Shown here: piece after piece, positions 1 to 64,000 of the stretch
Numbering within the stretch: the first letter of the stretch is position 1
How the letters are laid out: each line of letters starts with the position of its first letter
From: Eledone cirrhosa
Taxonomy: Eukaryota
Direction of reading: 5' to 3'
Assembly: GCA_964016885.1 (NCBI GenBank)
Contig: OZ024740.1
Location: 164,796,001 to 164,860,000 of the forward strand
DNA: 64,000 nt
Translations under genes and position numbers: made by a program
The notes under the pieces: generated by a model
Told to the model about the DNA's origin: nothing
Seen by the model: the letters and a program-made list of their open reading frames with translations, nothing else
The model's database searches: none

Positions 1-1294
1 TGTGATACTCAAATCAGTTTGTTGCTGTGCCTGCTCACCGATCTCCCTCTGTACTGTCTGGGCATCCACCCTGCCTGGGCATTGTGTCTAACATCCTGCT
101 CCCATATTCCTCTCCAGAATGTTTTAGTTTGTTCCGCCCCAGGGATCAAGTCGTTGCCTCTTTCTTTCCCCTCAAGCTGTCCAAACAGCATCTTCTGGTT
201 GTTGTCGAACATGCGGTTCTGTTTATACTGACTGACTCTGTTCTCGTATCGTCTGATTTTTGCACTCTTTGCTACAATGCGTTGCTTCAATTCCTCTATG
301 ATAATATTTAGCTTTTTACTCCTAGTTTTGTATTTTCTTTCCAGTCTATTTTTAGTGCCTATGTTTTTTAGTGTCCCATTCATTAGTGACTCAATCTTTC
401 CTATGTCATTTCTCATTTCCCCGATTTGCCCACTCAGTCGCTTCTTCCACCACGGCTCTGCTCTTTCTTGTCTGTTGTTTCCTCTCGCTTTTATACCAAG
501 TAGTTTCCTCACCGTATTTGCTGTTGCTTTGAGGATATTGTTGCACTGGTGAAGGTTCCTCGCCTCAAGGTATGGGATGACTTTGTTTACCTTAGCTGTT
601 GTTTCTTTTAACTTTTTCCTGTCTACAAATCTTAGGTTCATAGGTCTCCCACTATCATTGTTCAATTCATCTACCACTAAATTTAGGATGTCAACCGAAT
701 CTTGTCCTAGTCCGTCAGCATTCATCTCCTCAGTGGCCGTACCTCTGTTCCAGGTATTATTTATCTCAGTATTCAGATCATTGTCTGCTTCGGGTGGTTC
801 CTCCGTTCTCAGGACCTCTTCACCTTCATTTCCCACTGGCTCGCTTGTCTGGCATACTACACCCGCCATCTCCAAGCCATTCTCTCTGCTCAGTTGCTCC
901 AGTTCCAGCTCGCTTATCCACCCATTAGTTCTTATTATCCGAGCCTGCCCGGCCAATTTTTGTTCATCTAATTTAAATAAACCAATCTCGTTCCAGATGT
1001 TATGCATCCGTCTCCTGTAGCCCCTCTCCTTGGGGTTTCTTTTCAGGTAGCATTGCATAACAGTTCTATTCAATTCTTTCGTCCAGTTGGTTCTGGCCCC
1101 TTTCCTTCTTCTTCTTCCTCCAACATCAGCAGTATTTGGTTGACAGTCAGGTTCCTGCTGCTGAGCCAGGGGGCACCTGTTGGGTGAGAGTCTGTCACAT
1201 GACGTTCTAGTCTCCATTTCACCGTTATTCGAACTGTTTATGTTCGATATTTAAACACTCTTATCGAGGATTGGCGAATGTATAGTTACATAGC

Positions 1295-1295
<1 letters not shown>
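1..1295 (-). mobile_element. 5' portion of an R4/Dong-type non-LTR retrotransposon (continues off the left edge)
   Basis: Starts directly after (TAA)n on the minus strand. ORF 9..1217 has the R4/Dong N-terminal signatures RTNWTKELNRTVMQCY, PWWKKRL..QI..MR.DI, KQRIVAKSAKIRRYENR and FWRGIWE...HN. The last two recur in the element at 14106-17935. Confidence 0.85.
9..1217 (-). pseudogene. N-terminal part of the Dong-like single ORF (pre-RT region), probably frameshifted near position 40-70
   Basis: 402-aa ORF; similarity to the 15611..16816 protein is lost after HNAQAGW. Confidence 0.75.
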
Positions 1296-1328
<33 letters not shown>

Positions 1329-1340
1329 GTTATTGTTATT
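1296..1340. repeat. (ATT)n/(TAA)n microsatellite spacer
   Basis: Read directly from the sequence. Confidence 0.95.
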
Positions 1341-1551
1341 CCTTGAATCTCAGTCATTGATGTTGGTTAACTGGAAAGTCCGTTGGATTGAATATCAAGC
1401 CACTACCTGCAGCCTCAGATATTCAGGACGTATCGGAGGGTTCTTGCTGTTCCAAGCAAGCATGCCTTTTGAAGCGTTCCAAAAAGCGTGAAGGGGCCGA
1501 TTTTCTTTGAGCATTCCCTGGAAACCTTTGGAGATAGTCCCCAGTGCGCCG

Positions 1552-1555
<4 letters not shown>
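1341..1555 (-). mobile_element. 5'-truncated R4/Dong-type 3' end (family A)
   Basis: Encodes the RLE C-terminus KKIGPFTLFGTLQKACLLGTARTLRYVLNI*, then a 3' UTR and TAA tail; near-identical to 19673-19880. Confidence 0.88.

Positions 1556-1622
<67 letters not shown>
1556..1622. repeat. (ATT)n microsatellite
   Basis: Read directly from the sequence. Confidence 0.95.
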
Positions 1623-1623
<1 letters not shown>

Positions 1624-1703
1624 CCTTACGGGGTCGATAAAATAAAGTACCAGTAATGCACTGAGTAATTGCTGGCCTTGTGCTTGTGCCTAAAGTATAA
1701 ACA
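1622..1703 (+). mobile_element. 3' fragment of tRNA-derived Nin-domain SINE
   Basis: ATCCTTACGGGGTCGATAAAATAAAGTACCAG...GGCCTTGTG...AAACA followed by an ATT tail; matches the full copies at 12601, 42568 and 60589. Confidence 0.88.
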
Positions 1704-1946
1704 ATTATTATTATTATTATCATTATTATTATTATTGTTGGTGAAACCACGCTTCTTATCGCCTCCAGTTTTTTTCAACGTTTTACCTCGTTTTCAACCG
1801 TTCTAAACCTCTTATTCAAGTTTTAAATTTGATAAAAGTTTTAAATAAGTGACCCACCTTATACAGGGTTCACTCGTAAATAATACGGCACCCCTTTACG
1901 GGGTATCGTATTTGTGCAAAAATATTTTTTGAAAAAAAAATTCAAC

Positions 1947-3935
1947 ATGGATAACACAAGAAAGAGAGAGAGCGCTGTCAGACAACACAGAGAGAGGAAG
2001 ACTTTATCAGCATGTCAACAAGACAGCGTTCCGGCGGAGGTAAATATAAACGAAAATATTACAAAGGAAAAGAGGATTGTTACAGATTTAAAATTACCAA
2101 ATATTTCTAACACATACAACACCAACAATAACACCAACAACAACACTAACAACAACAACAATAATAGTAGGAACAGTATCAACAAAAACAACAATAATAA
2201 CAACAGCCACAGTAACAGTAACAACAGCAACAGTCAGTATCAACGAAAACAACAACAACAACACCAACAATTGTACCAACGAAAACATCAACAATGACAT
2301 CGATACCTGTAACAGCGATCTCAGCACCACCAGTAAGACCAGTAGCGGCAGCAATAGTGGTGCTGCTGAAAAAGGGACCACTTCTTTTGCAGGTGTCGCC
2401 CGAAATATCGAGTCAGTGTTAGTCAAAGAGGAGGAGATGGCAGTCGCAAGGGCCATGGTGACAAGAAGCGCCAATAGAGTCTCCCTGAAATCTCCACCCG
2501 ATATTTTCAAGGACCAGCAGCTACGGATGGTGACTTACCGCACCGTAAGCAAAATCTCACATCGGGTGGCGAGAGCCACGGAGGCTCAAATCCAAAAGGC
2601 CTTGGGGTGCGTCTGGGCACGCAAAACCCACATCACCCGAGGCAGAAAGTACGCCACAGTAGATGTACATTTCGCCACCCCCCAGGAAGCGAAGTCTCAC
2701 TCTTTGGAAACCCTAAAGAGTGATGAGATAGTTTTGGTGCCCTCCTACTGCGGCAGAAAATTGTGAGGGTCAAAGTGACACAGGTTCCACCCGACGTGCC
2801 CATACCTTTGGTGGCCGCGTCTGTCCTTACTGTAATCGAGGACAGGACGACCATGCTGCAAGTAGAGAAAATAGGGAGAGAGAACTGGTCAGGTATAGGC
2901 ATGTAAATGCTTATACAAACTGACCAGGAATGTATCGACGCTATCCCCGATATCATAGACATCGATGAAGGACTCCAACTCCCTAAAAGCGTAGAAGGAA
3001 GACGGCAAAAATGTTATCTCTGTGGGTCGAAGGGTCACCTCAGGGCCTTTTGCCCGCAGAAGATAGCGAAGAAGAAGGCCCCTCTCCTTCCAATACCTGG
3101 TCCGCTGCTACCAAGAGCAGGGCAGGGAACAAACGCAGAAGCCCCTTGCACGGTGAGTAGGAGGGCAACGTCCGTGGCAGCCGTACCAAGGCCACGGACA
3201 ACTAAAGCATCAGCATCAGTGGCGGCAACACCAATAGCTAGATTTGAAGTAGCTACACCAGCAACAAAATTGCCGAAGAGGGCTCCACTACCACCACCAA
3301 CAGCCGTGGAGCACATACCCCTCCCAGGCGCCACGAATCCGACAAGGAGTTTGAGGCGGGAGTGAAGTGGCAAACGGTCTGCCACAAAAAACAAAAACCC
3401 CCAAAAAACCTTATATTCACCCTCCAAAAGCAAAGGCACACAAAGAGAGGTAAAGGCAGCAAGGAGACTTGCAGCAACACCACCACCATCACCATCACCA
3501 CCACAAGCACCACCGCCAACAACAACCACACCACCACCAGCATCACCAAAAACACCAACAACGCACACAAAACAAAACACACACACCAAACAGCAACAGG
3601 AAGAAAACAGCAACACAATCACCCCTCCCCCCAAAACGCACACAGCCATAAATATGGCAAATAAAGAACTCATACAATATATAAAGCAGCACACAGATAT
3701 CACAGAAAAAAACTACTACACCCCGCCAACACCAAAAACTCTCCTGACAAATATAAGCATCATTGAAATCTCAATAGAACAGTACAAACATTTAAAACAG
3801 AATTTCCCCAACGCAGTTGGTGACTTCAGAGTGTCGGTTACCAGGAGGATATACACTGACATCCTCTTGGAAACACCCATTACCAGCCAAAGGGACAGTT
3901 ATACTGTCCCTTCACCACACGATCAATGTAAATGA
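1947..3935 (+). pseudogene. Tx1 ORF1 (gag-like), frameshifted
   Basis: Asn-rich N-terminus, SFA motif, putative RRM-like region, CCHC knuckle CYLCGSKGHLRAFC, Pro/Thr-rich linker, and a C-terminal block shared with copies 2 and 3. Confidence 0.8.
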
Positions 3936-3967
3936 CCTTTTCTCACTTGTCCTGTTTCTCATTCAAC

Positions 3968-6666
3968 ATGGTCGTACTCAGAATAGGCAGTATAAATGCA
4001 CGTGGCCTGGGGTCATCTTGGAAGCAGGGTCACCTGTTAAACGACGTCAGTTCACTAAATATAGATGTGGAAGTCATCAGCGAAACCAGAATCTCCGAAG
4101 CACAAGCACCGATCTTCGGCGACTACGATGTATGCGCATCTCCCAGCCGTCCAGGATCGGGGGGAGGGGTTGTCGTCCTTTTTCGGAGAGGCTTGGATCT
4201 TGCCACACGGGCCATCTTCATAGACCAAGAAGGTAAGTCGGTGGTGCTGGACGTGACCGGCAGCGAAGGCAATGCGTTCAGGCTAGTAGCCGTCTACGCC
4301 CCAACAGGGGCAGGACGGCCAGATTGCTTCAGACGTCTAGAGACCTTTCTTGGAACGTCCCGCTCTTTAGTGTTAGTGGGCGACTGGAACGGTATCTTTG
4401 ATGCACGCTTGGATTGTGTGGGGCTAGTGGATAGGGGAGGAAGGTATAAGACCCTCACCAACCTGCTCAGACGTTTTGAACTGTCTGACAGGTATGGACT
4501 GGATCACCCGAATTTGCCAATGTGGAATGGACAAACCGCATCGGGTCATGGAGTTCAGTGCATACCTCGACGGACTGCCTCGGCTCTCGACGACGTAGCA
4601 CAGTGTTGCGAAAAGCCAATAACAGCCGGGGAAATACCGGAAGCGATGGCTAACTGCACGAGGGATAAATCGCCAGGTTTGAATGGTCTGCCCTACGAGC
4701 TTTATGCATTTATGCCAGACTTGTTCGGTGACCTCTTGGCACACGTCTACTGCAACTGGCAGCAGAACGGGAGCATTCCCAGTTCTGTGATCCGGGGAGC
4801 GGTGGCGCTGCTGAGAAAAGACCCGAACAAGGGGGATGTTATCGATAATTTCATGCCCAAGATTTTGGCCAAGGTATTAGCAACGAGGTTGGCACTTTTC
4901 GTCAAGTGTCTGGTGGGAGAGGCGCAAACATGCGCCATTCCGGACATATCCATATACGACAACCTCCACCTCATGCGATACATCATAGAGAGGGTGTTTA
5001 AGGAACCTGGCACGGGTGGGGCCCTGATAAACTTGGATCAATCCAAAGCATACGATAGGGTCCACCATCGGTACCTGGCGATGGTCCTCGAGGCAGCCGG
5101 TTTCGGGACCGTATTCAGGGGTTGGATCGCTGCGATGTACAGCGACATCTGCTCAGTTGTGATGGTGAACGGTCACCTGTCGCAGCCGTTCAGCATCATG
5201 CGCTCAGTCCGCCAGAGTATTCCCCTCTCATTCCTCTTGTACGTATTGCCTCTCGAGCCGTTACTGCACAAACTGGGGGTGATGAGGGGCGTCCCACGCG
5301 AAATAGGATGCGGGAAATCCGAGTAGGTTTACGCCGACGACGTCACCGTGGTGGTGTCGAGCACCAGACACGTCCAGATGCTCGGCACCGCTCTCAAAGA
5401 ATACTAAGCGTTGACAGGAGCAAAGATAATCCAGGAAACGTCGGTGGTCTTGCAGCTCGGCACCTGGAGAGACAAGTCCATGCCGTCCGACAGCGTCATG
5501 GGGCGTTGGACGGACGGACCCGTTATATTGTTCGGGGTCTGATTCGGACCGGACCTCCAGATGGAGAAAAACTGGAACGAGGTGACGAGCAAGGCGGCTT
5601 CCCTCACTCAGAAAGGGGCCGAGAGGAGGCTGTCCCTGAAAGGCCGAGTGTAGGTGGCGAATGCGTACATCGCATCCGTCATCTGCTACCGCCTTAACGT
5701 CGTCCCTTGCCTCGGCCCAACTCTCACCAAAATGGAGCGCCTCCTCTTCCGCTTTTTGTGGAGGGACGCGCTCCCATGGTCAGACTATCCATCTGCTGTC
5801 AACACCCGTTGCGTGGAGGACTGGTCATGCCATGGCTGATGATGCGCAAACATGCGCTGAGGCTGCGGCATCTCTGGTGCTTCCTTGACGGTGAACAGGT
5901 GTGGTCGCCATTCGCCAGGCACCTTTTTCCACAGCTCATCTCCTTGACGGAGCTGCAGTCCTGGGTCAGAAAAAGACCGAGTGATAGCGCTTGGAAACTG
6001 GAATGTCTCCAGGCGCTCACTACCCTCTGCCAGCTGGGCACCAGTATCGGTGGAACGTCCACCTCGGCGTTCTATAGAGGACTAGTGGAGGGGAAGAGCG
6101 ACGACGTTCTCGGAGAGATCCTGGGCATCGAAGAAGATCAGCTGTTGGCTCTCTTCCGGAGAACTTTCAGCCCAGGGCCTATGAATAACTTCCCAAAATC
6201 CCTGACCTGGCAGTGCTACCGGGAAGAGCTGCCGGTTCCAGATAAGCTCTACAGGCACGGAAGTGTCGTCAGCCGAGCCTATCCGTGATGCGTCATCCAC
6301 TCACTCGTTCTGTTCCCGAGCATTGCAGACTTGTGAAGCTATGTCGAACAGTTGCTGTCGCGTGTAGGACTGATCCGGTTATCGACTGAATCCATTGTGC
6401 CGTCTTCCTTAGAGGAGGAAGGGCAGGCGATTTTCATCTGCCTGGTGGCCATTGCGAAAGAGATTGTGTGGTGGACAAGGTTGAAAGGGTTAAAGACAGA
6501 TACTTTCCTCTTCGGCGAATCCCTAATTAACTTTTTCAAGTTTCACTTGAAGAGGAAAATCAGGGCGGAGAGGCAAGTGCTCCCTTCTAGCAAGTTTGTT
6601 GAAAGGTGGGTGAATGTAGCGAGAATGGTCCGAGTGAACGGGACCGCTCTGAATATACGCCTGTAG
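3968..6666 (+). pseudogene. Tx1 ORF2: APE endonuclease, reverse transcriptase and C-terminal Zn-binding region, with stops and deletions
   Basis: APE motifs GSINARGL, ISET, AVYAP and VGDWN; RT motifs KSPGLNGLP, DQSKAYDRV, SVRQSIPLS and YADDVTV (5329-5350); C-terminus WWTRLKGLK. Confidence 0.9.
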
Positions 6667-6958
6667 TTTGAGAAATGGAAAAATTGAGAGAGGGCGCTTG
6701 CCCTGGTTGTCAGGGTGGCCGTGGTCTTTTGTGTGGTTTTCGTCACGAGTAACCCTCGGAAGTTTCCCCCCCCCCCCATTGGGGAATTTTTCATTGTTTC
6801 AATATTCATTTTTATTGTTTACATATATGTTTCTATGTCTTTTTTTTCCTTTCTTATATAAATAATAAACATATTTACACGCACAAAACCCACATCGTAC
6901 CGTCCTGTGCCGTCTGTAATATTTTTCTTGATGTCAGCCCTTGTGGCCAATAAATAAA

Positions 6959-6960
<2 letters not shown>

Positions 6961-6993
<33 letters not shown>
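6961..6993. repeat. (ATT)n between Tx1 copies 1 and 2
   Basis: Read directly from the sequence. Confidence 0.95.
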
Positions 6994-7195
6994 GGCGACC
7001 GACGTAGTAAATCGTATCATCGTGAGCTCCGCAAAGGTTTGTTGTTTTTAGTTGTTTAAAATTGCCATTTATGGAACATTTTTATTGTTAACTGTATATA
7101 AGTGCCCATACATTGTTTTCTGAAAAGGATACTCAAATAGATTGGGGCCTAGAGCCCAAAATTTAAACTTTTATAATTATCAAAAAAAAAAAATC

Positions 7196-9110
7196 ATGGT
7201 CGAACCCAGTAGCTGAGAGCCTTCCTCACAAACTAACACCTCACACCGACACCACCATTGTAAATATTACTACGTTTGCCAACACTAAAAATATAAGCAG
7301 TAGCAATATTTTAAATTTGTCTCAGGCAGACATTCATTTCCCGCCATTACCAATGACTGCAGGTGTTGAAGATGCCACCCTCACCACTACAACACTGACA
7401 ACAGAAACACAAAAGAAAAAAATAAATTATCTCGTGATATCGAAATGAACTCTTCCACGCCGAACACAACTGAAACTAAAATTAACAATAACAAAAATAA
7501 CGATAACAACAACAGCAACAATGAAATTAAGAAAACTACCCTCAGTTTTGCCAGAGTAGCACAAACGTGCGAAGCGATCCAAGTAACTCAGCAGGAATTA
7601 GAAGCGAAAAGAATGGTAAAGAAAGTTGGTACAGGGTCAGATTACCCCCCCCCCCCCCACTCACACACACCTAATAAAATGGAGCATCGTCGCCTATGCA
7701 CTGTGTCTTATCGGACAGTTAACATAAAATCGCGCCGAGTGGAACGGACATCGGAGTCCCAAATCCAAAAAGCTTTGGGACATGTGTGGGCAAAAAAACC
7801 CCACATCAAACGTGGGCAGAAATATGGAACCGAGGACGCGTTCTTTGAAACACCAGAGGAGGCCAGAGAACACTCCATGGCCCCATTAAGAAGTGACGAC
7901 TTCACACTCGTCTCAAGCTATTGTAGCCAGAGACTCGTGAAGATCAGGGTGACCCACGTTCCACCGGTCATCGAAATTCCCTGGTTAATGGCTGCCGTCC
8001 TCGCCGGCATCGAGGCCAACACCAAGTTAATCGAAATAGCGAAAGAAAAGCAGGAGAACTGGTCCGGATCTGGGATGGAGCTCCTGATCCAAGCGGACCA
8101 AAAAAACATTAAGGAAATTCCGGAGGTGATAGACCTCAATGACGGCAGCCAGCTCACCGTAATCGTCGAGGGCAGAAGGCCTAGGTGTGTCGCAGTGGTG
8201 AAGGAACCCACCTAAGGGCTTTCTGCCCTCAAGCTAAAAGGTTGAGGCCCCCTCTCTTACCCATCCCAGTGACTCAACCATCAACACCACCAGCATCAGA
8301 GATGGCAGCAACAACTGTAGCAGCAACAACAGAAGCAACTGTAACAGCAACAACCGCAGCAACAGTAGCAAAACGAACACCACCACCACCACCAGCAAAA
8401 CCAACACCACCACCACCCAACGCGCCAGAACTAGCACCAGCGCCTACACCATCCACCACGCCACAACCAAAACCAACGCCTGTGGAGGATTTTCCACTCC
8501 CCAGCTTATTGCAACTGGAGACAGATTGTGACGAAGAGGATAAGGAAACGGTATCAGAAAGTAAGAAAAAAAGAAAAAATTCTCTTTCTTCCACCTCCAA
8601 AAACAAAATACAGAGGGAAACAAATAAACTATCAAACATAAAGTTAGGACAGATATGCCACCATCCACACCAGCATCACCAATCCCATCACCACAAACAC
8701 CAACACCATCACCATCATTAACCCCAACACCACCATCACCAACACCACAAAAGTCACCAAAAAGCGAAACAGAAACAAACCCACAACAAACGCAAACAAA
8801 ACAAAACAACCAAAACGATATACACTACACAGCATTAAATTTGAACAACAACCAATTATTACACTACATCCAACACAACACCAGCATCACAGAAAAGAAT
8901 ACACAACAACCCAAAAGTTCACACCACCTCCACACATACAAATCACTCGCATCACACAGAAAACATACACGACAATAAAACAAAAATTCACCAAAGACAT
9001 CGGAGACTTCCGACAAACACTCTCCAGGAGGATTTATAAGGACATCCTGCCGGAGAAGGCCACGAGCAGTGAAAAGGATGGACAAACCATCCTTCCTCTA
9101 CGAGAAGTAA
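7196..9110 (+). pseudogene. Tx1 ORF1 (copy 2), frameshifted
   Basis: SFARVA, YRTVNIKSRRVERTSESQIQKALGHVWAKKPHI, knuckle remnant ..GEGTHLRAFCP, Pro-rich linker. Confidence 0.8.
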
Positions 9111-9149
9111 GGTAAGTGGTCTTTCCCATCTTTTCCACTCCATTTCAAC

Positions 9150-12100
9150 ATGACCTCACTCAGAATAGGCAGCATAAATGCCCGTAGATTGGGGTCGTCA
9201 TGAAAGCAGGGCCACCTGCTCAACGACCTCAGGTCACGAAACATAGATGTAGTGGCCATCAGCGAGACCAGAATCTCCGAAGCATGGGCCTGATTTCTTC
9301 CGGCGTCTGGAGACCTTTCTTGGAACGTCCCGCTCTTTAGTGTTAGTGGGCGACTGGAATGGGATCTTAGATGCACGCTGGGACTGTGTGGCATTAGCGG
9401 AAGAGGGTGCAAGAGCCTCACCAACCTGCTCAGGCGTTTTAAACTGTCCGACAGGTACCGATTGGATTTCCTGAATGTGCCAATGTGGACTTGGACAAAT
9501 CGCATAAGGTCATCCAGATCATATCTAGATAGAGTTTTTGTAGGGAAATAGATAGGTCTAGCATAGGCTGTCCACAATTCAAGATAGTCAGCTACACGAA
9601 CCACAAATTCATGATCTGTGTGCTTGACTTAGATAGGCGTCATAGACGAGGACCCGGCTACTGGAAGCTAAACGCGTCCATACCAGCGCGCAAGGCCTAC
9701 AGAGACCAGATTAGCGAACTAGTTAAGCGGGCGTTGACGGGGGCCATCGTCAACAACATGTGGTGGCTTGCTCTGAAAAGATCAATTAGAATAGAGTCCA
9801 TCAGGTTTAGTAAGGCTTTAGCAATAGAGATAAATAGAGCAGAGGGATAATTAGTTAGAAAATTAGACGAGGTGCTTAGCAAAGGCATCGCGACCGACGT
9901 ACTTGCGGCGAAATTTGTCCTTGACCAATTCTTCAATTCAAAGCACGAAGGCTGCGTTGTCAGAGCTAGGGTGCGTGCTTTCAGACACGAGGGGACGAAA
10001 GCTGTTCAATGGGCCCTAGTGGAGGAGGCGTGTCGTGGCAACAAAGCCACAATCCGGTCTTTGGTGGACCACGACGGGCACATGCTACTCGATCCCGGGC
10101 AAATGTGTGAAGCTTTTCAGCGACACTTCGCACAGTTGTTCGAGGGCAGCAGCGGGCCGGATCGAGGGATGGACTTTAGTGTCTACCTCGACGGACTGCG
10201 GCGGCTCTCGGCCACTGAGGCGGAGTGTTGCGAAAAGCCGATAACAGCCGCTGAAGTACGAGAAGCAATGATTGGCTGCACAAGGTGTAAATCGCCTGGT
10301 TTGGATGGTCTGCCCTATGAACTTTACGTACAGATGCCAGACTTGTTCGGAGGCCTCTTGGCGGACGTCTACTGCAACTGGCAACAGAACGGGAGAATTC
10401 CCAGCTCTGTGAGCCGACGAGCTGTGGCGCTGCTGAGAAAGGATCCGAACAACGGGGATAACATAGATAATTTTAGGCCCATAACTCTGCTAAACACAGA
10501 GTTCAAGATTTTAGCCAAGGTGCTAGCAAATAGGTTGGCGCTCATCGCTGGTGGTCTGGTGGGACAGGAGCAGACATGTGCCATTCCCGACAGATCCATC
10601 CACGACAACCTCCACCTCATGCGATACATCCGGTAGCTAGGGAACCTGGCACGGGTGGGTCCTTGATCAATTTAGATCAGTTGAAAGCTTTCGATAGGGT
10701 CGACCATCGTTACCTAGCGGCAGTCCTGAGGGCGGCCGACTTTGGACCCGTCTTCAGAGGCTGGATCGCTGCCATGGACACCGACATCTGCTCTGTGACG
10801 AGAGTGAATGGTCACCTTTCGAAACCGTTCAACATCATGCGCTCGGTCCGTCAAGGATGTCCCCTCTCGTCCCTCTTGTACGTATTGACTCTCGAGCCAT
10901 TACTGCACAAACTGGAGACGTTGAGGGGGGGGGGTCCCCCGCGCGAACTAGGATGCGGAATATCCGTGTCAGAATATGCGGACGATGTCACCGTAGTGGT
11001 GTCGAACGCCAAACACATCGAGGGGATCGGTACTATACTAAGAGAATACGAAGCGGTGATAGGAGCAATGATCAACCAGGAAAGGTCAGTGGGCCTGCAG
11101 CTCGGCACCTGGAGTGGCAGGTCCATGCCGTCCAACAGCGTCGTCGGGCGCTGGACGGACGGACCGGTTAAATTGCTCGGGGTCTGGTTCGGTCCTGACC
11201 ACCAGACGGACAAAAACTGGGACGAGGTGACGAGTAGGGTGGCTTCTCTCACCCAGAAATGGGCGGAGAGGAAGCTATCCCTGAAAGGTCGAGCGGAGGG
11301 GGTTAACGCGTTCATCGCGTCGGTCATCTACTACCGCCTGACCGTCGTACCTTGTCCTAAGCCCCGCCTGACTGCGCTAGAGCGTTTGCTCTTTCTCTTT
11401 TTGTGGAAGGGACGCGCTCCGATGGTCAGGAGGTCCATCTGCTGTCAACACCCGCTACGTGGAGGGCTGGGATGCCGTGGCTGATGATGCGCAGACACGC
11501 ACTCAGGCTACGACATCTCCACCTCTTCCTCGACGGTGATCAGGTGTGGTCGCCGTTTGCTAGACGCATCTTTCCCAGCTCGTCTCCTTGACGGAGCTGC
11601 AGTCATGAATCAAGCGAAGACTGAGCGGGAGCGCTTCGAGACTGGAATGTCTTCAGGCGCTCATAGCCCTCGACTAATCGGGCAATGTGATCGGTGGAAA
11701 CTCCACCTTGGCGTTCTATAGAGGATTAGTGGAGGGGAAGAGCGACGACGTACTTGGGGAAACTCTAGGCACCGACGAAAATCAACTAGCCAATCTCTTC
11801 GGAAGAACTTTCGGGCCGGGGCCTATGGACAACTTCCAGAAATGCCTGGCCTGGCAGTGCTACCGAGGAGCTTTGCCTGTTCGGGATAAACTCTACAGGC
11901 ATGGAGGTGCCGTCACCTGAGCATGTCCGAGATGCGCGCAGAGCGACGAAACCGTCCTGCACGTACTCGTCCAGTGTCCGAGCATTGCTGACTTGTGGGT
12001 TTATGTCGAACACCTGCTGTCGCGTGTAGGACGGATCCAGCTATCAGCTGAGTCCATCGTGAGGATTGCCCCGCCCTCTTCCTTTAGCCGGGAAGGACAG

Positions 12101-12340
12101 GCAGGTTTTATCTGTCTGGTGGCCATCGCGAAAGAGATAGTATGGTAGACACGTTTGAAAGGGCTGAAGACGAGCACTTAGCTCTTCAGTGATGCCCTGA
12201 TTAACCTTTTCAAATTTCATTTGGAAAGGAAAATCATGGTAGAGAGGGAAGTGCTCTCTTCCCAGCATTGTGTTGAAAGATGGGTGAGAGAGGCATGAAT
12301 GGCCCGAGTGAATGAGCCTACTCTGAGTATGTGTCTGTAA
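9150..12340 (+). pseudogene. Tx1 ORF2 (copy 2): APE with an internal deletion, RT and C-terminal Zn region
   Basis: GPGYWKLNAS, NFRPITLLNTEFKILAK, DQLKAFDRV, VRQGCPLS, YADDVTV and CPRCAQSDETVLHVLVQC. Confidence 0.9.
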
Positions 12341-12600
12341 ATTAAAGGTGGAAAACTGGGAGAGGGCACTCGCCCTGGTGGTCAGGGTCACTGTGGCTTT
12401 TTAATGGGCTTTCTCCACGTATGTCCCTCGGAAGTCTCGCCCCTATTGGGGAATTTTTTCACAGTTCTATTATTACATCCTCTGTTTCTTGTTTTTTTTA
12501 CACACAGAAATTCTCTTTTGTACCGTCCTGTATTATCCTGTACTGTCCTTAATGGCTACTTTTTGTAAACCCTTGTGGTTAATAAAGAAAGCATTATAAT

Positions 12601-12780
12601 GGTGGATTGACAGTATCGGTAGAGAGTCGGACGCCATGCTTTCCAGCATAGTTACGTCCCTTTACGGTTTGAGTTCAAATCCCACCGAGGTTCACTTTGC
12701 CTTTCATCCTTACGGGGTCGATAAAATAAAGTACCAGTAATGTACTGGGTTATTGCTGGCCTGTGCCAAAAGTAGAAACA
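12601..12780 (+). mobile_element. tRNA-derived Nin-domain SINE, near full length (octopus OR1/OK-like)
   Basis: A-box-like TG(A)CAGTATCGG, B-box GAGTTCAAATCC, Nin/Deu-type core GCCTTTCATCCTTACGGGGTCGATAAAATAAAGTACCAG, ATT tail. Confidence 0.88.
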
Positions 12781-12801
12781 ATTATTATTATTATTATTAT
12801 T

Positions 12802-13037
12802 ACAGTTGCATTTATCTTGCTTTATGTTCATGCGAGTTATCACCAAGTCACAACCAGTGACCTCAAGAGACAACAAGGTCCGCCATGTTCAAGAAAGAAC
12901 ATACATACACACACATGCATCTTTAGATGTTTAGACTTGTGATGTACATATATTGACAGAATCTTCCTTAGTATATGGGCAGTTCCCATTAGTACTATCT
13001 TTTGTATTTTTACTATACGCAGGTTTCCTGGGATTTG
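12802..13037 (-). mobile_element. 5'-truncated Dong-type 3' end (family B)
   Basis: Encodes IQKIVLMGTAHILRKILSI plus a 3' UTR matching 14106-14335. Confidence 0.9.
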
Positions 13038-13101
13038 TCGATAAAATAAAGTACCAGTTATATACTGGATAATTGCTGGCCTTGTGCCTAACGTAGAAAC
13101 A
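13038..13101 (+). mobile_element. Nin-SINE 3' fragment fused to the preceding Dong fragment
   Basis: TCGATAAAATAAAGTACCAG...GGCCTTGTGCCTAACGTAGAAACA followed by ATT. Confidence 0.88.
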
Positions 13102-13129
13102 ATTATTATTATCATTATTATTATTATTA

Positions 13130-13208
13130 CAGTTGCATTTATCTTGTTTTATGTTCATACGAGTTATCACCAAGTCACAACAAGTGACTTCAAGAGACAA
13201 CACGGTCC
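13130..13208 (-). mobile_element. Extreme 3' tip of Dong family B
   Basis: About 75 bp matching 14106-14180 and 12802-12880. Confidence 0.85.
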
Positions 13209-14070
13209 TGGGCATCGAAGAAGATCAGCTGCTTGCTCTCTTCCGGAGAACTTTCAGCCCGGGGCCTATGGATAATGTCCAAAAATCCCTGGCCTGGCAG
13301 TGCTACCGGGGAGCGCTGCCGGTTCAGGATAAGCTCTACAGGCATGGAAGTGCCATCAGCCGAGCCTGTCCGAGATGCGCGCATAGCGACGAAACCGTTG
13401 TGCACGCACTCGTTCAGTGCCCGAGCATTGCTGACTTGTGGAGCTATGTCGAACAGTTGCTGTCACGTGTGGGACTGATCCGGTTGTCGACTGAGTCCAT
13501 TGTGCAGATGGTCTCGCCGTCTTCCTTTGAGGAGGAAGGGCAGGCGGTTTTCATCTGCCTGGTGGCCATGGCGAAAGAGATTGTGTGGTGGACAAGGTTA
13601 AAAGGATTAAAGACAAACACTTTCCTCTTCGGCGAATCCCTGATTAACTTTTTCAAGTTTCACTTGAAGAGGAAAGTCAGAGTGGAGAGGCAAGTGCTGC
13701 CTTCTAGCAAGTTTCTTGAAAGGTGGGTGAATGTAGCGAGAATGGTCCGAGTGAACGGGACCACTCTGAATATACGTCTGTAGTTTGAGAGATGGAAAAA
13801 TTGAGAGAGGGCGCTTGCCCTGGTAGTCAGGGTGGCTGTGGTCTTTTGTGTGGTTTTCGCCACGAGTAACCCTCGGAGGTTTCCCCCCTATTGGGGAATT
13901 TTTCATTGTTTCAATTTTCATTTTATTGTTTATATATATATATGTTTTATGTCTTTTTTCTTTTCTTATATAAATAATATAAATATTTACACGCACAAAA
14001 CCCACATCGTACCGTCCTGTTCCGTCTGTGATGTTTTTCTTGATGTCAGCCCTTGTGGCCAATAAAGAAA

Positions 14071-14072
<2 letters not shown>
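13206..14072 (+). mobile_element. 5'-truncated Tx1 subfamily-1 copy (ORF2 C-terminus and 3' UTR)
   Basis: Closely matches 6119-6960; intact CPRCAHSDETVVHALVQC; ATT tail at 14073-14105. Confidence 0.92.
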
Positions 14073-14105
<33 letters not shown>

Positions 14106-17100
14106 GCATTTATCTTGTTTTATGTTCATACGAGTTATCACCAAGTCACAACCAGTGACCTCAAGAGACAACAAGGTCCGCCATGTTCAAGAAAGAACAT
14201 ACATATTCACTCATGCATCTTTAGTGTTTAGATTTGTGATGTACTTATATTGACAGAATCTTCCTTAGTATATGGGCAGTTCCCATTAGTACTATCTTTT
14301 GTATTTCTCCTATACGCGGGTTTCCTGGGATTTGCGATATGTAATCATTAGACCCCTTATGTACCATTCCCAGAGCGCCTACAACCACTGGTATTGTTTT
14401 AGTTCTCAATTTCCACATTTTTCCAATTTCTATCTCCAGGTCCTTATACTTGCTCAATTTTTCTAATGTTTTTATAGATACATTCTTGTCTATTGGAACA
14501 AACAGATCAATTAGCAGGCATACCCTCTTTTGAAAGTCCTTCAATATTATATCAGGTCTATTTGCATCTATTTTTCGGTCTGTTTGGATGCTAAAGTTCC
14601 ACAAGATTGAGATGTGATCTTTTTCAAGTATGGGAGGTGGTTGATGCTCCCACCAATTCTTTTGATGGGGCAGGTCAAAATGCTTACACATTATCCACTG
14701 TATGTATTGTGCAGCTCTGTCATGCCTGTTTAGGTATTCGGTTGGAGCTATAGGACTGCACATTGAAATTATATGGTCAATGGTCTCTGGTTGTTTCTTG
14801 CATACACGGCATAATGGGTTGCACCCATTTTTTATTATGTTGGCTTGATAATTTTTTGTTGGCAGACACTGATCTTGTGCTGATATAAAAAGTCCTTCAG
14901 TCTCCGATTTCAGTCCAGAGGATGCCAACCACTGATGGGTTAAAATTTTGTCAACATCAGGATTGTTAGCTCTTTCTGGGTATTTTCCATACAGAGGCTT
15001 TTCTTGCCATTTCTTAGCCAGTTTCTGTAGCAGTTCTTTCTTTGCAGTTACTTTTACCTGCTTTGCTTTTTCTGTGTTTTCCATTTCAGCAGTAAATGGG
15101 ACTTCTGAAATTTGTAGTCCCTTACTGTATCTTTGTGCATCTTTTGTAATGGAATATGATATTTTGATGCTTTCGTGTTTCAAAACGAGTTTGATCATCC
15201 AATCATGTGATTCCCTTAGATATGTAGATAATCCAATTGTTGCAGTTTTCAACGCAATGTCTAACTGGATTAACCCACGTCTCCTTCTTTCCTAGGGAGA
15301 TATATTCTATCTATATCTGCCTTAGGGTGATGTATTCTGTTCATGGTTAAGAATTTTCGAATTTTTGTATCGAGCCTACGGATCTCTGTGCTTGACCAGT
15401 TGATGACATTGTAACTGTAGGTTACTACTGGTATGGCAAGCATGTTTATGGCATCGATCCTATTCCTTGCATTCAATTCTGTTCTTAAGATTGTTCTTAC
15501 TCTGCGGTAACATTCCTTCCTTATCCTTTCCCTCATTGTCGAGTGCTTGATTCCGTCTCCTTCACAAACACCTAGATATTTGTAAGTTTTTTCTTGATCA
15601 AGTTCTCTTATCACGTTCCCCCGATCAGCAGCTTTCCTCTGGTGAACGTTGCTTCGGCGCATTTATCTAGTCCAAACTCCATTTTAATGTCATCACTGAA
15701 CTGCTCCACAGTAGATAATAGCCCTTGCAATTGTTCATCATTTTTTGCAAATAGTTTCAGGTCATCCATGTAGAACAGGTGATTAATGGTTTTGTCATAG
15801 ACTTTATATCCATGTTTTGTTTCATTGAGCATTTTACTTAATGGTATAAGTGCGATGCAGAATAAAAGCGGTGATAAAGAGTCACCCTGAAAAATTCCAC
15901 AATTAATATTAACTTCTCCAGCTTCCAGTGATTTTTTTTCACTATTCAAAAGGAGTGTCGTTTTCCATGTCTTCATACTGAATGACAAAAACCTCCTGAC
16001 AACGGGGGATATTTTGAAAATCTCTAAACATTTTTCAATCCAACTGTGTGGCAAACTATCGAATGCTTTTTTATAATCTATCCAAGCAATCGATAGATTT
16101 TTGTGTCTATTATGACAATCTTCCAGTATCATTTTGTTAACCAGAAGCTGATCCTTACAGCCATATGAGCCTCGTTTACACCCTTTCTGCTCAATGGGAA
16201 ATAGGTCATTTGTTATCAGGTGGTCATATGTGTATTCAGTTAGGACTGATGTTAAAATTTTATACATTGTGGTCAAGCAAGTTATCGGTCTGTAATTTTT
16301 GGGATTGTTTGTCTCATCATTCTTCGGAAGCAGGAATGTAATGCCGTTAACTAGCCATGATGGTATCTTTTCTGGCTCCTTAACTATTTCATTGTAAAGT
16401 TGGGCTAACAGCTCATGAGACTCTGTGAAGGCATTTATCCAAAAGTTTTGTAATTTGTCTTTTCCTGGGGATTTCCATTTGCTGGTTTTTCTTAGAGCCA
16501 AGCGCAACTGTTCAACTGTTATATTTTCCCATATTTGTTCCTCAAGGTGAGCTGTATCTTTCATTTGTCTGTCTATCCATGGGGCATGAATGTTATGAAC
16601 TTTTTCTTCGGCCCAGATCTTTTCCCAGAATTCTTGTACTTCCTCCTTGGGTGGTATTGATTTAGCAGTTATTGTTGACTTACCAATTTTTCTGTAGAAG
16701 TTTCTTTGGTTGTTTTTGAACATATTATTGTCCTTATAGAATCTAGATCGCTTTTCAAAGCGCCTTATACGACCAGCTTTGGCCGACACTTTTTGCTTGA
16801 TTATTTCTATCAGCATGCCTATGTCACATGTTAATTTTATACTGTACTTTTTTTCAATTTTCTAAGTTTAGTTTGTTTAACATGTTCGCCTACTTTATAG
16901 TTTGTTAAAATTTCTATGTCAGATCGGAGAAGGTTTATTTGGCGATTGATGTTCTCTTGCCAAGTAGATTTCTTGTGGGAATTCCTTTGTTTTTTCATCT
17001 TCACTCCACATAAGTGAGTGGTGACTTTAGCCGATGCATAATAGAGATGATTTAAATCAGTAATGTTTAGTTTGTTTGTGATGATAATGTTTTTGAGAAT

Positions 17101-17935
17101 TATGTTAGTCTTGTGTATTATCTTTTGGTTCTGTTTGGAGTTCTGGATCTTAGGGAGGGCGTCTCTTGCCCCATGTCAGATTCTTTCATTTTCATCCATT
17201 CGATCATAATTTCATCCTTCAAGTTGGCAAGTTCATTCTCATTCATTTCTTTATCATTTACGATCTCATTATTTTCATTTGGAGTTTCATCCTGAGAATG
17301 CACTCCCTCCACTTTTTCGATCCTTTCTTTAATTTGTTCTGTTGCCAGTGATTCCGCCAATTCTTACAATATTTCTTCGTATATTGGCTAGTTTGTTACT
17401 GTCAATATAGCCTCTGTTCTAGGGATGTTTCTTTTTCCAGTTGATATATGTCTCTTCTGTATTCGATGTATTTGATGGGTAGTACATGGCAGTGTAGAAA
17501 GCCTCAAGGACTTCTTTATTATCTTCCCTTGACCATTTTTCTCTCTTTTTCTTTGGATTCCTTGGTGGTGAGCATGGAGGGCCAACAGTAGGAATATTCC
17601 GGTTATGGGAGGTCTCCAGCTTCGAAGTGATGGGAAGGTTTGAACCATTAGCTGATTTTTCGACCCCAGTCTGGTTCCTCTCTGAGGGACGCGGCCCTTT
17701 TACCCGGGTGACGGCCGATCCGGTATGAGATTTTATCATTAGACATTTACTTTATTTTGTCGCGTTTTATCCTTACCCGCCAAGGGGTAATCATTTCGTG
17801 TTACCACTTCTAGAACGAGTGTCAACCAAGACTAGAGGGGTCGTTCTCCCCTAGAGACACGGCTATTCCCCGCCGGCCGCCATCCCGGTATTTCTTGGTC
17901 ACGGGGTTTTCTTTTTGTTGTTTTATTTAAATTGT
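14106..17935 (-). mobile_element. R4/Dong-type non-LTR retrotransposon, near full length (family B)
   Basis: Single frameshifted ORF (about 17740 to 14245): KKREKWSREDN; RT motifs NYRPITCL, WIDYKKAFDS, GIFQGDSLSP and HLFYMDDLK; CCHC CRVCKKQPETIDHIISMC; RLE RPDI...LLIDLFVP...EKLSKYKDL; TAA tail. Confidence 0.92.
14245..16816 (-). pseudogene. RT, CCHC and restriction-like endonuclease of Dong family B (three overlapping ORF pieces)
   Basis: ORFs 15611..16816, 15270..15662 and 14245..15252. Confidence 0.9.
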
Positions 17936-17992
17936 TATTATCATGAGTGGTTCCTTAATGTGAGCATTGCGTGGCTTAAGAATGAAATTATT

Positions 17993-18043
17993 AATAATTG
18001 TCTCCACTTCAGGCACAAGGCCAGCAATCACCCAGTGCATTAC
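17993..18043 (-). mobile_element. Nin-SINE 3' fragment
   Basis: Reverse complement reads GTAATGCACTGGGTGATTGCTGGCCTTGTGCCTGAAGTGGAGACAATTATT. Confidence 0.8.
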
Positions 18044-18902
18044 AATAATATAATATACTTTTTGTTGTAGTTGGCTGTTATTGTTGTTGGCTATGTCGGT
18101 GGTGGGGCCGGGGCTTATTATATTGTCGGTGAGGAAGGGGTGAGCCAGCAGTCACATAGTTGTTGATGTTGACGTTTGGCCGGTGGCCAGGTCACTAAGT
18201 CAATCTATTTATATCTTTTGCTAGCCTCTCCCTTGTCTAGTGATACCGCCAACTTCCCCTTTCTCTCTCAAGTTAACAGGGGAATAGTGGTGGTAGCAAT
18301 GAAGGAGTGGTGGCAGCGGCGATGGGATAGTGGTAGCAGTGATGGATTGGGTGGGGTGGTGGCAGCGGTGGCGTTGTGGTTACTGATATGTAGTATCTAT
18401 GAGTTTGTGTTCGTATGTTTAATATATATTTTTATTATATATTGTGTTGACATATTCCCGTAAAATTGGAATTAAACATTTTGTTAAAATTTGAGACAAT
18501 AATAATAGTAATTATTATTATGATGCTGGGATTGATGGTGGTGGTGGTGAAATTGCCGTTATCTGGCTGTTATATTTAGTGTGATGGGATAGGTGGTGTA
18601 TCAAGTTTTTGGTGTTAGTGAAATTGCTGTTATTTGGCTGTTATATATAGTGTAGACAGAGGGTGTTTTCTTCCATTTATAACCATTTTCTTTTTTTGAA
18701 TACAAAATATATAATACAAAATTGAATATTTGTGCGATACAACAATATAATATGGATCCGAAACTTTATGGGACCTCATTCGGTGGTTTATGCAACATTT
18801 GTACTAAGAATTGTTATTTCACAATTGATTTAAATATGTTAAAAATCAAAAACTTACGGGAGCGATTTTATGACTTTCTACCACCTCGTGCGTCTTCTTC
18901 CC

Positions 18903-18958
<56 letters not shown>
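18903..18958. repeat. (ATT)n microsatellite
   Basis: Read directly from the sequence. Confidence 0.95.
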
Positions 18959-19622
18959 GTTCTTTCAGTTTCAGTCATTGATGTTAGTTAACTGGAAAGT
19001 TTGTTGAAATGAATATCAAGCCACTACCTGCAGCCTCAGATATTCAGGGCGTATCGGAGGGTTCTTGCTGTTCCCAGCAAGCATGCCTTTTGAAGCGTTC
19101 CAAAAAGCGTGAAGGGGCCAATTTTCTTTAACCATCCCTGGAAACCTTTTGAGATAGTACCTAGTGGGCCTATGACAATCGGGACCACTTTGACTTCATG
19201 GCAGTTCCAAATCCTATTTACCTCCCACTTTAAGTCCTGGTATCGGTTAATTTTCTCCCTCTCTTTCTCTTGCACTCTCGTGTCGAATGGGCAGGCCACA
19301 TCCACAATCAGGCACGACCTTTTTCCTTGTCCAAAACCACCAGGTCAGGTCTATTGTGTTCCAGTTTCTTGACCGTCTGTATCCTAAAATCCCATAGCAC
19401 CTTCACCTGATCGTTTTCTATCACCGACTCTGGCTTATACTCATACCACTTCTCAGAATGTTTACTTTGCATAGGTGCCAGTGGATAACCCTGTCCATCA
19501 CATCATGTCTCCAGCCTTTATAGTGAGCCTGGGCTAGGTGTTTACACTCGGATACAATGTGAGCCACAGTCTCCTCTCTCTCTCCACAGATCCTGCACAG
19601 TGGGCTAGCCTCCTCTTTGTAA
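18959..19622 (-). mobile_element. 5'-truncated Dong family A copy (CCHC and RLE)
   Basis: CRICGEREETVAHIVSEC, WDFRIQT, DVACPFD..EKINRYQDL, LQKACLLGTARTLR. Confidence 0.9.
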
Positions 19623-19623
19623 A

Positions 19624-19663
<40 letters not shown>

Positions 19664-19672
19664 GTTGTTATT

Positions 19673-20037
19673 CCTTGAATCTCAGTCATTGATGTTGGTT
19701 AACTGGAAAGTCCGTTGGATTGAATATGAAGCCACTACCTGCAGCCTCAGATATTCAGGACGTATCGGAGGGTTCTTGCTGTTCCAAGCAAGCATGCCTT
19801 TTGAAGCGTTCCAAAAAGCGTGAAGGGGCCGATTTTCTTTAACCATCCCTGGAAACTTTTGGAGATAGTCCCCAGTGCGCCTATGACAATCGGGATCACT
19901 TTGACTTCATGGCAGTTCCAAATCCTTTTCACCTCCCACTTTAGGTCCTGGTATCGGTTAATTTTCTCCCTCTCCTTCTCTTGCACTCTCGTGTCGAACG
20001 GGCAGGCCACATCCACAATCAGACACGATCTTTTTTC

Positions 20038-20038
<1 letters not shown>
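19673..20038 (-). mobile_element. 5'-truncated Dong family A copy (RLE)
   Basis: ORF 19747..20016; flanked by (ATT)n at 19623-19672 and 20039-20112. Confidence 0.9.
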
Positions 20039-20105
<67 letters not shown>

Positions 20106-20112
20106 TATTATT

Positions 20113-22297
20113 GGCGACCTCCGGAGGAAATCGTATTATCGTGAGCTTCGCAAAGGTTTGTTGTTTTCAGTTGTTTCAAATTGCCAGTCATGGAAAATGT
20201 TTGTAGTTAAGTGTTTATAAATTCACATATATTGCTTTCTGAAAAGGACACTAAAAAAGATTGGGGCCTTGAGTCCAAAATTGAAACTTTTATAATTATC
20301 AAACAAAAACTTTCTTTGAAAAAAACCTGGCGCCTCACAGCCATACAAATCTGACAGTCTTCCTTACAAACTAACACCTCACACCAACACCACCATTGTA
20401 AATATTACTATGGTTGCGAATACTAAAAATATAAGCAGTGGCAATAATTTAAATTTGTCTCATGCAGACATTCATTTCCCGCCATTGCCAATAACTGCAG
20501 GTCTTAAAGGCGCCACCCCCACCTCCACAGCGACAACAGAAACAAAGAAAAATAAATTATTATCTCGTGACATCGAAATGGATTCACCCAGAATCGACTC
20601 TTCCACGCCAAACACCACTGACGCCACCACCACCACCACCACCACCACCACCACAACTGAAACTAAAAATAACAATAACAAAAATAACAATAACAACAAC
20701 AGCAACAACAACAATGAGAATAACAAAAACAACATCAACAACAGTTCAAAACAAAATGTGTCGTTTGCCAAAGCAGCCAAGCAAAGCGAAACAATCGAGG
20801 TAAGCCAGGATGAATTAAATTAAGCCAAGAGAATGGTAAAAAAAAGATGGGTACAGGGTCACCCCCCATCTAACAAAATGGAGCATCGGCGCCCATGCAC
20901 CATGTCATATCGGACAATAAACACAAAATCACGTCCAGTTGAACGGGCATCCGAGTCCCAGACACAAAAAGCTTTTGGACATGTGTGGGCGAAAGAAAAC
21001 CCACATCAGACGTGGGCAGAAATATGGAACCGTGGACGTGTTCTTTGGAACACCACAGGAAGCCAGAGAGCACTCCATGGCCCCATTAAGAAGTGACGAC
21101 TTCACACACGTCCCAAGCTATTGTGGTCAGAGACTCGTGAAGATCAGGGTGACCCACGTTCCATCCGCCATCAAAATTCCCTGGCAAATGGCTGCCGTCC
21201 TCGCCGGCATAATAATTGAAGCAACAAAAGATTTGAAAAGTAACGAAAATAATTGAAGTAACAAAAGAAAAGCAGGAGAACTGGTCCGGATCTGGGATGG
21301 AGCTCCTGATCCAAGTGGACCAAAAAAACATTGAGGAAATTCCAGAGGTGATAGACCTCAATGACGGCAGCCACCTCACTGCCAATCGTTGAGGGTAGAA
21401 GGGCTAGGTGTGTCGTTTGTGGTGAAGGAACCCACATAAAAGCTTTCTGCCCTCAGGCTAAGAAGTTGAGACCACCTCTCCTACCCACCCCAGTGACTCA
21501 ACCATCAACACCACTAGCAGCAGAAATGGCAGAAACAACTGTAGCAGCAACAACAGAAGCAACTGTAGCAGAAACAACCCCAGCAACAGTAACAAAACCA
21601 ACACCACAACCACCCACCGCGCCAGAATTAGCATCAGAACCTCCATCATCCACCACGCCACAACTAAAACCAACGCCTGTGGAGGATTTTCCACTCCCCG
21701 ACCTATCGCAACTGGAGACAGATTGTGACGAAGAGGAGTGGGAAACTGTATCAAGAAAAAGGAAAAAAAGAAAAAGGACCCAAAAAACAAAAAATCTTCT
21801 TCCTTCCACCTCTAAAAACAAAATGCAGGGGGAAACAAATAAACAAACAAAAAAAGTTAGGACAGCTATTCCACCATCCACACCAGCATCACCAATCCCA
21901 TCACCACAAACAACAACACCATCACCATCATTAACCCTAACACCACCATCACCAACACCACAAAAGTCACCAAAAAGCGAAACAGAAACAAACCCACAAC
22001 ATACGCAAAAAAAAAACAACATTAAATTTGAACAACAACCAATTATTATACTGTTACCAATTATTACACTACATCCAACGCAACACCAGCATCACAGAAA
22101 AAGACTACACAACACCCCAAAAATTCACACCACCTCCACACTTACAAATCACCCGCATCACACAGAAAACGTACACGACACTAAAACAAAAATTCCCCAA
22201 GGACATCGGAGACTTCCGACAAACATTCTCCAGGAGAATTTATAAGGACATCCTTCCGGAGGAGGCCACAAGCAGTGAGAAGGATGGAAAAACCATC
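20113..22297 (+). mobile_element. Tx1 subfamily-2 copy 3: 5' UTR and ORF1 only, 3'-truncated
   Basis: Colinear with 6994-9090; knuckle CVVCGEGTHIKAFC; similarity ends abruptly near 22297. Confidence 0.88.
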
Positions 22298-23310
22298 TTT
22301 GCGTGTAATTGTTTTCACCGCTCCAAATTATGACGCATTATCTTTGTCTTTATCCGTTCTTTGCCAGGGAACGTTTCCACGAACCAAAGTATCGTCTTCC
22401 TGTCTTCCTTCGGTTGCAACGTTTCTTGAAATATTCTGCGTTCACAGATTGATTTTTTTTAGTTTCAGAAGATCCCGTTAAGGATGAAAGCAGCGATTCT
22501 TTGCTTAAACTTTAATCTGTTATTTTAATATATATATATATAGATAGAAGTGGTAACACAACAGATAGTTCACCATACCGAGAAGTTGTTTCACCTTAGC
22601 GGATCCTCAGTCCCATGGACTGAGTGCTCCACGACTACGGATATTACCTTCCAGTGTTCTACCTCATATATATATTTACATATATATATATGAGAACAGT
22701 AACGTGAAATAAAGGATACAACCCGCCACTGGGAATTAATTACACTAAATGACCAGAAATAGTGATCAATCAGTCTAGTTAAAACGTCTATCAGTTTCTT
22801 AATAATAACGGTTTCTTATTCTGAGAAACAATTACCTCTGCAAGACTACTCTATATATTATCTTCCTGTTATATTGTGATAAATCATAGCGGTGGATCAC
22901 AACAGCAATGTTCCAAGAGTGATTTACTTCAAATTTCTCTCCAGCCGTCAAATAATATTGTCAAGCTAATAAACCTGAAAAGATGGGCTGTTCTTGTGAT
23001 CGGTTTTCCATTTCATCCACCTTATCTAAAAGACGCACAAATACATGTTAAGTAACCCTTCTGCTTCCAAACGCAGCCAGCTTAATTCAACCCGTGGACG
23101 AGCAGTTTATTGCTACATTCACTCTATTTTTAATGGCACACTTTTAAAGAATTTATTAACTTCTTAGATAGTGAAACAGAGCACACTCTAAACGAAAAGT
23201 GTTTGCTGTTACATACTATACATTCTATTGAAAATTTGAAGCAGAGATGTTGAGAGTTTTGCTAAATTTTTTGTTGATGTAACATATAATAGCATCATCA
23301 GTCAAATTTA

Positions 23311-23882
23311 ATATTTGCTAGCATGGGTATGCATCGGTATATATATGTTGGTAGATATACTAATTCTTTATAATTATCTCCAAATTATTTTGTTGAGCAA
23401 AAATTTGCCAAAACTGTACTATAGTTCATAGTAATAGTTCGGCTACTGTCTTCTTAACACTGATTAACCTCGGTGTCACGTGATTGATTCTTTTGAATTT
23501 GCCACCGACCAAGTAGGCAGTGACTTTTACAATGTCTTGGAATTTAGTCCACGCTTGCTTTTTTCCATCCACTGAATTATTTTTGTATAAGTTCCCTGTG
23601 TCCACGCATCGCCTGGGAACTTAGCTGAGAATTGACTTCCTGATGACGAAAGGCATTCTCCATGTGTTCCATTCGGAAACCATGTTTATTCCCTTTCAGA
23701 AACTAATTAGTTGGAGTGAAATTTTAGTAAGTAAGTTAATTTTTACAATTTTCTTATTTTACGTCTTTCATATAATTGTTCTGCATCCCCTTGCATTGAA
23801 CCACAAAGTTACTAAGACAAAACCTATATATTTGCTAGCATGGGTATGCATCTGTATATATATGTTGGTAGATATACTAATT

Positions 23883-23890
<8 letters not shown>
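23311..23890 (+). mobile_element. About 520-bp hammerhead-containing unit with about 60-bp terminal direct repeat (Penelope pLTR/retrozyme-like)
   Basis: 23311-23372 is repeated at 23829-23890; runs into (TA)n at 23887-23943. Confidence 0.6.
23635..23717 (+). ncRNA. Minimal type-I hammerhead ribozyme motif
   Basis: Stem I ACTTC/GGAGT; CTGATGA; stem II (C)GAAAGG/CCTTTC(A); GAAA; palindromic stem III CTAATTAG; GTT cleavage triplet. The closing pair of stem II is mismatched. Confidence 0.7.
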
Positions 23891-23939
<49 letters not shown>

Positions 23940-23945
<6 letters not shown>

Positions 23946-24102
23946 CAAAGAGACATTTAATTTGCTGATAATTCAACAAATTTATTCATAACAGATTCGA
24001 AGCACTCGACAGCTTTCCTGGAGTATAATATCAATGATATTAATGAATGGAAACTATATTTATAAAACCATATTTTTTAAATATATTTCAAGGGTACCAA
24101 AA
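23940..24102 (-). mobile_element. Penelope-type terminal fragment, same family as 59280-59457
   Basis: Reverse complement of about 59285-59457; truncated inside hammerhead stem II. Confidence 0.7.
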
Positions 24103-24145
24103 CGGAGCCTGAACCTGAACCGATGAGGATTGAACCCGGGATAAA

Positions 24146-24194
<49 letters not shown>

Positions 24195-24198
<4 letters not shown>

Positions 24199-24571
24199 AA
24201 TATTAAAAAAATAATGAATAAAACAATGAAACAGTTCCTTATATTAAACAAAAAAAGTTCATTATTTAACGATCGTTTCTAGGATATATATGTGTTAGAA
24301 TTGGCATGCATATTCAACAGATCTATGTACAAAATTATACAAAATTATACAAACTATCAAGAATATAAAATATACATACCAACACATATATATGCCGTCT
24401 TCAGAAATAATGAAATATATTTATTGATAATAACAACAATTCAAAATTACAGGTCTGTTTGGGAACAGAGTTCAAATTGACCAATGAAAATACCGTTAAA
24501 TAATGAACTTTTTTTGTTTAATATAAGGAACTGTTTCATTGTTTTATTCATTATTTTTTTTAATATTTTAT
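24195..24571. repeat. Inverted repeat (about 80-bp arms), Penelope inverted-pLTR-like remnant
   Basis: 24195-24276 is the reverse complement of about 24487-24571; the left arm carries GAAA-CGATCG-TT on the minus strand. Confidence 0.65.
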
Positions 24572-24743
24572 CTTGACTCTGTATTCCGTTTATCTTTCAC
24601 CGAAAGTGAAATTTCATTGCATCTCTTCTTTCCATGATATCCGGATTACATTGAGTTCTTCATACGGATTGGACACTACCGTAAACTCTTGGTAGATTTA
24701 TCTACATATATATACATATATATATATATATATACATATATAC

Positions 24744-24745
24744 AT

Positions 24746-24822
<77 letters not shown>
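24744..24822. repeat. (TG)n microsatellite
   Basis: Read directly from the sequence. Confidence 0.95.
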
Positions 24823-24826
<4 letters not shown>

Positions 24827-25989
24827 ATATATATGTATTCACCAACACAAAGAAAGTTCCGGAGTATGTGGAAAATCAACTTTTTCTGTATATAAGTAAC
24901 TATATGTGGTGGGTGAAAAGTAGGGCGTCAATCGTTCCTTTTGTATTGCCTATCATTATCATCTTCTATTAAAACTGTTGAAGCTGATTTGAAGCATTCC
25001 CACAACGTTTAGCCAAACATATATATACCATATAAAGATATATAAGCGTTTCATATCTCCACCATACTTTCGTAAATATAGTAGCAGATTCTTTATATTT
25101 GTTAAGAAATCATGTATAATGGTCAAGTTTGATTCTTTTATAATAGTAAACACACTGTCTCTTAATCTCTCACGACTGACGTCATACTGTCTAGCGGTTT
25201 GTTACATTATGGCGCGCTAGAGAAGCAGAAGGGACTCATAATATTAGAAACGTATGAATTTTATCATTTGTTTCACCAGAAAATTAAGTGTACATGTTCC
25301 ATCTCAAATATAATCATGAAGTCATATTTAAAGAGGTAATGGTGGCTCAAGCATAAATTACGAGTCTACACAGTATAATTTCCCCAAGCACTACATAAAA
25401 TAGTGTTCTACGTCTATGACTTGTGTAGTGACTTTAAATTAGCTACGAAATAAATTAGAATTCAGTGTTTCAGATTTACATATAATTTTATTAATAATGG
25501 ATCGATAAAAGACTGTGATATATATAAATTGGTTAAGACATCGATGATATTCTAAAGTTAAGAATAACTGATTATCAAGTGTTTGAGTGTTTATTCTCAT
25601 GTCACTATTCAGTAAAGTTCAAGAAGAAAACCAACCTACATTATCGATTTTAGGATAAATTTACGAATTCATGAACTTTGTAGTACTGATTTCTTGGCAC
25701 AAAGTCACAGATTCATAAAATAAATAAAGTTGAGATGATTATACGTTTTACAAAAACAACATCGTTGCTAGTGAACTAACTGGAACTCTTTTAATCAAGT
25801 ACAGAACATTACACTGGAATTTATAAAATGATAATCATGATATTTACTTAATTATAAAGTAATATTAGCGAATCTTATAAACACTACTTTATCTTCTCTG
25901 ATTCCGCTTTCTGTCGATATTGTTAAATATGATAAAACATTTAAAAAAAAATCTATAGAGACATAATTGTCTTCAACAAGCCTGGATAA

Positions 25990-26200
25990 ATATCGTGGAG
26001 ACCTCTGGTGTCCTTGGCCCTAGGGCCTCCTCCTTACTCACCAGCATCGGCACAGAGTTGGTTACACGTAGGTGTGAACCTCGCGAACTGGAATGGCTCT
26101 GCCAGCGAGTCTCCCTCACCATCCTCCGGGGAAAGGCTTTCTCTATTCTTTCCGCCAGAGCCACGGGTAGTGAGTGGGCCCTCATTTGCTCACAATAGTG
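25990..26200 (+). mobile_element. 3' fragment of a CRE-clade (RLE) non-LTR retrotransposon
   Basis: VETSGVLGPRASSLL..IG..L....EPRELEWLCQRVSLTILRGKAFSIL fits the CRE C-terminal pattern ET.G..G..A..FL...QR.S.AIQRGNA.SI. Confidence 0.75.
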
Positions 26201-26508
26201 AGAGATGTGGAGAGGAGGAGAGGCGGTGTCAGTGACAGTGATAGTTTGGTTCCTTTGTGTTCGGATGTGGTTTCTCATAGATTTGTATAGCGTTTGTTTA
26301 CGTTTTCTTTTTACTTGTTTGGTCTGTTATTCTTGTTCACGCACCCTTAGTAACTAACTACAACGACATGATAGAGTAACCACAATTTCTGAAAATTCAT
26401 TTATTTCCTCTGATGAACATTACGCTCTCAGTCTTCGATTGTTCCCAGAAGTCTAGAGAAGACGATCCTCGCACCCTGCACTAGATTATTCCTAGCCTTG
26501 ACGAAAGC

Positions 26509-26563
<55 letters not shown>

Positions 26564-26920
26564 GGAATGTATGTGTGAGTACTAACAGGGTTGACTGAAC
26601 ATTAATAAACAACTGTCTAAACTGACTGAAATATAAGGCAACATACCCTACAAATTCTTCTCTCGTCGATTTTTTTCCTTTTGCTTAATCATCCTGTTAA
26701 ATGTCAACACATTTCATATTTTTCATCGAGCACTTAACATTGAAGACGGTAGATTATCTGACCCGGTTGAACGACAAGCAAAATGTCATAGAGTATTTTG
26801 GTTCACATTTCAAATGCTGCTTATCTTCCTTGTCCTATCGTCTTTTGGAAGTCGATATAAGATACACTCCTCACCTTACCCCCACCCCAAGCATGAAGTC
26901 TTGTTCCTATCTAACATATA

Positions 26921-27070
26921 AATAATTGTTTCTATATTTGGCAGAAGGCAAGCTATTAGAAGGGAAACGGAAAGTTGATTAAATCGACCCCAGTGCGTTA
27001 CTGGTGCTTTGTTTTATCACCTCCATAAGGATGAAAAATAAATCTAACCTCGACGGGATTTGAACTGAGG
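26921..27070 (-). mobile_element. Nin-SINE, older long-variant copy
   Basis: Nin core plus an extra GATTAAATCGAC segment, as in 34921-35137. Confidence 0.75.
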
Positions 27071-27529
27071 TCTTACATGTTAATCATTGTAGTAACGTAA
27101 AATTTGTTGTTGTGGAATGTAGATATTTTAGGTCCTGTTTTCCATGCCGAGACAAATCAGTATTTAATCCGAGATGGATTAGGGAAATTCGTCTTACTTA
27201 ATACGATCAATTTGGTGTATGAATTCTACGGCTGGAAGCCATTACTAACACCAAACCCACTGTATACTGGCAGTCATTTATAAAGGTACAATGTTGAAGA
27301 GTGTGCCACATCTATAGGCCGACTATGGAGCTTTATTCAAATAGCTCTATTGATAGACGAGTCAACTAAGTAACGTCGACCTAATAAAATTAGCAGCCAA
27401 ATCTTCAAATAATTCCTGCCCGAGTGAGAAGAGAAGTTTCAGAAAAAGTAATTGTAATACATAGCTGAAACAAATTTGAGCTTATCTCAGTTTCATCATT
27501 GCTGACCTAGGTGTAAGCTACATGAACAA

Positions 27530-28410
27530 AACCATCAGTACTATCAGTATCACCATCAATACAACATTCACCTTCAACACTAACCAATAACAGCAACACT
27601 AATCGAACCCTCACATACACATTCAAATCTATCAGGTCCACCATTGACACTAATCAATAATTGTTTCTACTTTTGGCACAAGGCCAGCTATTACCCCAGT
27701 GTATTACTGGTACTTTATTTTATGGAGCCCGTTAGGATGAAAGGCAAAGTTAATCTCGGCGGGATTTAATACCACTTTCACCACTATCACCAATACCATC
27801 AACATTAGACATTACAATCACCACTATCACAGTAATTACATCTACCAGCACTATCATTGACACTAATTGTACCTTTAACATTATAACACAAAGTTCAATA
27901 TTACCACGAACACCAGCAGCATCATTAGTAACACCACAGCCACAGCTTCCACCACCGCCATCATCACTACAATCATCATCAACGCTAACAAATCATCTCC
28001 AGTGCGACCACCCCTATTACCAGCTCTACTTACCACGATAAGCCAAACTATAAGAACCATCACCACCACCAATACTACCTCCATCAGAACCAGAACCACA
28101 ACCACCCAACAAACCAACATCACCAACTACTCTACTCTCACCCTCACCAACATCAACAATGACACTAAAACCAACAACATCCCTATTGCCACCACTACTA
28201 TCAACACTACAACTACCATAACGAATATCAAATTTATTATAAACAATAACACCAACACTAATGCTACCATAATTCCTATAACCCCCATCTTCACTAACAC
28301 CATCACTAACTATACGATTACCACTATTAACACCACAATTACCATCAACAACAATACTACCACAAATAGCAACACTATTTTTTCCATTACCATTATTACT
28401 ACGAACAAGA
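27530..28410. repeat. Cryptic (ACC/AAC/ATC) low-complexity tract
   Basis: Degenerate trinucleotide mix; gives spurious Thr/Asn- and Val-rich ORFs. Confidence 0.8.
27656..27770 (-). mobile_element. Nin-SINE 3' half
   Basis: Matches the SINE consensus from the core to the tail. Confidence 0.82.
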
Positions 28411-28829
28411 TCTATTAGTTGAGTGGCTCACAGTAATGCACAGAACTTTCCAGGTGGAATATTTATTGACAGACATATTCGTTTAGAAAAAGATTTATAT
28501 CTGAAATTTTATTGCTCATTGAAGCGTGCTTTGTCATTTATAACGATCTTATTTATTTTTCAATGTCATTATTTATATGATAACATTTTCGCTTCTGTAA
28601 AGCAAGCGCCAGTGTGAAGGTTACATGCTATAACGAATTAAAATATAAATTGCATATACCTTAATTAAAAGAAGTATTATTATAAGAAAAAACAAAAACA
28701 AATTAAGAAGCAGAAATAAAGGGGAAGGAAAGCGATGTAGAAAAATGTGCTTCTCATCTAATGATTTATTGCTCTGATATATGCTTCAGGTAAGCACGAG
28801 TACCAGAATGGTAGAGGTGCGTATAGGAA

Positions 28830-29170
28830 GTGGTTGTTACGGTACCGTCATGTGCCAGATAAATATTCTATGTGAGGTTGAACGCATTGTCAGCAACATG
28901 ACCTGGGTTCATTGGGTGTTTCGTGTCCTTCAACATCAGATACCGTTTGCAAGGGAGACCAGCTTGGGTTGATCAAATCCCAACTTTCCTCCCAGAAGTA
29001 AATGCACATATATCAGCCCTCTTATTCCAAAGCACTTGTTGGCTGTTCCTGTGGTTTCGCACACTATAGAGCGAAATGGGTAAGAATTTGAAATGTGATC
29101 GTTCAGCAAGGCCCCTACAGTCCGCCTCTATGTGCTCACAGTGCCCCCAATACACTTTATTCTTGCACTT
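28830..29170 (-). pseudogene. Possible highly decayed PIF/Harbinger DDE transposase remnant
   Basis: With frameshifts, the minus strand reads in order CIG(A)L..EHI, FRSIV......ANKCF and VADNAFNLT*NI, resembling Harbinger CIGAIDGKHI, HSIVL....DANY.F and VADEAFPL.ENI. Confidence 0.4.
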
Positions 29171-31759
29171 TACCAATACACTCTACCAGTTACTGTTACA
29201 GATGCCGTTGGCCTCTTTCAATACGTTCCTTCAAGGACATCGTTATTACCATCGTGATCAGTTGTTATGTCTCTTCAGAAGTTATGACCATATACATTTG
29301 TACAATGTGCTAAGGGAATTTCAGCTGCCAGCCCAGATTGACGAGAAATTCCATGTAAAGGCACTGTAAATAAGGCCCATCTTTTTTTTTATTATCAATT
29401 TTCTCTCTGACTTCTTTGGGCTGTGGTGGTATTTGCTTGTACTGAAGACAGTATCTATGTTCTCAGTAAACATCGTGAAGACCTGCTTCTATCCACATAT
29501 ATTGTTATCTCCCACCAGTTGAGACGCAGGTGACTGTGGATATGTTACAGATTATTTTCATATATTTCTTTCATTAAAATATTTGGCTGGATGAAACGTT
29601 TAGAATTAAAAATTCAATAAAATACGATATTGTTTCCAGAAAGCAATATATGGCATTAATGTTTTATTTAAGATATTTTCGCGATATTAGCTATTTTTAG
29701 CCGCAGAATATATTACGACAGTGTACACTTTGTGTCGACATATATGAATTTGATACCATAATGTAGTTAGATGCGAGTCATTAGGTCCGTCATACTTTAT
29801 TTTAATATTCATATTTTATACTTAAAATAGTTATATTAATAAATCTCTATTCACATTTGTTCTTTTTAAGGATGGACAATACATATAAAAAGAAACAAAA
29901 ATGTGACGACTACGATAAAAAAAATTACAGAACAGCTGAAGCATTAGTTCCAATAACGTATTACTAGGGATCTGAAGAAACCCAAAATCCCACATGTAAT
30001 TTAGAAACGTGTCAGTCCAGTAACAAATAGAATAAACTAGGAAATTACAAAGAGAAAACTACTCATATAAAATGAATGAAGCTCCAGGGGTTGAGGCCAT
30101 TGAGAATCTAGATAACACAGTAAGAGTAGAAACACAAACTGGAAAAGGAAATTTTAAGAAAATAAAGTGAAAGATGACCTTCGTCATATTGAAGATGTTC
30201 TACTGATAGAGAAAGACGTAAATCAGGATAGAGAGTTACCTTCAATGGAAGCCCTAACATATATGCAAGCAATATTTACATAAGTAAAGTTTATGTCATT
30301 TGACTCGAAAGCGCTTTACCAACGCAAGTTATTTGAAAACTGAAAATCGAAAAAATAAAGAAAATGTTTTTCACTTTTGATTACTCTCTTGCTTCATATC
30401 ATTGGACTTCTCAAATTTGATTTAAAAGCTTATTTGTGAGCTCGATTCACTTTTGAAATGTTTTAAAAGTTTGGCATATTGCTTATTATGTTTTTTTTTT
30501 CAGTTGTAGGTAAACAGAAACCCGAAAATGACGTCAGCATATTTACAAACGGGTCTAGATTATCTGGATAAATTTCTGAATTATGGTAGAAAATAAAAAA
30601 GAGTCTTTAGAACACGTGAACTTTAGAAGCAACAATTAATAGACAAGAATTTTTTTCTAAGCAGTTACTCAAATAATTTTGCAATAGAATGTTAATTCAT
30701 GAAAATAAGATCTGCATAAAACGAATGATAGATAAATAATTAGGTAAATATGGATGATCAAATCGAACAATACATGGTGAAAGTATTTCGTCGAGTGATT
30801 GACCAAATACCACAAATATTGGGGAAGATTTTATAACAATTATGAAATTGTAAACAGAAACAGCACCGTTCCGAAGACCTGAAATTGATGGATTGCAACC
30901 AGAAGCGCTGACAAATTTTACAATTTGGACGAGAAAAAAATTAACAAGTACCTTCACTCTCTTTTTCTAAAAGTCTATATATTTTTGAAAACGTTCGATA
31001 GCGTTGTTTTGTGGTTATTTTTTCAGAAACAAATACTTACGATCAGAATTACACACATTTCAAACACATGTTGATATAAATTCATATTCACTTTGTACTT
31101 TTAGGAAATCATTTTGTAAGTTTAAACAGCAAATATAAAACTAGTCTCCATGCTATGAAATCAGATATTCGAAGGTTTAATGCAAAATCTATAAACATAC
31201 AAGAAAAAATAATGAAACCAATGGGCTGGTGCTTTACATGCTGATAGTATCTACTGTTCACAAATCCTGCCAGAATCGTCTCAAATTCCTGGGGACAGGA
31301 GGAGCGATTTGAAGTAAGAATGCACAGAGCCTGTAGCAATAACGCAAAGCATCCCATCCAATGTTTTAACAATTCTTCCAATCCACCGTTCATAGACTGG
31401 TATATTATTCGTTTATTCCGAAAGGATAAAAACAACGTAAACAACATCAAGGCTTGAACACAGACCACATTGAGTCCGAAGAAATATGCATGTTTCCTAG
31501 TGAAACAGAGGACAGTTTTCTAGATTTCTTGTTGTCTAGCTGATTTGTGTTTTATGAATTACAAGTGGTTTGTTTTGGGATCAAAGTTGTAATTTGAAAA
31601 GTGTTTATATTATTATTATTAATAAATAATATATCAAGGATATATAGTATCATTTTTACCTTCTTGGGACAGTTGAATATTTGTTCATATTGCAAAGGTT
31701 TAGGTGAGCCACTTTTAAATGTTTCCCCAAATATATATATTAAGGGCTGTCCGTCCTGT

Positions 31760-32347
31760 CGCCATCATTACCATCACCATCACCATCGCCATCACCACCA
31801 AAACCAACATCACTGACACCACTCCGAGCATCAACAGCATCATTACTACCAGCACAACCAACAATATTAGCAGCATGGAAATCAGTAATACCATCAATGC
31901 CATTATAAAAACTATCAACAACATGTGTACTATCAACAACAATAACAACACCACAACTACCACATTACATAATTCTACTAACACCATATTCCTTATCCCT
32001 GTAATCAGTACTATCATTCTAAAACAATATTCCAAGCACTACCACCACAATTACCACCCCAACTACAACTACCATCACTACTAGTATAACTACCACCAAC
32101 GCAAACATTACTACCATCAATACTATCACCAATACCAGCAACAGCTTCGCAAACGCCACCAACTTATAGTAACATCACTACCAGCAATAACACCCCCGCC
32201 ACCAACATGCTACCACTACAGCCACAACAATGACCACTAAGAAATAGTCACAGGTGCGATATGAACATTAATCAATGTTTTCTTGACGGCTGCATTATTT
32301 CAAAGAGCGAAGTTGGGAAATAATTTGACCTCCTGGTGTTACTGCTA

Positions 32348-32427
<80 letters not shown>

Positions 32428-33290
32428 ATGGCGGTGGTGGTGGTGGTACTCATTCCTCACGTAAGCACTTAGCTTTCATACTCTCTTTCACACGAACGAA
32501 TCTCTATTTGGTAGTTCAACCTGCTTGAAATAGCTGCCACTCTCCTTTATGCCATTCCACGCCGTCTTAACAAAAATCACATTGGATGATGTGATTTATA
32601 TGCACTGTATACACTGTATCTGAAAAGTAGATCAAGGCGGGACAGTGATAACTTGAATGCCATTTTATCATAGGTCTACGTAATCAGATCTTATTTCGAG
32701 TTACAATTCTTTCACCTCCGATAATGACACAAAATGCTACATTCCAGTGACACCATAATCCCCACATCAAAGTCACAACAACTCCCACTTCAATACCACA
32801 ACAACCACAATGCCATAACAACCACAAATTCAATGTCAATACAGCACACATTTAAATTCCACAACAACCACCACCTCTATACCACTACAATTACCATAAA
32901 ATTGTAACCTCAGTTACCATATCAATGTCACTAGAATCACCACATCAATACTACCACAACCTCCACCTCAATACCGCCATAACCACTTTATCAATGTCAC
33001 TAAAATCACCCCTTCACTACACCCATGACCACCCTTCAATATCAGAGCAATCACCATTTTAATACAATCACAACCTCCACCTCAATGCCACCACAACCAC
33101 TGCACCCATGCCAGAATAACAACCCCTTGCCACCCATCAACACCACAGAATCAACTAATTTAATAGCATCACAACAACCACACCAGTCTCCCCAACCATC
33201 ACTAGTGTATCTGCCTTCACCACCATCTTTACATTTATTGCGAAACAGCATCAATTGAAATCGTACCGCAACACATTATCACTCTCTACT
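31760..33290. repeat. Cryptic A/C-rich trinucleotide tracts with a (TAG)n microsatellite at 32350-32426
   Basis: Read directly from the sequence. Confidence 0.8.
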
Positions 33291-33334
33291 TTTACATCAT
33301 TGTAACACGATAAGCGAGCCTCTAACTGATCCTT

Positions 33335-33497
33335 CGTACTGCTAGAAATAGCAGTCACATATCCCTGAAATGTATAATGTAATCTGAAATATAGTATGCA
33401 TTATACCTTGAAGAAAACGCAATGCCATTGCTGATTTGGCTTTGATCATAGGTTTATTGAATCAGAGCTCATCTGGTGTTAAGCAACAAGAACAACT
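33335..33497 (+). repeat. Old dispersed repeat (TGCTAGAAATAGCAG ... TGATCATAGGT ... ATCAGAGCT ... AAC tail)
   Basis: Diverged relatives at about 27385-27530, 32515-32705, 34008-34500 (interrupted) and 44940-45050. Confidence 0.55.
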
Positions 33498-34194
33498 AGA
33501 TTCCAGTTAACCTTAGTGGTAATAGTGATTATTGTAACTATAGTTTAAAATGACACAACAATATACATCCCAGATTAGAATGATTGTCTAACAATGCTAT
33601 TTATCAGGAACCCCGACACTATTAAAAAATAAGTCAATACAGAAAACACATTTTTATGTTAAAGTTGGTAAATATAATTGTACTACAGTGAATTGTCTCA
33701 TGCCCATATCAATAAAAACAGTTTTCCGCATTCAGTGGGTTCTATGATACATGATAATACTGTAATATATTTTCGCATGTTATCAGGAGACATTACCCGA
33801 CTATCTACGACAATATCGCCGCATTCATTTAATTTTCTGCCAACAGTTATATAATAATTCGCGACTATATTACTATTAGTAGCGTTTATTTATAAAACAA
33901 TTTCATAGCAAATATTTGTAGCAGTAGTATCAACATTAACATATACAAACTCCAAAAGTTCTGATTAGGGACTAGCAAGTATCCTCCAAGTGGAAATAGT
34001 ATTTTAAGCTGCAAGAAATAGCAACCAAATTCCTTCAAATCACATTGTACGATAAGAACACAATGTACGCTAAACATCTAAATATATGTGATATAGTTCT
34101 ATACATTGTATAATATAGTCCTAAATATTATGATGGGTCAAAAGGGAGCTACTATTTGGCTACTTGTTCTGCTAGTAACAGCAGCTTAATATAC

Positions 34195-34370
34195 GGATTG
34201 GCAGTATCAGTAGAAGGTTGAATGCCATACGTTGCAGCATAGAGTTACGACCCTTTATTAACTGAGTTCAAATTCCGCCAAGGTTAACTTTGCCTTTCAT
34301 CCTTACGATAATATAAAGTACCCGTAATGCACTGGGATAAATGGTGGCCTTGTGCCAAAAGTAGAAACAA
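34195..34370 (+). mobile_element. Nin-SINE
   Basis: A box, B box, core and 3' motif. Confidence 0.85.
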
Positions 34371-34687
34371 TTGTTATAAGGTGAAGAATATAGTGGAAAA
34401 TTTAGTTCTAGATACAAATAACTCTGCATGGTCATGGCTAGAATGTTTTGTAATACAAGTGTTCTTGATCAGAGCTGACGTCAGGCTACATAGCAACCAA
34501 CACCATCTTAATGAACAACATACTGAACCACAGTAAGTATAATCACCATTAACAGCAACATCGACACCGAAGTTAACAACACAACAATAAATAATGTGCA
34601 AATGTGGTTACGCGAACTGTTAGATATAATGGAAACATCTTGTTTTATCAAGTGGCACACATTTGATAACGTTTACTTGAATATATA

Positions 34688-34870
34688 GTGGATTGGCAGT
34701 ATCGGTAGAGGGTCGGACACCATGCTTTCCAGCATAGTTACTTTCCTTTACGATCTGAGTTCAAATCCCGCTGAGGTTAACTTTGCCTTTCATCCTTACG
34801 GGGTCGATAAAATAAGTACCAGTAATGCACTGCTTAATTGCTGGCCTTGTGCCTAAAGTAGAAACAATTA
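34688..34870 (+). mobile_element. Nin-SINE
   Basis: TGGCAGTATCGG, GAGTTCAAATCC, Nin core and CCTTGTGCCTAAAGTAGAAACAATT. Confidence 0.9.
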
Positions 34871-34920
34871 TTTAAAAAACAAAAATAAGAATACTCTTGT
34901 ACCGTCTATATGAGGCCGGA

Positions 34921-35137
34921 AATAATGATTTCTGATTTAGGCACAAGGCCAGCAATATTTTGGGGAGGGGAAAGTCGATTAAATCGACCTCAGTGCATTA
35001 CTGGTACTTTATTTTATCGACCCCGTAAGGATGAAAGGCAAAGTTAACCTCGACGGGATTTGAACTCAGAATGGAAAGGGCCGTAACTCTATGCGTCAAA
35101 GCATGGCGTCCGACCCTCTACCGATACTGCCAATCCA
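34921..35137 (-). mobile_element. Nin-SINE, long variant
   Basis: Full head and core, with about 30 extra bp before the 3' motif. Confidence 0.9.
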
Positions 35138-35400
35138 TACCAATAATACCACAATTACATTCACGCCCTTTTCATCAATAGAATGTTATAAATCGTTTTG
35201 ATATTTACTACACATAATATTTCGAAGGGAACAAATCGAAACGCTACATCACTAACCATTATTACAACCACAGACATCGAACCCCCTATCGTCACCACTG
35301 CCGCCGCCACCATCACCGCCACCACAACTACCACCACTCCCTCCACTTTCACCACCAACAACAACAACATCAACAACGAAAACAACAACATAATAATAAC

Positions 35401-35574
35401 AATGTTTCTACTTTTGTCACAAGGCCAGTAATTATCACAGTGCATCACTGGTACTATATTTCATCGACCCCATAAGGATGAAAGGCAATGTTAACCTCGG
35501 CGGGATTTGAACTCAGACCTTAAAGGGGCGTAACTCTGCTGCAAAGCATGGTGTCTGACGCTTACCAATACTGC
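35401..35574 (-). mobile_element. Nin-SINE
   Basis: Matches the consensus. Confidence 0.85.
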
Positions 35575-35580
35575 ACTATA

Positions 35581-35766
35581 ATAATTGTTTCTACTTTAGG
35601 CACAAGGCCAGCAATTACCCAGTACATTACTGGTACTTTATTTTATCGACCCCGTAAGGATGAAAGGCAAAGTTAACCTCGGCGGGATTTGAACTCAGAC
35701 TGTAAAGGACGTAACTATGCTAGAAAGCATGGCCTCCGACTCTCTACCGATACTGCCAATTCACCA
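35581..35766 (-). mobile_element. Nin-SINE
   Basis: Matches the consensus; tandem with the preceding copy. Confidence 0.9.
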
Positions 35767-36059
35767 TACTGAATAATAATGTCATTATCACCATTATTAT
35801 GTCCACAGCTTACCACCACTGTTATCACATTTAAAATTTACACTGCATCCACCATTACCATCACAGCGAAACCCAAACAGCAATCACAAAACGAAAGTAT
35901 TATAGCATTGGTTTTATTAGTAAAACAAACAAACAATACAATAGAATATCTAACCTTAGGTACACCACCAGTCAGACTATTTAGCACTCAGACCAAAACC
36001 AAATGACTACCAATAAAACCATCACCATTCCTTTTGTATTTGTTCCCTGACCATCGCTG

Positions 36060-36060
<1 letters not shown>

Positions 36061-36126
<66 letters not shown>

Positions 36127-36130
36127 GCTG

Positions 36131-36162
<32 letters not shown>

Positions 36163-36240
36163 ACTACTACTACTACTACTACTATTACTAATACTACTAC
36201 TTGTTCTACTACTACTACTACTACTACTACGACTACTACT
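36061..36240. repeat. (CTA)n/(CTG)n microsatellite
   Basis: Read directly from the sequence. Confidence 0.95.
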
Positions 36241-37009
36241 AAACCGGAATCCAACTTTCACTGATACTAAAACATTAGCAGCACTAACGTCATTCAAATA
36301 CTCACCATAATGACTATCGGAGATGGGAAATCATTTAGTTCCACACCAATCTCATGATGAAATCAAATCATCTGTACCATCATCACCATCAATATTTACA
36401 TCTTTATCACAAGCATCACTGGTCTAATGTTTATAAGAGATCATGTCTTCTACCTCAACACTATCAAGATAATACACATCATGCACTTCCTTCCCTATCC
36501 AAGTTTTGCCACAATTGCACTGAAAGGCTCGTCGTTCTACATGACTCATTTTCTTAGTAATAGAAGTTTGTGTATTTTATCACTTTCTCCGTTGTTTAGG
36601 CTTTAAAATCCCACTGGGGTCACAAGCATGACATCGAACCTCATTAAACATTACCTTTTATAACCCACTTTACATTGTGGGTGCTTGAGCGACTGAATGG
36701 AGGTTATTTTCCGCTTGTTGTGTTTTTTTTCTATTCGTTTTTTTTTTTTTTTTTTTTTTGATCTTTGCTTAAACGATGTTATTATCATGCTTTCATTCTT
36801 ATATTTTATTTCTATCTTTCTTTAAGCTTTACTTTCTTCACTTATTTTCTTATTCTTTCTCCGTTCTGTTTGCATCAATTTTTTTTTATTATTGTAAATA
36901 ATTACTATAATCATTTTTCGAAAACCATCGACTTTTGAACACTTTCATTCATTTTCCTTTCGCCTTTTTTTACTCATTCATTCACTTTCCTTTCGCTGTC
37001 TTTTATACC

Positions 37010-37011
37010 TT

Positions 37012-37044
<33 letters not shown>

Positions 37045-37125
37045 CGTTCGTTCCTTCTTTTTCTCTTTCTTTCTTTCCTTCTTTCTTCCTTCCTTTCTTT
37101 CTTTCTTTCTTTCTTTCTCTTTTTC
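37010..37125. repeat. (TTTC)n/CT-rich tract
   Basis: Read directly from the sequence. Confidence 0.9.
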
Positions 37126-37772
37126 TTTAGTTTACTTTCGATATCTTTCTATGTTTTCGTTCTCTGCTCATCTTTCTATCACTATTTTCCTTTCTCCCCC
37201 TGCTTCCTCTCTGTGATTTTCATATTTGTGTGTTTAACGTTATTGTTCATTACTTTGCCTCTTCCATTCTTGTGTCATAGAAACGGCCACATCTGCTGCA
37301 TCGGTACGAGAAAGTAATAAACTGACCATAAAACGCAAGCAAAAACAAACAAAACAAAAAGAACTGCGTTAACAAAAACATTAAACCAATATTTTGCTGA
37401 TTAAATGTTCTTACAATGCAAAACCATTCAGAGGTGCCAAATACAATATTTGCTCTTCTTTGGAGATTTAAATCTTTGGTTTGAATAAGTGACAAATAAT
37501 AATAGGTTATAATTTAGTGATCTTACTATTTGATTATTTATTTGCTTTTATATACGTTGTCTTCTTTTCTATCGTGTTTATTTTGTTTTGTGCGTTATCT
37601 TTTGTAGCGATTTTTCTTCGTTTATATTTTCTGTTTTCGCCATTTCTTCCGTTCTTCATAACTTTCAGTAAACAAAAAAAACTTGCATCGACCAGTATGT
37701 GATAATGGGAGAAGCAACAGTTAAGATATAAACAAACGCACATGAACACACACGTGATATATATATATATCA

Positions 37773-38034
37773 AATAAGATTAGTTAAGACGGAGTTATTT
37801 CACCATAATTGCCTCATTGTATGATATATATTTTTCTTACATGGTTATGCATGTGACTTCATCAGTAGTTTATACAATCATATGTGTAGTTATGCAATCA
37901 CGGGGATATGCTGCTGGCCATGTATTACGATGATTGTATAAGCATCTGATTAATTCGCATGCATAATTATGTAACGGAAATATATATATATCATGCAATT
38001 ATGGTGAAATATTCCCGTCTTTACTACTCTTATT
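37773..38034. repeat. Diverged inverted repeat (about 105-bp arms) with decayed hammerhead-like cores; Penelope pLTR-like
   Basis: 37773-37882 versus the reverse complement of 37929-38034; CTGATGA on the minus arm and CTGATTA...GAAA-TATATATA on the plus arm. Confidence 0.55.
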
Positions 38035-38223
38035 TCATAAATGAATACACCGTCATTCCTAATAACAACCTCGTTGCTGGGATAAACTACTGACATGAAG
38101 TGAATTGCATAGCTCAGACCAGCTTACGTTACAAAGTATCAACCCACTATAAACAACTTATCTTCTGCAGTGTTCAATTGACTCCTGTGTTTTGTTCGTT
38201 AATTTTCAACTAAATACATATCT

Positions 38224-38240
38224 GTGTGTGTGAGTGTGTG

Positions 38241-38325
<85 letters not shown>

Positions 38326-38400
38326 GTACGTGTGTATATATGTATATGTGTATATGTGTGTATATATTGCGTGTATATATGTATATGTGTTTGTGTATAG
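38224..38400. repeat. (TG)n/(TA)n microsatellite
   Basis: Read directly from the sequence. Confidence 0.95.
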
Positions 38401-39172
38401 GTCTATTAATTACCTTTGCAACTAGGAGTGCGCACATGTGCGTGTACGGGCATGTGCTTACCGAACATCTACGAGTGGGTATACATATAACATAAAGGGC
38501 TGTACATGTGAATTACATAGTATTCATTACCACTCATAAAACTAAAAATACTGCTGAGTAATGATATAACAGAAATGGTCAAACATCCCTATTTTCGCGG
38601 TGTTTCTATTGATATTACACGATTCTCCGTATTCAACCCATTTAATAACTATCATAAATAAAATGCTGTAAAAAATGTGATCCGTCCTGGAATTTGATAC
38701 GGAGATATCATTACCAAATCATTGTCATCTTACTCACTAATTAATTAATTGTATGATAACTAGCACTTTCTCAATTGCAAGCTTATTATCTTATTGAATG
38801 AGTAGGTAGTGGCTGGCATCGCTGAAATATATTCGCTGATGTTCGTATCATATATATATGTGTGCATAGAACAATTAAAAAAAACAGAAGTAAGTCTAGT
38901 TAGAGAGTTAGTTCATTGATTTGCGATCGACCACCTGAAACAATCGTAAAACAATGAAGTAACTATTTACTGGCTTTAGTATTTTTCTTTTTCTATACAC
39001 ACATATGTAAATGACTCTGAAACCCGGACGGATTTTCTTCGAGGATACTTTAGGCTGTGATGACAAGCCACAAAAACTACTTATCACACTGCCGAATGTC
39101 GCCGCAACCATCCCTCCAAGGGCACATTGATTTCTATCAATGTTTATAGCCCCACCATAACCAGGTGAATTA

Positions 39173-39217
<45 letters not shown>

Positions 39218-39304
39218 GAGAGAGAGAGTGTGTGATATAGAGGAAAGGAGAGAGAGACAGAGGTACATATCTACTAACACACGCACACATGTATATGCGT
39301 ACTG

Positions 39305-39505
39305 GTTTCTAATATAAGCACGTGGCCAGCAATTCATGGAAGATGTCATAGACAATTATGTCGATTCGAGTACGTGTCAAGTATTCCATTCTATTGATCA
39401 CGAAAGGATAAGGAGTAGTTTTGACCTCGTAGGGATTTGAACTCAGAACGTTAACTCGATGCCTCAAAGTACATGTTACGTTGCTTCAGCCATTCTGCCA
39501 ATCCA
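39305..39505 (-). mobile_element. Old degenerate Nin-SINE
   Basis: GGCCAGCAATT, GGGATTTGAACTCAGAAC and TGCCAATCCA remnants in the correct order. Confidence 0.6.
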
Positions 39506-39635
39506 TCAACCTTGTAGAAGAATATACAATAAATTATATGAGCAGTTGTAAAGAAGAAAAAATAATACATGACAGCTAATAAAAATGATCTGGACCATAA
39601 CTCTGACGAGATCGCAAGATTGAAAATGTAGTGAA

Positions 39636-39844
39636 ATATATATATATATTTATATATATATATATATACGTATATATATATGTGTGTGTGTGCGCGTGTG
39701 TGTATTTACTTATGTATATATATATATATATGTATATAATATATATATATGAGTGTGCGTACGTTTTTGTGTGTGTATGCTTGTGTGCGTCTATATGTCT
39801 GTACTTGTGTGGGAATATGTGTGTGTCTGTGTGCGTGCGTGTGT

Positions 39845-39908
<64 letters not shown>

Positions 39909-39910
39909 AT
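39636..39910. repeat. (TA)n/(TG)n compound microsatellite
   Basis: Read directly from the sequence. Confidence 0.95.
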
Positions 39911-40859
39911 TTGTGTGCATGTGCACGATCGGGAAAGAAACAAGGAATGCATTTGATTGATTGACTAGCAATCAGAAAGACAGAAAGTTAGATAGGTAGA
40001 TAGATAAAAAATATTATAGATGTGATTCACTTCCCAAATATTTCCACAAATACAAAAGAAACATACGCAATGCTAGTGTAAATGTCACAAGCTTTACCTA
40101 ATAAATCACAATGTGATACAGAATAATCGCAGGTGAATATCGCAAGAAATATATTCTTATACTTATATATTATTAACAGATCTTTGTTCAGGGATATAGA
40201 TGAGAACATGTTTAAAAATGAATTTAAATCATTATAGTTTAGAAGACATTAATCCCACAATAACGATATATTTATATATCTCCTGCAATACGTTGGTATG
40301 TATAACGACAAAATTAACTATCATTAAGCAATATGAGTATTATCCCAATAGGAAATATAGATTTTTTTTTAAAGAAAGGCTTTTGGGGAAGATGTATTCT
40401 TCAAATGTGTAAACAGTAGCGTCCCATCGTAATGTAACGCGGATATATAAGATTGATATCATTTTAGATCCCCAAAATAGATATCATAAATTTGACCCCA
40501 ATGCGGAATGACCTTAGAATAAATATTATACTGAAATGTCTTCTGCACTATTTATCTATAGCTCTTAATACATAGCAAATTCAGTAATAAATTTGGCTCA
40601 AAGCTGCAAAATTTAGGAAAGTAGCGAACACGATGTTTTCTGCCCAAGTACTTGATTGGTTCATTGATCGTCCTTTGCGTTTCGAATGGTGTTCTTGTTA
40701 GATGTTTAGTGTGGTTGTTGCAAAAAATTGATGATTTTCTTCAAGTGCTGTAAGTTTTATTCTTTGCTTGAACGGTTGCAATTCAAATAAGAATCAATAT
40801 ATTCTGGGGTTAAACATTGCTTGACAGATAAATATGGTGTCCGGTATCTGGCCATCAAA

Positions 40860-41610
40860 TAGGAGATAAATCCTATTAAATCTTAGCTATGCAGACGATC
40901 TAGCCATCATGAATTACTCTAGAACTGATCTGCAAGACTTTCTGTATGTACTGACCAAACATTCGCTGGACGCTGGCTTACGCATCAACATCTCCAAAAC
41001 CAAATGTATGAAAAGTGATAAAAACAATGCCAATCTCCAACTCACAATCTAGAACCAGCAAATTGCTCAAGTTACGGAGTCTGTATATCTCGGTCACAAA
41101 CTATCATCAAACAACAAAGGAATGGTTGCTGCGCATTATCGAATCGCTCTAGGTTGGGCAGCTTTCAACACGAACAAGGAAGTACTAACATCAAAACGAT
41201 TTTCCTATCATTTGAAGGATAAAATCTTTGATACTTACATCCTGCCAGTTGTGTTATATGGTCTTGACTGTGTTAATTGGACGACAAGGTCACTTCAGAA
41301 GCTCTCTACATTTCAGAACCACACCATGAGAATTATGACTGACAAGCGGCTTAGCGACCGTATCTGTATCAGTGAGGTGCTCAACATTACCAAACTTAGA
41401 CCAATTACATCAATTGTCAAGTCAAGAGTACTCAAACTATACGGCCATACAAAAAGATCAGCTCGTGGTGTGAGTAGGTTATGCCTGGAACGATGGCTTG
41501 ACAATGTCAACTTATGGACTAGACTTGATCTTTGCTCTTTGAACTCTTCTGCTGGTGATCCAGCTTTGTGGAGAGAGATATCACACGTTAATGCGCAGTC
41601 TACAACTAGA
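40860..41610 (+). mobile_element. RTE-clade LINE fragment (RT C-terminal half)
   Basis: LSYADDLAI, GLRINISKTK, VYLG, RIALGWAAF, YILPVVLYG..W, LKLYGHTKR and RWLDNV. Confidence 0.85.
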
Positions 41611-41649
41611 GGAGTTTAGTGCCACAAGGATATTCTGGAGTTTTGTGGT

Positions 41650-42120
41650 ATGATTTATATCTACTGGATGTCATAAATGGTATGTATAGCTTTATGTGAT
41701 GGTCCAGGAGTGAAATGCATATATGGCCACAAGCTTTCTTGCATAGAAGAGGGTTGCTCTGTTTCGTAAACTGAATTGTTGCGCCAAAGTGTCCGAGGGA
41801 ATATGTTGAAACGTCTCGTAGGGTTTCAATATGAGGGAAATAGACAAGAGAAGGACGAACGAGAGGAAAGTTGCCGAGAGTATCATGGTTTAGACGAGTA
41901 GGTTTTGGAAGTAAAAAAGAGATCAATGGAGTTTAAAGAATCTTAGTCATGGATGTGTATGGAGATGAATCTAATTGAGGATTTTGAAAGGTTGGTTTTA
42001 TGCAACATCTGCATCCCAGTGAGATCGAAGAAGAGTTGTAAACTTTGAAGTCACCAATCACAATGACGTATGAGAGAAGTGAAGTAAGATAAATATCCTC
42101 CACACAGGAAGAATTGAAGA
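41650..42120 (-). mobile_element. Possible decayed APE-endonuclease fragment of a LINE
   Basis: The minus strand reads YVIVIGDF near 42045-42072; the rest is heavily decayed. Confidence 0.35.
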
Positions 42121-42567
42121 TAAATGAAAGAATTCAAATATAAGTAGAAGAATCATATGATTTTAGAGGTTTGGGAAGGGTAATTTTAGCTCGGCATGTG
42201 AGTGGAGTGCATGGTAGGGAAGGTAAAATCTACATATGGACAAACACTTCGAGCGATGTTTAGTATATATGGACAAGAGGCGATATAATTGTGTCTCGGA
42301 GAGGATGTGTGGTTCATAGAAAGTGATATTTGGAGCTTGGATTAGATCAGTCTACACAGATATTACAGAAAAGAAATAGTGCAAATATATTGGATAATTC
42401 ATTACCAGGCACATAATAATATATGACCAAAGAGCAAATGCATCAACGGTTTCAAAGGCAAATAAAATAAGACAGATTATCACTTAAGTAAACAACGTTA
42501 ATATATAGTAACTGATATTACCTGACACAGCATCGAACATTTGATGTATATATGAGATTTAAATATA

Positions 42568-42760
42568 TAATTGTTTCTACTTTTGGCACAAGTCCAGCAA
42601 TTAGCCAGTACATGACTGGTACTTTATTTTATCGACCCCGTAAGGATTAAAGGCAAAGTTAACCTCGGCGGGATTTGAACTCAGAATGGAAAGGGTCGTA
42701 ACTCTATGCGTCAAAGCATGGCGTCCGACCCTCTACCCATACTGCCAATCCACCGCCCTA
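42568..42760 (-). mobile_element. Full-length Nin-SINE with a 17-bp target-site duplication
   Basis: AGATTTAAATATATAAT at 42555-42571 and 42762-42778. Confidence 0.92.
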
Positions 42761-45389
42761 AAGATTTAAATATATAATATGAGATTATTTAAGCATCCAT
42801 GAACTACATATGGCTCTATGCACGTAAAATTATATATGGAACTTTCGCTTTAAAAATAAAGAGGACTCAAATAATCACATGTTAATCATTCTTCACAAGC
42901 TCACCGGCTATTACAAAATTAAAGAAGCATACAGAAATGAAGTAATTATGCAAGAATTAGTATTTTTATGTAAGACTTATCGTACTAACAAACAAAAAGT
43001 ATTTACAGATAATATTTTGTTTTCACTGCAGAAAAAACACCACAAGATGTGTAAAAATCTTGAATGAGATATAACGTGCTAGGTTATACTTGCTTTTCAA
43101 TTACTAAACCACTGATAGCTTTCTTCAACATCATAATAGATAATTTATTAGCTTTAGGGGGTAAACATTATTGATAAGAAAGATTATTTTCAAAGTAATC
43201 TTTTTAGTTTCTTTTTAATAAGAAAAAAAACAAAACTGGAAATATTATTTCTGACACAATGGAGTACTTCGCGTTGATGATATCTAATTTTAAGTTTTCC
43301 ATGTTTCAAATAAAAAAAAAATAGATGTTTAACTAGTTATTCACGTCTTCTAAACTGAAATTTGTTTAATATATATATAAACCATGAAACATACTAGTTT
43401 AAGATGAAGGCACAGATACTTAGATAGGGAGCATGGAATAAGATTATTGACCGTTCATAACATACCTTAACTGTATTTCATGAACTGCTAATAAGAACAT
43501 TGAAAGGTGGATATTCAACTGATTACCAGTAGATTGCAGGTATTCTATACTTATGATATATAATTTTTAGGAGTGCACTAGATAAATCTATTTTATATTT
43601 AAGATGTAAAGAAACGATTCTGACACTGTGATTTAAAGTATGAAGGAACATCGAATAATTCGGTAAGCAATTTTGAAGTTTTATGATAGAAATTAAATAC
43701 AAATTAAATAATCATATTATTTATCTCACAAGTATTCTACCCATGGAAATTTTGACACTATGTACAGCTAGGACTATATTGGTGTTTCCTTTGAATTAGT
43801 TGCCCTGGGTTATGAGAGATTTGGCAGATAGTTCTGACAAGTCACACATTCAAGCTTCTTCATTAGCTTTTTAACCACAGTTTCGATTTTGATGAATCAG
43901 ATGAGCTGATGAGGAAATCTGAATTAGTGTGTTTGCAATTTGGAGGTTTCAGTTGTTAGAAGACGTTGATAGAAAAAGTGATGAGATAGCAAAATATCAA
44001 GTTGTTTTATTGTTGGCTTTGGTTTTAATGTTTAACCGTGTTGAAGTTAAAGGGATGGTTAGGTATTTAAATAGAATACAGATATAGATAAGGTCGATGG
44101 ATGGATAGATAAAGAGATAGATTGAAAGAAAAATAGGTAGATAATATAGAATGGTAAGATAATTGATACACAACAAAATAATAAAATAAGGTGAACATGA
44201 GAAATCAATTTAAATGGACATAAACCTACAAAACTTGTTTATTTGACTGATGTATTAACTTCAGTGCACACAACCACAATTTATAACTGAATGGATAAAC
44301 AGGATACGACGGCATTTGATATCAAATCTTAGATGCAAGAAACTAAATGCTGATGGACAAAATACCTTATAATATTTTGTTACGCTCTGAGTTCAATTTA
44401 CCTCTCCAGGTTTGATCTATTCAGCATTCTTCCTTGATTTATATTATATGGAGTATCTTACTCGCATAACATTTCCTCTTTCGTCTTGTTAATTTACACT
44501 ATTCTCGGTGAATCTTGTAGGAACCTCAAATTACTTTTTTCGTTAGATTAAATTTATATAGACCATTAGATATTTACTTCAGATTTACTACCTTTAACTT
44601 GATTATGGACATCGCGTGGATTATAGCTTTTAAAATATACTTCAGGATATCAAATGTTATTTAAGTGGTTTCAATTACATGTCAACGAGACCTCATTACG
44701 GTTATGTAGCAACGACTGTTTCATCAAAAAGACTATCTTGTAATAGTTAAATTATGTGTAGATAAGGAAGAAAAACAACGTGATGATGATGATGGTAGTG
44801 GTTGGAGAGGATATTGTTTGTGATCATTATTTTTCACATGCGCGCAAAAACAAATATGTGTGTATAGGAGAAAGTCTAATAGATCGCTGATACTTATTTA
44901 GATACCATAGCTAACAATAAGACCTGTTACGAGGTTGCTCAACTTGCTAGAAATATCAGCCTAATCTTGTTCAAATCTTAAATAAATTATGGAAAATCTA
45001 CATAACAAAGTTTCATATAACTAAAAAGAGGGAATCATGTCAGCTGGAATACTTTTCTTCGTAAAATCAAGATTGTCCCGTTTCTAAACAACAAACATTG
45101 CATAGCAAAAAGCACAACATCATTTGTGACCATTTTAATAATATATGAGTTTGGAAACAAACTACAGTGATAGGCTACCAGACTTAATGCAGTGGGCAGA
45201 AGAAATAGTGAAAATGACAACAGTAACGAAAAGGAAAATGTTATCATAATGATGAAATCTGGTTAAAAATGGCAGAGATGACAATGTCTAATTATAAATA
45301 AAAATAAATTAGTAGAATGAAATGCAATTGGTGCTTACTACTGCACAGTAAAATCTTTGTTTATTCAAGTAACTCAAATAGCTAGGGGG

Positions 45390-45447
45390 ATACATTGGCA
45401 GTATCGGTAGACCGTCGGATAAAATGCTTTGTGGCATAGAATTACAT
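45390..45447 (+). mobile_element. Nin-SINE 5' head fragment
   Basis: ATTGGCAGTATCGGTAGA..GTCGGA..ATGCTTT. Confidence 0.65.
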
Positions 45448-45699
45448 CACAACTGTCAACACGATCACTACAAACAACAATGCCAATATAGCCAACAACA
45501 GCAACGGCAACAACAACAGCATCGGCAAATTGAAGGCAACAACAACAGCAGTAACTACAGTAACAAAAATCATAACAGCAGCAGCAGCAATGACAACAAC
45601 AACAATAGCAACAGCAACGACAATGAAAATAATGACAGCAACACTGTAAAATAAAAGGCAATATCCACAAAAGTACATTCACAGCATGATTTGGGCTCT

Positions 45700-46010
45700 G
45701 ACGGTCAAGGATAGGCACGTGCTATTCGTTTCCAAATGTATGCAGCTTTACAGAGACAATTTCTGCAACTGTTCACGGTGAGAGGGCGTGTGTGTGAGAG
45801 AGACTTCTTTGGTGGAAATTAATTACTTCCACGATGGTCTACCACAACTCTCGACAGAATATGGTGAGTGTTACGAAACGCCGATAACAGCTGAAATACG
45901 AATTGCTCTGAGTGTTTATGTACGAGACACAGATCATTCGTTTTGGATGGTGTACCCTACGAGGTTTTCGCAGAACAGGAGAATTGACAGTCCAGTAAGT
46001 CGTGTAGTAT
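45700..46010 (+). mobile_element. Old decayed Tx1 ORF2 relic
   Basis: DGLPQLSTEYGECYETPITAEIR and TTGGATGGTGTACCCTACGAG...CAGAACAGGAGAATT align with 10090-10420. Confidence 0.65.
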
Positions 46011-49000
46011 AAGTGGTGATGAGGAAACACGCGCCACTTTGTGTGTGTGTCTGTGGATGGTGGGGTGCATAATTAAAACTTTTTCGGTGATTGTCCTCGT
46101 AAACGTGGCCCGCAAGAGTGCTTCTTTTTAACACTCTGGAAGTCTAGATCACAGAAAGATGACAATGTCGGCTCAATGTTAAGACGCATTCACCAAACCA
46201 ATAGAGTCTAGGATTCAGAGAGTTCCGCTTCTTCTCTCTGTCTACTTAAGCACTACAATAAAACTTATTCTTGTGAATCAGCAAGTTCCCGTCACCTCCA
46301 GCCAAACCCACTCGATTATCTTCTTTCGATATTATTGCTGTGACTCATTCACTAAATCTTGTTCTATACACTTTCCTTAGTAATTCCTACCCAGAATTCC
46401 TACTACATTAGAAACAAAACCCAACATAACCCACCTCTTCTTTAAAAAGAAACATCAGCCTATAGAAGTTCAAGCTAAACATCAACTTCATCGATCTCCC
46501 ACTCATGAATGACCTGTAAATGCTTAGGGCACCACTCTTTCTCCTCTGACTAAATACTAATTGAAAAGAAGCACATTATTAAGAAAAGCAAACTGACAAC
46601 ATCCACCATATTAAGATGGAGAACAATATTGAAAAAACGAGTATGGCATTGAACAAGTCATAATGTTTTGATGAATTCATCAATATACTTCTTTTCTGGA
46701 AGTTGTTCTCCGGCGTTGTATAAAAGATGGTTGGTCAAATGAAATAATAATATTTACCCAAAGAGAAATTATCAAAATGGTTGAGCAGCATAGGTCATAG
46801 GTTGACGGAATTGAAAATCAAATAAGTGAAGTGTGGTTGTTACAACCTAAATAAATATAGTAAAGAATATAGTATTATCAATATTTTTTCTTGTTTAGGT
46901 TCAGTGGCCATTCTTGGAAGAATCCTGGGTAGATCCAATCGAAATATCAATTGATTTAAATGACTCGGATACGTTGTGTATTGTATGTTTCTCTGATCGA
47001 AAGCTAACCATTGAATAAACAATGCATTATTGAAGATGAAAAGCAAACATAGAGTATATAAAAAATAAAATATACAATTACTATTTCGCCCGAGGCAACA
47101 AATGAAGTAAATTGGATGACATTAGTTCATTCAACAAACAAACAGAAATATCAGTCTAAAAGAGAAAACCAACAAATAAATACACAAACCTACGTAGATT
47201 TTCTGAAAGATCTCTGCCAGTAGAAATAAAATGTAGCAACCGATATCCGAAACTACACAGAATATTAGTTATAGTGCCGCAAGTATATTGGAACCTAAAA
47301 CCGAAATTAAATATACTGTCATAACCATAATTTTCTAACTGCATTTATTAAAATTCAAGGCAAAATTTAGTCATTATTTTATGTCCCGCTTTGAAATCTT
47401 AGCAAGAGTAAATTTTGGTTTAATTCGATGAAAATCAAGTTCGATTCAAACAACCTGACTCCCGCCCAAGATGTATGACTACGTACAAATGTAAGAAATA
47501 AAGAGGCATAATTGATTAAATTTATTAAGTAAACTCATTTTCTTTTCTTTTTTTGCATTTCTTATTTGCTGCAAATATTCTATGCCAATTACATTCATTT
47601 ATAATTCGCAATATTACAGAGTCACCATACCTCACTTATCTTATCTCTACCTAACATTAGTAGCTGGTCTCAACATTAATAAGTATGTTTGAGATAAACT
47701 GTAATATTATGTATTTTTAAAAAGTATATATTAAATGTGATCAAACATCACATCTAACCTGTAATATGTATTTTTCAATAGGACACTCGATAGTGGAGTC
47801 AGATGAAATACCTGAGAGCTACTTAATTACGCCCTGACACATTCTTAATTAAAATATTGCAATGTCAATAAAATAGATACTATATTTCTATTTTTATTCA
47901 TAGACTGAGTCCTGTTTCAATGACTATCATCTCCGCGAAGATATGTAGCTTTCTGCAGTTATAAATATTTGAGTTGTCAGTTTGATATTTAGCATTTTTC
48001 ATTTAATCTTAATATATAAAAGCGATCAAACATAAATTCCAAGGAGTATGCCACAGTTCTTTCGTTATGTAGATAGCTGACATTTTCGATAGGGATACAT
48101 ACTTTTTTTATAGGAGAGGTTCATAGCCTACGTGTTGTTTAGCGAAATTTGTTCTTTTTAACCTCAGAAAAAATGCAAAATTGAAACTTTGACACTGTGT
48201 AATAAAATGAGATAACCTTACTTTACTAGATTTATCTGATTTATCTAGGATTAGATTGACCATTTCATCTTTAATTTTGTTTCATAGATAGCAATGTGTA
48301 AGTTAAAGGAATCCGGCAGATTTTTCTATCAGAAGAAATTATTGCTTAGAGGATTTATTTTGGGTTTCTAAAGAATAATTGTTAAATAGCGTATACGGTG
48401 GATTTATGTTCAGTTTCACTCGGCCAAAATCCAATCACAAGCGATTAGGTAAGCTTATGTCATGGTATAAGAATCTTGAAAGAGGTATCGAATTGTCCGA
48501 TTAAATCCGGAGTCAAGTGGTTATGAGACAAACTTCTTAACAAGATATCCATTGGTGTGCTTATATGCTATGGAATCTATTGTAAAACATTTCTAGCAAT
48601 TAGAACATTAAAAGCTAAAAGAAATCATTTGACTTTTGTATAAACGTTAAAAATACTGAGTACTCCGTGTTTAAAAGGATCCACATGACAAAAGAAAGTA
48701 ATTTCAATACACTAATGAAAGTGGAAGTTAAGACTGACAAATTGCCGAAGATTAAAACAACAATAATAAATCCTAACGCAAATAGAGAACATGAATACAG
48801 TATTTATATACAATTAAGCTGTTCGAGACATAATGGCGCGCAGAGGTGAGCATAACTAGATAAAATAGATTGGAACAGTGGAAACCAAATAATTACAGAA
48901 AAAGGAAATCCAATATATTACAATTGGGGTGGGGATGTATGCGTAAAATTGATTAGCGCAGAACTCAATTTGAAAAGATTCGAAATGGAGACAAAAAGAG

Positions 49001-49092
49001 GAATTACTGAAATAAATACAGAATATATACATACCCCCCACACACACATATACACATACATATACTTACATACACACACATATATATATGTA

Positions 49093-49154
<62 letters not shown>

Positions 49155-49222
49155 CAAGGTTTAGCAAATAAGAAAAAGTTTCAAAATAAATAAAAAAAAA
49201 TTAACTTTACTTACTATGGTTA

Positions 49223-49306
49223 CTTTTACCGAATCGGTTTCGAGTCTCAAAAATAAACGGACAGTCCATACGGCATCCGTTGCAAAGATAAACTCTCGTC
49301 AGAAGG
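49223..49306 (-). ncRNA. Hammerhead ribozyme motif with long stem II and weakened stem I
   Basis: CTGACGA-GAGTTT...AGACTC-GAAA-CCGATTCGG-TA, within a TA-flanked segment at 49150-49520. Confidence 0.6.
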
Positions 49307-50049
49307 ATCTTTTCACTCGGAGAATATAAAATTCCCGAGTTCAAATTACGAACTGGCGCTATTCAAAATTGTTTCCAAAATGAGAATAAATGAAGTGGAA
49401 GCAATTCTTTCAAGTGCCGTGTGTAAAGATAGAAGCAGAGGCAGGGGGTCAGTCTGCTCCCGCTATAACTAGCAGCAGTCAGAACGACCAAATTTTTTCT
49501 CAATCAAGAGGAGAATATTATATATATATATATATATTCATTTGATGTTTAAACTGTGAGCTTTGATACTCCGAAGATTAGCGATTAAATGAATATTAAA
49601 ACTCTCTTTCATTATTGACTATTTTTAACGTCCGTCAAAAATAATGTATATATTTATATATCAGGATAGAACCAGTTTAAAACTAGTTAGACCAATACTC
49701 GACAGAGTGCTCGATATTTGGTGTAGTAGAGTATGGGTATATTAAAAAGACCAGACGGCTGAGCTCTTGCCATTTCAACAGCTAGATGTTGAAGCGGCAA
49801 TAGATCAGCCATCGTGTCCCAACTCTTTATTATATATATATATAGGTACCAGTGCCCAGCATATTCTATCCTTTTATCTCATAAAGTAGTTAAAGGATGG
49901 CTCTGTCCATATAACTATTCTCTTGATAAATGCGGATTCCAGAACATTTGCAGCAGTACGGGTTTATGACCCATCAAGCTTGTTCTCTAATCTGTGTGTC
50001 TGACTGAGGAGTCATACAAAACAACGGACTTAACTACAGCTCTGATGAA

Positions 50050-50860
50050 ACCTCTCTTCCTTTTGTTTGGTAGGTAGCATTTCCAGATTGACCCGGGTCA
50101 GAGCACTTCATGTATAGATTTGTCTTTCTCGGTGAATGGAATACCACTTCTAAGATTAATGGCTTTCACTTCACCATTTCGATTGAACATCATGGCTTCT
50201 GTCTTTTTCGTGTTCACATACAATGATGGCGGCAGACTGGTCGAGTACATACAGGAGTTGTTCATAATATGCAACGTTGTCTGCGATCAGAGCTATGTCG
50301 TCAGTATAATCAATATCAGTAATCTTCTGGCAGGTTATATTTTGCTTCTGGCTCTGTGCAATGTTATGCCTAGATTCTTCTCAAACTCAAGTGATGTGCA
50401 GAATAGAATCCAGTGCGATGACAAATAGAAGGAAGAGTCACCATCAGAGGCGCACACCATTGATCGTGTGTTCTTGTACATCATCATAATAGCAGTTACC
50501 GTTTCTTTTGGTAAGTCATAAGATCTAAGTATTTCAGCCATTGTTTCTCTGTGGACTAAGTCAACATTTAGGAGAAGTGGATAAAGATCACAGCTGCCTC
50601 TAATTTTTTTGTCTTCACACCATCTAGAATTCTTCTCACCGTCAGAATCTGCCCCTGTGTAGATCTATTTCGTCTGAAACCGTTCTGGTTCAGCCGAAGA
50701 AACTTTTCAATTTCTCCTTGGATTCTGTTGTGTAACATTTCATTGTAGATTTTGTCAGCAATACGAGAGAGTGTAATACGTCTATAGTTGTCTATAACAA
50801 TGAGGTCTCATTTTTTCGGGAGTGGTTCAATACATTCTTCAGTCCATGACTTAATAAAGC
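50050..50860 (-). mobile_element. RTE-clade LINE RT fragment
   Basis: NYRRITL, KIYNEMLHNRI, NQNGFRRNRST..QILTVRRI and DIDYTDDIAL. Confidence 0.85.
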
Positions 50861-52431
50861 TTTGGCTGAATACAGTATATATACAGACTGTCCCAACAGC
50901 ATTCTAATAAATATTGCCTGTACAGGTAATCAAAGTATGCATACATTTTCTGGAACACCCTGTATATATATATAAGTTGCTTAGAAAAAAGAGAGAATAG
51001 ATACTCTTGAAGTCTCCATTGGTTTTGCTTATTTATTCCCAGGTATCTGAAAGAGCTAAACGTGTTTATGTCTAGGAAAACACTGTAAATATACGTTCCA
51101 AATTATGAGTTGATTGCTCTTTTCTTTCGTTCATACTCCCATATTTATATGAAATTTATACAAATGAAAGCTGACTAATAAATTCTATATAAAATTTTAA
51201 ATTGCATAACAGATTTCATAGAAATACATACAATAGATACTAATTAATAAATAAAGTGTGATGCAGTATAACATTATTGCCTTCTACTTCATTATTATAT
51301 AAGTATATATACTCTATCATAGGATAAACCACTTCAATTGTAAAATGGGAAAGAAAGAATCATTTTAAAGGAAATTATATATCTAAGATCACATCACTCG
51401 GAAAAGAGAAATTGCTGTGAAACTTGTATGTGAAATGACTTCCTTTCCGTACCCATGTTAAATTCATGTATTTTACAACTATGGAGAGGTTCTTGTGTGT
51501 TTTCATCAGATATGTTTAAGGCATATGTGATTATCAGTTTGCACTCGCGGGCACCAGAGACATAGATTTTTTTGAGAAGGCAAAATATTGATACTATGGA
51601 GCACAAGGGCCGTTTATATTGAATTGGTCCCTTTGTACTAATGAAAGATTAGAGGATATCAAAGCGAATCTGTATGATGAGCCTGTATGTTGAAAGCGTG
51701 CCTCCAGCACAAACCAATGGTGCGGCTTAACAACTATTTAAAGTCCTCTTTGAATATTCGAGAAAAATTAGGGAAGGAATACCCTGTTTCACTCTCAATG
51801 GATAAAATCAATATAAGTTGGTGCATATGTTTTTGAATTTGTGAAATGTATGCTATAAACTTGGTCTGCGGTGTTTGCAGTCGTATATGTCTCTCAAAGA
51901 CTGATCTAATTAGCTACGTAGGAATTCGAAAGGCAGGATAATATTATGTTTAGAACTGAAATTTCATATAAAACATTTCCACACACATATTTTAGATAAA
52001 TATATATAAACTAGAACACAAATTATATTAACGTCATACCTCATTAAATCATGTATAATTATGAAAACATATTCGGATTCCATCCCATTTATTACACAAT
52101 ATGATGCTTATTTTTTTGACAAGTGCAGAAAAACTAACCATGCCAGAAAAAGTTTAAAAAGAAACAAAAAAAAAAAACCAAAAAATTAAAGCAAGTCGTT
52201 CCTTCCTTTTTTCATAAGATAAAATGTTGAATACTTTGTGTTGTGGTGAAATTTGCGACGTCTTTACAAAAATTGAATTAGTTTGAACTAACAACACAAT
52301 GGGTTTTCAACTATATGTGAAGAAATATACACAATATCATGTGATCTGATAACTTATAAATATATACACGCAAACATATATAGGTGTTGATATATATATG
52401 ATGTATATAACTATATACATGTATATATACA

Positions 52432-52571
<140 letters not shown>

Positions 52572-52614
52572 ACCACGGGTTGAGCGCATCAAACAGTAGC
52601 GGACTTAAGTCACT

Positions 52615-55286
52615 ATGGAAAAACTAGCAACCTTAGTGTCACTGAAGGACATCCCCCTACCTGACAAACGAGAATACACGAGTGATCTCATCAAGAGTAC
52701 GGACTCCCTCGTCCGTAGGATGAGATCGAAGGCGTTCCACTTCCAAAGAGGAACGCATAAAATTACCAACACACAAAACATGGAGTACCTTTTTCGATCA
52801 AGGAGGAACCCCCCCCCCCCACATAACAGACTAATGGAGGAGTTTGAAAACGAGATGATTAACATCATATCCAACCTCAAATTCTTCGGAAACCCAACCA
52901 GAAGTCAGGAGTACCTCAGAGACTTGAGAAACCGGATTACAGTACTTGAAGAGACAACTGGAATACTTGTCCATGCTGACAAAACCAACAACCTCTATAA
53001 CATGAACACTGAACTGTATAATAAGGTAATTCTCAGGGAACTGAGGAAGTGCTACAAAAAAAACACCTGGATCTACCCTGGATGAGATCAATGCCACAGC
53101 TTACAGGATTATATCTGGACTCAGTATAGAGGACAAGACGGCCCCATACAAACGAAGGGAGCCGCGGATTACCCTGAAAGATCACAAGCCAAACTTTGAG
53201 TCCGACCTCCCTGTCAGACTAATAGCCCCCTCCAGATCTGACCTAGGGATCGTCAGTAAAAGACGATAGGATTTTGCCCAAGCTTCGGAAGAAAACTAAA
53301 TTACAGCAATGGTCATGCACGGGAGAGGTAATAGAATGGTTCAAGATACAACATGAGAAAAGTAAGACCAGCTTTATACAACTGGATATCGCAGGCTACT
53401 ACTCCTCAATCTCACCCATAGTACTCAATAAGGCCGTATTTTTAGCGATGTCCAACACGGACCTAACCCGAGAGGAGGTGAGCATCATCCACGCCGCAAG
53501 AAAGACCTTAATCCGTTTCGATGGAGACCTTTGGACCAGGAGTGATTGGCCAAATAACTTAGACATCACGATGGGCTCCAGCGACTCAGCACAGGTAACG
53601 GACCTGGTTGGGCTCTTCCTGCTGAAGCAGATAAAAGATGAAATCCCCTGCCTGGGCGACGGATTATATAGTGACGATGCTCTCTTCACAGTATATGACC
53701 ACAGCACCAATATGTTGGAGGGAATGAGAGGCGTATTCGCCATTTCTTTAAGAACCAGGGGCTCAATATAGAACTAGAACCAAATAGAAAGGTAGTTAAC
53801 TTCCTAGACACCACCCTAAACCTGAACACCGAATAATACTACACCTACCACAAGCCCAACGAGAAACTTGTGTATGTTAACGTCAAGTAAGACCACCCTA
53901 GATCCATAACCAAGGCCGTGGTGAAAAGTGTCTCGGACAGGATCTCCAGTCTGTCCGCAATAAAGGAAATATTCGATAACAACGCGGAATATTACAACGC
54001 AGCTCTAAATAAGGCGGCACATGGACAAAATATAACATACAGTCCGAAACGCCGGGATGGGGATGGCCCAACGGACACCCACACCAGCGTTGCCCAGGGG
54101 AGGGGGGGGCGAACCCTAACAATACAGGTAGTACAAAAACAAATAAGCACCATTAGCCCGACACCACCACACGGGCGTTAGTGACGAGTACGCTTAACGA
54201 TGGGATGAAACCCAATATGAGTAGCAGTCTCAGGGGTGATGCTAACCACCCCGGGCCCGACGACCCCAACTGCAGGACACGGGGGGGGGGCACACCATGG
54301 TCCATGGTAGATCTCCCAGCGCGGGCAACAACTACCCCACAGATTCGGGCCGTGAAGATATCAAAACGCATAGCGCCCAAAGGGGAAGCAACAATGCGGG
54401 AACCACCAGCAACCCAACAAATCTCCAACAACACACGACGCCCCCGACCCATACATATAGGAGGAGACACAGGAAAATCACGAGGTACAACCCACCCTAC
54501 TCAGCGGCCCTAAAGAACAGCTTGGCCCATCATTCTGTGGAGTACTTGATAAATGCTTCCCGAGGGACCATAGATACCACAAGATCTTCAACAGACACAC
54601 TGTGAAGCTCTCGTATTCCACCACGAGAAATCTGGCCCAACACATAGATAGTATCAACAGTAGTAGGCTTAAACACCCCACACAACCAGAAGATGGCAAT
54701 ACAAGCACTCAGCAGAACATGTGAAAGGGGGGAAGGGGGATCCCGTGCCCACCCAAGAAACCCAAACAGACCTGGGGAACCCCCACCGCGCCTGGGGGAA
54801 GACCACCTTATTACACTTAACGGGAACCCCAATCTAGGCACGCAGAGGTCGACCACCCTCTGAAAATGCAGAAACCCCGAATCATGCACCCTTGGTAATG
54901 AATGCCTTAAGAAGAACCTAGTATACGGTTGTAGGATTAAAACCCCCCAACTCCGAACACTTCTACATAGGAGCCACATCAACGAGCTTTAAAGACCGCT
55001 GGTATAACATCGCCATTCCTTCAATAAGGAGGCCAAAAGGAAAAGTACGGCTCTCTCCGACCTGATCTGGAATCTTAAGCTGGACAGGACCCCGTACTCT
55101 CTGGCCTGGTCCATAATCAGGAAAGTACCACCAGATAAAGAGGGATCTTGCATATGCAAGCTATGTCTGAACGAGACCCTCGAGATAATAAGAGGTGGAA
55201 GCGGTCTGATAAACCTCAGAACCGACTTCTTCGGGACATGCAGACACCTCAGGGCCGGGACCTTCCTCAAGATATATGAACAGTAG
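52615..55286 (+). pseudogene. PLE ORF (RT-GIY-YIG) with several frameshifts and stops
   Basis: ORF pieces 52615..53085, 53274..53771, 53918..54181 and 54297..54605, plus manual translation of 54861-55286 ending in TAG. Confidence 0.85.
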
Positions 55287-56637
55287 CAACACAATAAGAT
55301 GTGAACTCCCCTCAAGCTATAGGGACTTCTCCAGAACATGTAGACACCTCCCGGCCAAACCTCCCTCAAGCTATATGGGCAGTAACAACACCATAGGTTG
55401 GGAACTCCCCTCAAGCCATAGGGACCAACCCAGGCTGAGCAGACACCATGATAGCCTAGAGATTGATTCTGACACAGCCTTTATAATTTGGCCAACATCT
55501 TTATAACACACACACATTTTAATTTACCTGATGTTTGATTTTTCAATTTTGATTTCTCATTATTCATTTGTTATTTGATTTCTGTTTTCTTCACTTTATC
55601 ACCTTATATTTATATTAAGTTGAGATTGGTTATAACACACACACATTTTATTTGATTATCCTATTTCGTTTTATTCTTTTACCATTGTGTACCTCCTACC
55701 AATCTATCCAACATATTTCTGACCTTGAGATTGGTTATAGCACACACACATTTTATCTTATTTTATTCGAATCTTCATTTTATTTTTGACTTTTCATTTT
55801 CATTTTTCATTTTCCATATTCACTTTTCATTACTTTTTCATTACCTTTTCATTAATTTTTCATTTATTCTCTATCTATTATTTATTTTCTGTTTACTTCA
55901 TTTTATTGCCTTCTATTTCTTCATATGCATATGGCAGACCCCCCCCCCCCCCCGCCACCACCACCACCACTACGGGAGATGGTGGCAGGAGGGGTGAAGA
56001 AACACACACACAGATACTTCTAAATTGTCAGCAGCAGCAAGATATAAGCTGACCACAACACCAACAACACTACTAAAATAAGGGTAGAGGTATGATGTAC
56101 TTAACAGTAGCAAACACAAACACTACAGGGAGCCTCACCCCAGAAATTATGTCTATAGACTTTGGACTGAGGAATGCTCTCAAAACTGACCAATGGGAAG
56201 TTTGACCTTACAAATCTTTATTACATTTAGATGGGTATAACACACACACATTTTATTCGATTATTTTATTTTATTTTGTTCTTTTACCATCTTATTCCTT
56301 CTACCACTTTATCACACTTTTTTTTAGCTGACTCCAACAATAACACCACTACCAACACAAGAATAGAGGTCAGATGTACCTAACAATAACAAGAACAACA
56401 ACTACAGATTGGCTTGCCTCAGAACGAATTTCTATAGACTTTTGACTGAGGAATGTTCTAACAACTGACCAATGAGAGGAGAAGAGGCCCTTTGACGCTG
56501 AAATTCGTTTGTTTGAATTCATATGATTCCAGTTCCTCAGTGAAATAACAACCCAACCAGGAACTGGGCATATCAGAGTATTGACAAAATTATACACCTC
56601 AACAACATGTGTACTCTTCTCTACCACACTAATTCGG

Positions 56638-56692
56638 ATTGCCTGAAGAGGTCACAGTCAAAGATGGCTGTCACCGAAATATATATAGCAGT
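56638..56692 (+). ncRNA. Minimal type-I hammerhead ribozyme in the PLE 3' pLTR
   Basis: ATTGC-CTGAAGA-GGTCACAGTCA(AAGA)TGGCTGTCACC-GAAA-TATATA-TA-GCAGT, followed by AATAAA. Confidence 0.9.
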
Positions 56693-56854
56693 AATAAACG
56701 AAGCCAAATTTTAAACATTTGACTTATTTATTTTATTTTATTTTACATTACTCTGGAGTAACTAAACTAACCTGCGCACTTCGTCGAGTGCTCCAACCTG
56801 CACACTGAGCTGTTGGTATACAACCAACATATACTCAAAATTTATATACATATA

Positions 56855-57046
56855 TCCGCTCTCTTGCTCTGGAACCCTGACTCCAGCCTGACTAGGAGTA
56901 GGAAGCTGTCATTCCCTGACGTTATCTCTAGGGATACGGGAATCAGCAGACAGGACCTGGGGGCAGCGATGGGGGACAGGGGATTCTGGGGCATGAGAGT
57001 GAGATCCATCATCTCGACAGTAGTCGACGAGTGATGATGATGATGA
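56855..57046 (+). mobile_element. RTE-clade LINE 3' end with (TGA)n tail
   Basis: LLLWNP...RKLSFPDVISRDTG....L..AM.DR..W, then stop and TGATGATGA. Confidence 0.8.
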
Positions 57047-57091
57047 TATATATATATATATATATTTATAAAGTATATGTCTATATATATA

Positions 57092-57325
57092 GGCACGTGG
57101 CCTAGTGCTAAGGGTGTTGGAATTTCGATAATAATGTCATGGGTTCGATTCCTAGGTTGCGTGTTGTGATCTTGAGCAAAACATTTCATTTCACATTGCT
57201 CCAGGATACTCATCTGAAAATAAGTACCAGTAATAGCTGTCCAGGGAAAAGTCTTGTACTCCCAGTCGCTTCACGCCATGAAACCGGGATAAGCCTCGGT
57301 GAAATGAGCTTTCTGGCTTAATGCA
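57092..57325 (+). mobile_element. tRNA-derived CORE-type SINE (OR2-like)
   Basis: A box TGGCCTAGTG, B box GGTTCGATTCC, and GTGATCTTGAGCAAAACATTT...CTCATCTGAAAAT resembling the CORE domain. Confidence 0.65.
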
Positions 57326-57330
57326 GACTT

Positions 57331-57397
<67 letters not shown>

Positions 57398-57599
57398 ATA
57401 AACATATATAGGGAGAGGGGTGGGACAGAAGCTGACAGTTGTAGCCATGATGCTCAATCCTCACCACCTAACAGATAAGCTACATGTATAAAAATAATAT
57501 TATTGTTTCTACTTTTGGCACATAATAACGTTTGGTTCTATACGAAAGCTTCAAAACTCGTGAACGAAGAGCTTTATAAGAGTAAAAATTGTCATGGTG

Positions 57600-58280
57600 T
57601 TTTTCAAACATTTCTTGGCGTATCTATTCAATGAATCCGGCGTTAGCATCGATGAATGTTTCAATACGAATTCTGAAACTTTGACTTATCCTTTATCTAT
57701 TTTAGACATTGTACTAATCATGGCACACGTCAGAAAAATTTGTAGTGTTATGCAAGAGTTGATAGTTTTCCCTCTCTACTGCTCACCGTACACTGTAGTC
57801 CAATGGAATATAGTCTGGAGAGCTAGGAGCCAATCTGTTTGGGGCGACGTGAGCATGGCGTTTGTAACTCATTCATTCTTGAGTCGCCTTGACCATATGA
57901 GGCAGCGCAGTCATGTTGGTAGATGTACGCTCTTTTTTTGCTCATGCTCTCTCGCCAAGGCTTAACAACTCTCTCCAACACCCCTTTATACTCAGCAGCG
58001 TTGACCCTTAAGCCTTGAGAAAAGAACTGAGGAGGTGTGACATCTCCCTCGCTGCTCTTGACATCCAGAACCATCTACAAATATCGGGAACTTTGAGTGC
58101 ATAATCATTGGAACGTATTTAGAGTACATCTGCTATTTCTTTGGTCGACCTTTTTGTTCTGATCACAATTTTTCCCATCAGAGGAGAAAAGCCAAAGAAT
58201 TCCTCAACTACGATTTGTCTCTCCTGTGTATGACGTTGTCTCATTTCTGCATCATCCCTCTGTACATCGTATCCTATAGT
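57600..58280 (-). mobile_element. Tc1/mariner (maT/DD37D-like) transposase relic
   Basis: WLFSSDGKN.DQ..KV.QRN, GLRVNAAEY..VLERVVKPW, YIYQHDCA and PSSPDYIPLDYSV. Confidence 0.8.
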
Positions 58281-58825
58281 TTCTGGATTTCAGTATATCT
58301 GTGGGATGATATTACAGACTATAAAGTTTCTATCACTACAGGGGATTTTCCTAAAGGGGAATGTCCTACTGATTAGGTACTTTATGGTCGCTCCTGGTTT
58401 TTCTACTACTTTAATACAAGGTTCATTTTATCTAAAGCCCCTTTAATGGTACGTTAGCTCGTCTCTAGGAGTAGTATTGACGAACACGACACTCTGGTAT
58501 GTTTGGCTGTCTAACCATGACATGGCTTTCCCTATCTTTTTCTTACTCTATCTTTTTCTATGCTATTCCATTATTTGCTCATATTCGTATCATTCTCCAT
58601 AATGGTTTTTAATATAGCCGTAGCTCTTTGGTAAAGCCATAAAGTGAGAGATATATAGATATACATAGATACACACACGCACACACGCATACACACCCAG
58701 ATATATTTTTTCCCAGTCTCCTTCTCAATAAGGAAGATGAAGAAAAATTTACCTCAACTTTTAATTTTAAATCTTTAATTTTTAGTCTTTAATCCCTTAA
58801 TAATTCTTTTTAATTGTAATACTCA

Positions 58826-58872
58826 ACATTTGATGAGATGAATTTTACTACTACATCGAAACCGGTTATATA
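58826..58872 (+). ncRNA. Decayed hammerhead motif
   Basis: (T)TGATGA-GATG...CATC-GAAA-CCGG-TT; core C3 is mutated and stem I is poor. Confidence 0.45.
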
Positions 58873-59073
58873 TTTGTATACTTTATATACTTTATATACA
58901 TTATAAAACTCTTTTTTTAAAAGAATTGTCGCTCTCATTTTTTTCACTAATGCCACTTTGACGAATCAAAGAAAAGGAAAAGAAAAACGAAAAACAAACC
59001 CTTTCAGGGCTATTTCCAAATTCATCTTCTCTCTACTGTTTTGTATAGAACCTTACTTCCCTTTTCATATATT

Positions 59074-59108
<35 letters not shown>

Positions 59109-59114
<6 letters not shown>

Positions 59115-59457
59115 ATGATATTAATAAATGGAAACTATATCTATAAAACCATATTTATTCTATTATATATATTGCAAGGGTACTAAAACTTTCCAGGAAA
59201 AACTTGAACCGTTAAGATCTTGTTCCTGGATATGTCGATATTTAAAACAAACTCTATATTTTATCTGATGAGGGCGTACCAAAGTTTTGGTATCCTTGAA
59301 ATATATATAATAGAATAAATATGGTATTATAAATATAATTTCCATTTATTAATATCATTGATATTATACTCCAGAAAAATTGTCGAGTGCTTCGAATCAG
59401 TTATAAATATATATATTTGTTGAATTACCAACAAATTAAATATCCCTTTGCTTATAT
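59109..59457 (+). mobile_element. Penelope-type terminal fragment with an upstream inverted partial copy
   Basis: 59109-59192 is the reverse complement of 59281-59364; TA-flanked; contains a hammerhead. Confidence 0.75.
59258..59316 (+). ncRNA. Minimal type-I hammerhead ribozyme
   Basis: ATTTTAT-CTGATGA-GGGCGTACCAA(AGTT)TTGGTATCCTT-GAAA-TATATA-TA-ATAGAAT. Confidence 0.85.
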
Positions 59458-59473
59458 AGATGTGTATATATAT

Positions 59474-59843
59474 ATATAATATAAAACGAAAAATCAGTGA
59501 TGCATCTGAACTCAATTTAATGCGTGTTACAATTGTTTCGCCGGCGGACAGCTCGAGGCGCGATCATTGTGTGGATCTGTCTGATTCTGGACCGATGGTT
59601 CGACGGACACGTCTAATGATTTTGGAGCATATTCTCTCACTGGGGTATCTGATCTTCTGAGCCAGTACCGTCAAAAATGTCATCCTCTTCGCGCGTCCTC
59701 TGATTGTCCGCTGGTTGTCAACGTCATCATAATTCTGACCACAGGTACCAGTCCGCTGACCATCAGGGCGTTAGCTGTCCCATGTCTGCTACACTTCAAT
59801 AAATTACTGCTGTGTTTGGCAGTTCACCCATCCACGCGCGCAC

Positions 59844-59913
<70 letters not shown>

Positions 59914-60211
59914 ACATAGATAACGACAGTCGTACGCATAGACGCCCGCTATACACACACATTTAAGGAGAACATATAAACATATAAACATACGCATACA
60001 TGCATCCATTTCGCCGGCGAAACAATTGTAACACAATAAATTGAGTTCAGATGCATCACTGAATTTTCGTTTTATATTATATCATACTCTGCTCTGTAAG
60101 AGCATAGAGTGCTCAACCGGCATACCATATATACATATATATGTGTGAGTGTATGTGTGTGTGTGTGTCTGATGGTAGCTAAGATGCTTCCATAAGCGGT
60201 ATGCCGGTTGA

Positions 60212-60214
<3 letters not shown>
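59474..60214. mobile_element. Penelope-type fragment with inverted arms (59474-59546 / 60012-60082) and a 17-bp inverted repeat (60110-60126 / 60198-60214)
   Basis: The arms carry the 3' half of a hammerhead (GAAA-CAATTG-TA-ACAC); internal (CA)n; TA flanks. Confidence 0.6.
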
Positions 60215-60259
<45 letters not shown>

Positions 60260-60375
60260 ATAACGAAACGAAATTAAATTTCGTTTCGCTTTAACTTAAT
60301 TGTGTATATCTATATATATATATATATATATAGTGACGAAACAAGTCAATTGCATGAACTCAAAATCCTGTATTT

Positions 60376-60431
60376 ACTGCTATATATTTTTCGATGATAG
60401 CCATTGAATGGCTATGACCTCATCAGGCAGT
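60376..60431 (-). ncRNA. Minimal type-I hammerhead ribozyme, related to 56638-56692
   Basis: ACTGC-CTGATGA-GGTCATAGCCA(TTCAA)TGGCTATCATC-GAAA-AATATA-TA-GCAGT. Confidence 0.85.
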
Positions 60432-60494
60432 TAGTCAGTTCTTAGATATGCCAGCTCTGTGTTTATAGTGTTAATGGTATCAGAGCCTTGGGAC

Positions 60495-60531
<37 letters not shown>

Positions 60532-60588
60532 ATATATAATATATATATATTTCTATTTATATATATATATATATTATATATATATATA

Positions 60589-60778
60589 TAATTGTTTCTA
60601 CTTTAGGCACAAGGCCAGCAATTACCCAGTGCATTACTGGCACTTTATTTTATCGACCCCGTAAGGATGAAAGGCAAAGTCAACCTCGGCGGGATTTGAA
60701 CTCAGATCGTAAAGGGACGTAACTATGCTGGAAAGCATGGCGTCCGACCCTCTACCGATACTGCCAATCCACCGCCCT
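60589..60778 (-). mobile_element. Full-length Nin-SINE inserted in (TA)n
   Basis: Runs from GGGCGGTGGATTGGCAGTATCGG to GTAGAAACAATTA. Confidence 0.92.
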
Positions 60779-60789
60779 AAATCCACCAC

Positions 60790-61112
<323 letters not shown>

Positions 61113-61553
61113 CTGGGCTATGTGATAGTATATATAGCTATTTCAAAAGTATTGTCTTTATTACAAGAATACAAAATTTAGTTCTTGCCATGTAAACAAT
61201 AGTGTCTTTTATGTCACTAACATAATTACCTATTTTATATATTTGCATTTGATGTTATTGTTTTTCAAATACCCCCGATATCAACACTATATAAGGTAAG
61301 TAGAGAAACAGATGGGAAATCTTCCAGGTGAAACTTCCAAGTTAAACGTTTCAACAAGCTGTAATCATCAAAGATTAAACAGCGTACTTGATCATAAATT
61401 TTGGATGTATAGATTTCAGACATACAACAACAAAAACAATGGTGTTGTGTCTGGCGATTGATCTATCAGTTTTAAGCTATACCAGCAAGGAAGATAATTG
61501 ATATTGTTACTTCATTCCACAAACTACCTGATGTATGTATATAAGTATGTATG

Positions 61554-63572
61554 TTCTTCTGGTTTTATAATTTCACAAATTTTTACCAAAAGAGAGAGAG
61601 AGAGTCGGTTTCTAACATAGTTACAAGACTCTCTCATTGGAATTTACACAACATCAACTAAGTAGATATGTCTGCATGTCTGCATTCATGCATGTGTGTG
61701 CAGGTATGGATGTTGTTGTATGTGCGGATGTGCATGTTTTGAGTTATATGTTTGCATGTGTATATTCTTTGTATCAGTACATGTGTACAAGGAGTTATTA
61801 GATGCAGAATCTTTGGAATGTATTACATATATTTAATGCTCCATTAATGGATTGTACTTTTAATTTCCTAATTAGTCGTATTCTTTCTGTTTCTGTCAAG
61901 CCCAGCCTTTCAAGATTTGTACTGAGGCAGTTAGTAACATATCTCTGTGCCCCACATGTATAAATCTGAAGGTATAGTCAGGGTGGAGTATCTGCAGTTT
62001 TCTAATTAGTTCTGCATATATATATATACTATTTTGCGTTGATTTGCTGTTCTTGGATTGCAAAAGCGTCTCCTTCAAAGTGGGAGCCAATATAACGGTT
62101 GTTGGTCTAAGATAGACTACTTTGCTTATCTACCTTACTCTCACTCTGGAGCTTCCTGGCAACATATCCATGCATGATATTTTGTTGATAAGCATGCAGC
62201 TTTTCATCCATGGATTTAGTGCGGTATTGCTGGGCAATTTCCCAGGGTGTGAGTTTTTGATTATCATGCAAGGAGTATCTTTCAAGGAGTTCCTTCCCAA
62301 CTATCATGATCTTGTCTGTCTCATGCAGACAGGCTTACTTAATAGATGGGCTCCTACGCTGCGATGCTCTTAAATGTTATTAGAGGGATATGATGCGACA
62401 TTGAAATGCTGTTTAGACTGATGTTAGGCCTCTGCCTCCTTACTTAGGTTTCTATGTCAATGTTGATGTGGAAGTTTCCTCTGTTGTTAGAATGTTTCGA
62501 GTCTTAACTTCAATTGTTCGGATTTCGTCTTTCGTCCAATCGAGTATTCCAAACGTTGTTGTTAGGACAGGCCCAGCAACCATATTGTGAGCCACTGTTT
62601 TATTGTGCGCAGAGAGTTCCGATGACGATATTGTTTCTTAACCGGATGTAAAATTCCCTGGTTATGCGTTCCTTATTACAGATACCATCATAGGATATAT
62701 TCTCATGTATCATCAGGTATCTGTAGCAGTCTTCATCAGATATCCGTGAAATAGTTAGGCCATTGATAAAAATGTTACTACAGTGGGTTGCAGTTTTTCC
62801 CCGCTTTATGAAAATTTATCTTGGCGAAACTCCTTTGTGAATGTTGTAACCAGGTTCAGATTGTTCTTCATCCCATTTATATTCTTGGCATAGAGTTTCA
62901 GTTCATCCTCAGAAATCATGGGTTAAGTTCGTATTTGTGTCCTCCTTTGAGCCAATGATGTATCCTTCACATTTCTTGAGCAGTAAGGACAAGGGGTTTA
63001 ATGACAGGATAGATAGTAGCACAGAGAAACTGAAATATACCCCCTGTGATATTCTATTTTGTCAATGAAAATTGAGTCCTACTTCTCTGTTTTTAACTTT
63101 TGGGTAGTAGCCCAAGGAGAAAACAGCTTTTCTATGACTCTGATAATGTCTGGGATTTAGCAAGTCGGAGGGCCTCTATCATCCAAGAGTGGGGAACAGA
63201 ATCAAATGCTTTCCTGTAGTCCAGCCAGACTGTAGCCATATTCCTCCTAAGTTGTTGCAAGCCCGACATCGCAGCTTTGTAAATTAGGAGTTGTTCAGCA
63301 CATCCCCAAACATCTTTCTGTCCAGCTACTTGTTCATCTTTGATGTTGTTCTTATTTTCACAGTGATCTTGGAGAAATAGGTTCAGGCAGGCTGCTTACA
63401 TTATACAACAGATTCTGGCATGCAATGGTACGGTAGCTTTTTGCCAAGTAGGTGTCTTTCTTCTTGGGGACCAGTATTGTTTGTGCTAATGTCAACCATT
63501 CTGGTATATGTGCATCTCCCTTCAGGGCTTGCTGGTAGATGTCAATAAGATACATCCGATAGAAAATCGGAG
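61554..63572 (-). mobile_element. 5'-truncated, decayed R4/Dong-like RLE retrotransposon (family C), flanked by (TATG)n
   Basis: IPEWLTLAQTILVPK..YRTIAC.N, GCAEQLL, WLDYRKAFDSVPHSW and YAELIRKLQILHPDYTF; ORF ends near 61797. Confidence 0.8.
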
Positions 63573-64000
63573 GTATGTATGTATGTATGTGGTCTTTATC
63601 TCTTAATTTTTGCTTTATTTTGACCAGCCACCTTTCCGGGTGTGAGGTTGTAAAGCATATGAAATGGTTGTCCTACCTGTGCAATCGGTGATCCTTTAAA
63701 TTTTTGACTTTTACATATTTAAAAGGTTCTAGATATCGCGGCTATTTGTACCGTTCTATTTATGGAGCGGCGTTCTTTCTCCACAAATTCAAGCTCAGTC
63801 ATATTTGATCCAGGTGTGCAGTATATAAACTATAGCTCCAATAATAATTGGTCATTCTTTACATTCTGGTCGATTGTTAAGACAACAAAATAATGGTAAA
63901 TTCCATCAGCCTCACACAGGTGTTTTTATACTAAATTGTTAGATTAATTTTCATAGTAAAAAGTATGTGCGTTGAAGCCTCTAACACTAAGTTAATTTTT

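Follow-up and report, generated by a model that had tools for sequence, protein, structure and literature searches.

Likely separate insertions of Dong/R4-type and Tx1-like retrotransposons in opposite orientation within one (ATT)n tract of Eledone cirrhosa

How do two unrelated classes of retrotransposon come to share one trinucleotide repeat, each in its own orientation? The question is raised by the first 22,297 positions of a 64,000-nucleotide stretch of contig OZ024740.1 of Eledone cirrhosa (the window), which hold 14 retroelement pieces: seven of Dong/R4 type on the minus strand, and four Tx1-like pieces and three SINEs on the plus strand (Table 1). We consider it likely that these are separate insertions into a single ATT tract, made by two unrelated machineries priming on opposite strands. 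The seven minus-strand Dong, four plus-strand Tx1 and three plus-strand SINE pieces (of four) given in an earlier note were all recovered at those strands, while its estimate of about 15 insertions, mostly separated by (ATT)n, came down to 14 locus-level pieces with (ATT)n runs at 10/13 junctions, all on the same strand. All 11 perfect runs of at least 12 bp in positions 1-22297 read ATT on the plus strand and none reads AAT; they form ten spacers (442 bp in total), and the remaining 41.7 kb of the window contain one such run. Sorting of the LINE pieces by class has a chance probability of 0.001 counted by piece (n=11) and of 0.06, which is not significant, when just the five families are counted. 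At 6961-6993 a Tx1-A tail is joined to a Tx1-B head by (ATT)11 alone, with Dong absent, and the spacer at 1555..1623 is bordered by two 5' ends and thus is not the 3' tail of either neighbour. Renewal of the target on both sides by every insertion, as had been proposed, did not hold throughout, since two of the 13 junctions have lost the repeat: a minus-strand Dong-B 5' break is fused straight to a plus-strand SINE 5' break at 13036/13037 and to a plus-strand Tx1-A 5' break at 13205/13206, both head-to-head joins showing 3-6 bases of microhomology. The right end of the array (~22297) is likewise without repeat, and no Pfam family was found in any of the 25 longer frames to its right, so no host gene was placed there.

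Table 1. Retroelement pieces and repeat spacers of the array, in window positions
Feature	Position	Strand	Basis
Dong/R4-type LINE, 5' part (Dong-C); 3' part beyond window	1..1295	-	413-aa frame, similarity
(ATT)n spacer	1296..1340	+	self-alignment
Dong-A, 5'-truncated, 214 bp; both ends in repeat	1341..1554	-	
(ATT)n spacer, two 5' ends at its borders	1555..1623	+	
SINE, 5'-truncated	1624..1703	+	
(ATT)n spacer	1704..1736	+	
Tx1-A: ORF1 with CCHC knuckle; ORF2 with APE, RT and C-terminal zinc domain	1737..6960	+	Pfam, self-alignment
(ATT)11, Tx1-A tail to Tx1-B head	6961..6993	+	
Tx1-B, full span, broken; ~20% from Tx1-A	6994..12591	+	
SINE, full length, inserted in Tx1-B tail	12598..12780	+	
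(ATT)n spacer	12781..12802	+	
234-bp 3' piece of Dong-B; no repeat between its 5' break and the SINE	12803..13036	-	
SINE 3' piece	13037..13101	+	
(ATT)n spacer	13102..13129	+	
76-bp 3' piece of Dong-B; no repeat between its 5' break and Tx1-A	13130..13205	-	
Tx1-A 3' piece, 867 bp; 7.3% from first Tx1-A	13206..14072	+	PF13966 E 7.7e-09
(ATT)11 flanked by two 3' ends	14073..14105	+	
Dong-B, full span; single ORF (frameshifted) with RT, CCHC, PD..D nuclease motif	14106..18902	-	PF00078 E 2.6e-28
Dong-B leader, ~1.15 kb	17743-18902	-	depth gradient, bridging contig
SINE 3' fragment carried within Dong-B leader	17999..18043	-	X1 record 3
(ATT)n spacer, Dong-B 5' end side	18903..18958	+	
Dong-A, 5'-truncated, 665 bp	18959..19623	-	
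(ATT)n spacer	19624..19672	+	
Dong-A, 5'-truncated, 366 bp	19673..20038	-	
(ATT)n spacer, two 5' ends at its borders	20039..20112	+	
Tx1-B-like copy, 5' UTR and ORF1 only; 10.7% from Tx1-B	20113..22297	+	

With regard to the Dong pieces, the single ORF with a reverse transcriptase followed by a CCHC and a PD..(D/E)xK-type nuclease is the R4/Dong architecture; the CxxC..H..C and RPD..LLID motifs align with full-length relatives, and a relative, P0005, had only R2 proteins as PDB matches. None of the 120 matches listed was a named Dong or R4 reference, and a Myb/SANT-like N-terminal domain gave no Pfam match on 17422-17751 or 9-1247; this region resembles the N-termini of relatives (37-49%). The 413-aa frame of Dong-C shares 24-37% identity with the N-terminal regions of full-length relatives of Dong-B, and 35% with Dong-B; the 5' end of Dong-C adjoins (TAA)n, and the piece could represent the 5' end of Dong-A. 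The claim that every Dong 3' end runs into (TAA)n agrees with all six visible ends, the seventh lying beyond the window, and 5/7 of the 5' ends adjoin the repeat, giving the R4/Dong hallmark of (TAA)n on both sides in the sense of the element. The polarity of these 5' junctions is that of the Bombyx Dong 5' junction primer (PMC3774820), and Dong targeting of (TAA)n is already in print, molluscs included. All three truncated Dong-A copies have their 5' end in the repeat, each at a different break point, and the Dong-A 3' ends have common variant repeat units adjoining the element, so some of the repeat is element-coded.

The fourth SINE piece, on the minus strand at 17993, had been taken for an insertion at a point where the repeat itself flips, a view ruled out by a contig of run X1 (record 3) that carries Dong-B majority letters and bridges 17361-18230, crossing the SINE fragment. 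The fragment thus lies inside the Dong-B 5' leader, which runs to 18902; the flip at 17987-17998 consists of just two units on each side. The sequence from 18044 to 18902 is itself high-copy and part of this leader, which rules it out as unrelated filler. Three low-depth joints in run X4 lack the SINE fragment of the Dong-B leader. As the minus-strand SINE is part of a family leader, 14 locus-level pieces remain with no strand exceptions.

The Tx1 pieces comprise two ORFs, ORF1 with a CCHC knuckle and ORF2 with APE, RT and C-terminal zinc domains. The first Tx1-A copy has suffered frameshifts, stop codons and, near 4557, an internal deletion, and its Pfam matches are PF00098 (weak), PF03372 (weak) and PF00078; among the Tx1 matches PF03372 and PF00098 fall below the curated cut-off, with PF00078 and PF13966 above it. 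Intact relatives carry PF03372, PF00078 and PF13966. A relative, P0125 (53% to the window RT), matched L1 ORF2p at E 7e-68 vs R2 at 1e-21 and is thus closer to L1 than to other LINE groups. No named Tx1 was found among the matches or cluster members, and a PDB comparison with just the nuclease pieces of the window yielded nothing meaningful. The best nuclease match in the Tx1 comparison was an entry named LTX (E 6e-11 vs 3e-09 for L1), which we take to be an L1 nuclease with a Tx1L loop, and thus a hint. Architecture and similarity, rather than a tree, point to the Tx1 clade, and we call the elements Tx1-like. Of 525 metagenome loci from a scan with the Tx1 alignment, 80 were examined; all were distant (23-43% identity), with no close kin among them, and none had an ATT/TTA run of at least 18 bp. 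Tx1 relatives were not found in viral contigs, nor was the Tx1 3'-end pattern in the genome and viral contigs searched.

The Tx1 3' ends had been described as running into ATT, which is so for two of the four (33 bp each), whereas a third is followed by just five letters of repeat ahead of a SINE (12592-12597) and the copy at 20113 lacks both a 3' end and a closing repeat, breaking near the end of ORF1 (~22297) into unrelated sequence. At the 5' side 3/4 ends adjoin the repeat. In PMC4494074 a Tx1 family is called microsatellite-specific if more than 20% of its flanks are one repeat; in the window, which is a chosen locus, ATT is found at 3/4 5' ends and all three 3' ends present. Beyond the locus, the Tx1-B 5'-end contigs of one public run (X4) extend over four ATT units upstream of the element, and do so at family-level depth: the summed depth is 74,845 over the pure ATT at 6982-6991 vs 76,095-96,982 at 7062-7111, no alternative letter is listed over 6982-7017, and none of the 9 of 56 loose ends listed is near 6994. 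As depth ranges from 293 to 307,397 along 300 bp, no exact share of ATT-flanked copies follows from these values, which cover Tx1-B in one run; two X1 contigs likewise continue through ATT upstream of Tx1-B. The earlier note had named 5' flanks not enriched for ATT/TAA as one finding that would overturn its reading, and since the ATT junction is family-wide in X4 this is not what is seen for Tx1-B. The contigs fit a pre-existing ATT tract and an RNA-carried ATT leader alike.

Tx1 and SINE ends share a CTTGT loop 16 nt ahead of ATTA (3/3 Tx1 3' ends, 8/11 SINE ends), closed by stems of GCC/GGC in Tx1-A, AACC/GGTT in Tx1-B and GGC/GCC in the SINE; a stem of at least three pairs is present at 10/14 ends vs 17/135 CTTGT sites in the window, the ends included. 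Because of this common hairpin Tx1 and SINE are likely served by one machinery, and the features of a stringent SINE-LINE pair (a common 3' structure equally far from the end, and one target) are all present; Tx1 may mobilise the SINE. A tRNA gene search of the SINE head was negative. SINE copies beyond the array sit at a short ATTAT motif; 0/7 have four or more ATT units on either side, and their 3' ends continue into ATTAT or ATTGTTAT. One such copy has a 17-bp duplication that starts with ATTAT, one base past the SINE end, so the motif pre-existed; the Tx1 machinery, via the SINE, probably also uses short ATTAT motifs outside long tracts.

Convergence of two lineages on one trinucleotide from opposite strands, as the earlier note had it, is borne out for the shared use of the repeat and the opposite polarity, by the Dong and Tx1 5' ends, the (ATT)11 joint at 6961-6993 and the Tx1-B family junction; the strands nicked, in contrast, we infer from the standard priming model. 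Dong/R4, with a restriction-like nuclease (RLE), reads (TAA)n in its own sense and would first nick the TTA-reading strand, the free end of which would pair with RNA ending in UAA units. The Tx1-like elements, with an APE nuclease, and the hairpin-sharing SINE read ATT in their own sense; for these, the first nick, made by the APE at ATTAT, would fall on the AAT-reading strand, which would pair with RNA ending in AUU. The Tx1 LINEs may favour long tracts, with ATTAT as the presumed minimal site. Most insertions leave repeat on both sides, and each class would therefore renew the site for itself and for the other.

Several other accounts bear on the same junctions. Dong alone might target the repeat and pile in, with Tx1 carrying an ATT leader and tail and the SINE a tail, so that polarity comes from the tails; the element-coded units of Dong-A, the sole 5'-truncated Tx1 copy, whose 5' side is free of ATT, and the Tx1-B contigs, compatible with a carried leader, speak for this, yet the tract contains four Tx1 pieces from two families, two of them joined by ATT alone, and the SINE duplication starts with ATTAT, which makes the motif a target, and we regard this account as quite unlikely. 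Much the same low probability goes to a Tx1 with a loose ATTAT or AT-rich preference, for which long tracts would be motif-dense and harmless places and no microsatellite specificity would be involved. The SINE copies outside the array, with their short motifs, look like this, whereas the Tx1-B 5' ends include at least four ATT units at family-level depth and all three full-length Tx1 5' ends in the window adjoin runs of 33-74 bp.

The strand might also not be chosen by a nuclease at all: the tract could break by itself or be cut on both strands, RNA pairing alone setting the polarity. The Tx1 3' ends have precise junctions and no poly(A) despite AATAAA just upstream, and the microhomology at the two repeat-less joins fits break repair; against this, the 17-bp duplication fits staggered nicks, and the endonuclease is held to be the main determinant of target choice (PMC4494074); we regard the idea as improbable. 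A tandem duplication or misassembly we consider very improbable: a unit of SINE end, ATT and Dong-B end does occur twice, 89.5% alike, and no single read was seen across the whole locus, but the 5' break points differ, the two Dong-B pieces diverge less from the full copy (4.4% and 4.2%) than from one another (6.6%), and five families are present. Within-family divergence of 2.4-10.7% between the array copies rules out a young duplication. Somewhat less unlikely, if still doubtful, is that both machineries act at one break: the repeat-less joins would be twin-primed co-insertions, Dong RNA at one end and Tx1 or SINE RNA at the other, with the cDNAs joined by the 3-6 bases of microhomology, and arrays would feed back into elements, as in the Dong-B leader, which would have been captured from an older array. 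If true, octopod ATT tracts would be a shared, self-renewing niche in which retrotransposons of the RLE and APE classes work together and exchange parts.

Returning to separate insertions on opposite strands as the preferred reading, the known systems nearest to the Dong pieces are Dong of Bombyx mori, DongAg, DongBg and the Darwinula Dong1/2 (R4 clade), from which the array differs in that two or three Dong families share a tract with APE elements and in the 1.15-kb Dong-B leader holding a SINE fragment. Bombyx Dong and R4 have an HDV-like ribozyme, whereas at the Dong-B 5' end there was no Rfam match, no strict-descriptor match and no unusual fold, in a search of decayed copies with a descriptor lacking a positive control. 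R1 (APE) and R2 (RLE) also converge on one multicopy target, 28S rDNA, at separate sites and in the same orientation, but neither renews the site of the other. Microsatellites also harbour APE-type elements of the L1 group, namely Kibi in (TC)n, Koshi in (TTC)n and the crocodilian Tx1 in (TTCC)n/(TTTC)n (PMC4494074, PMC3812793); the array differs in its octopod host and in a partner SINE with the same 3' hairpin, and its Tx1 target (ATT)n, equal to (TTA)n, is one base per unit off that of Koshi. Similarly, SART and TRAS of Bombyx mori lie in opposite orientation in one tandem repeat and form mixed arrays (PMC10088271). Those two belong to the R1 clade, carry an APE and occupy telomeric repeats, whereas the array combines RLE and APE clades (R2-group and L1-group proteins) in an interstitial ATT trinucleotide; it works like SART/TRAS without belonging to that system.

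With Dong on (TAA)n and opposite-orientation sharing both known, the principle is less new than it might seem. In the papers searched we found no description of repeat sharing across endonuclease classes, nor of Tx1 on (ATT)n, which Repbase entries may describe; the array adds a likely new microsatellite target of the Tx1 group together with a partner SINE. With unrelated nucleases on one three-base duplex, strand choice by nuclease or by RNA pairing can be tested in one assay. A-to-G editing scars showed no clear excess between copies except over the initial 300 bp of the Tx1-A pair, with 11 A/G vs 2 G/A, direction not assigned. In Octopus vulgaris, Dong-R4 (1129 insertions) and L1-Tx1 (421) rank with the most abundant LINEs of recent activity (PMC13282606), and in O. 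bimaculoides a short-read caller gave very few new Dong sites (PMC9115989). Should new copies insert into repeats that lie between older ones, short-read callers would miss some of them, an argument carried over from a different species that would bear on claims of LINE activity in octopus brain.

Positions 1-22297, where the earlier note had described a strand-sorted retroelement array along an ATT microsatellite, were mapped using self-alignment, translation and family searches, and the array is real and well ordered, with 14 pieces placed at the level of the locus: seven Dong/R4-type pieces on the minus strand, and four Tx1-like and three SINE pieces on the plus strand. There is an ATT run of 22-74 bp at ten of the 13 junctions, five repeat letters at one and no repeat at two, and all 11 perfect runs of at least 12 bp in the array read ATT on the plus strand, with one such run in the remaining window. 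For the 11 LINE pieces, the chance of this strand sorting is 0.001 counted by piece and 0.06 counted by family. All long element copies within the window are broken, and copies within a family are 2.4-10.7% apart, hence the site has been reused over a long time. The sequence into which the last Tx1 breaks (22298-23800) has no repeat partner in the window.

Retroelement pieces of the array, by class
Class	Positions	Strand
Dong/R4-type	1-1295	minus
Dong/R4-type	1341-1554	minus
Dong/R4-type	12803-13036	minus
Dong/R4-type	13130-13205	minus
Dong/R4-type	14106-18902	minus
Dong/R4-type	18959-19623	minus
Dong/R4-type	19673-20038	minus
Tx1-like	1737-6960	plus
Tx1-like	6994-12591	plus
Tx1-like	13206-14072	plus
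Tx1-like	20113-22297	plus
SINE	1624-1703	plus
SINE	12598-12780	plus
SINE	13037-13101	plus

The Dong-B family contains a reverse transcriptase (RT), a CCHC motif and a PD..D nuclease motif, and its intact protein relative P0005 matches solely R2 proteins among solved structures. Dong-A and Dong-B are 38% identical at the C-terminus, and Dong-C is a 5' part, possibly of Dong-A. In the plus-strand LINEs, which have two ORFs, RT and a zinc domain exceed the Pfam cut-offs, whereas APE and the ORF1 knuckle miss them; the nearest match of their intact relative P0125 is L1 ORF2p, and the best named match of the Tx1 RT is from Argonauta hians (68%), which makes an octopod the likely host. No named Tx1, Dong or R4 sequences were among the matches listed in the protein searches, so architecture and target are the basis of the clade names. 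Outside the array, an eighth, decayed element resembling the Dong relatives (61650-63615, minus strand) has a CA-rich 3' end without (TAA)n, and is probably another family with a different target or none. Between ORF1 and ORF2, Tx1-B has a motif resembling a splice donor, with a pyrimidine tract after it (9110-9119), a feature that is weaker in Tx1-A (3926-3933). Alignment of the Tx1-A pair 6119-6420 and 13206-13500 gives 11 A/G versus 2 G/A differences in the first 300 bases, a possible trace of RNA editing.

A CTTGT loop is located 16 nt before ATTA in all three Tx1 ends and in 8/11 SINE ends, the deviating SINE ends lacking the loop (one) or having an altered tail (two). The 3' hairpin stems pair despite differing sequences (GCC/GGC, AACC/GGTT and GGC/GCC), with stems of at least three pairs at 10/14 Tx1 and SINE ends versus 17/135 of all CTTGT sites, those ends included; from sequence, we infer that the SINE goes with Tx1. 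None of the seven SINE copies examined outside the array has four or more ATT units at either side, but each of them continues into ATTAT or ATTGTTAT, and at one of them (42562-42754) there is a 17-bp duplication beginning with ATTAT. The minimal site is therefore likely to be ATTAT, with long tracts the likely richest substrate. At 35396-35767 (minus strand), two head-to-tail SINE copies are linked by the ATTATTAT tail of the first, a miniature of the array.

The minus-strand SINE at 17993, previously considered an exception, is not borne out as such, since it is crossed within the Dong-B leader by a family contig from sequencing run X1 (17361-18230). The X1 contigs carry the majority letter of run X4 at nearly all of 40 positions listed and differ from the window copy at 28/1485 and 9/1203 letters, and therefore represent the family and not this locus. 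On 14106-18902, the summed X4 depth is 526,488 at the 3' end and declines to 110,640 at 17786-17945 and to 43,678-65,880 over 18106-18902, and the SINE piece is absent from three X4 joints (depth 15-48). Dong-B likely starts at 18902, directly at the ATT run, with the SINE piece belonging to its leader, and consequently the strand rule is without exception. The leader (17743-18902, minus strand, ~1.15 kb) is a composite of a SINE 3' fragment and low-complexity stretches, its plus strand at 17900-17993 loosely resembles a Tx1 3' end, and X4 depth drops by roughly half across 17990. This leader could have been captured from an older array or could mark two subfamilies. The window copy lacks 124 letters present in the X1 family contig between 17358 and 17361, and is otherwise ~1-2% from the family.

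With regard to whether the repeat is target or tail, Dong ends lie in the repeat at 6/6 visible 3' ends and 5/7 5' ends, among them those of three Dong-A copies truncated at 214, 366 and 665 bp, and the polarity matches the Bombyx Dong junction primer given in PMC3774820. For Tx1, 3/4 5' ends adjoin ATT runs, and nothing but (ATT)11 lies between Tx1-A and Tx1-B, which are ~20% apart. X4, possibly from the window's own sample, has contigs aligned to 6982-7281 with a depth of 74,845 over pure ATT (6982-6991) versus 76,095-96,982 at 7062-7111, in a region where depth varies between 293 and 307,397 and does not equal copy number. No alternative letter is among those listed for 6982-6991, and none of the nine loose ends listed (of 56) is near 6994. 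As single X4 contigs have a depth of 7-19, the ATT junction is a family trait of Tx1-B; it is also traversed by two X1 contigs, with zero contigs aligned from run X7. The same contig picture would be expected if the 5' ATT of Tx1-B were a leader carried on the RNA, and the sole truncated Tx1 has no ATT at its 5' side, which counts against Tx1 targeting.

Insertion of Dong into (TAA)n is described for insects, molluscs and cnidarians in PMC7998251, and also in PMC3812793, where the passage concerned places Dong among APE elements, in conflict with PMC7998251 and with the nuclease motifs found here. Published Tx1 targets include TC, TTC, TTCC and TTTC (PMC4494074). SART and TRAS occupy one telomeric repeat in opposite orientation (PMC10088271), a likeness to the two element classes here, where the repeat is ATT. 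In Octopus vulgaris, Dong-R4 and L1-Tx1 elements are both abundant and have been active recently, with no targets stated in the accessible text of PMC13282606. The papers cited here and the further titles listed in our literature search showed neither a published Tx1 on ATT/TTA nor a mixed Dong/Tx1 array. Dong on (TAA)n and opposite-orientation sharing are already known, and Tx1 on ATT and the mixed array are apparently new.

The earlier interpretation is thus supported in part: the shared repeat and opposite polarity stand, whereas the SINE exception and complete site renewal do not. In target-primed reverse transcription the strand opposite the RNA is the primer. For Dong, which reads TAA in its own orientation, the primer would be the strand reading TTA; for Tx1 and SINE, which read ATT in theirs, it would be the strand reading AAT. 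A read-through AUU end of the Tx1 RNA could pair with the nick, which fits the precise Tx1 3' ends without poly(A) despite AATAAA just upstream. Renewal of the target on both sides agrees with most junctions, which keep ATT, but not with the two of 13 without repeat. These (13036/13037 and 13205/13206) are head-to-head 5'-5' joins of a minus-strand Dong-B break to a plus-strand SINE and a plus-strand Tx1-A break, respectively. The plain reading is that the target was deleted on insertion or in subsequent repair, and a bolder one is twin priming; both joins have short microhomology and lie within 170 bp of one another.

Follow-up and report, generated by a model that had tools for sequence, protein, structure and literature searches.

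The 64,000-nt window analysed here (Eledone cirrhosa, contig OZ024740.1; all feature positions are window positions) contains Tx1-type LINEs, R4/Dong-like LINEs and copies of a SINE, as listed in Table 1. The R4/Dong-like element with an (AAT)n tail presumably belongs to that group, as judged from its RT and its PD-D/ExK-type C-terminus.

Table 1. Features of the window.
Feature	Position	Strand	Basis
Tx1-type LINE copy 1 of the ATT-targeting group; decayed, lacks an internal part present in other copies	1737..6960	+	RT and APE Pfam matches, alignment
Copy 1 terminal block: predicted hairpin GCC-CTTGT-GGC (6937-6947), AATAAA, then A(T)AAATC	6937..6960	+	
(ATT)11 tail and target behind copy 1	6961..6993	+	
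Tx1-type LINE copy 2 of a second ATT-group lineage; decayed, almost full-length	6994..12592	+	RT matches, tree
Copy 2 terminal block: predicted hairpin ACC-CTTGT-GGT, AATAAAGAAAGC	12569..12592	+	
Short-form SINE, full-length, immediately after the tail of copy 2; its motif lacks 1 nt	12599..12780	+	
(ATT)n run	12781..12801	+	sequence
R4/Dong-like LINE 3' fragment, opposite strand to Tx1	12802..13043	-	
5'-truncated SINE, motif at end (13080)	13037..13101	+	
Second short R4/Dong-like LINE 3' fragment	13129..13208	-	
Tx1 copy 3, 5'-truncated; predicted hairpin GCC-CTTGT-GGC at 14049-14059	13206..14072	+	zf-RVT match
(ATT)11 tail and target behind copy 3	14073..14105	+	
R4/Dong-like LINE, (AAT)n tail, no motif at end	14101..17900	-	
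Short-form SINE; predicted hairpin GGC-CTTGT-GCC at 34843-34853, end AGAAACA then ATTAT	34684..34866	+	
Long-form (older) SINE, same hairpin	34927..35148	-	
Short-form SINE	60593..60773	-	
Motif-like word in 3' UTR of another R4-like LINE, 54 nt before (CATA)n end	61607..61628	-	

The Tx1 and SINE copies have a terminal motif in common. With at most one mismatch, CCTTGTG-N8-AGAAA was matched 13 times in the window, against a mean of 0.36 in shuffled sequences (maximum 3), and it lies at the Tx1 ends at 6939, 12571 and 14051, each followed directly by ATT, as the preliminary description of this DNA had reported. Its figure of 15 identical bases out of 22 between the short SINE and the 14051 end was reproduced, and across variants SINE and Tx1 agree at 15-17 of 22 bases in terminal register. 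Motif copies are also present at the two SINE locations it gave, although they were found at 34845 rather than 34846 and at 60595-60614 (minus strand) rather than 60589. In shuffled LINE UTRs, the chance of at least 16/22 matches at a given position is 3e-5. All Tx1 families seen have the motif precisely at their 3' end, which makes it a property of the whole clade and not of one family. In a PWM scan of 790 kb out of 2,996 Mb (0.03% of the genome), the sample also used for the LINE census, the repeated high scorers besides SINE ends came from Tx1, namely its 3' ends and a word in one 5' UTR. Exact SINE tails number at least 170,582 in the genome. The shared block, of about 24 nt, is short for the stringent SINE/LINE class, the classic pairs described in the accessible parts of PMC3472496 and PMC3747384 having a common 3' block of 50-100 nt. 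Judged on the sequences, 15-17 bases out of 22 fall far short of such pairs, and this counts against a stringent Tx1/SINE pairing.

One Tx1 element (L246) retains an intact ORF2 of 1195 amino acids with PF03372, PF00078 and PF13966 matches (APE endonuclease, RT and C-terminal zinc-binding region). Its best solved relative is human L1 ORF2p (E 2e-52; R2, 1e-21), and one of the 120 homologues listed is named 'Transposon TX1 149 kDa protein' (32%). In a tree built without a named Tx1 reference, ATT-targeting and TATCT-targeting groups were separated at 100/100. The sister group, which inserts at TATCT/CTAT, has the same motif at its 3' end, and an old family around L065 has the motif and an ATT tail with no ORF2 linked upstream. 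(ATT)n follows 29 of the 30 best-matching Tx1 copies and also precedes the 5' end in all 11 full-length copies whose 5' end was reached. The Tx1 ATT families have divergences of 2.9% and 4.4%, and over 276 nt the end of copy 3 has 40 copies in the genome with 98-100% identity.

The SINE is short (about 180-225 nt), non-coding and present in high copy number, and 42 of 96 copies are 5'-truncated. Its head bears A-box-like and B-box-like words, which may correspond to the Pol III boxes. ARAGORN found no tRNA in it, and an Rfam scan of SINE copies returned no tRNA match, its miRNA matches all lying below threshold and being due to a pair of inverted copies. The label 'Nin-domain' SINE used previously had to be dropped: compared by eye, the published Lottia Nin domain (PMC4758252 supplement 4) has no counterpart in the SINE, and two 14-mers taken from it were matched in the window at chance level only, outside the SINE copies. 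The youngest subfamily shows 3.0% divergence, overlapping in age with the Tx1 ATT families, and the CCA subfamily 8.3%. Among runs from other organisms, selected for Tx1, contigs of four contained the SINE, and one contig covered a Tx1 end with the motif unchanged.

SINE and Tx1 also agree in target site. Target-site duplications (TSDs) of at least 9 nt were found in 37 of 96 SINE copies (control 4.4%) and 12 of 41 Tx1 copies (control 8.7%). ATTAT starts 30 of the 37 SINE duplications and all 12 of the Tx1 ones, three of which are of low complexity and all of which come from copies selected by a pattern forcing ATTAT on the 3' side. The lengths, whose comparison had been proposed previously, did not differ (median 14 nt for the SINE and 13.5 nt for Tx1, p=0.81), and a pyrimidine occupies position -1 in 29/37 and 10/12 cases, respectively. 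A point against the pairing is that the SINE occurs mostly at lone ATTAT sites, whereas full-length Tx1 copies lie inside ATT arrays. When the first neighbour behind 98 Tx1 tails was recorded, SINEs were on the same strand in 23 of 25 cases and Tx1 in 16 of 17, while R4 elements were on the opposite strand in 16 of 17. The SINE had been said to follow the Tx1 strand in the array; within positions 1-22500, three of the four SINE pieces do so and the fourth (17999-18043) is opposite. The TATCT group was considered as SINE mobiliser and rejected: no SINE end was found directly followed by TATCT, a junction that ATTAT at the end of the SINE itself might hide, and none of the 37 duplications started with TATCT among the six TSD starts listed.

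The core of the motif forms a predicted hairpin of three to four pairs with the loop CUUGU, followed by AGAAA. Relative to the Tx1 form GCC-CTTGT-GGC, the SINE form GGC-CTTGT-GCC has the middle pair swapped from C-G to G-C, and in the stem of Tx1 copy 2, ACC-CTTGT-GGT, a G-C pair has become A-U. Among 16 family representatives, 90.6% of cells were paired, with double changes in three of four pairs, and the three inner pairs formed in 48/48 cells. The covariation score of 0.321 was reached by none of 500 shuffles (best slid control 0.069); the hairpin was read from the same sequences that were scored, and the SINE-specific pair swap counts as one event. Across families, coordinated changes keep the stem paired, while the adjoining spacer varies freely in the SINE, and the block is identical in old and young SINE subfamilies. 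A G-to-A variant, examined as a possible master subfamily whose inner pair is broken, was discarded, since it gave 4,481 matches against 170,582 and its spacers mirror the main subfamilies. Single-sequence fold z-scores were not significant in any case. By equilibrium folding in a 150-nt context, the pairing probability of the hairpin was 0.54-0.98 in six Tx1 ends but 0.00-0.01 in all four SINE copies tested, the short SINE RNA favouring a competing stem. The Tx1 LINEs keep an AATAAA signal that the SINE lacks, as expected if only a Pol II transcript needs it.

Taken together, the common terminal motif and the same kind of landing site suggest that the SINE probably borrows the copying enzyme of an ATT-targeting Tx1, which would recognise the shared predicted hairpin block. 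The two would thus likely form a stringent SINE/LINE pair in the Tx1/L1 clade. The proposal made previously, that 'this Tx1' drives the SINE, is supported as a partnership by target, TSD length, polarity, covarying hairpin and ages; naming one family fails because the motif occurs in no fewer than three ATT-targeting lineages. In this model, the SINE, transcribed by Pol III, would present the hairpin, and Tx1 ORF2 protein would bind it, recognising the shape of the stem and the sequence of the loop, as zebrafish L2 elements do. The Tx1 endonuclease would nick opposite Y^ATTAT, the AUUAU end of the RNA would pair with the nicked DNA and prime reverse transcription, and a second nick about 9-20 nt away would produce the duplication. 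We give an even chance to a wider reading, in which an animal Tx1 lineage recognises RNA stringently through an 11-nt hairpin, among the smallest, and the SINE mimics it with a swapped pair in more than 170,000 copies. The choice of RNA (hairpin) would here be separate from the choice of DNA (ATT or TATCT), so that only the ATT branch drove the SINE.

Several other explanations were considered. Mobilisation of the SINE by an ATT-group Tx1 may instead be relaxed and rest on the AUUAU end and on pairing with the target, with the hairpin left over from the origin of the tail or conserved for some other reason. The hairpin is indeed not favoured in the whole folded SINE RNA, and target and polarity data point to the endonuclease and not to an RNA signal; however, the coordinated stem changes next to a freely varying SINE spacer, and the block unchanged between old and young subfamilies, make this route unlikely. 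It is also quite unlikely that the SINE depends on another LINE, either the abundant, (ATT)n-tailed CR1-type family or one that escaped a sample covering 0.03% of the genome. The end of the CR1-type family is matched exactly 5,372 times and carries an ATT tail, at 8.5% the family coincides in age with the CCA subfamily, and bivalve SINEs are served by CR1-related LINEs according to the available part of PMC11481361. Yet this 3' end is devoid of the motif, its ATT tail (5-29 nt, mostly 9-17) is templated and not duplicated, and an anchored TSD was found in 1 of 21 truncated copies against 37 of 96 for the SINE (p=0.002). RTE, I/Nimb-like, other CR1/L2 and R4 3' ends in the sample have no motif and different tails. 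A search for a LINE combining the exact SINE stem with the Tx1 spacer (AATAAA) gave four matches, all of them SINEs.

The preliminary description had correctly noticed a similar word in the 3' UTR of a Dong-like element and proposed that element as an alternative source. The tail would then derive from this R4-like element (61.6 kb), or from an ancestor of it, as past or present partner, and the Tx1 likeness would reflect convergence or a later switch. The word is unexpected by chance (0.003 expected in the UTR pool), and the concern that another LINE might match the SINE tail better holds over 22 nt for one old, long-form variant (17-18/22, against 16/22 for Tx1). Over 29 nt, however, Tx1 is ahead in all four SINE variants. 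Moreover, the word sits inside the UTR of an element of which the 30 copies read end in (CATA)n, has no three-pair stem but lies in a different long hairpin, and scores 1.6 in the PWM with tail against 13.6-20 for Tx1. Capture of a SINE end into the UTR may explain the match equally well, and we regard this source as improbable. Chance likeness, with SINE and Tx1 meeting only through a common liking for AT-rich microsatellites, appears very improbable. Although the match is short and the array context is common to unrelated R4 elements, the terminal register is exact (3e-5 per position), the stem carries a complementary double change, and R4 elements lie on the opposite strand while the SINE lies on that of Tx1.

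As far as the accessible parts of PMC3472496 and PMC3747384 go, LINEs of the L1 clade are described as departing from tail sharing, with three SINEs with L1 tails against an L1-clade LINE number above 800 (2012 count), the named cases being plant and algal. The stringent pairs described there, maize ZmSINE2/ZmSINE3 with LINE1-1_ZM and Chlamydomonas SINEX-3_CR with L1-1_CR, resemble the present one in joining an L1-clade LINE and a SINE through a common 3' hairpin block whose stem changes are compensatory and whose loop and 3' flank are conserved. They differ in having a block of about 50-80 nt and poly(A), whereas here an animal, microsatellite-targeting Tx1 has about 24 nt and an ATT end. In the portion of PMC4494074 available, Tx1-Mar was likewise proposed as mobiliser of crocodilian SINEU, on the grounds of a shared preference in targets and of ages that coincide. 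Unlike the SINE studied here, which is putatively tRNA-type and bears a Tx1 terminal block, SINEU combines snRNA heads with poly(A) tails; the same portion reports no LINE similar to the 3' half of SINEU-1. It also describes Kibi and Koshi, APE-type Tx1 lineages specialised on simple repeats, with (TC)n and (TTC)n targets where those here, compared by description, are ATT and TATCT/CTAT. The model for the mechanism is the ORF2-bound 3' stem-loop, followed by a short repeat, of eel UnaL2/UnaSINE1 and zebrafish ZfL2-1/ZfL2-2, in which the stem is exchangeable and the loop specific (PMC4176376, available part). Those are assay-tested L2-clade elements, whereas the stem of three to four pairs here is a prediction.

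Among molluscs, the bivalve HCD SINE/LINE partnerships (PMC11481361) and the octopus OK/OR1/OR2 SINEs cited in PMC4824008 are, by the descriptions available, similarly tRNA-type with exchangeable tails. The bivalve partners given are CR1-Zenon, Nimb, CR1 and I, in contrast to Tx1 here, and 'Tx1' does not occur in the text and eight supplements of PMC11481361. In Octopus vulgaris, SINEs make up 11.6% of the genome and 893 of 900 recently active SINE families are unclassified; the accessible part of that source (PMC13282606) names no partner LINE for them. No report of a Tx1/SINE pair of this kind was found in the literature searched, which lay outside Repbase entries and subscription papers. 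A partnership with a SINE is of a kind rarely described for the Tx1 group. If the wider reading given above is true, Tx1 would be a main engine of octopus SINE expansion. The pair would also be a test case for stringent recognition being ancestral in the L1 clade, since an animal Tx1 pair, together with sister families having the same RNA signal and a different target, would make this testable by a few point changes.

The motif CCTTGTG-N8-AGAAA, followed by ATT, is a real feature shared by the Tx1 LINEs and the abundant SINE. It was found 13 times in the window at no more than one mismatch, against 0.36 expected, and the preliminary description was correct to within a few bases in its coordinates and in the 15/22 identity between SINE and Tx1. 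In a genome sample of 79 evenly spaced 10-kb pieces (790 kb of 3.0 Gb), 112 matches were obtained versus 1 in a 200-kb Markov control. About 96 of these are SINE ends, while a reading of the list gives 12 Tx1 ends, 1 motif-like word of an R4-like element and about 3 matches left unassigned. Exact matches to the SINE tail number 170,582 across the whole genome.

The window region from 1.3 to 22.3 kb is a nest of retroelements in which (ATT)n runs form the joints. At least two R4/Dong-like families (window 1296-22300) share ATT arrays with Tx1 and the SINE in opposite orientation (16/17 neighbours), resulting in long mixed nests. Elsewhere, window 34684-35768 holds five clustered SINE copies, including one inverted and one tandem pair, which could give long double-stranded RNA if transcribed.

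Retroelements of the nest at 1.3-22.3 kb of the window
Feature	Position	Strand
Tx1-type copy 1	1737-6960	plus
Tx1-type copy 2	6994-12592	plus
Tx1-type copy 3	13206-14072	plus
Fourth Tx1-type copy (start only)	20113	
SINE pieces		
R4/Dong-like elements		minus

Domain content and the best solved relative place the LINE in the L1 clade, and specific targeting together with a single homologue named as such indicates that it is Tx1-like; the closest named homologue of the protein is from Argonauta (73%), which makes an octopod the probable host. A tree of the C-terminal 405 residues of ORF2 (18 copies and 12 database proteins) separated ATT-tailed from TATCT-tailed copies, hereafter the ATT and TATCT groups, at 100/100 support, with at least three ATT lineages. 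Every Tx1 family seen, inside the window or beyond, ends in the motif. The preliminary description placed it correctly at the window Tx1 ends, but it marks a whole set of Tx1 families, with at least three ATT lineages among them. An intact ORF2 of 1195 aa is carried by stretch L246 outside the window. A TATCT-group Tx1 at L056:2540-6300 has no ORF1, an intact 1153-aa ORF2 and a TSD of about 15 nt, and sits at the head of a SINE; L020 bears a comparable insertion. In the lineage of copy 2, a word like the SINE tail also lies in the 5' UTR (window 7147-7180; L057, L040), with PWM scores (21.1 and 16.2) on a par with those of the 3' ends. An older family (16% divergence, n=20; L296-L315) has an AT-rich body 250-400 nt long and, at its end, the exact Tx1 block with (ATT)n. 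The 1.5 kb upstream yielded no ORF2, and the family would be either an old Tx1 3' UTR or a non-autonomous element.

The first 11 bases of the motif are predicted to form a hairpin. Most Tx1 families have GCC-CTTGT-GGC there; copy 2 has ACC-CTTGT-GGT, and the SINE has GGC-CTTGT-GCC. Among 16 representatives (13 Tx1, 2 SINE and 1 old family of unproven type), 58 of 64 cells were paired, with double changes at three of the four pairs. The covariation score was reached by 0/500 shuffles, which is not a probability since the rows are related and the structure was derived from the same sequences. The SINE stem could have arisen by exchange of the two bases of the middle pair, or else derive from the four-pair GGCC/GGCC stem that a third ATT lineage carries, with one pair lost. 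The six bases 3' of the stem are AATAAA within the LINEs and variable between SINE subfamilies. With 150 nt of context, pairing probability was 0.54-0.98 in 6/6 Tx1 ends and 0.00-0.01 in 4/4 SINE copies. The latter counts against the hairpin, which in the SINE would need to form locally or on binding. The young short form of the SINE (e.g. window 34684-34866), which lacks about 35-40 nt of the older long form, has gained a competing stem overlapping the tail hairpin, yet is the most abundant form.

Insertion signatures, a comparison that the preliminary description had proposed, were alike in length and target. Anchored TSDs of at least 9 nt were detected in 37/96 SINEs (control 4.4%; 30/37 beginning with ATTAT; median 14 nt). 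They were also detected in 12/41 truncated ATT-group Tx1 copies (control 8.7%; 12/12 beginning with ATTAT, 3 of low complexity; median 13.5), a set drawn with patterns that accept only tails stopping after ATTAT or ATTATT and using 60 of 305 matches as loci. Lengths did not differ (p=0.81), and both elements favoured C or T at -1. An identifiable neighbour lay within 120 nt behind 59/98 Tx1 tails, on the same and opposite strand respectively in 23 and 2 cases for the SINE, 16 and 1 for Tx1, and 1 and 16 for R4. No TATCT was found directly after a SINE end. Among 19 Tx1 copies, all 11 full-length ones, whose 5' end was reached, lay in ATT arrays, unlike the SINE, which mostly has just 5-8 nt of ATT behind it.

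Could another LINE have supplied the tail? The preliminary description named the R4-like element at 61.6 kb, whose word (61607-61628, minus strand), taken as a bare 22-mer, shares 17-18/22 bases with one long-form variant of the SINE, compared with 16/22 for Tx1; such a match is expected 0.003 times in shuffles of a 2,081-position UTR pool. That likeness stands, but the element ends in (CATA)n 54 nt past the word (30 copies examined), the word lacks the stem, and its SINE-tail matrix score is 1.6, where the Tx1 ends of the window score 13.6-20. We tentatively read it as a captured SINE end or shared origin rather than the sign of a mobiliser. This R4-like family (window 61555-63700, minus; L110-L139) targets (CATA)n and bears the word in the loop of a long 3' UTR hairpin; several copies have one common other element end behind them.

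An (ATT)n-tailed LINE of CR1 type, absent from the preliminary description, has 5,372 exact ends and, by median divergence from the group majority, the age of the CCA subfamily of the SINE (8.5%, n=22, and 8.3%, n=33). It lacks the motif, however, and only 1/21 copies had an anchored TSD (p=0.002 against the SINE; p=0.045 for Tx1 against CR1). By the same measure, the CCT subfamily stands at 3.0% (n=20), the long form at 22.7% (n=22; too high because subfamilies are mixed), and two ATT clusters of Tx1 at 2.9% (n=14) and 4.4% (n=16), sets biased young through exact-pattern selection. The remaining LINE ends in the 790-kb sample had other tails; a mobiliser from a rare family would lie beyond that sample. 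Abundant RTE-like LINEs (L060, L066, L088, L109, L052, L039) have a PHD finger right behind the RT, and their terminal repeat is (GAT)n.

The label "Nin-domain" was not upheld: the SINE showed no visible counterpart to the Nin domain of the PMC4758252 supplement, two Nin 14-mers matching at chance level, and its core may correspond to some other domain already described. Head and core of this SINE recur in a second SINE-like family of greater age (L042, L054, L066, L068, L087, L088, L096, L105), but the tail of that family is longer, differs from this one and does not contain the Tx1 block, suggesting that tails were exchanged and that it had another partner.

In the openly accessible literature, no published report of this SINE/Tx1 pair was found. 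The one Tx1/SINE case found, SINEU, is based on target preference (accessible text of PMC4494074), and the bivalve SINE partners named in the accessible part of PMC11481361 are CR1-Zenon, Nimb, CR1 and I. Taken together, the best reading is likely stringent trans-mobilisation of the SINE by ATT-group Tx1 proteins. We consider it quite probable that ATT-group Tx1 is the mobiliser, and lean, less firmly, towards its acting via the predicted hairpin. In ZfL2, as the available portion of PMC4176376 has it, ORF2 reads the loop and the stem is exchangeable; the ATT-group Tx1 protein would recognise the SINE RNA in the same manner.
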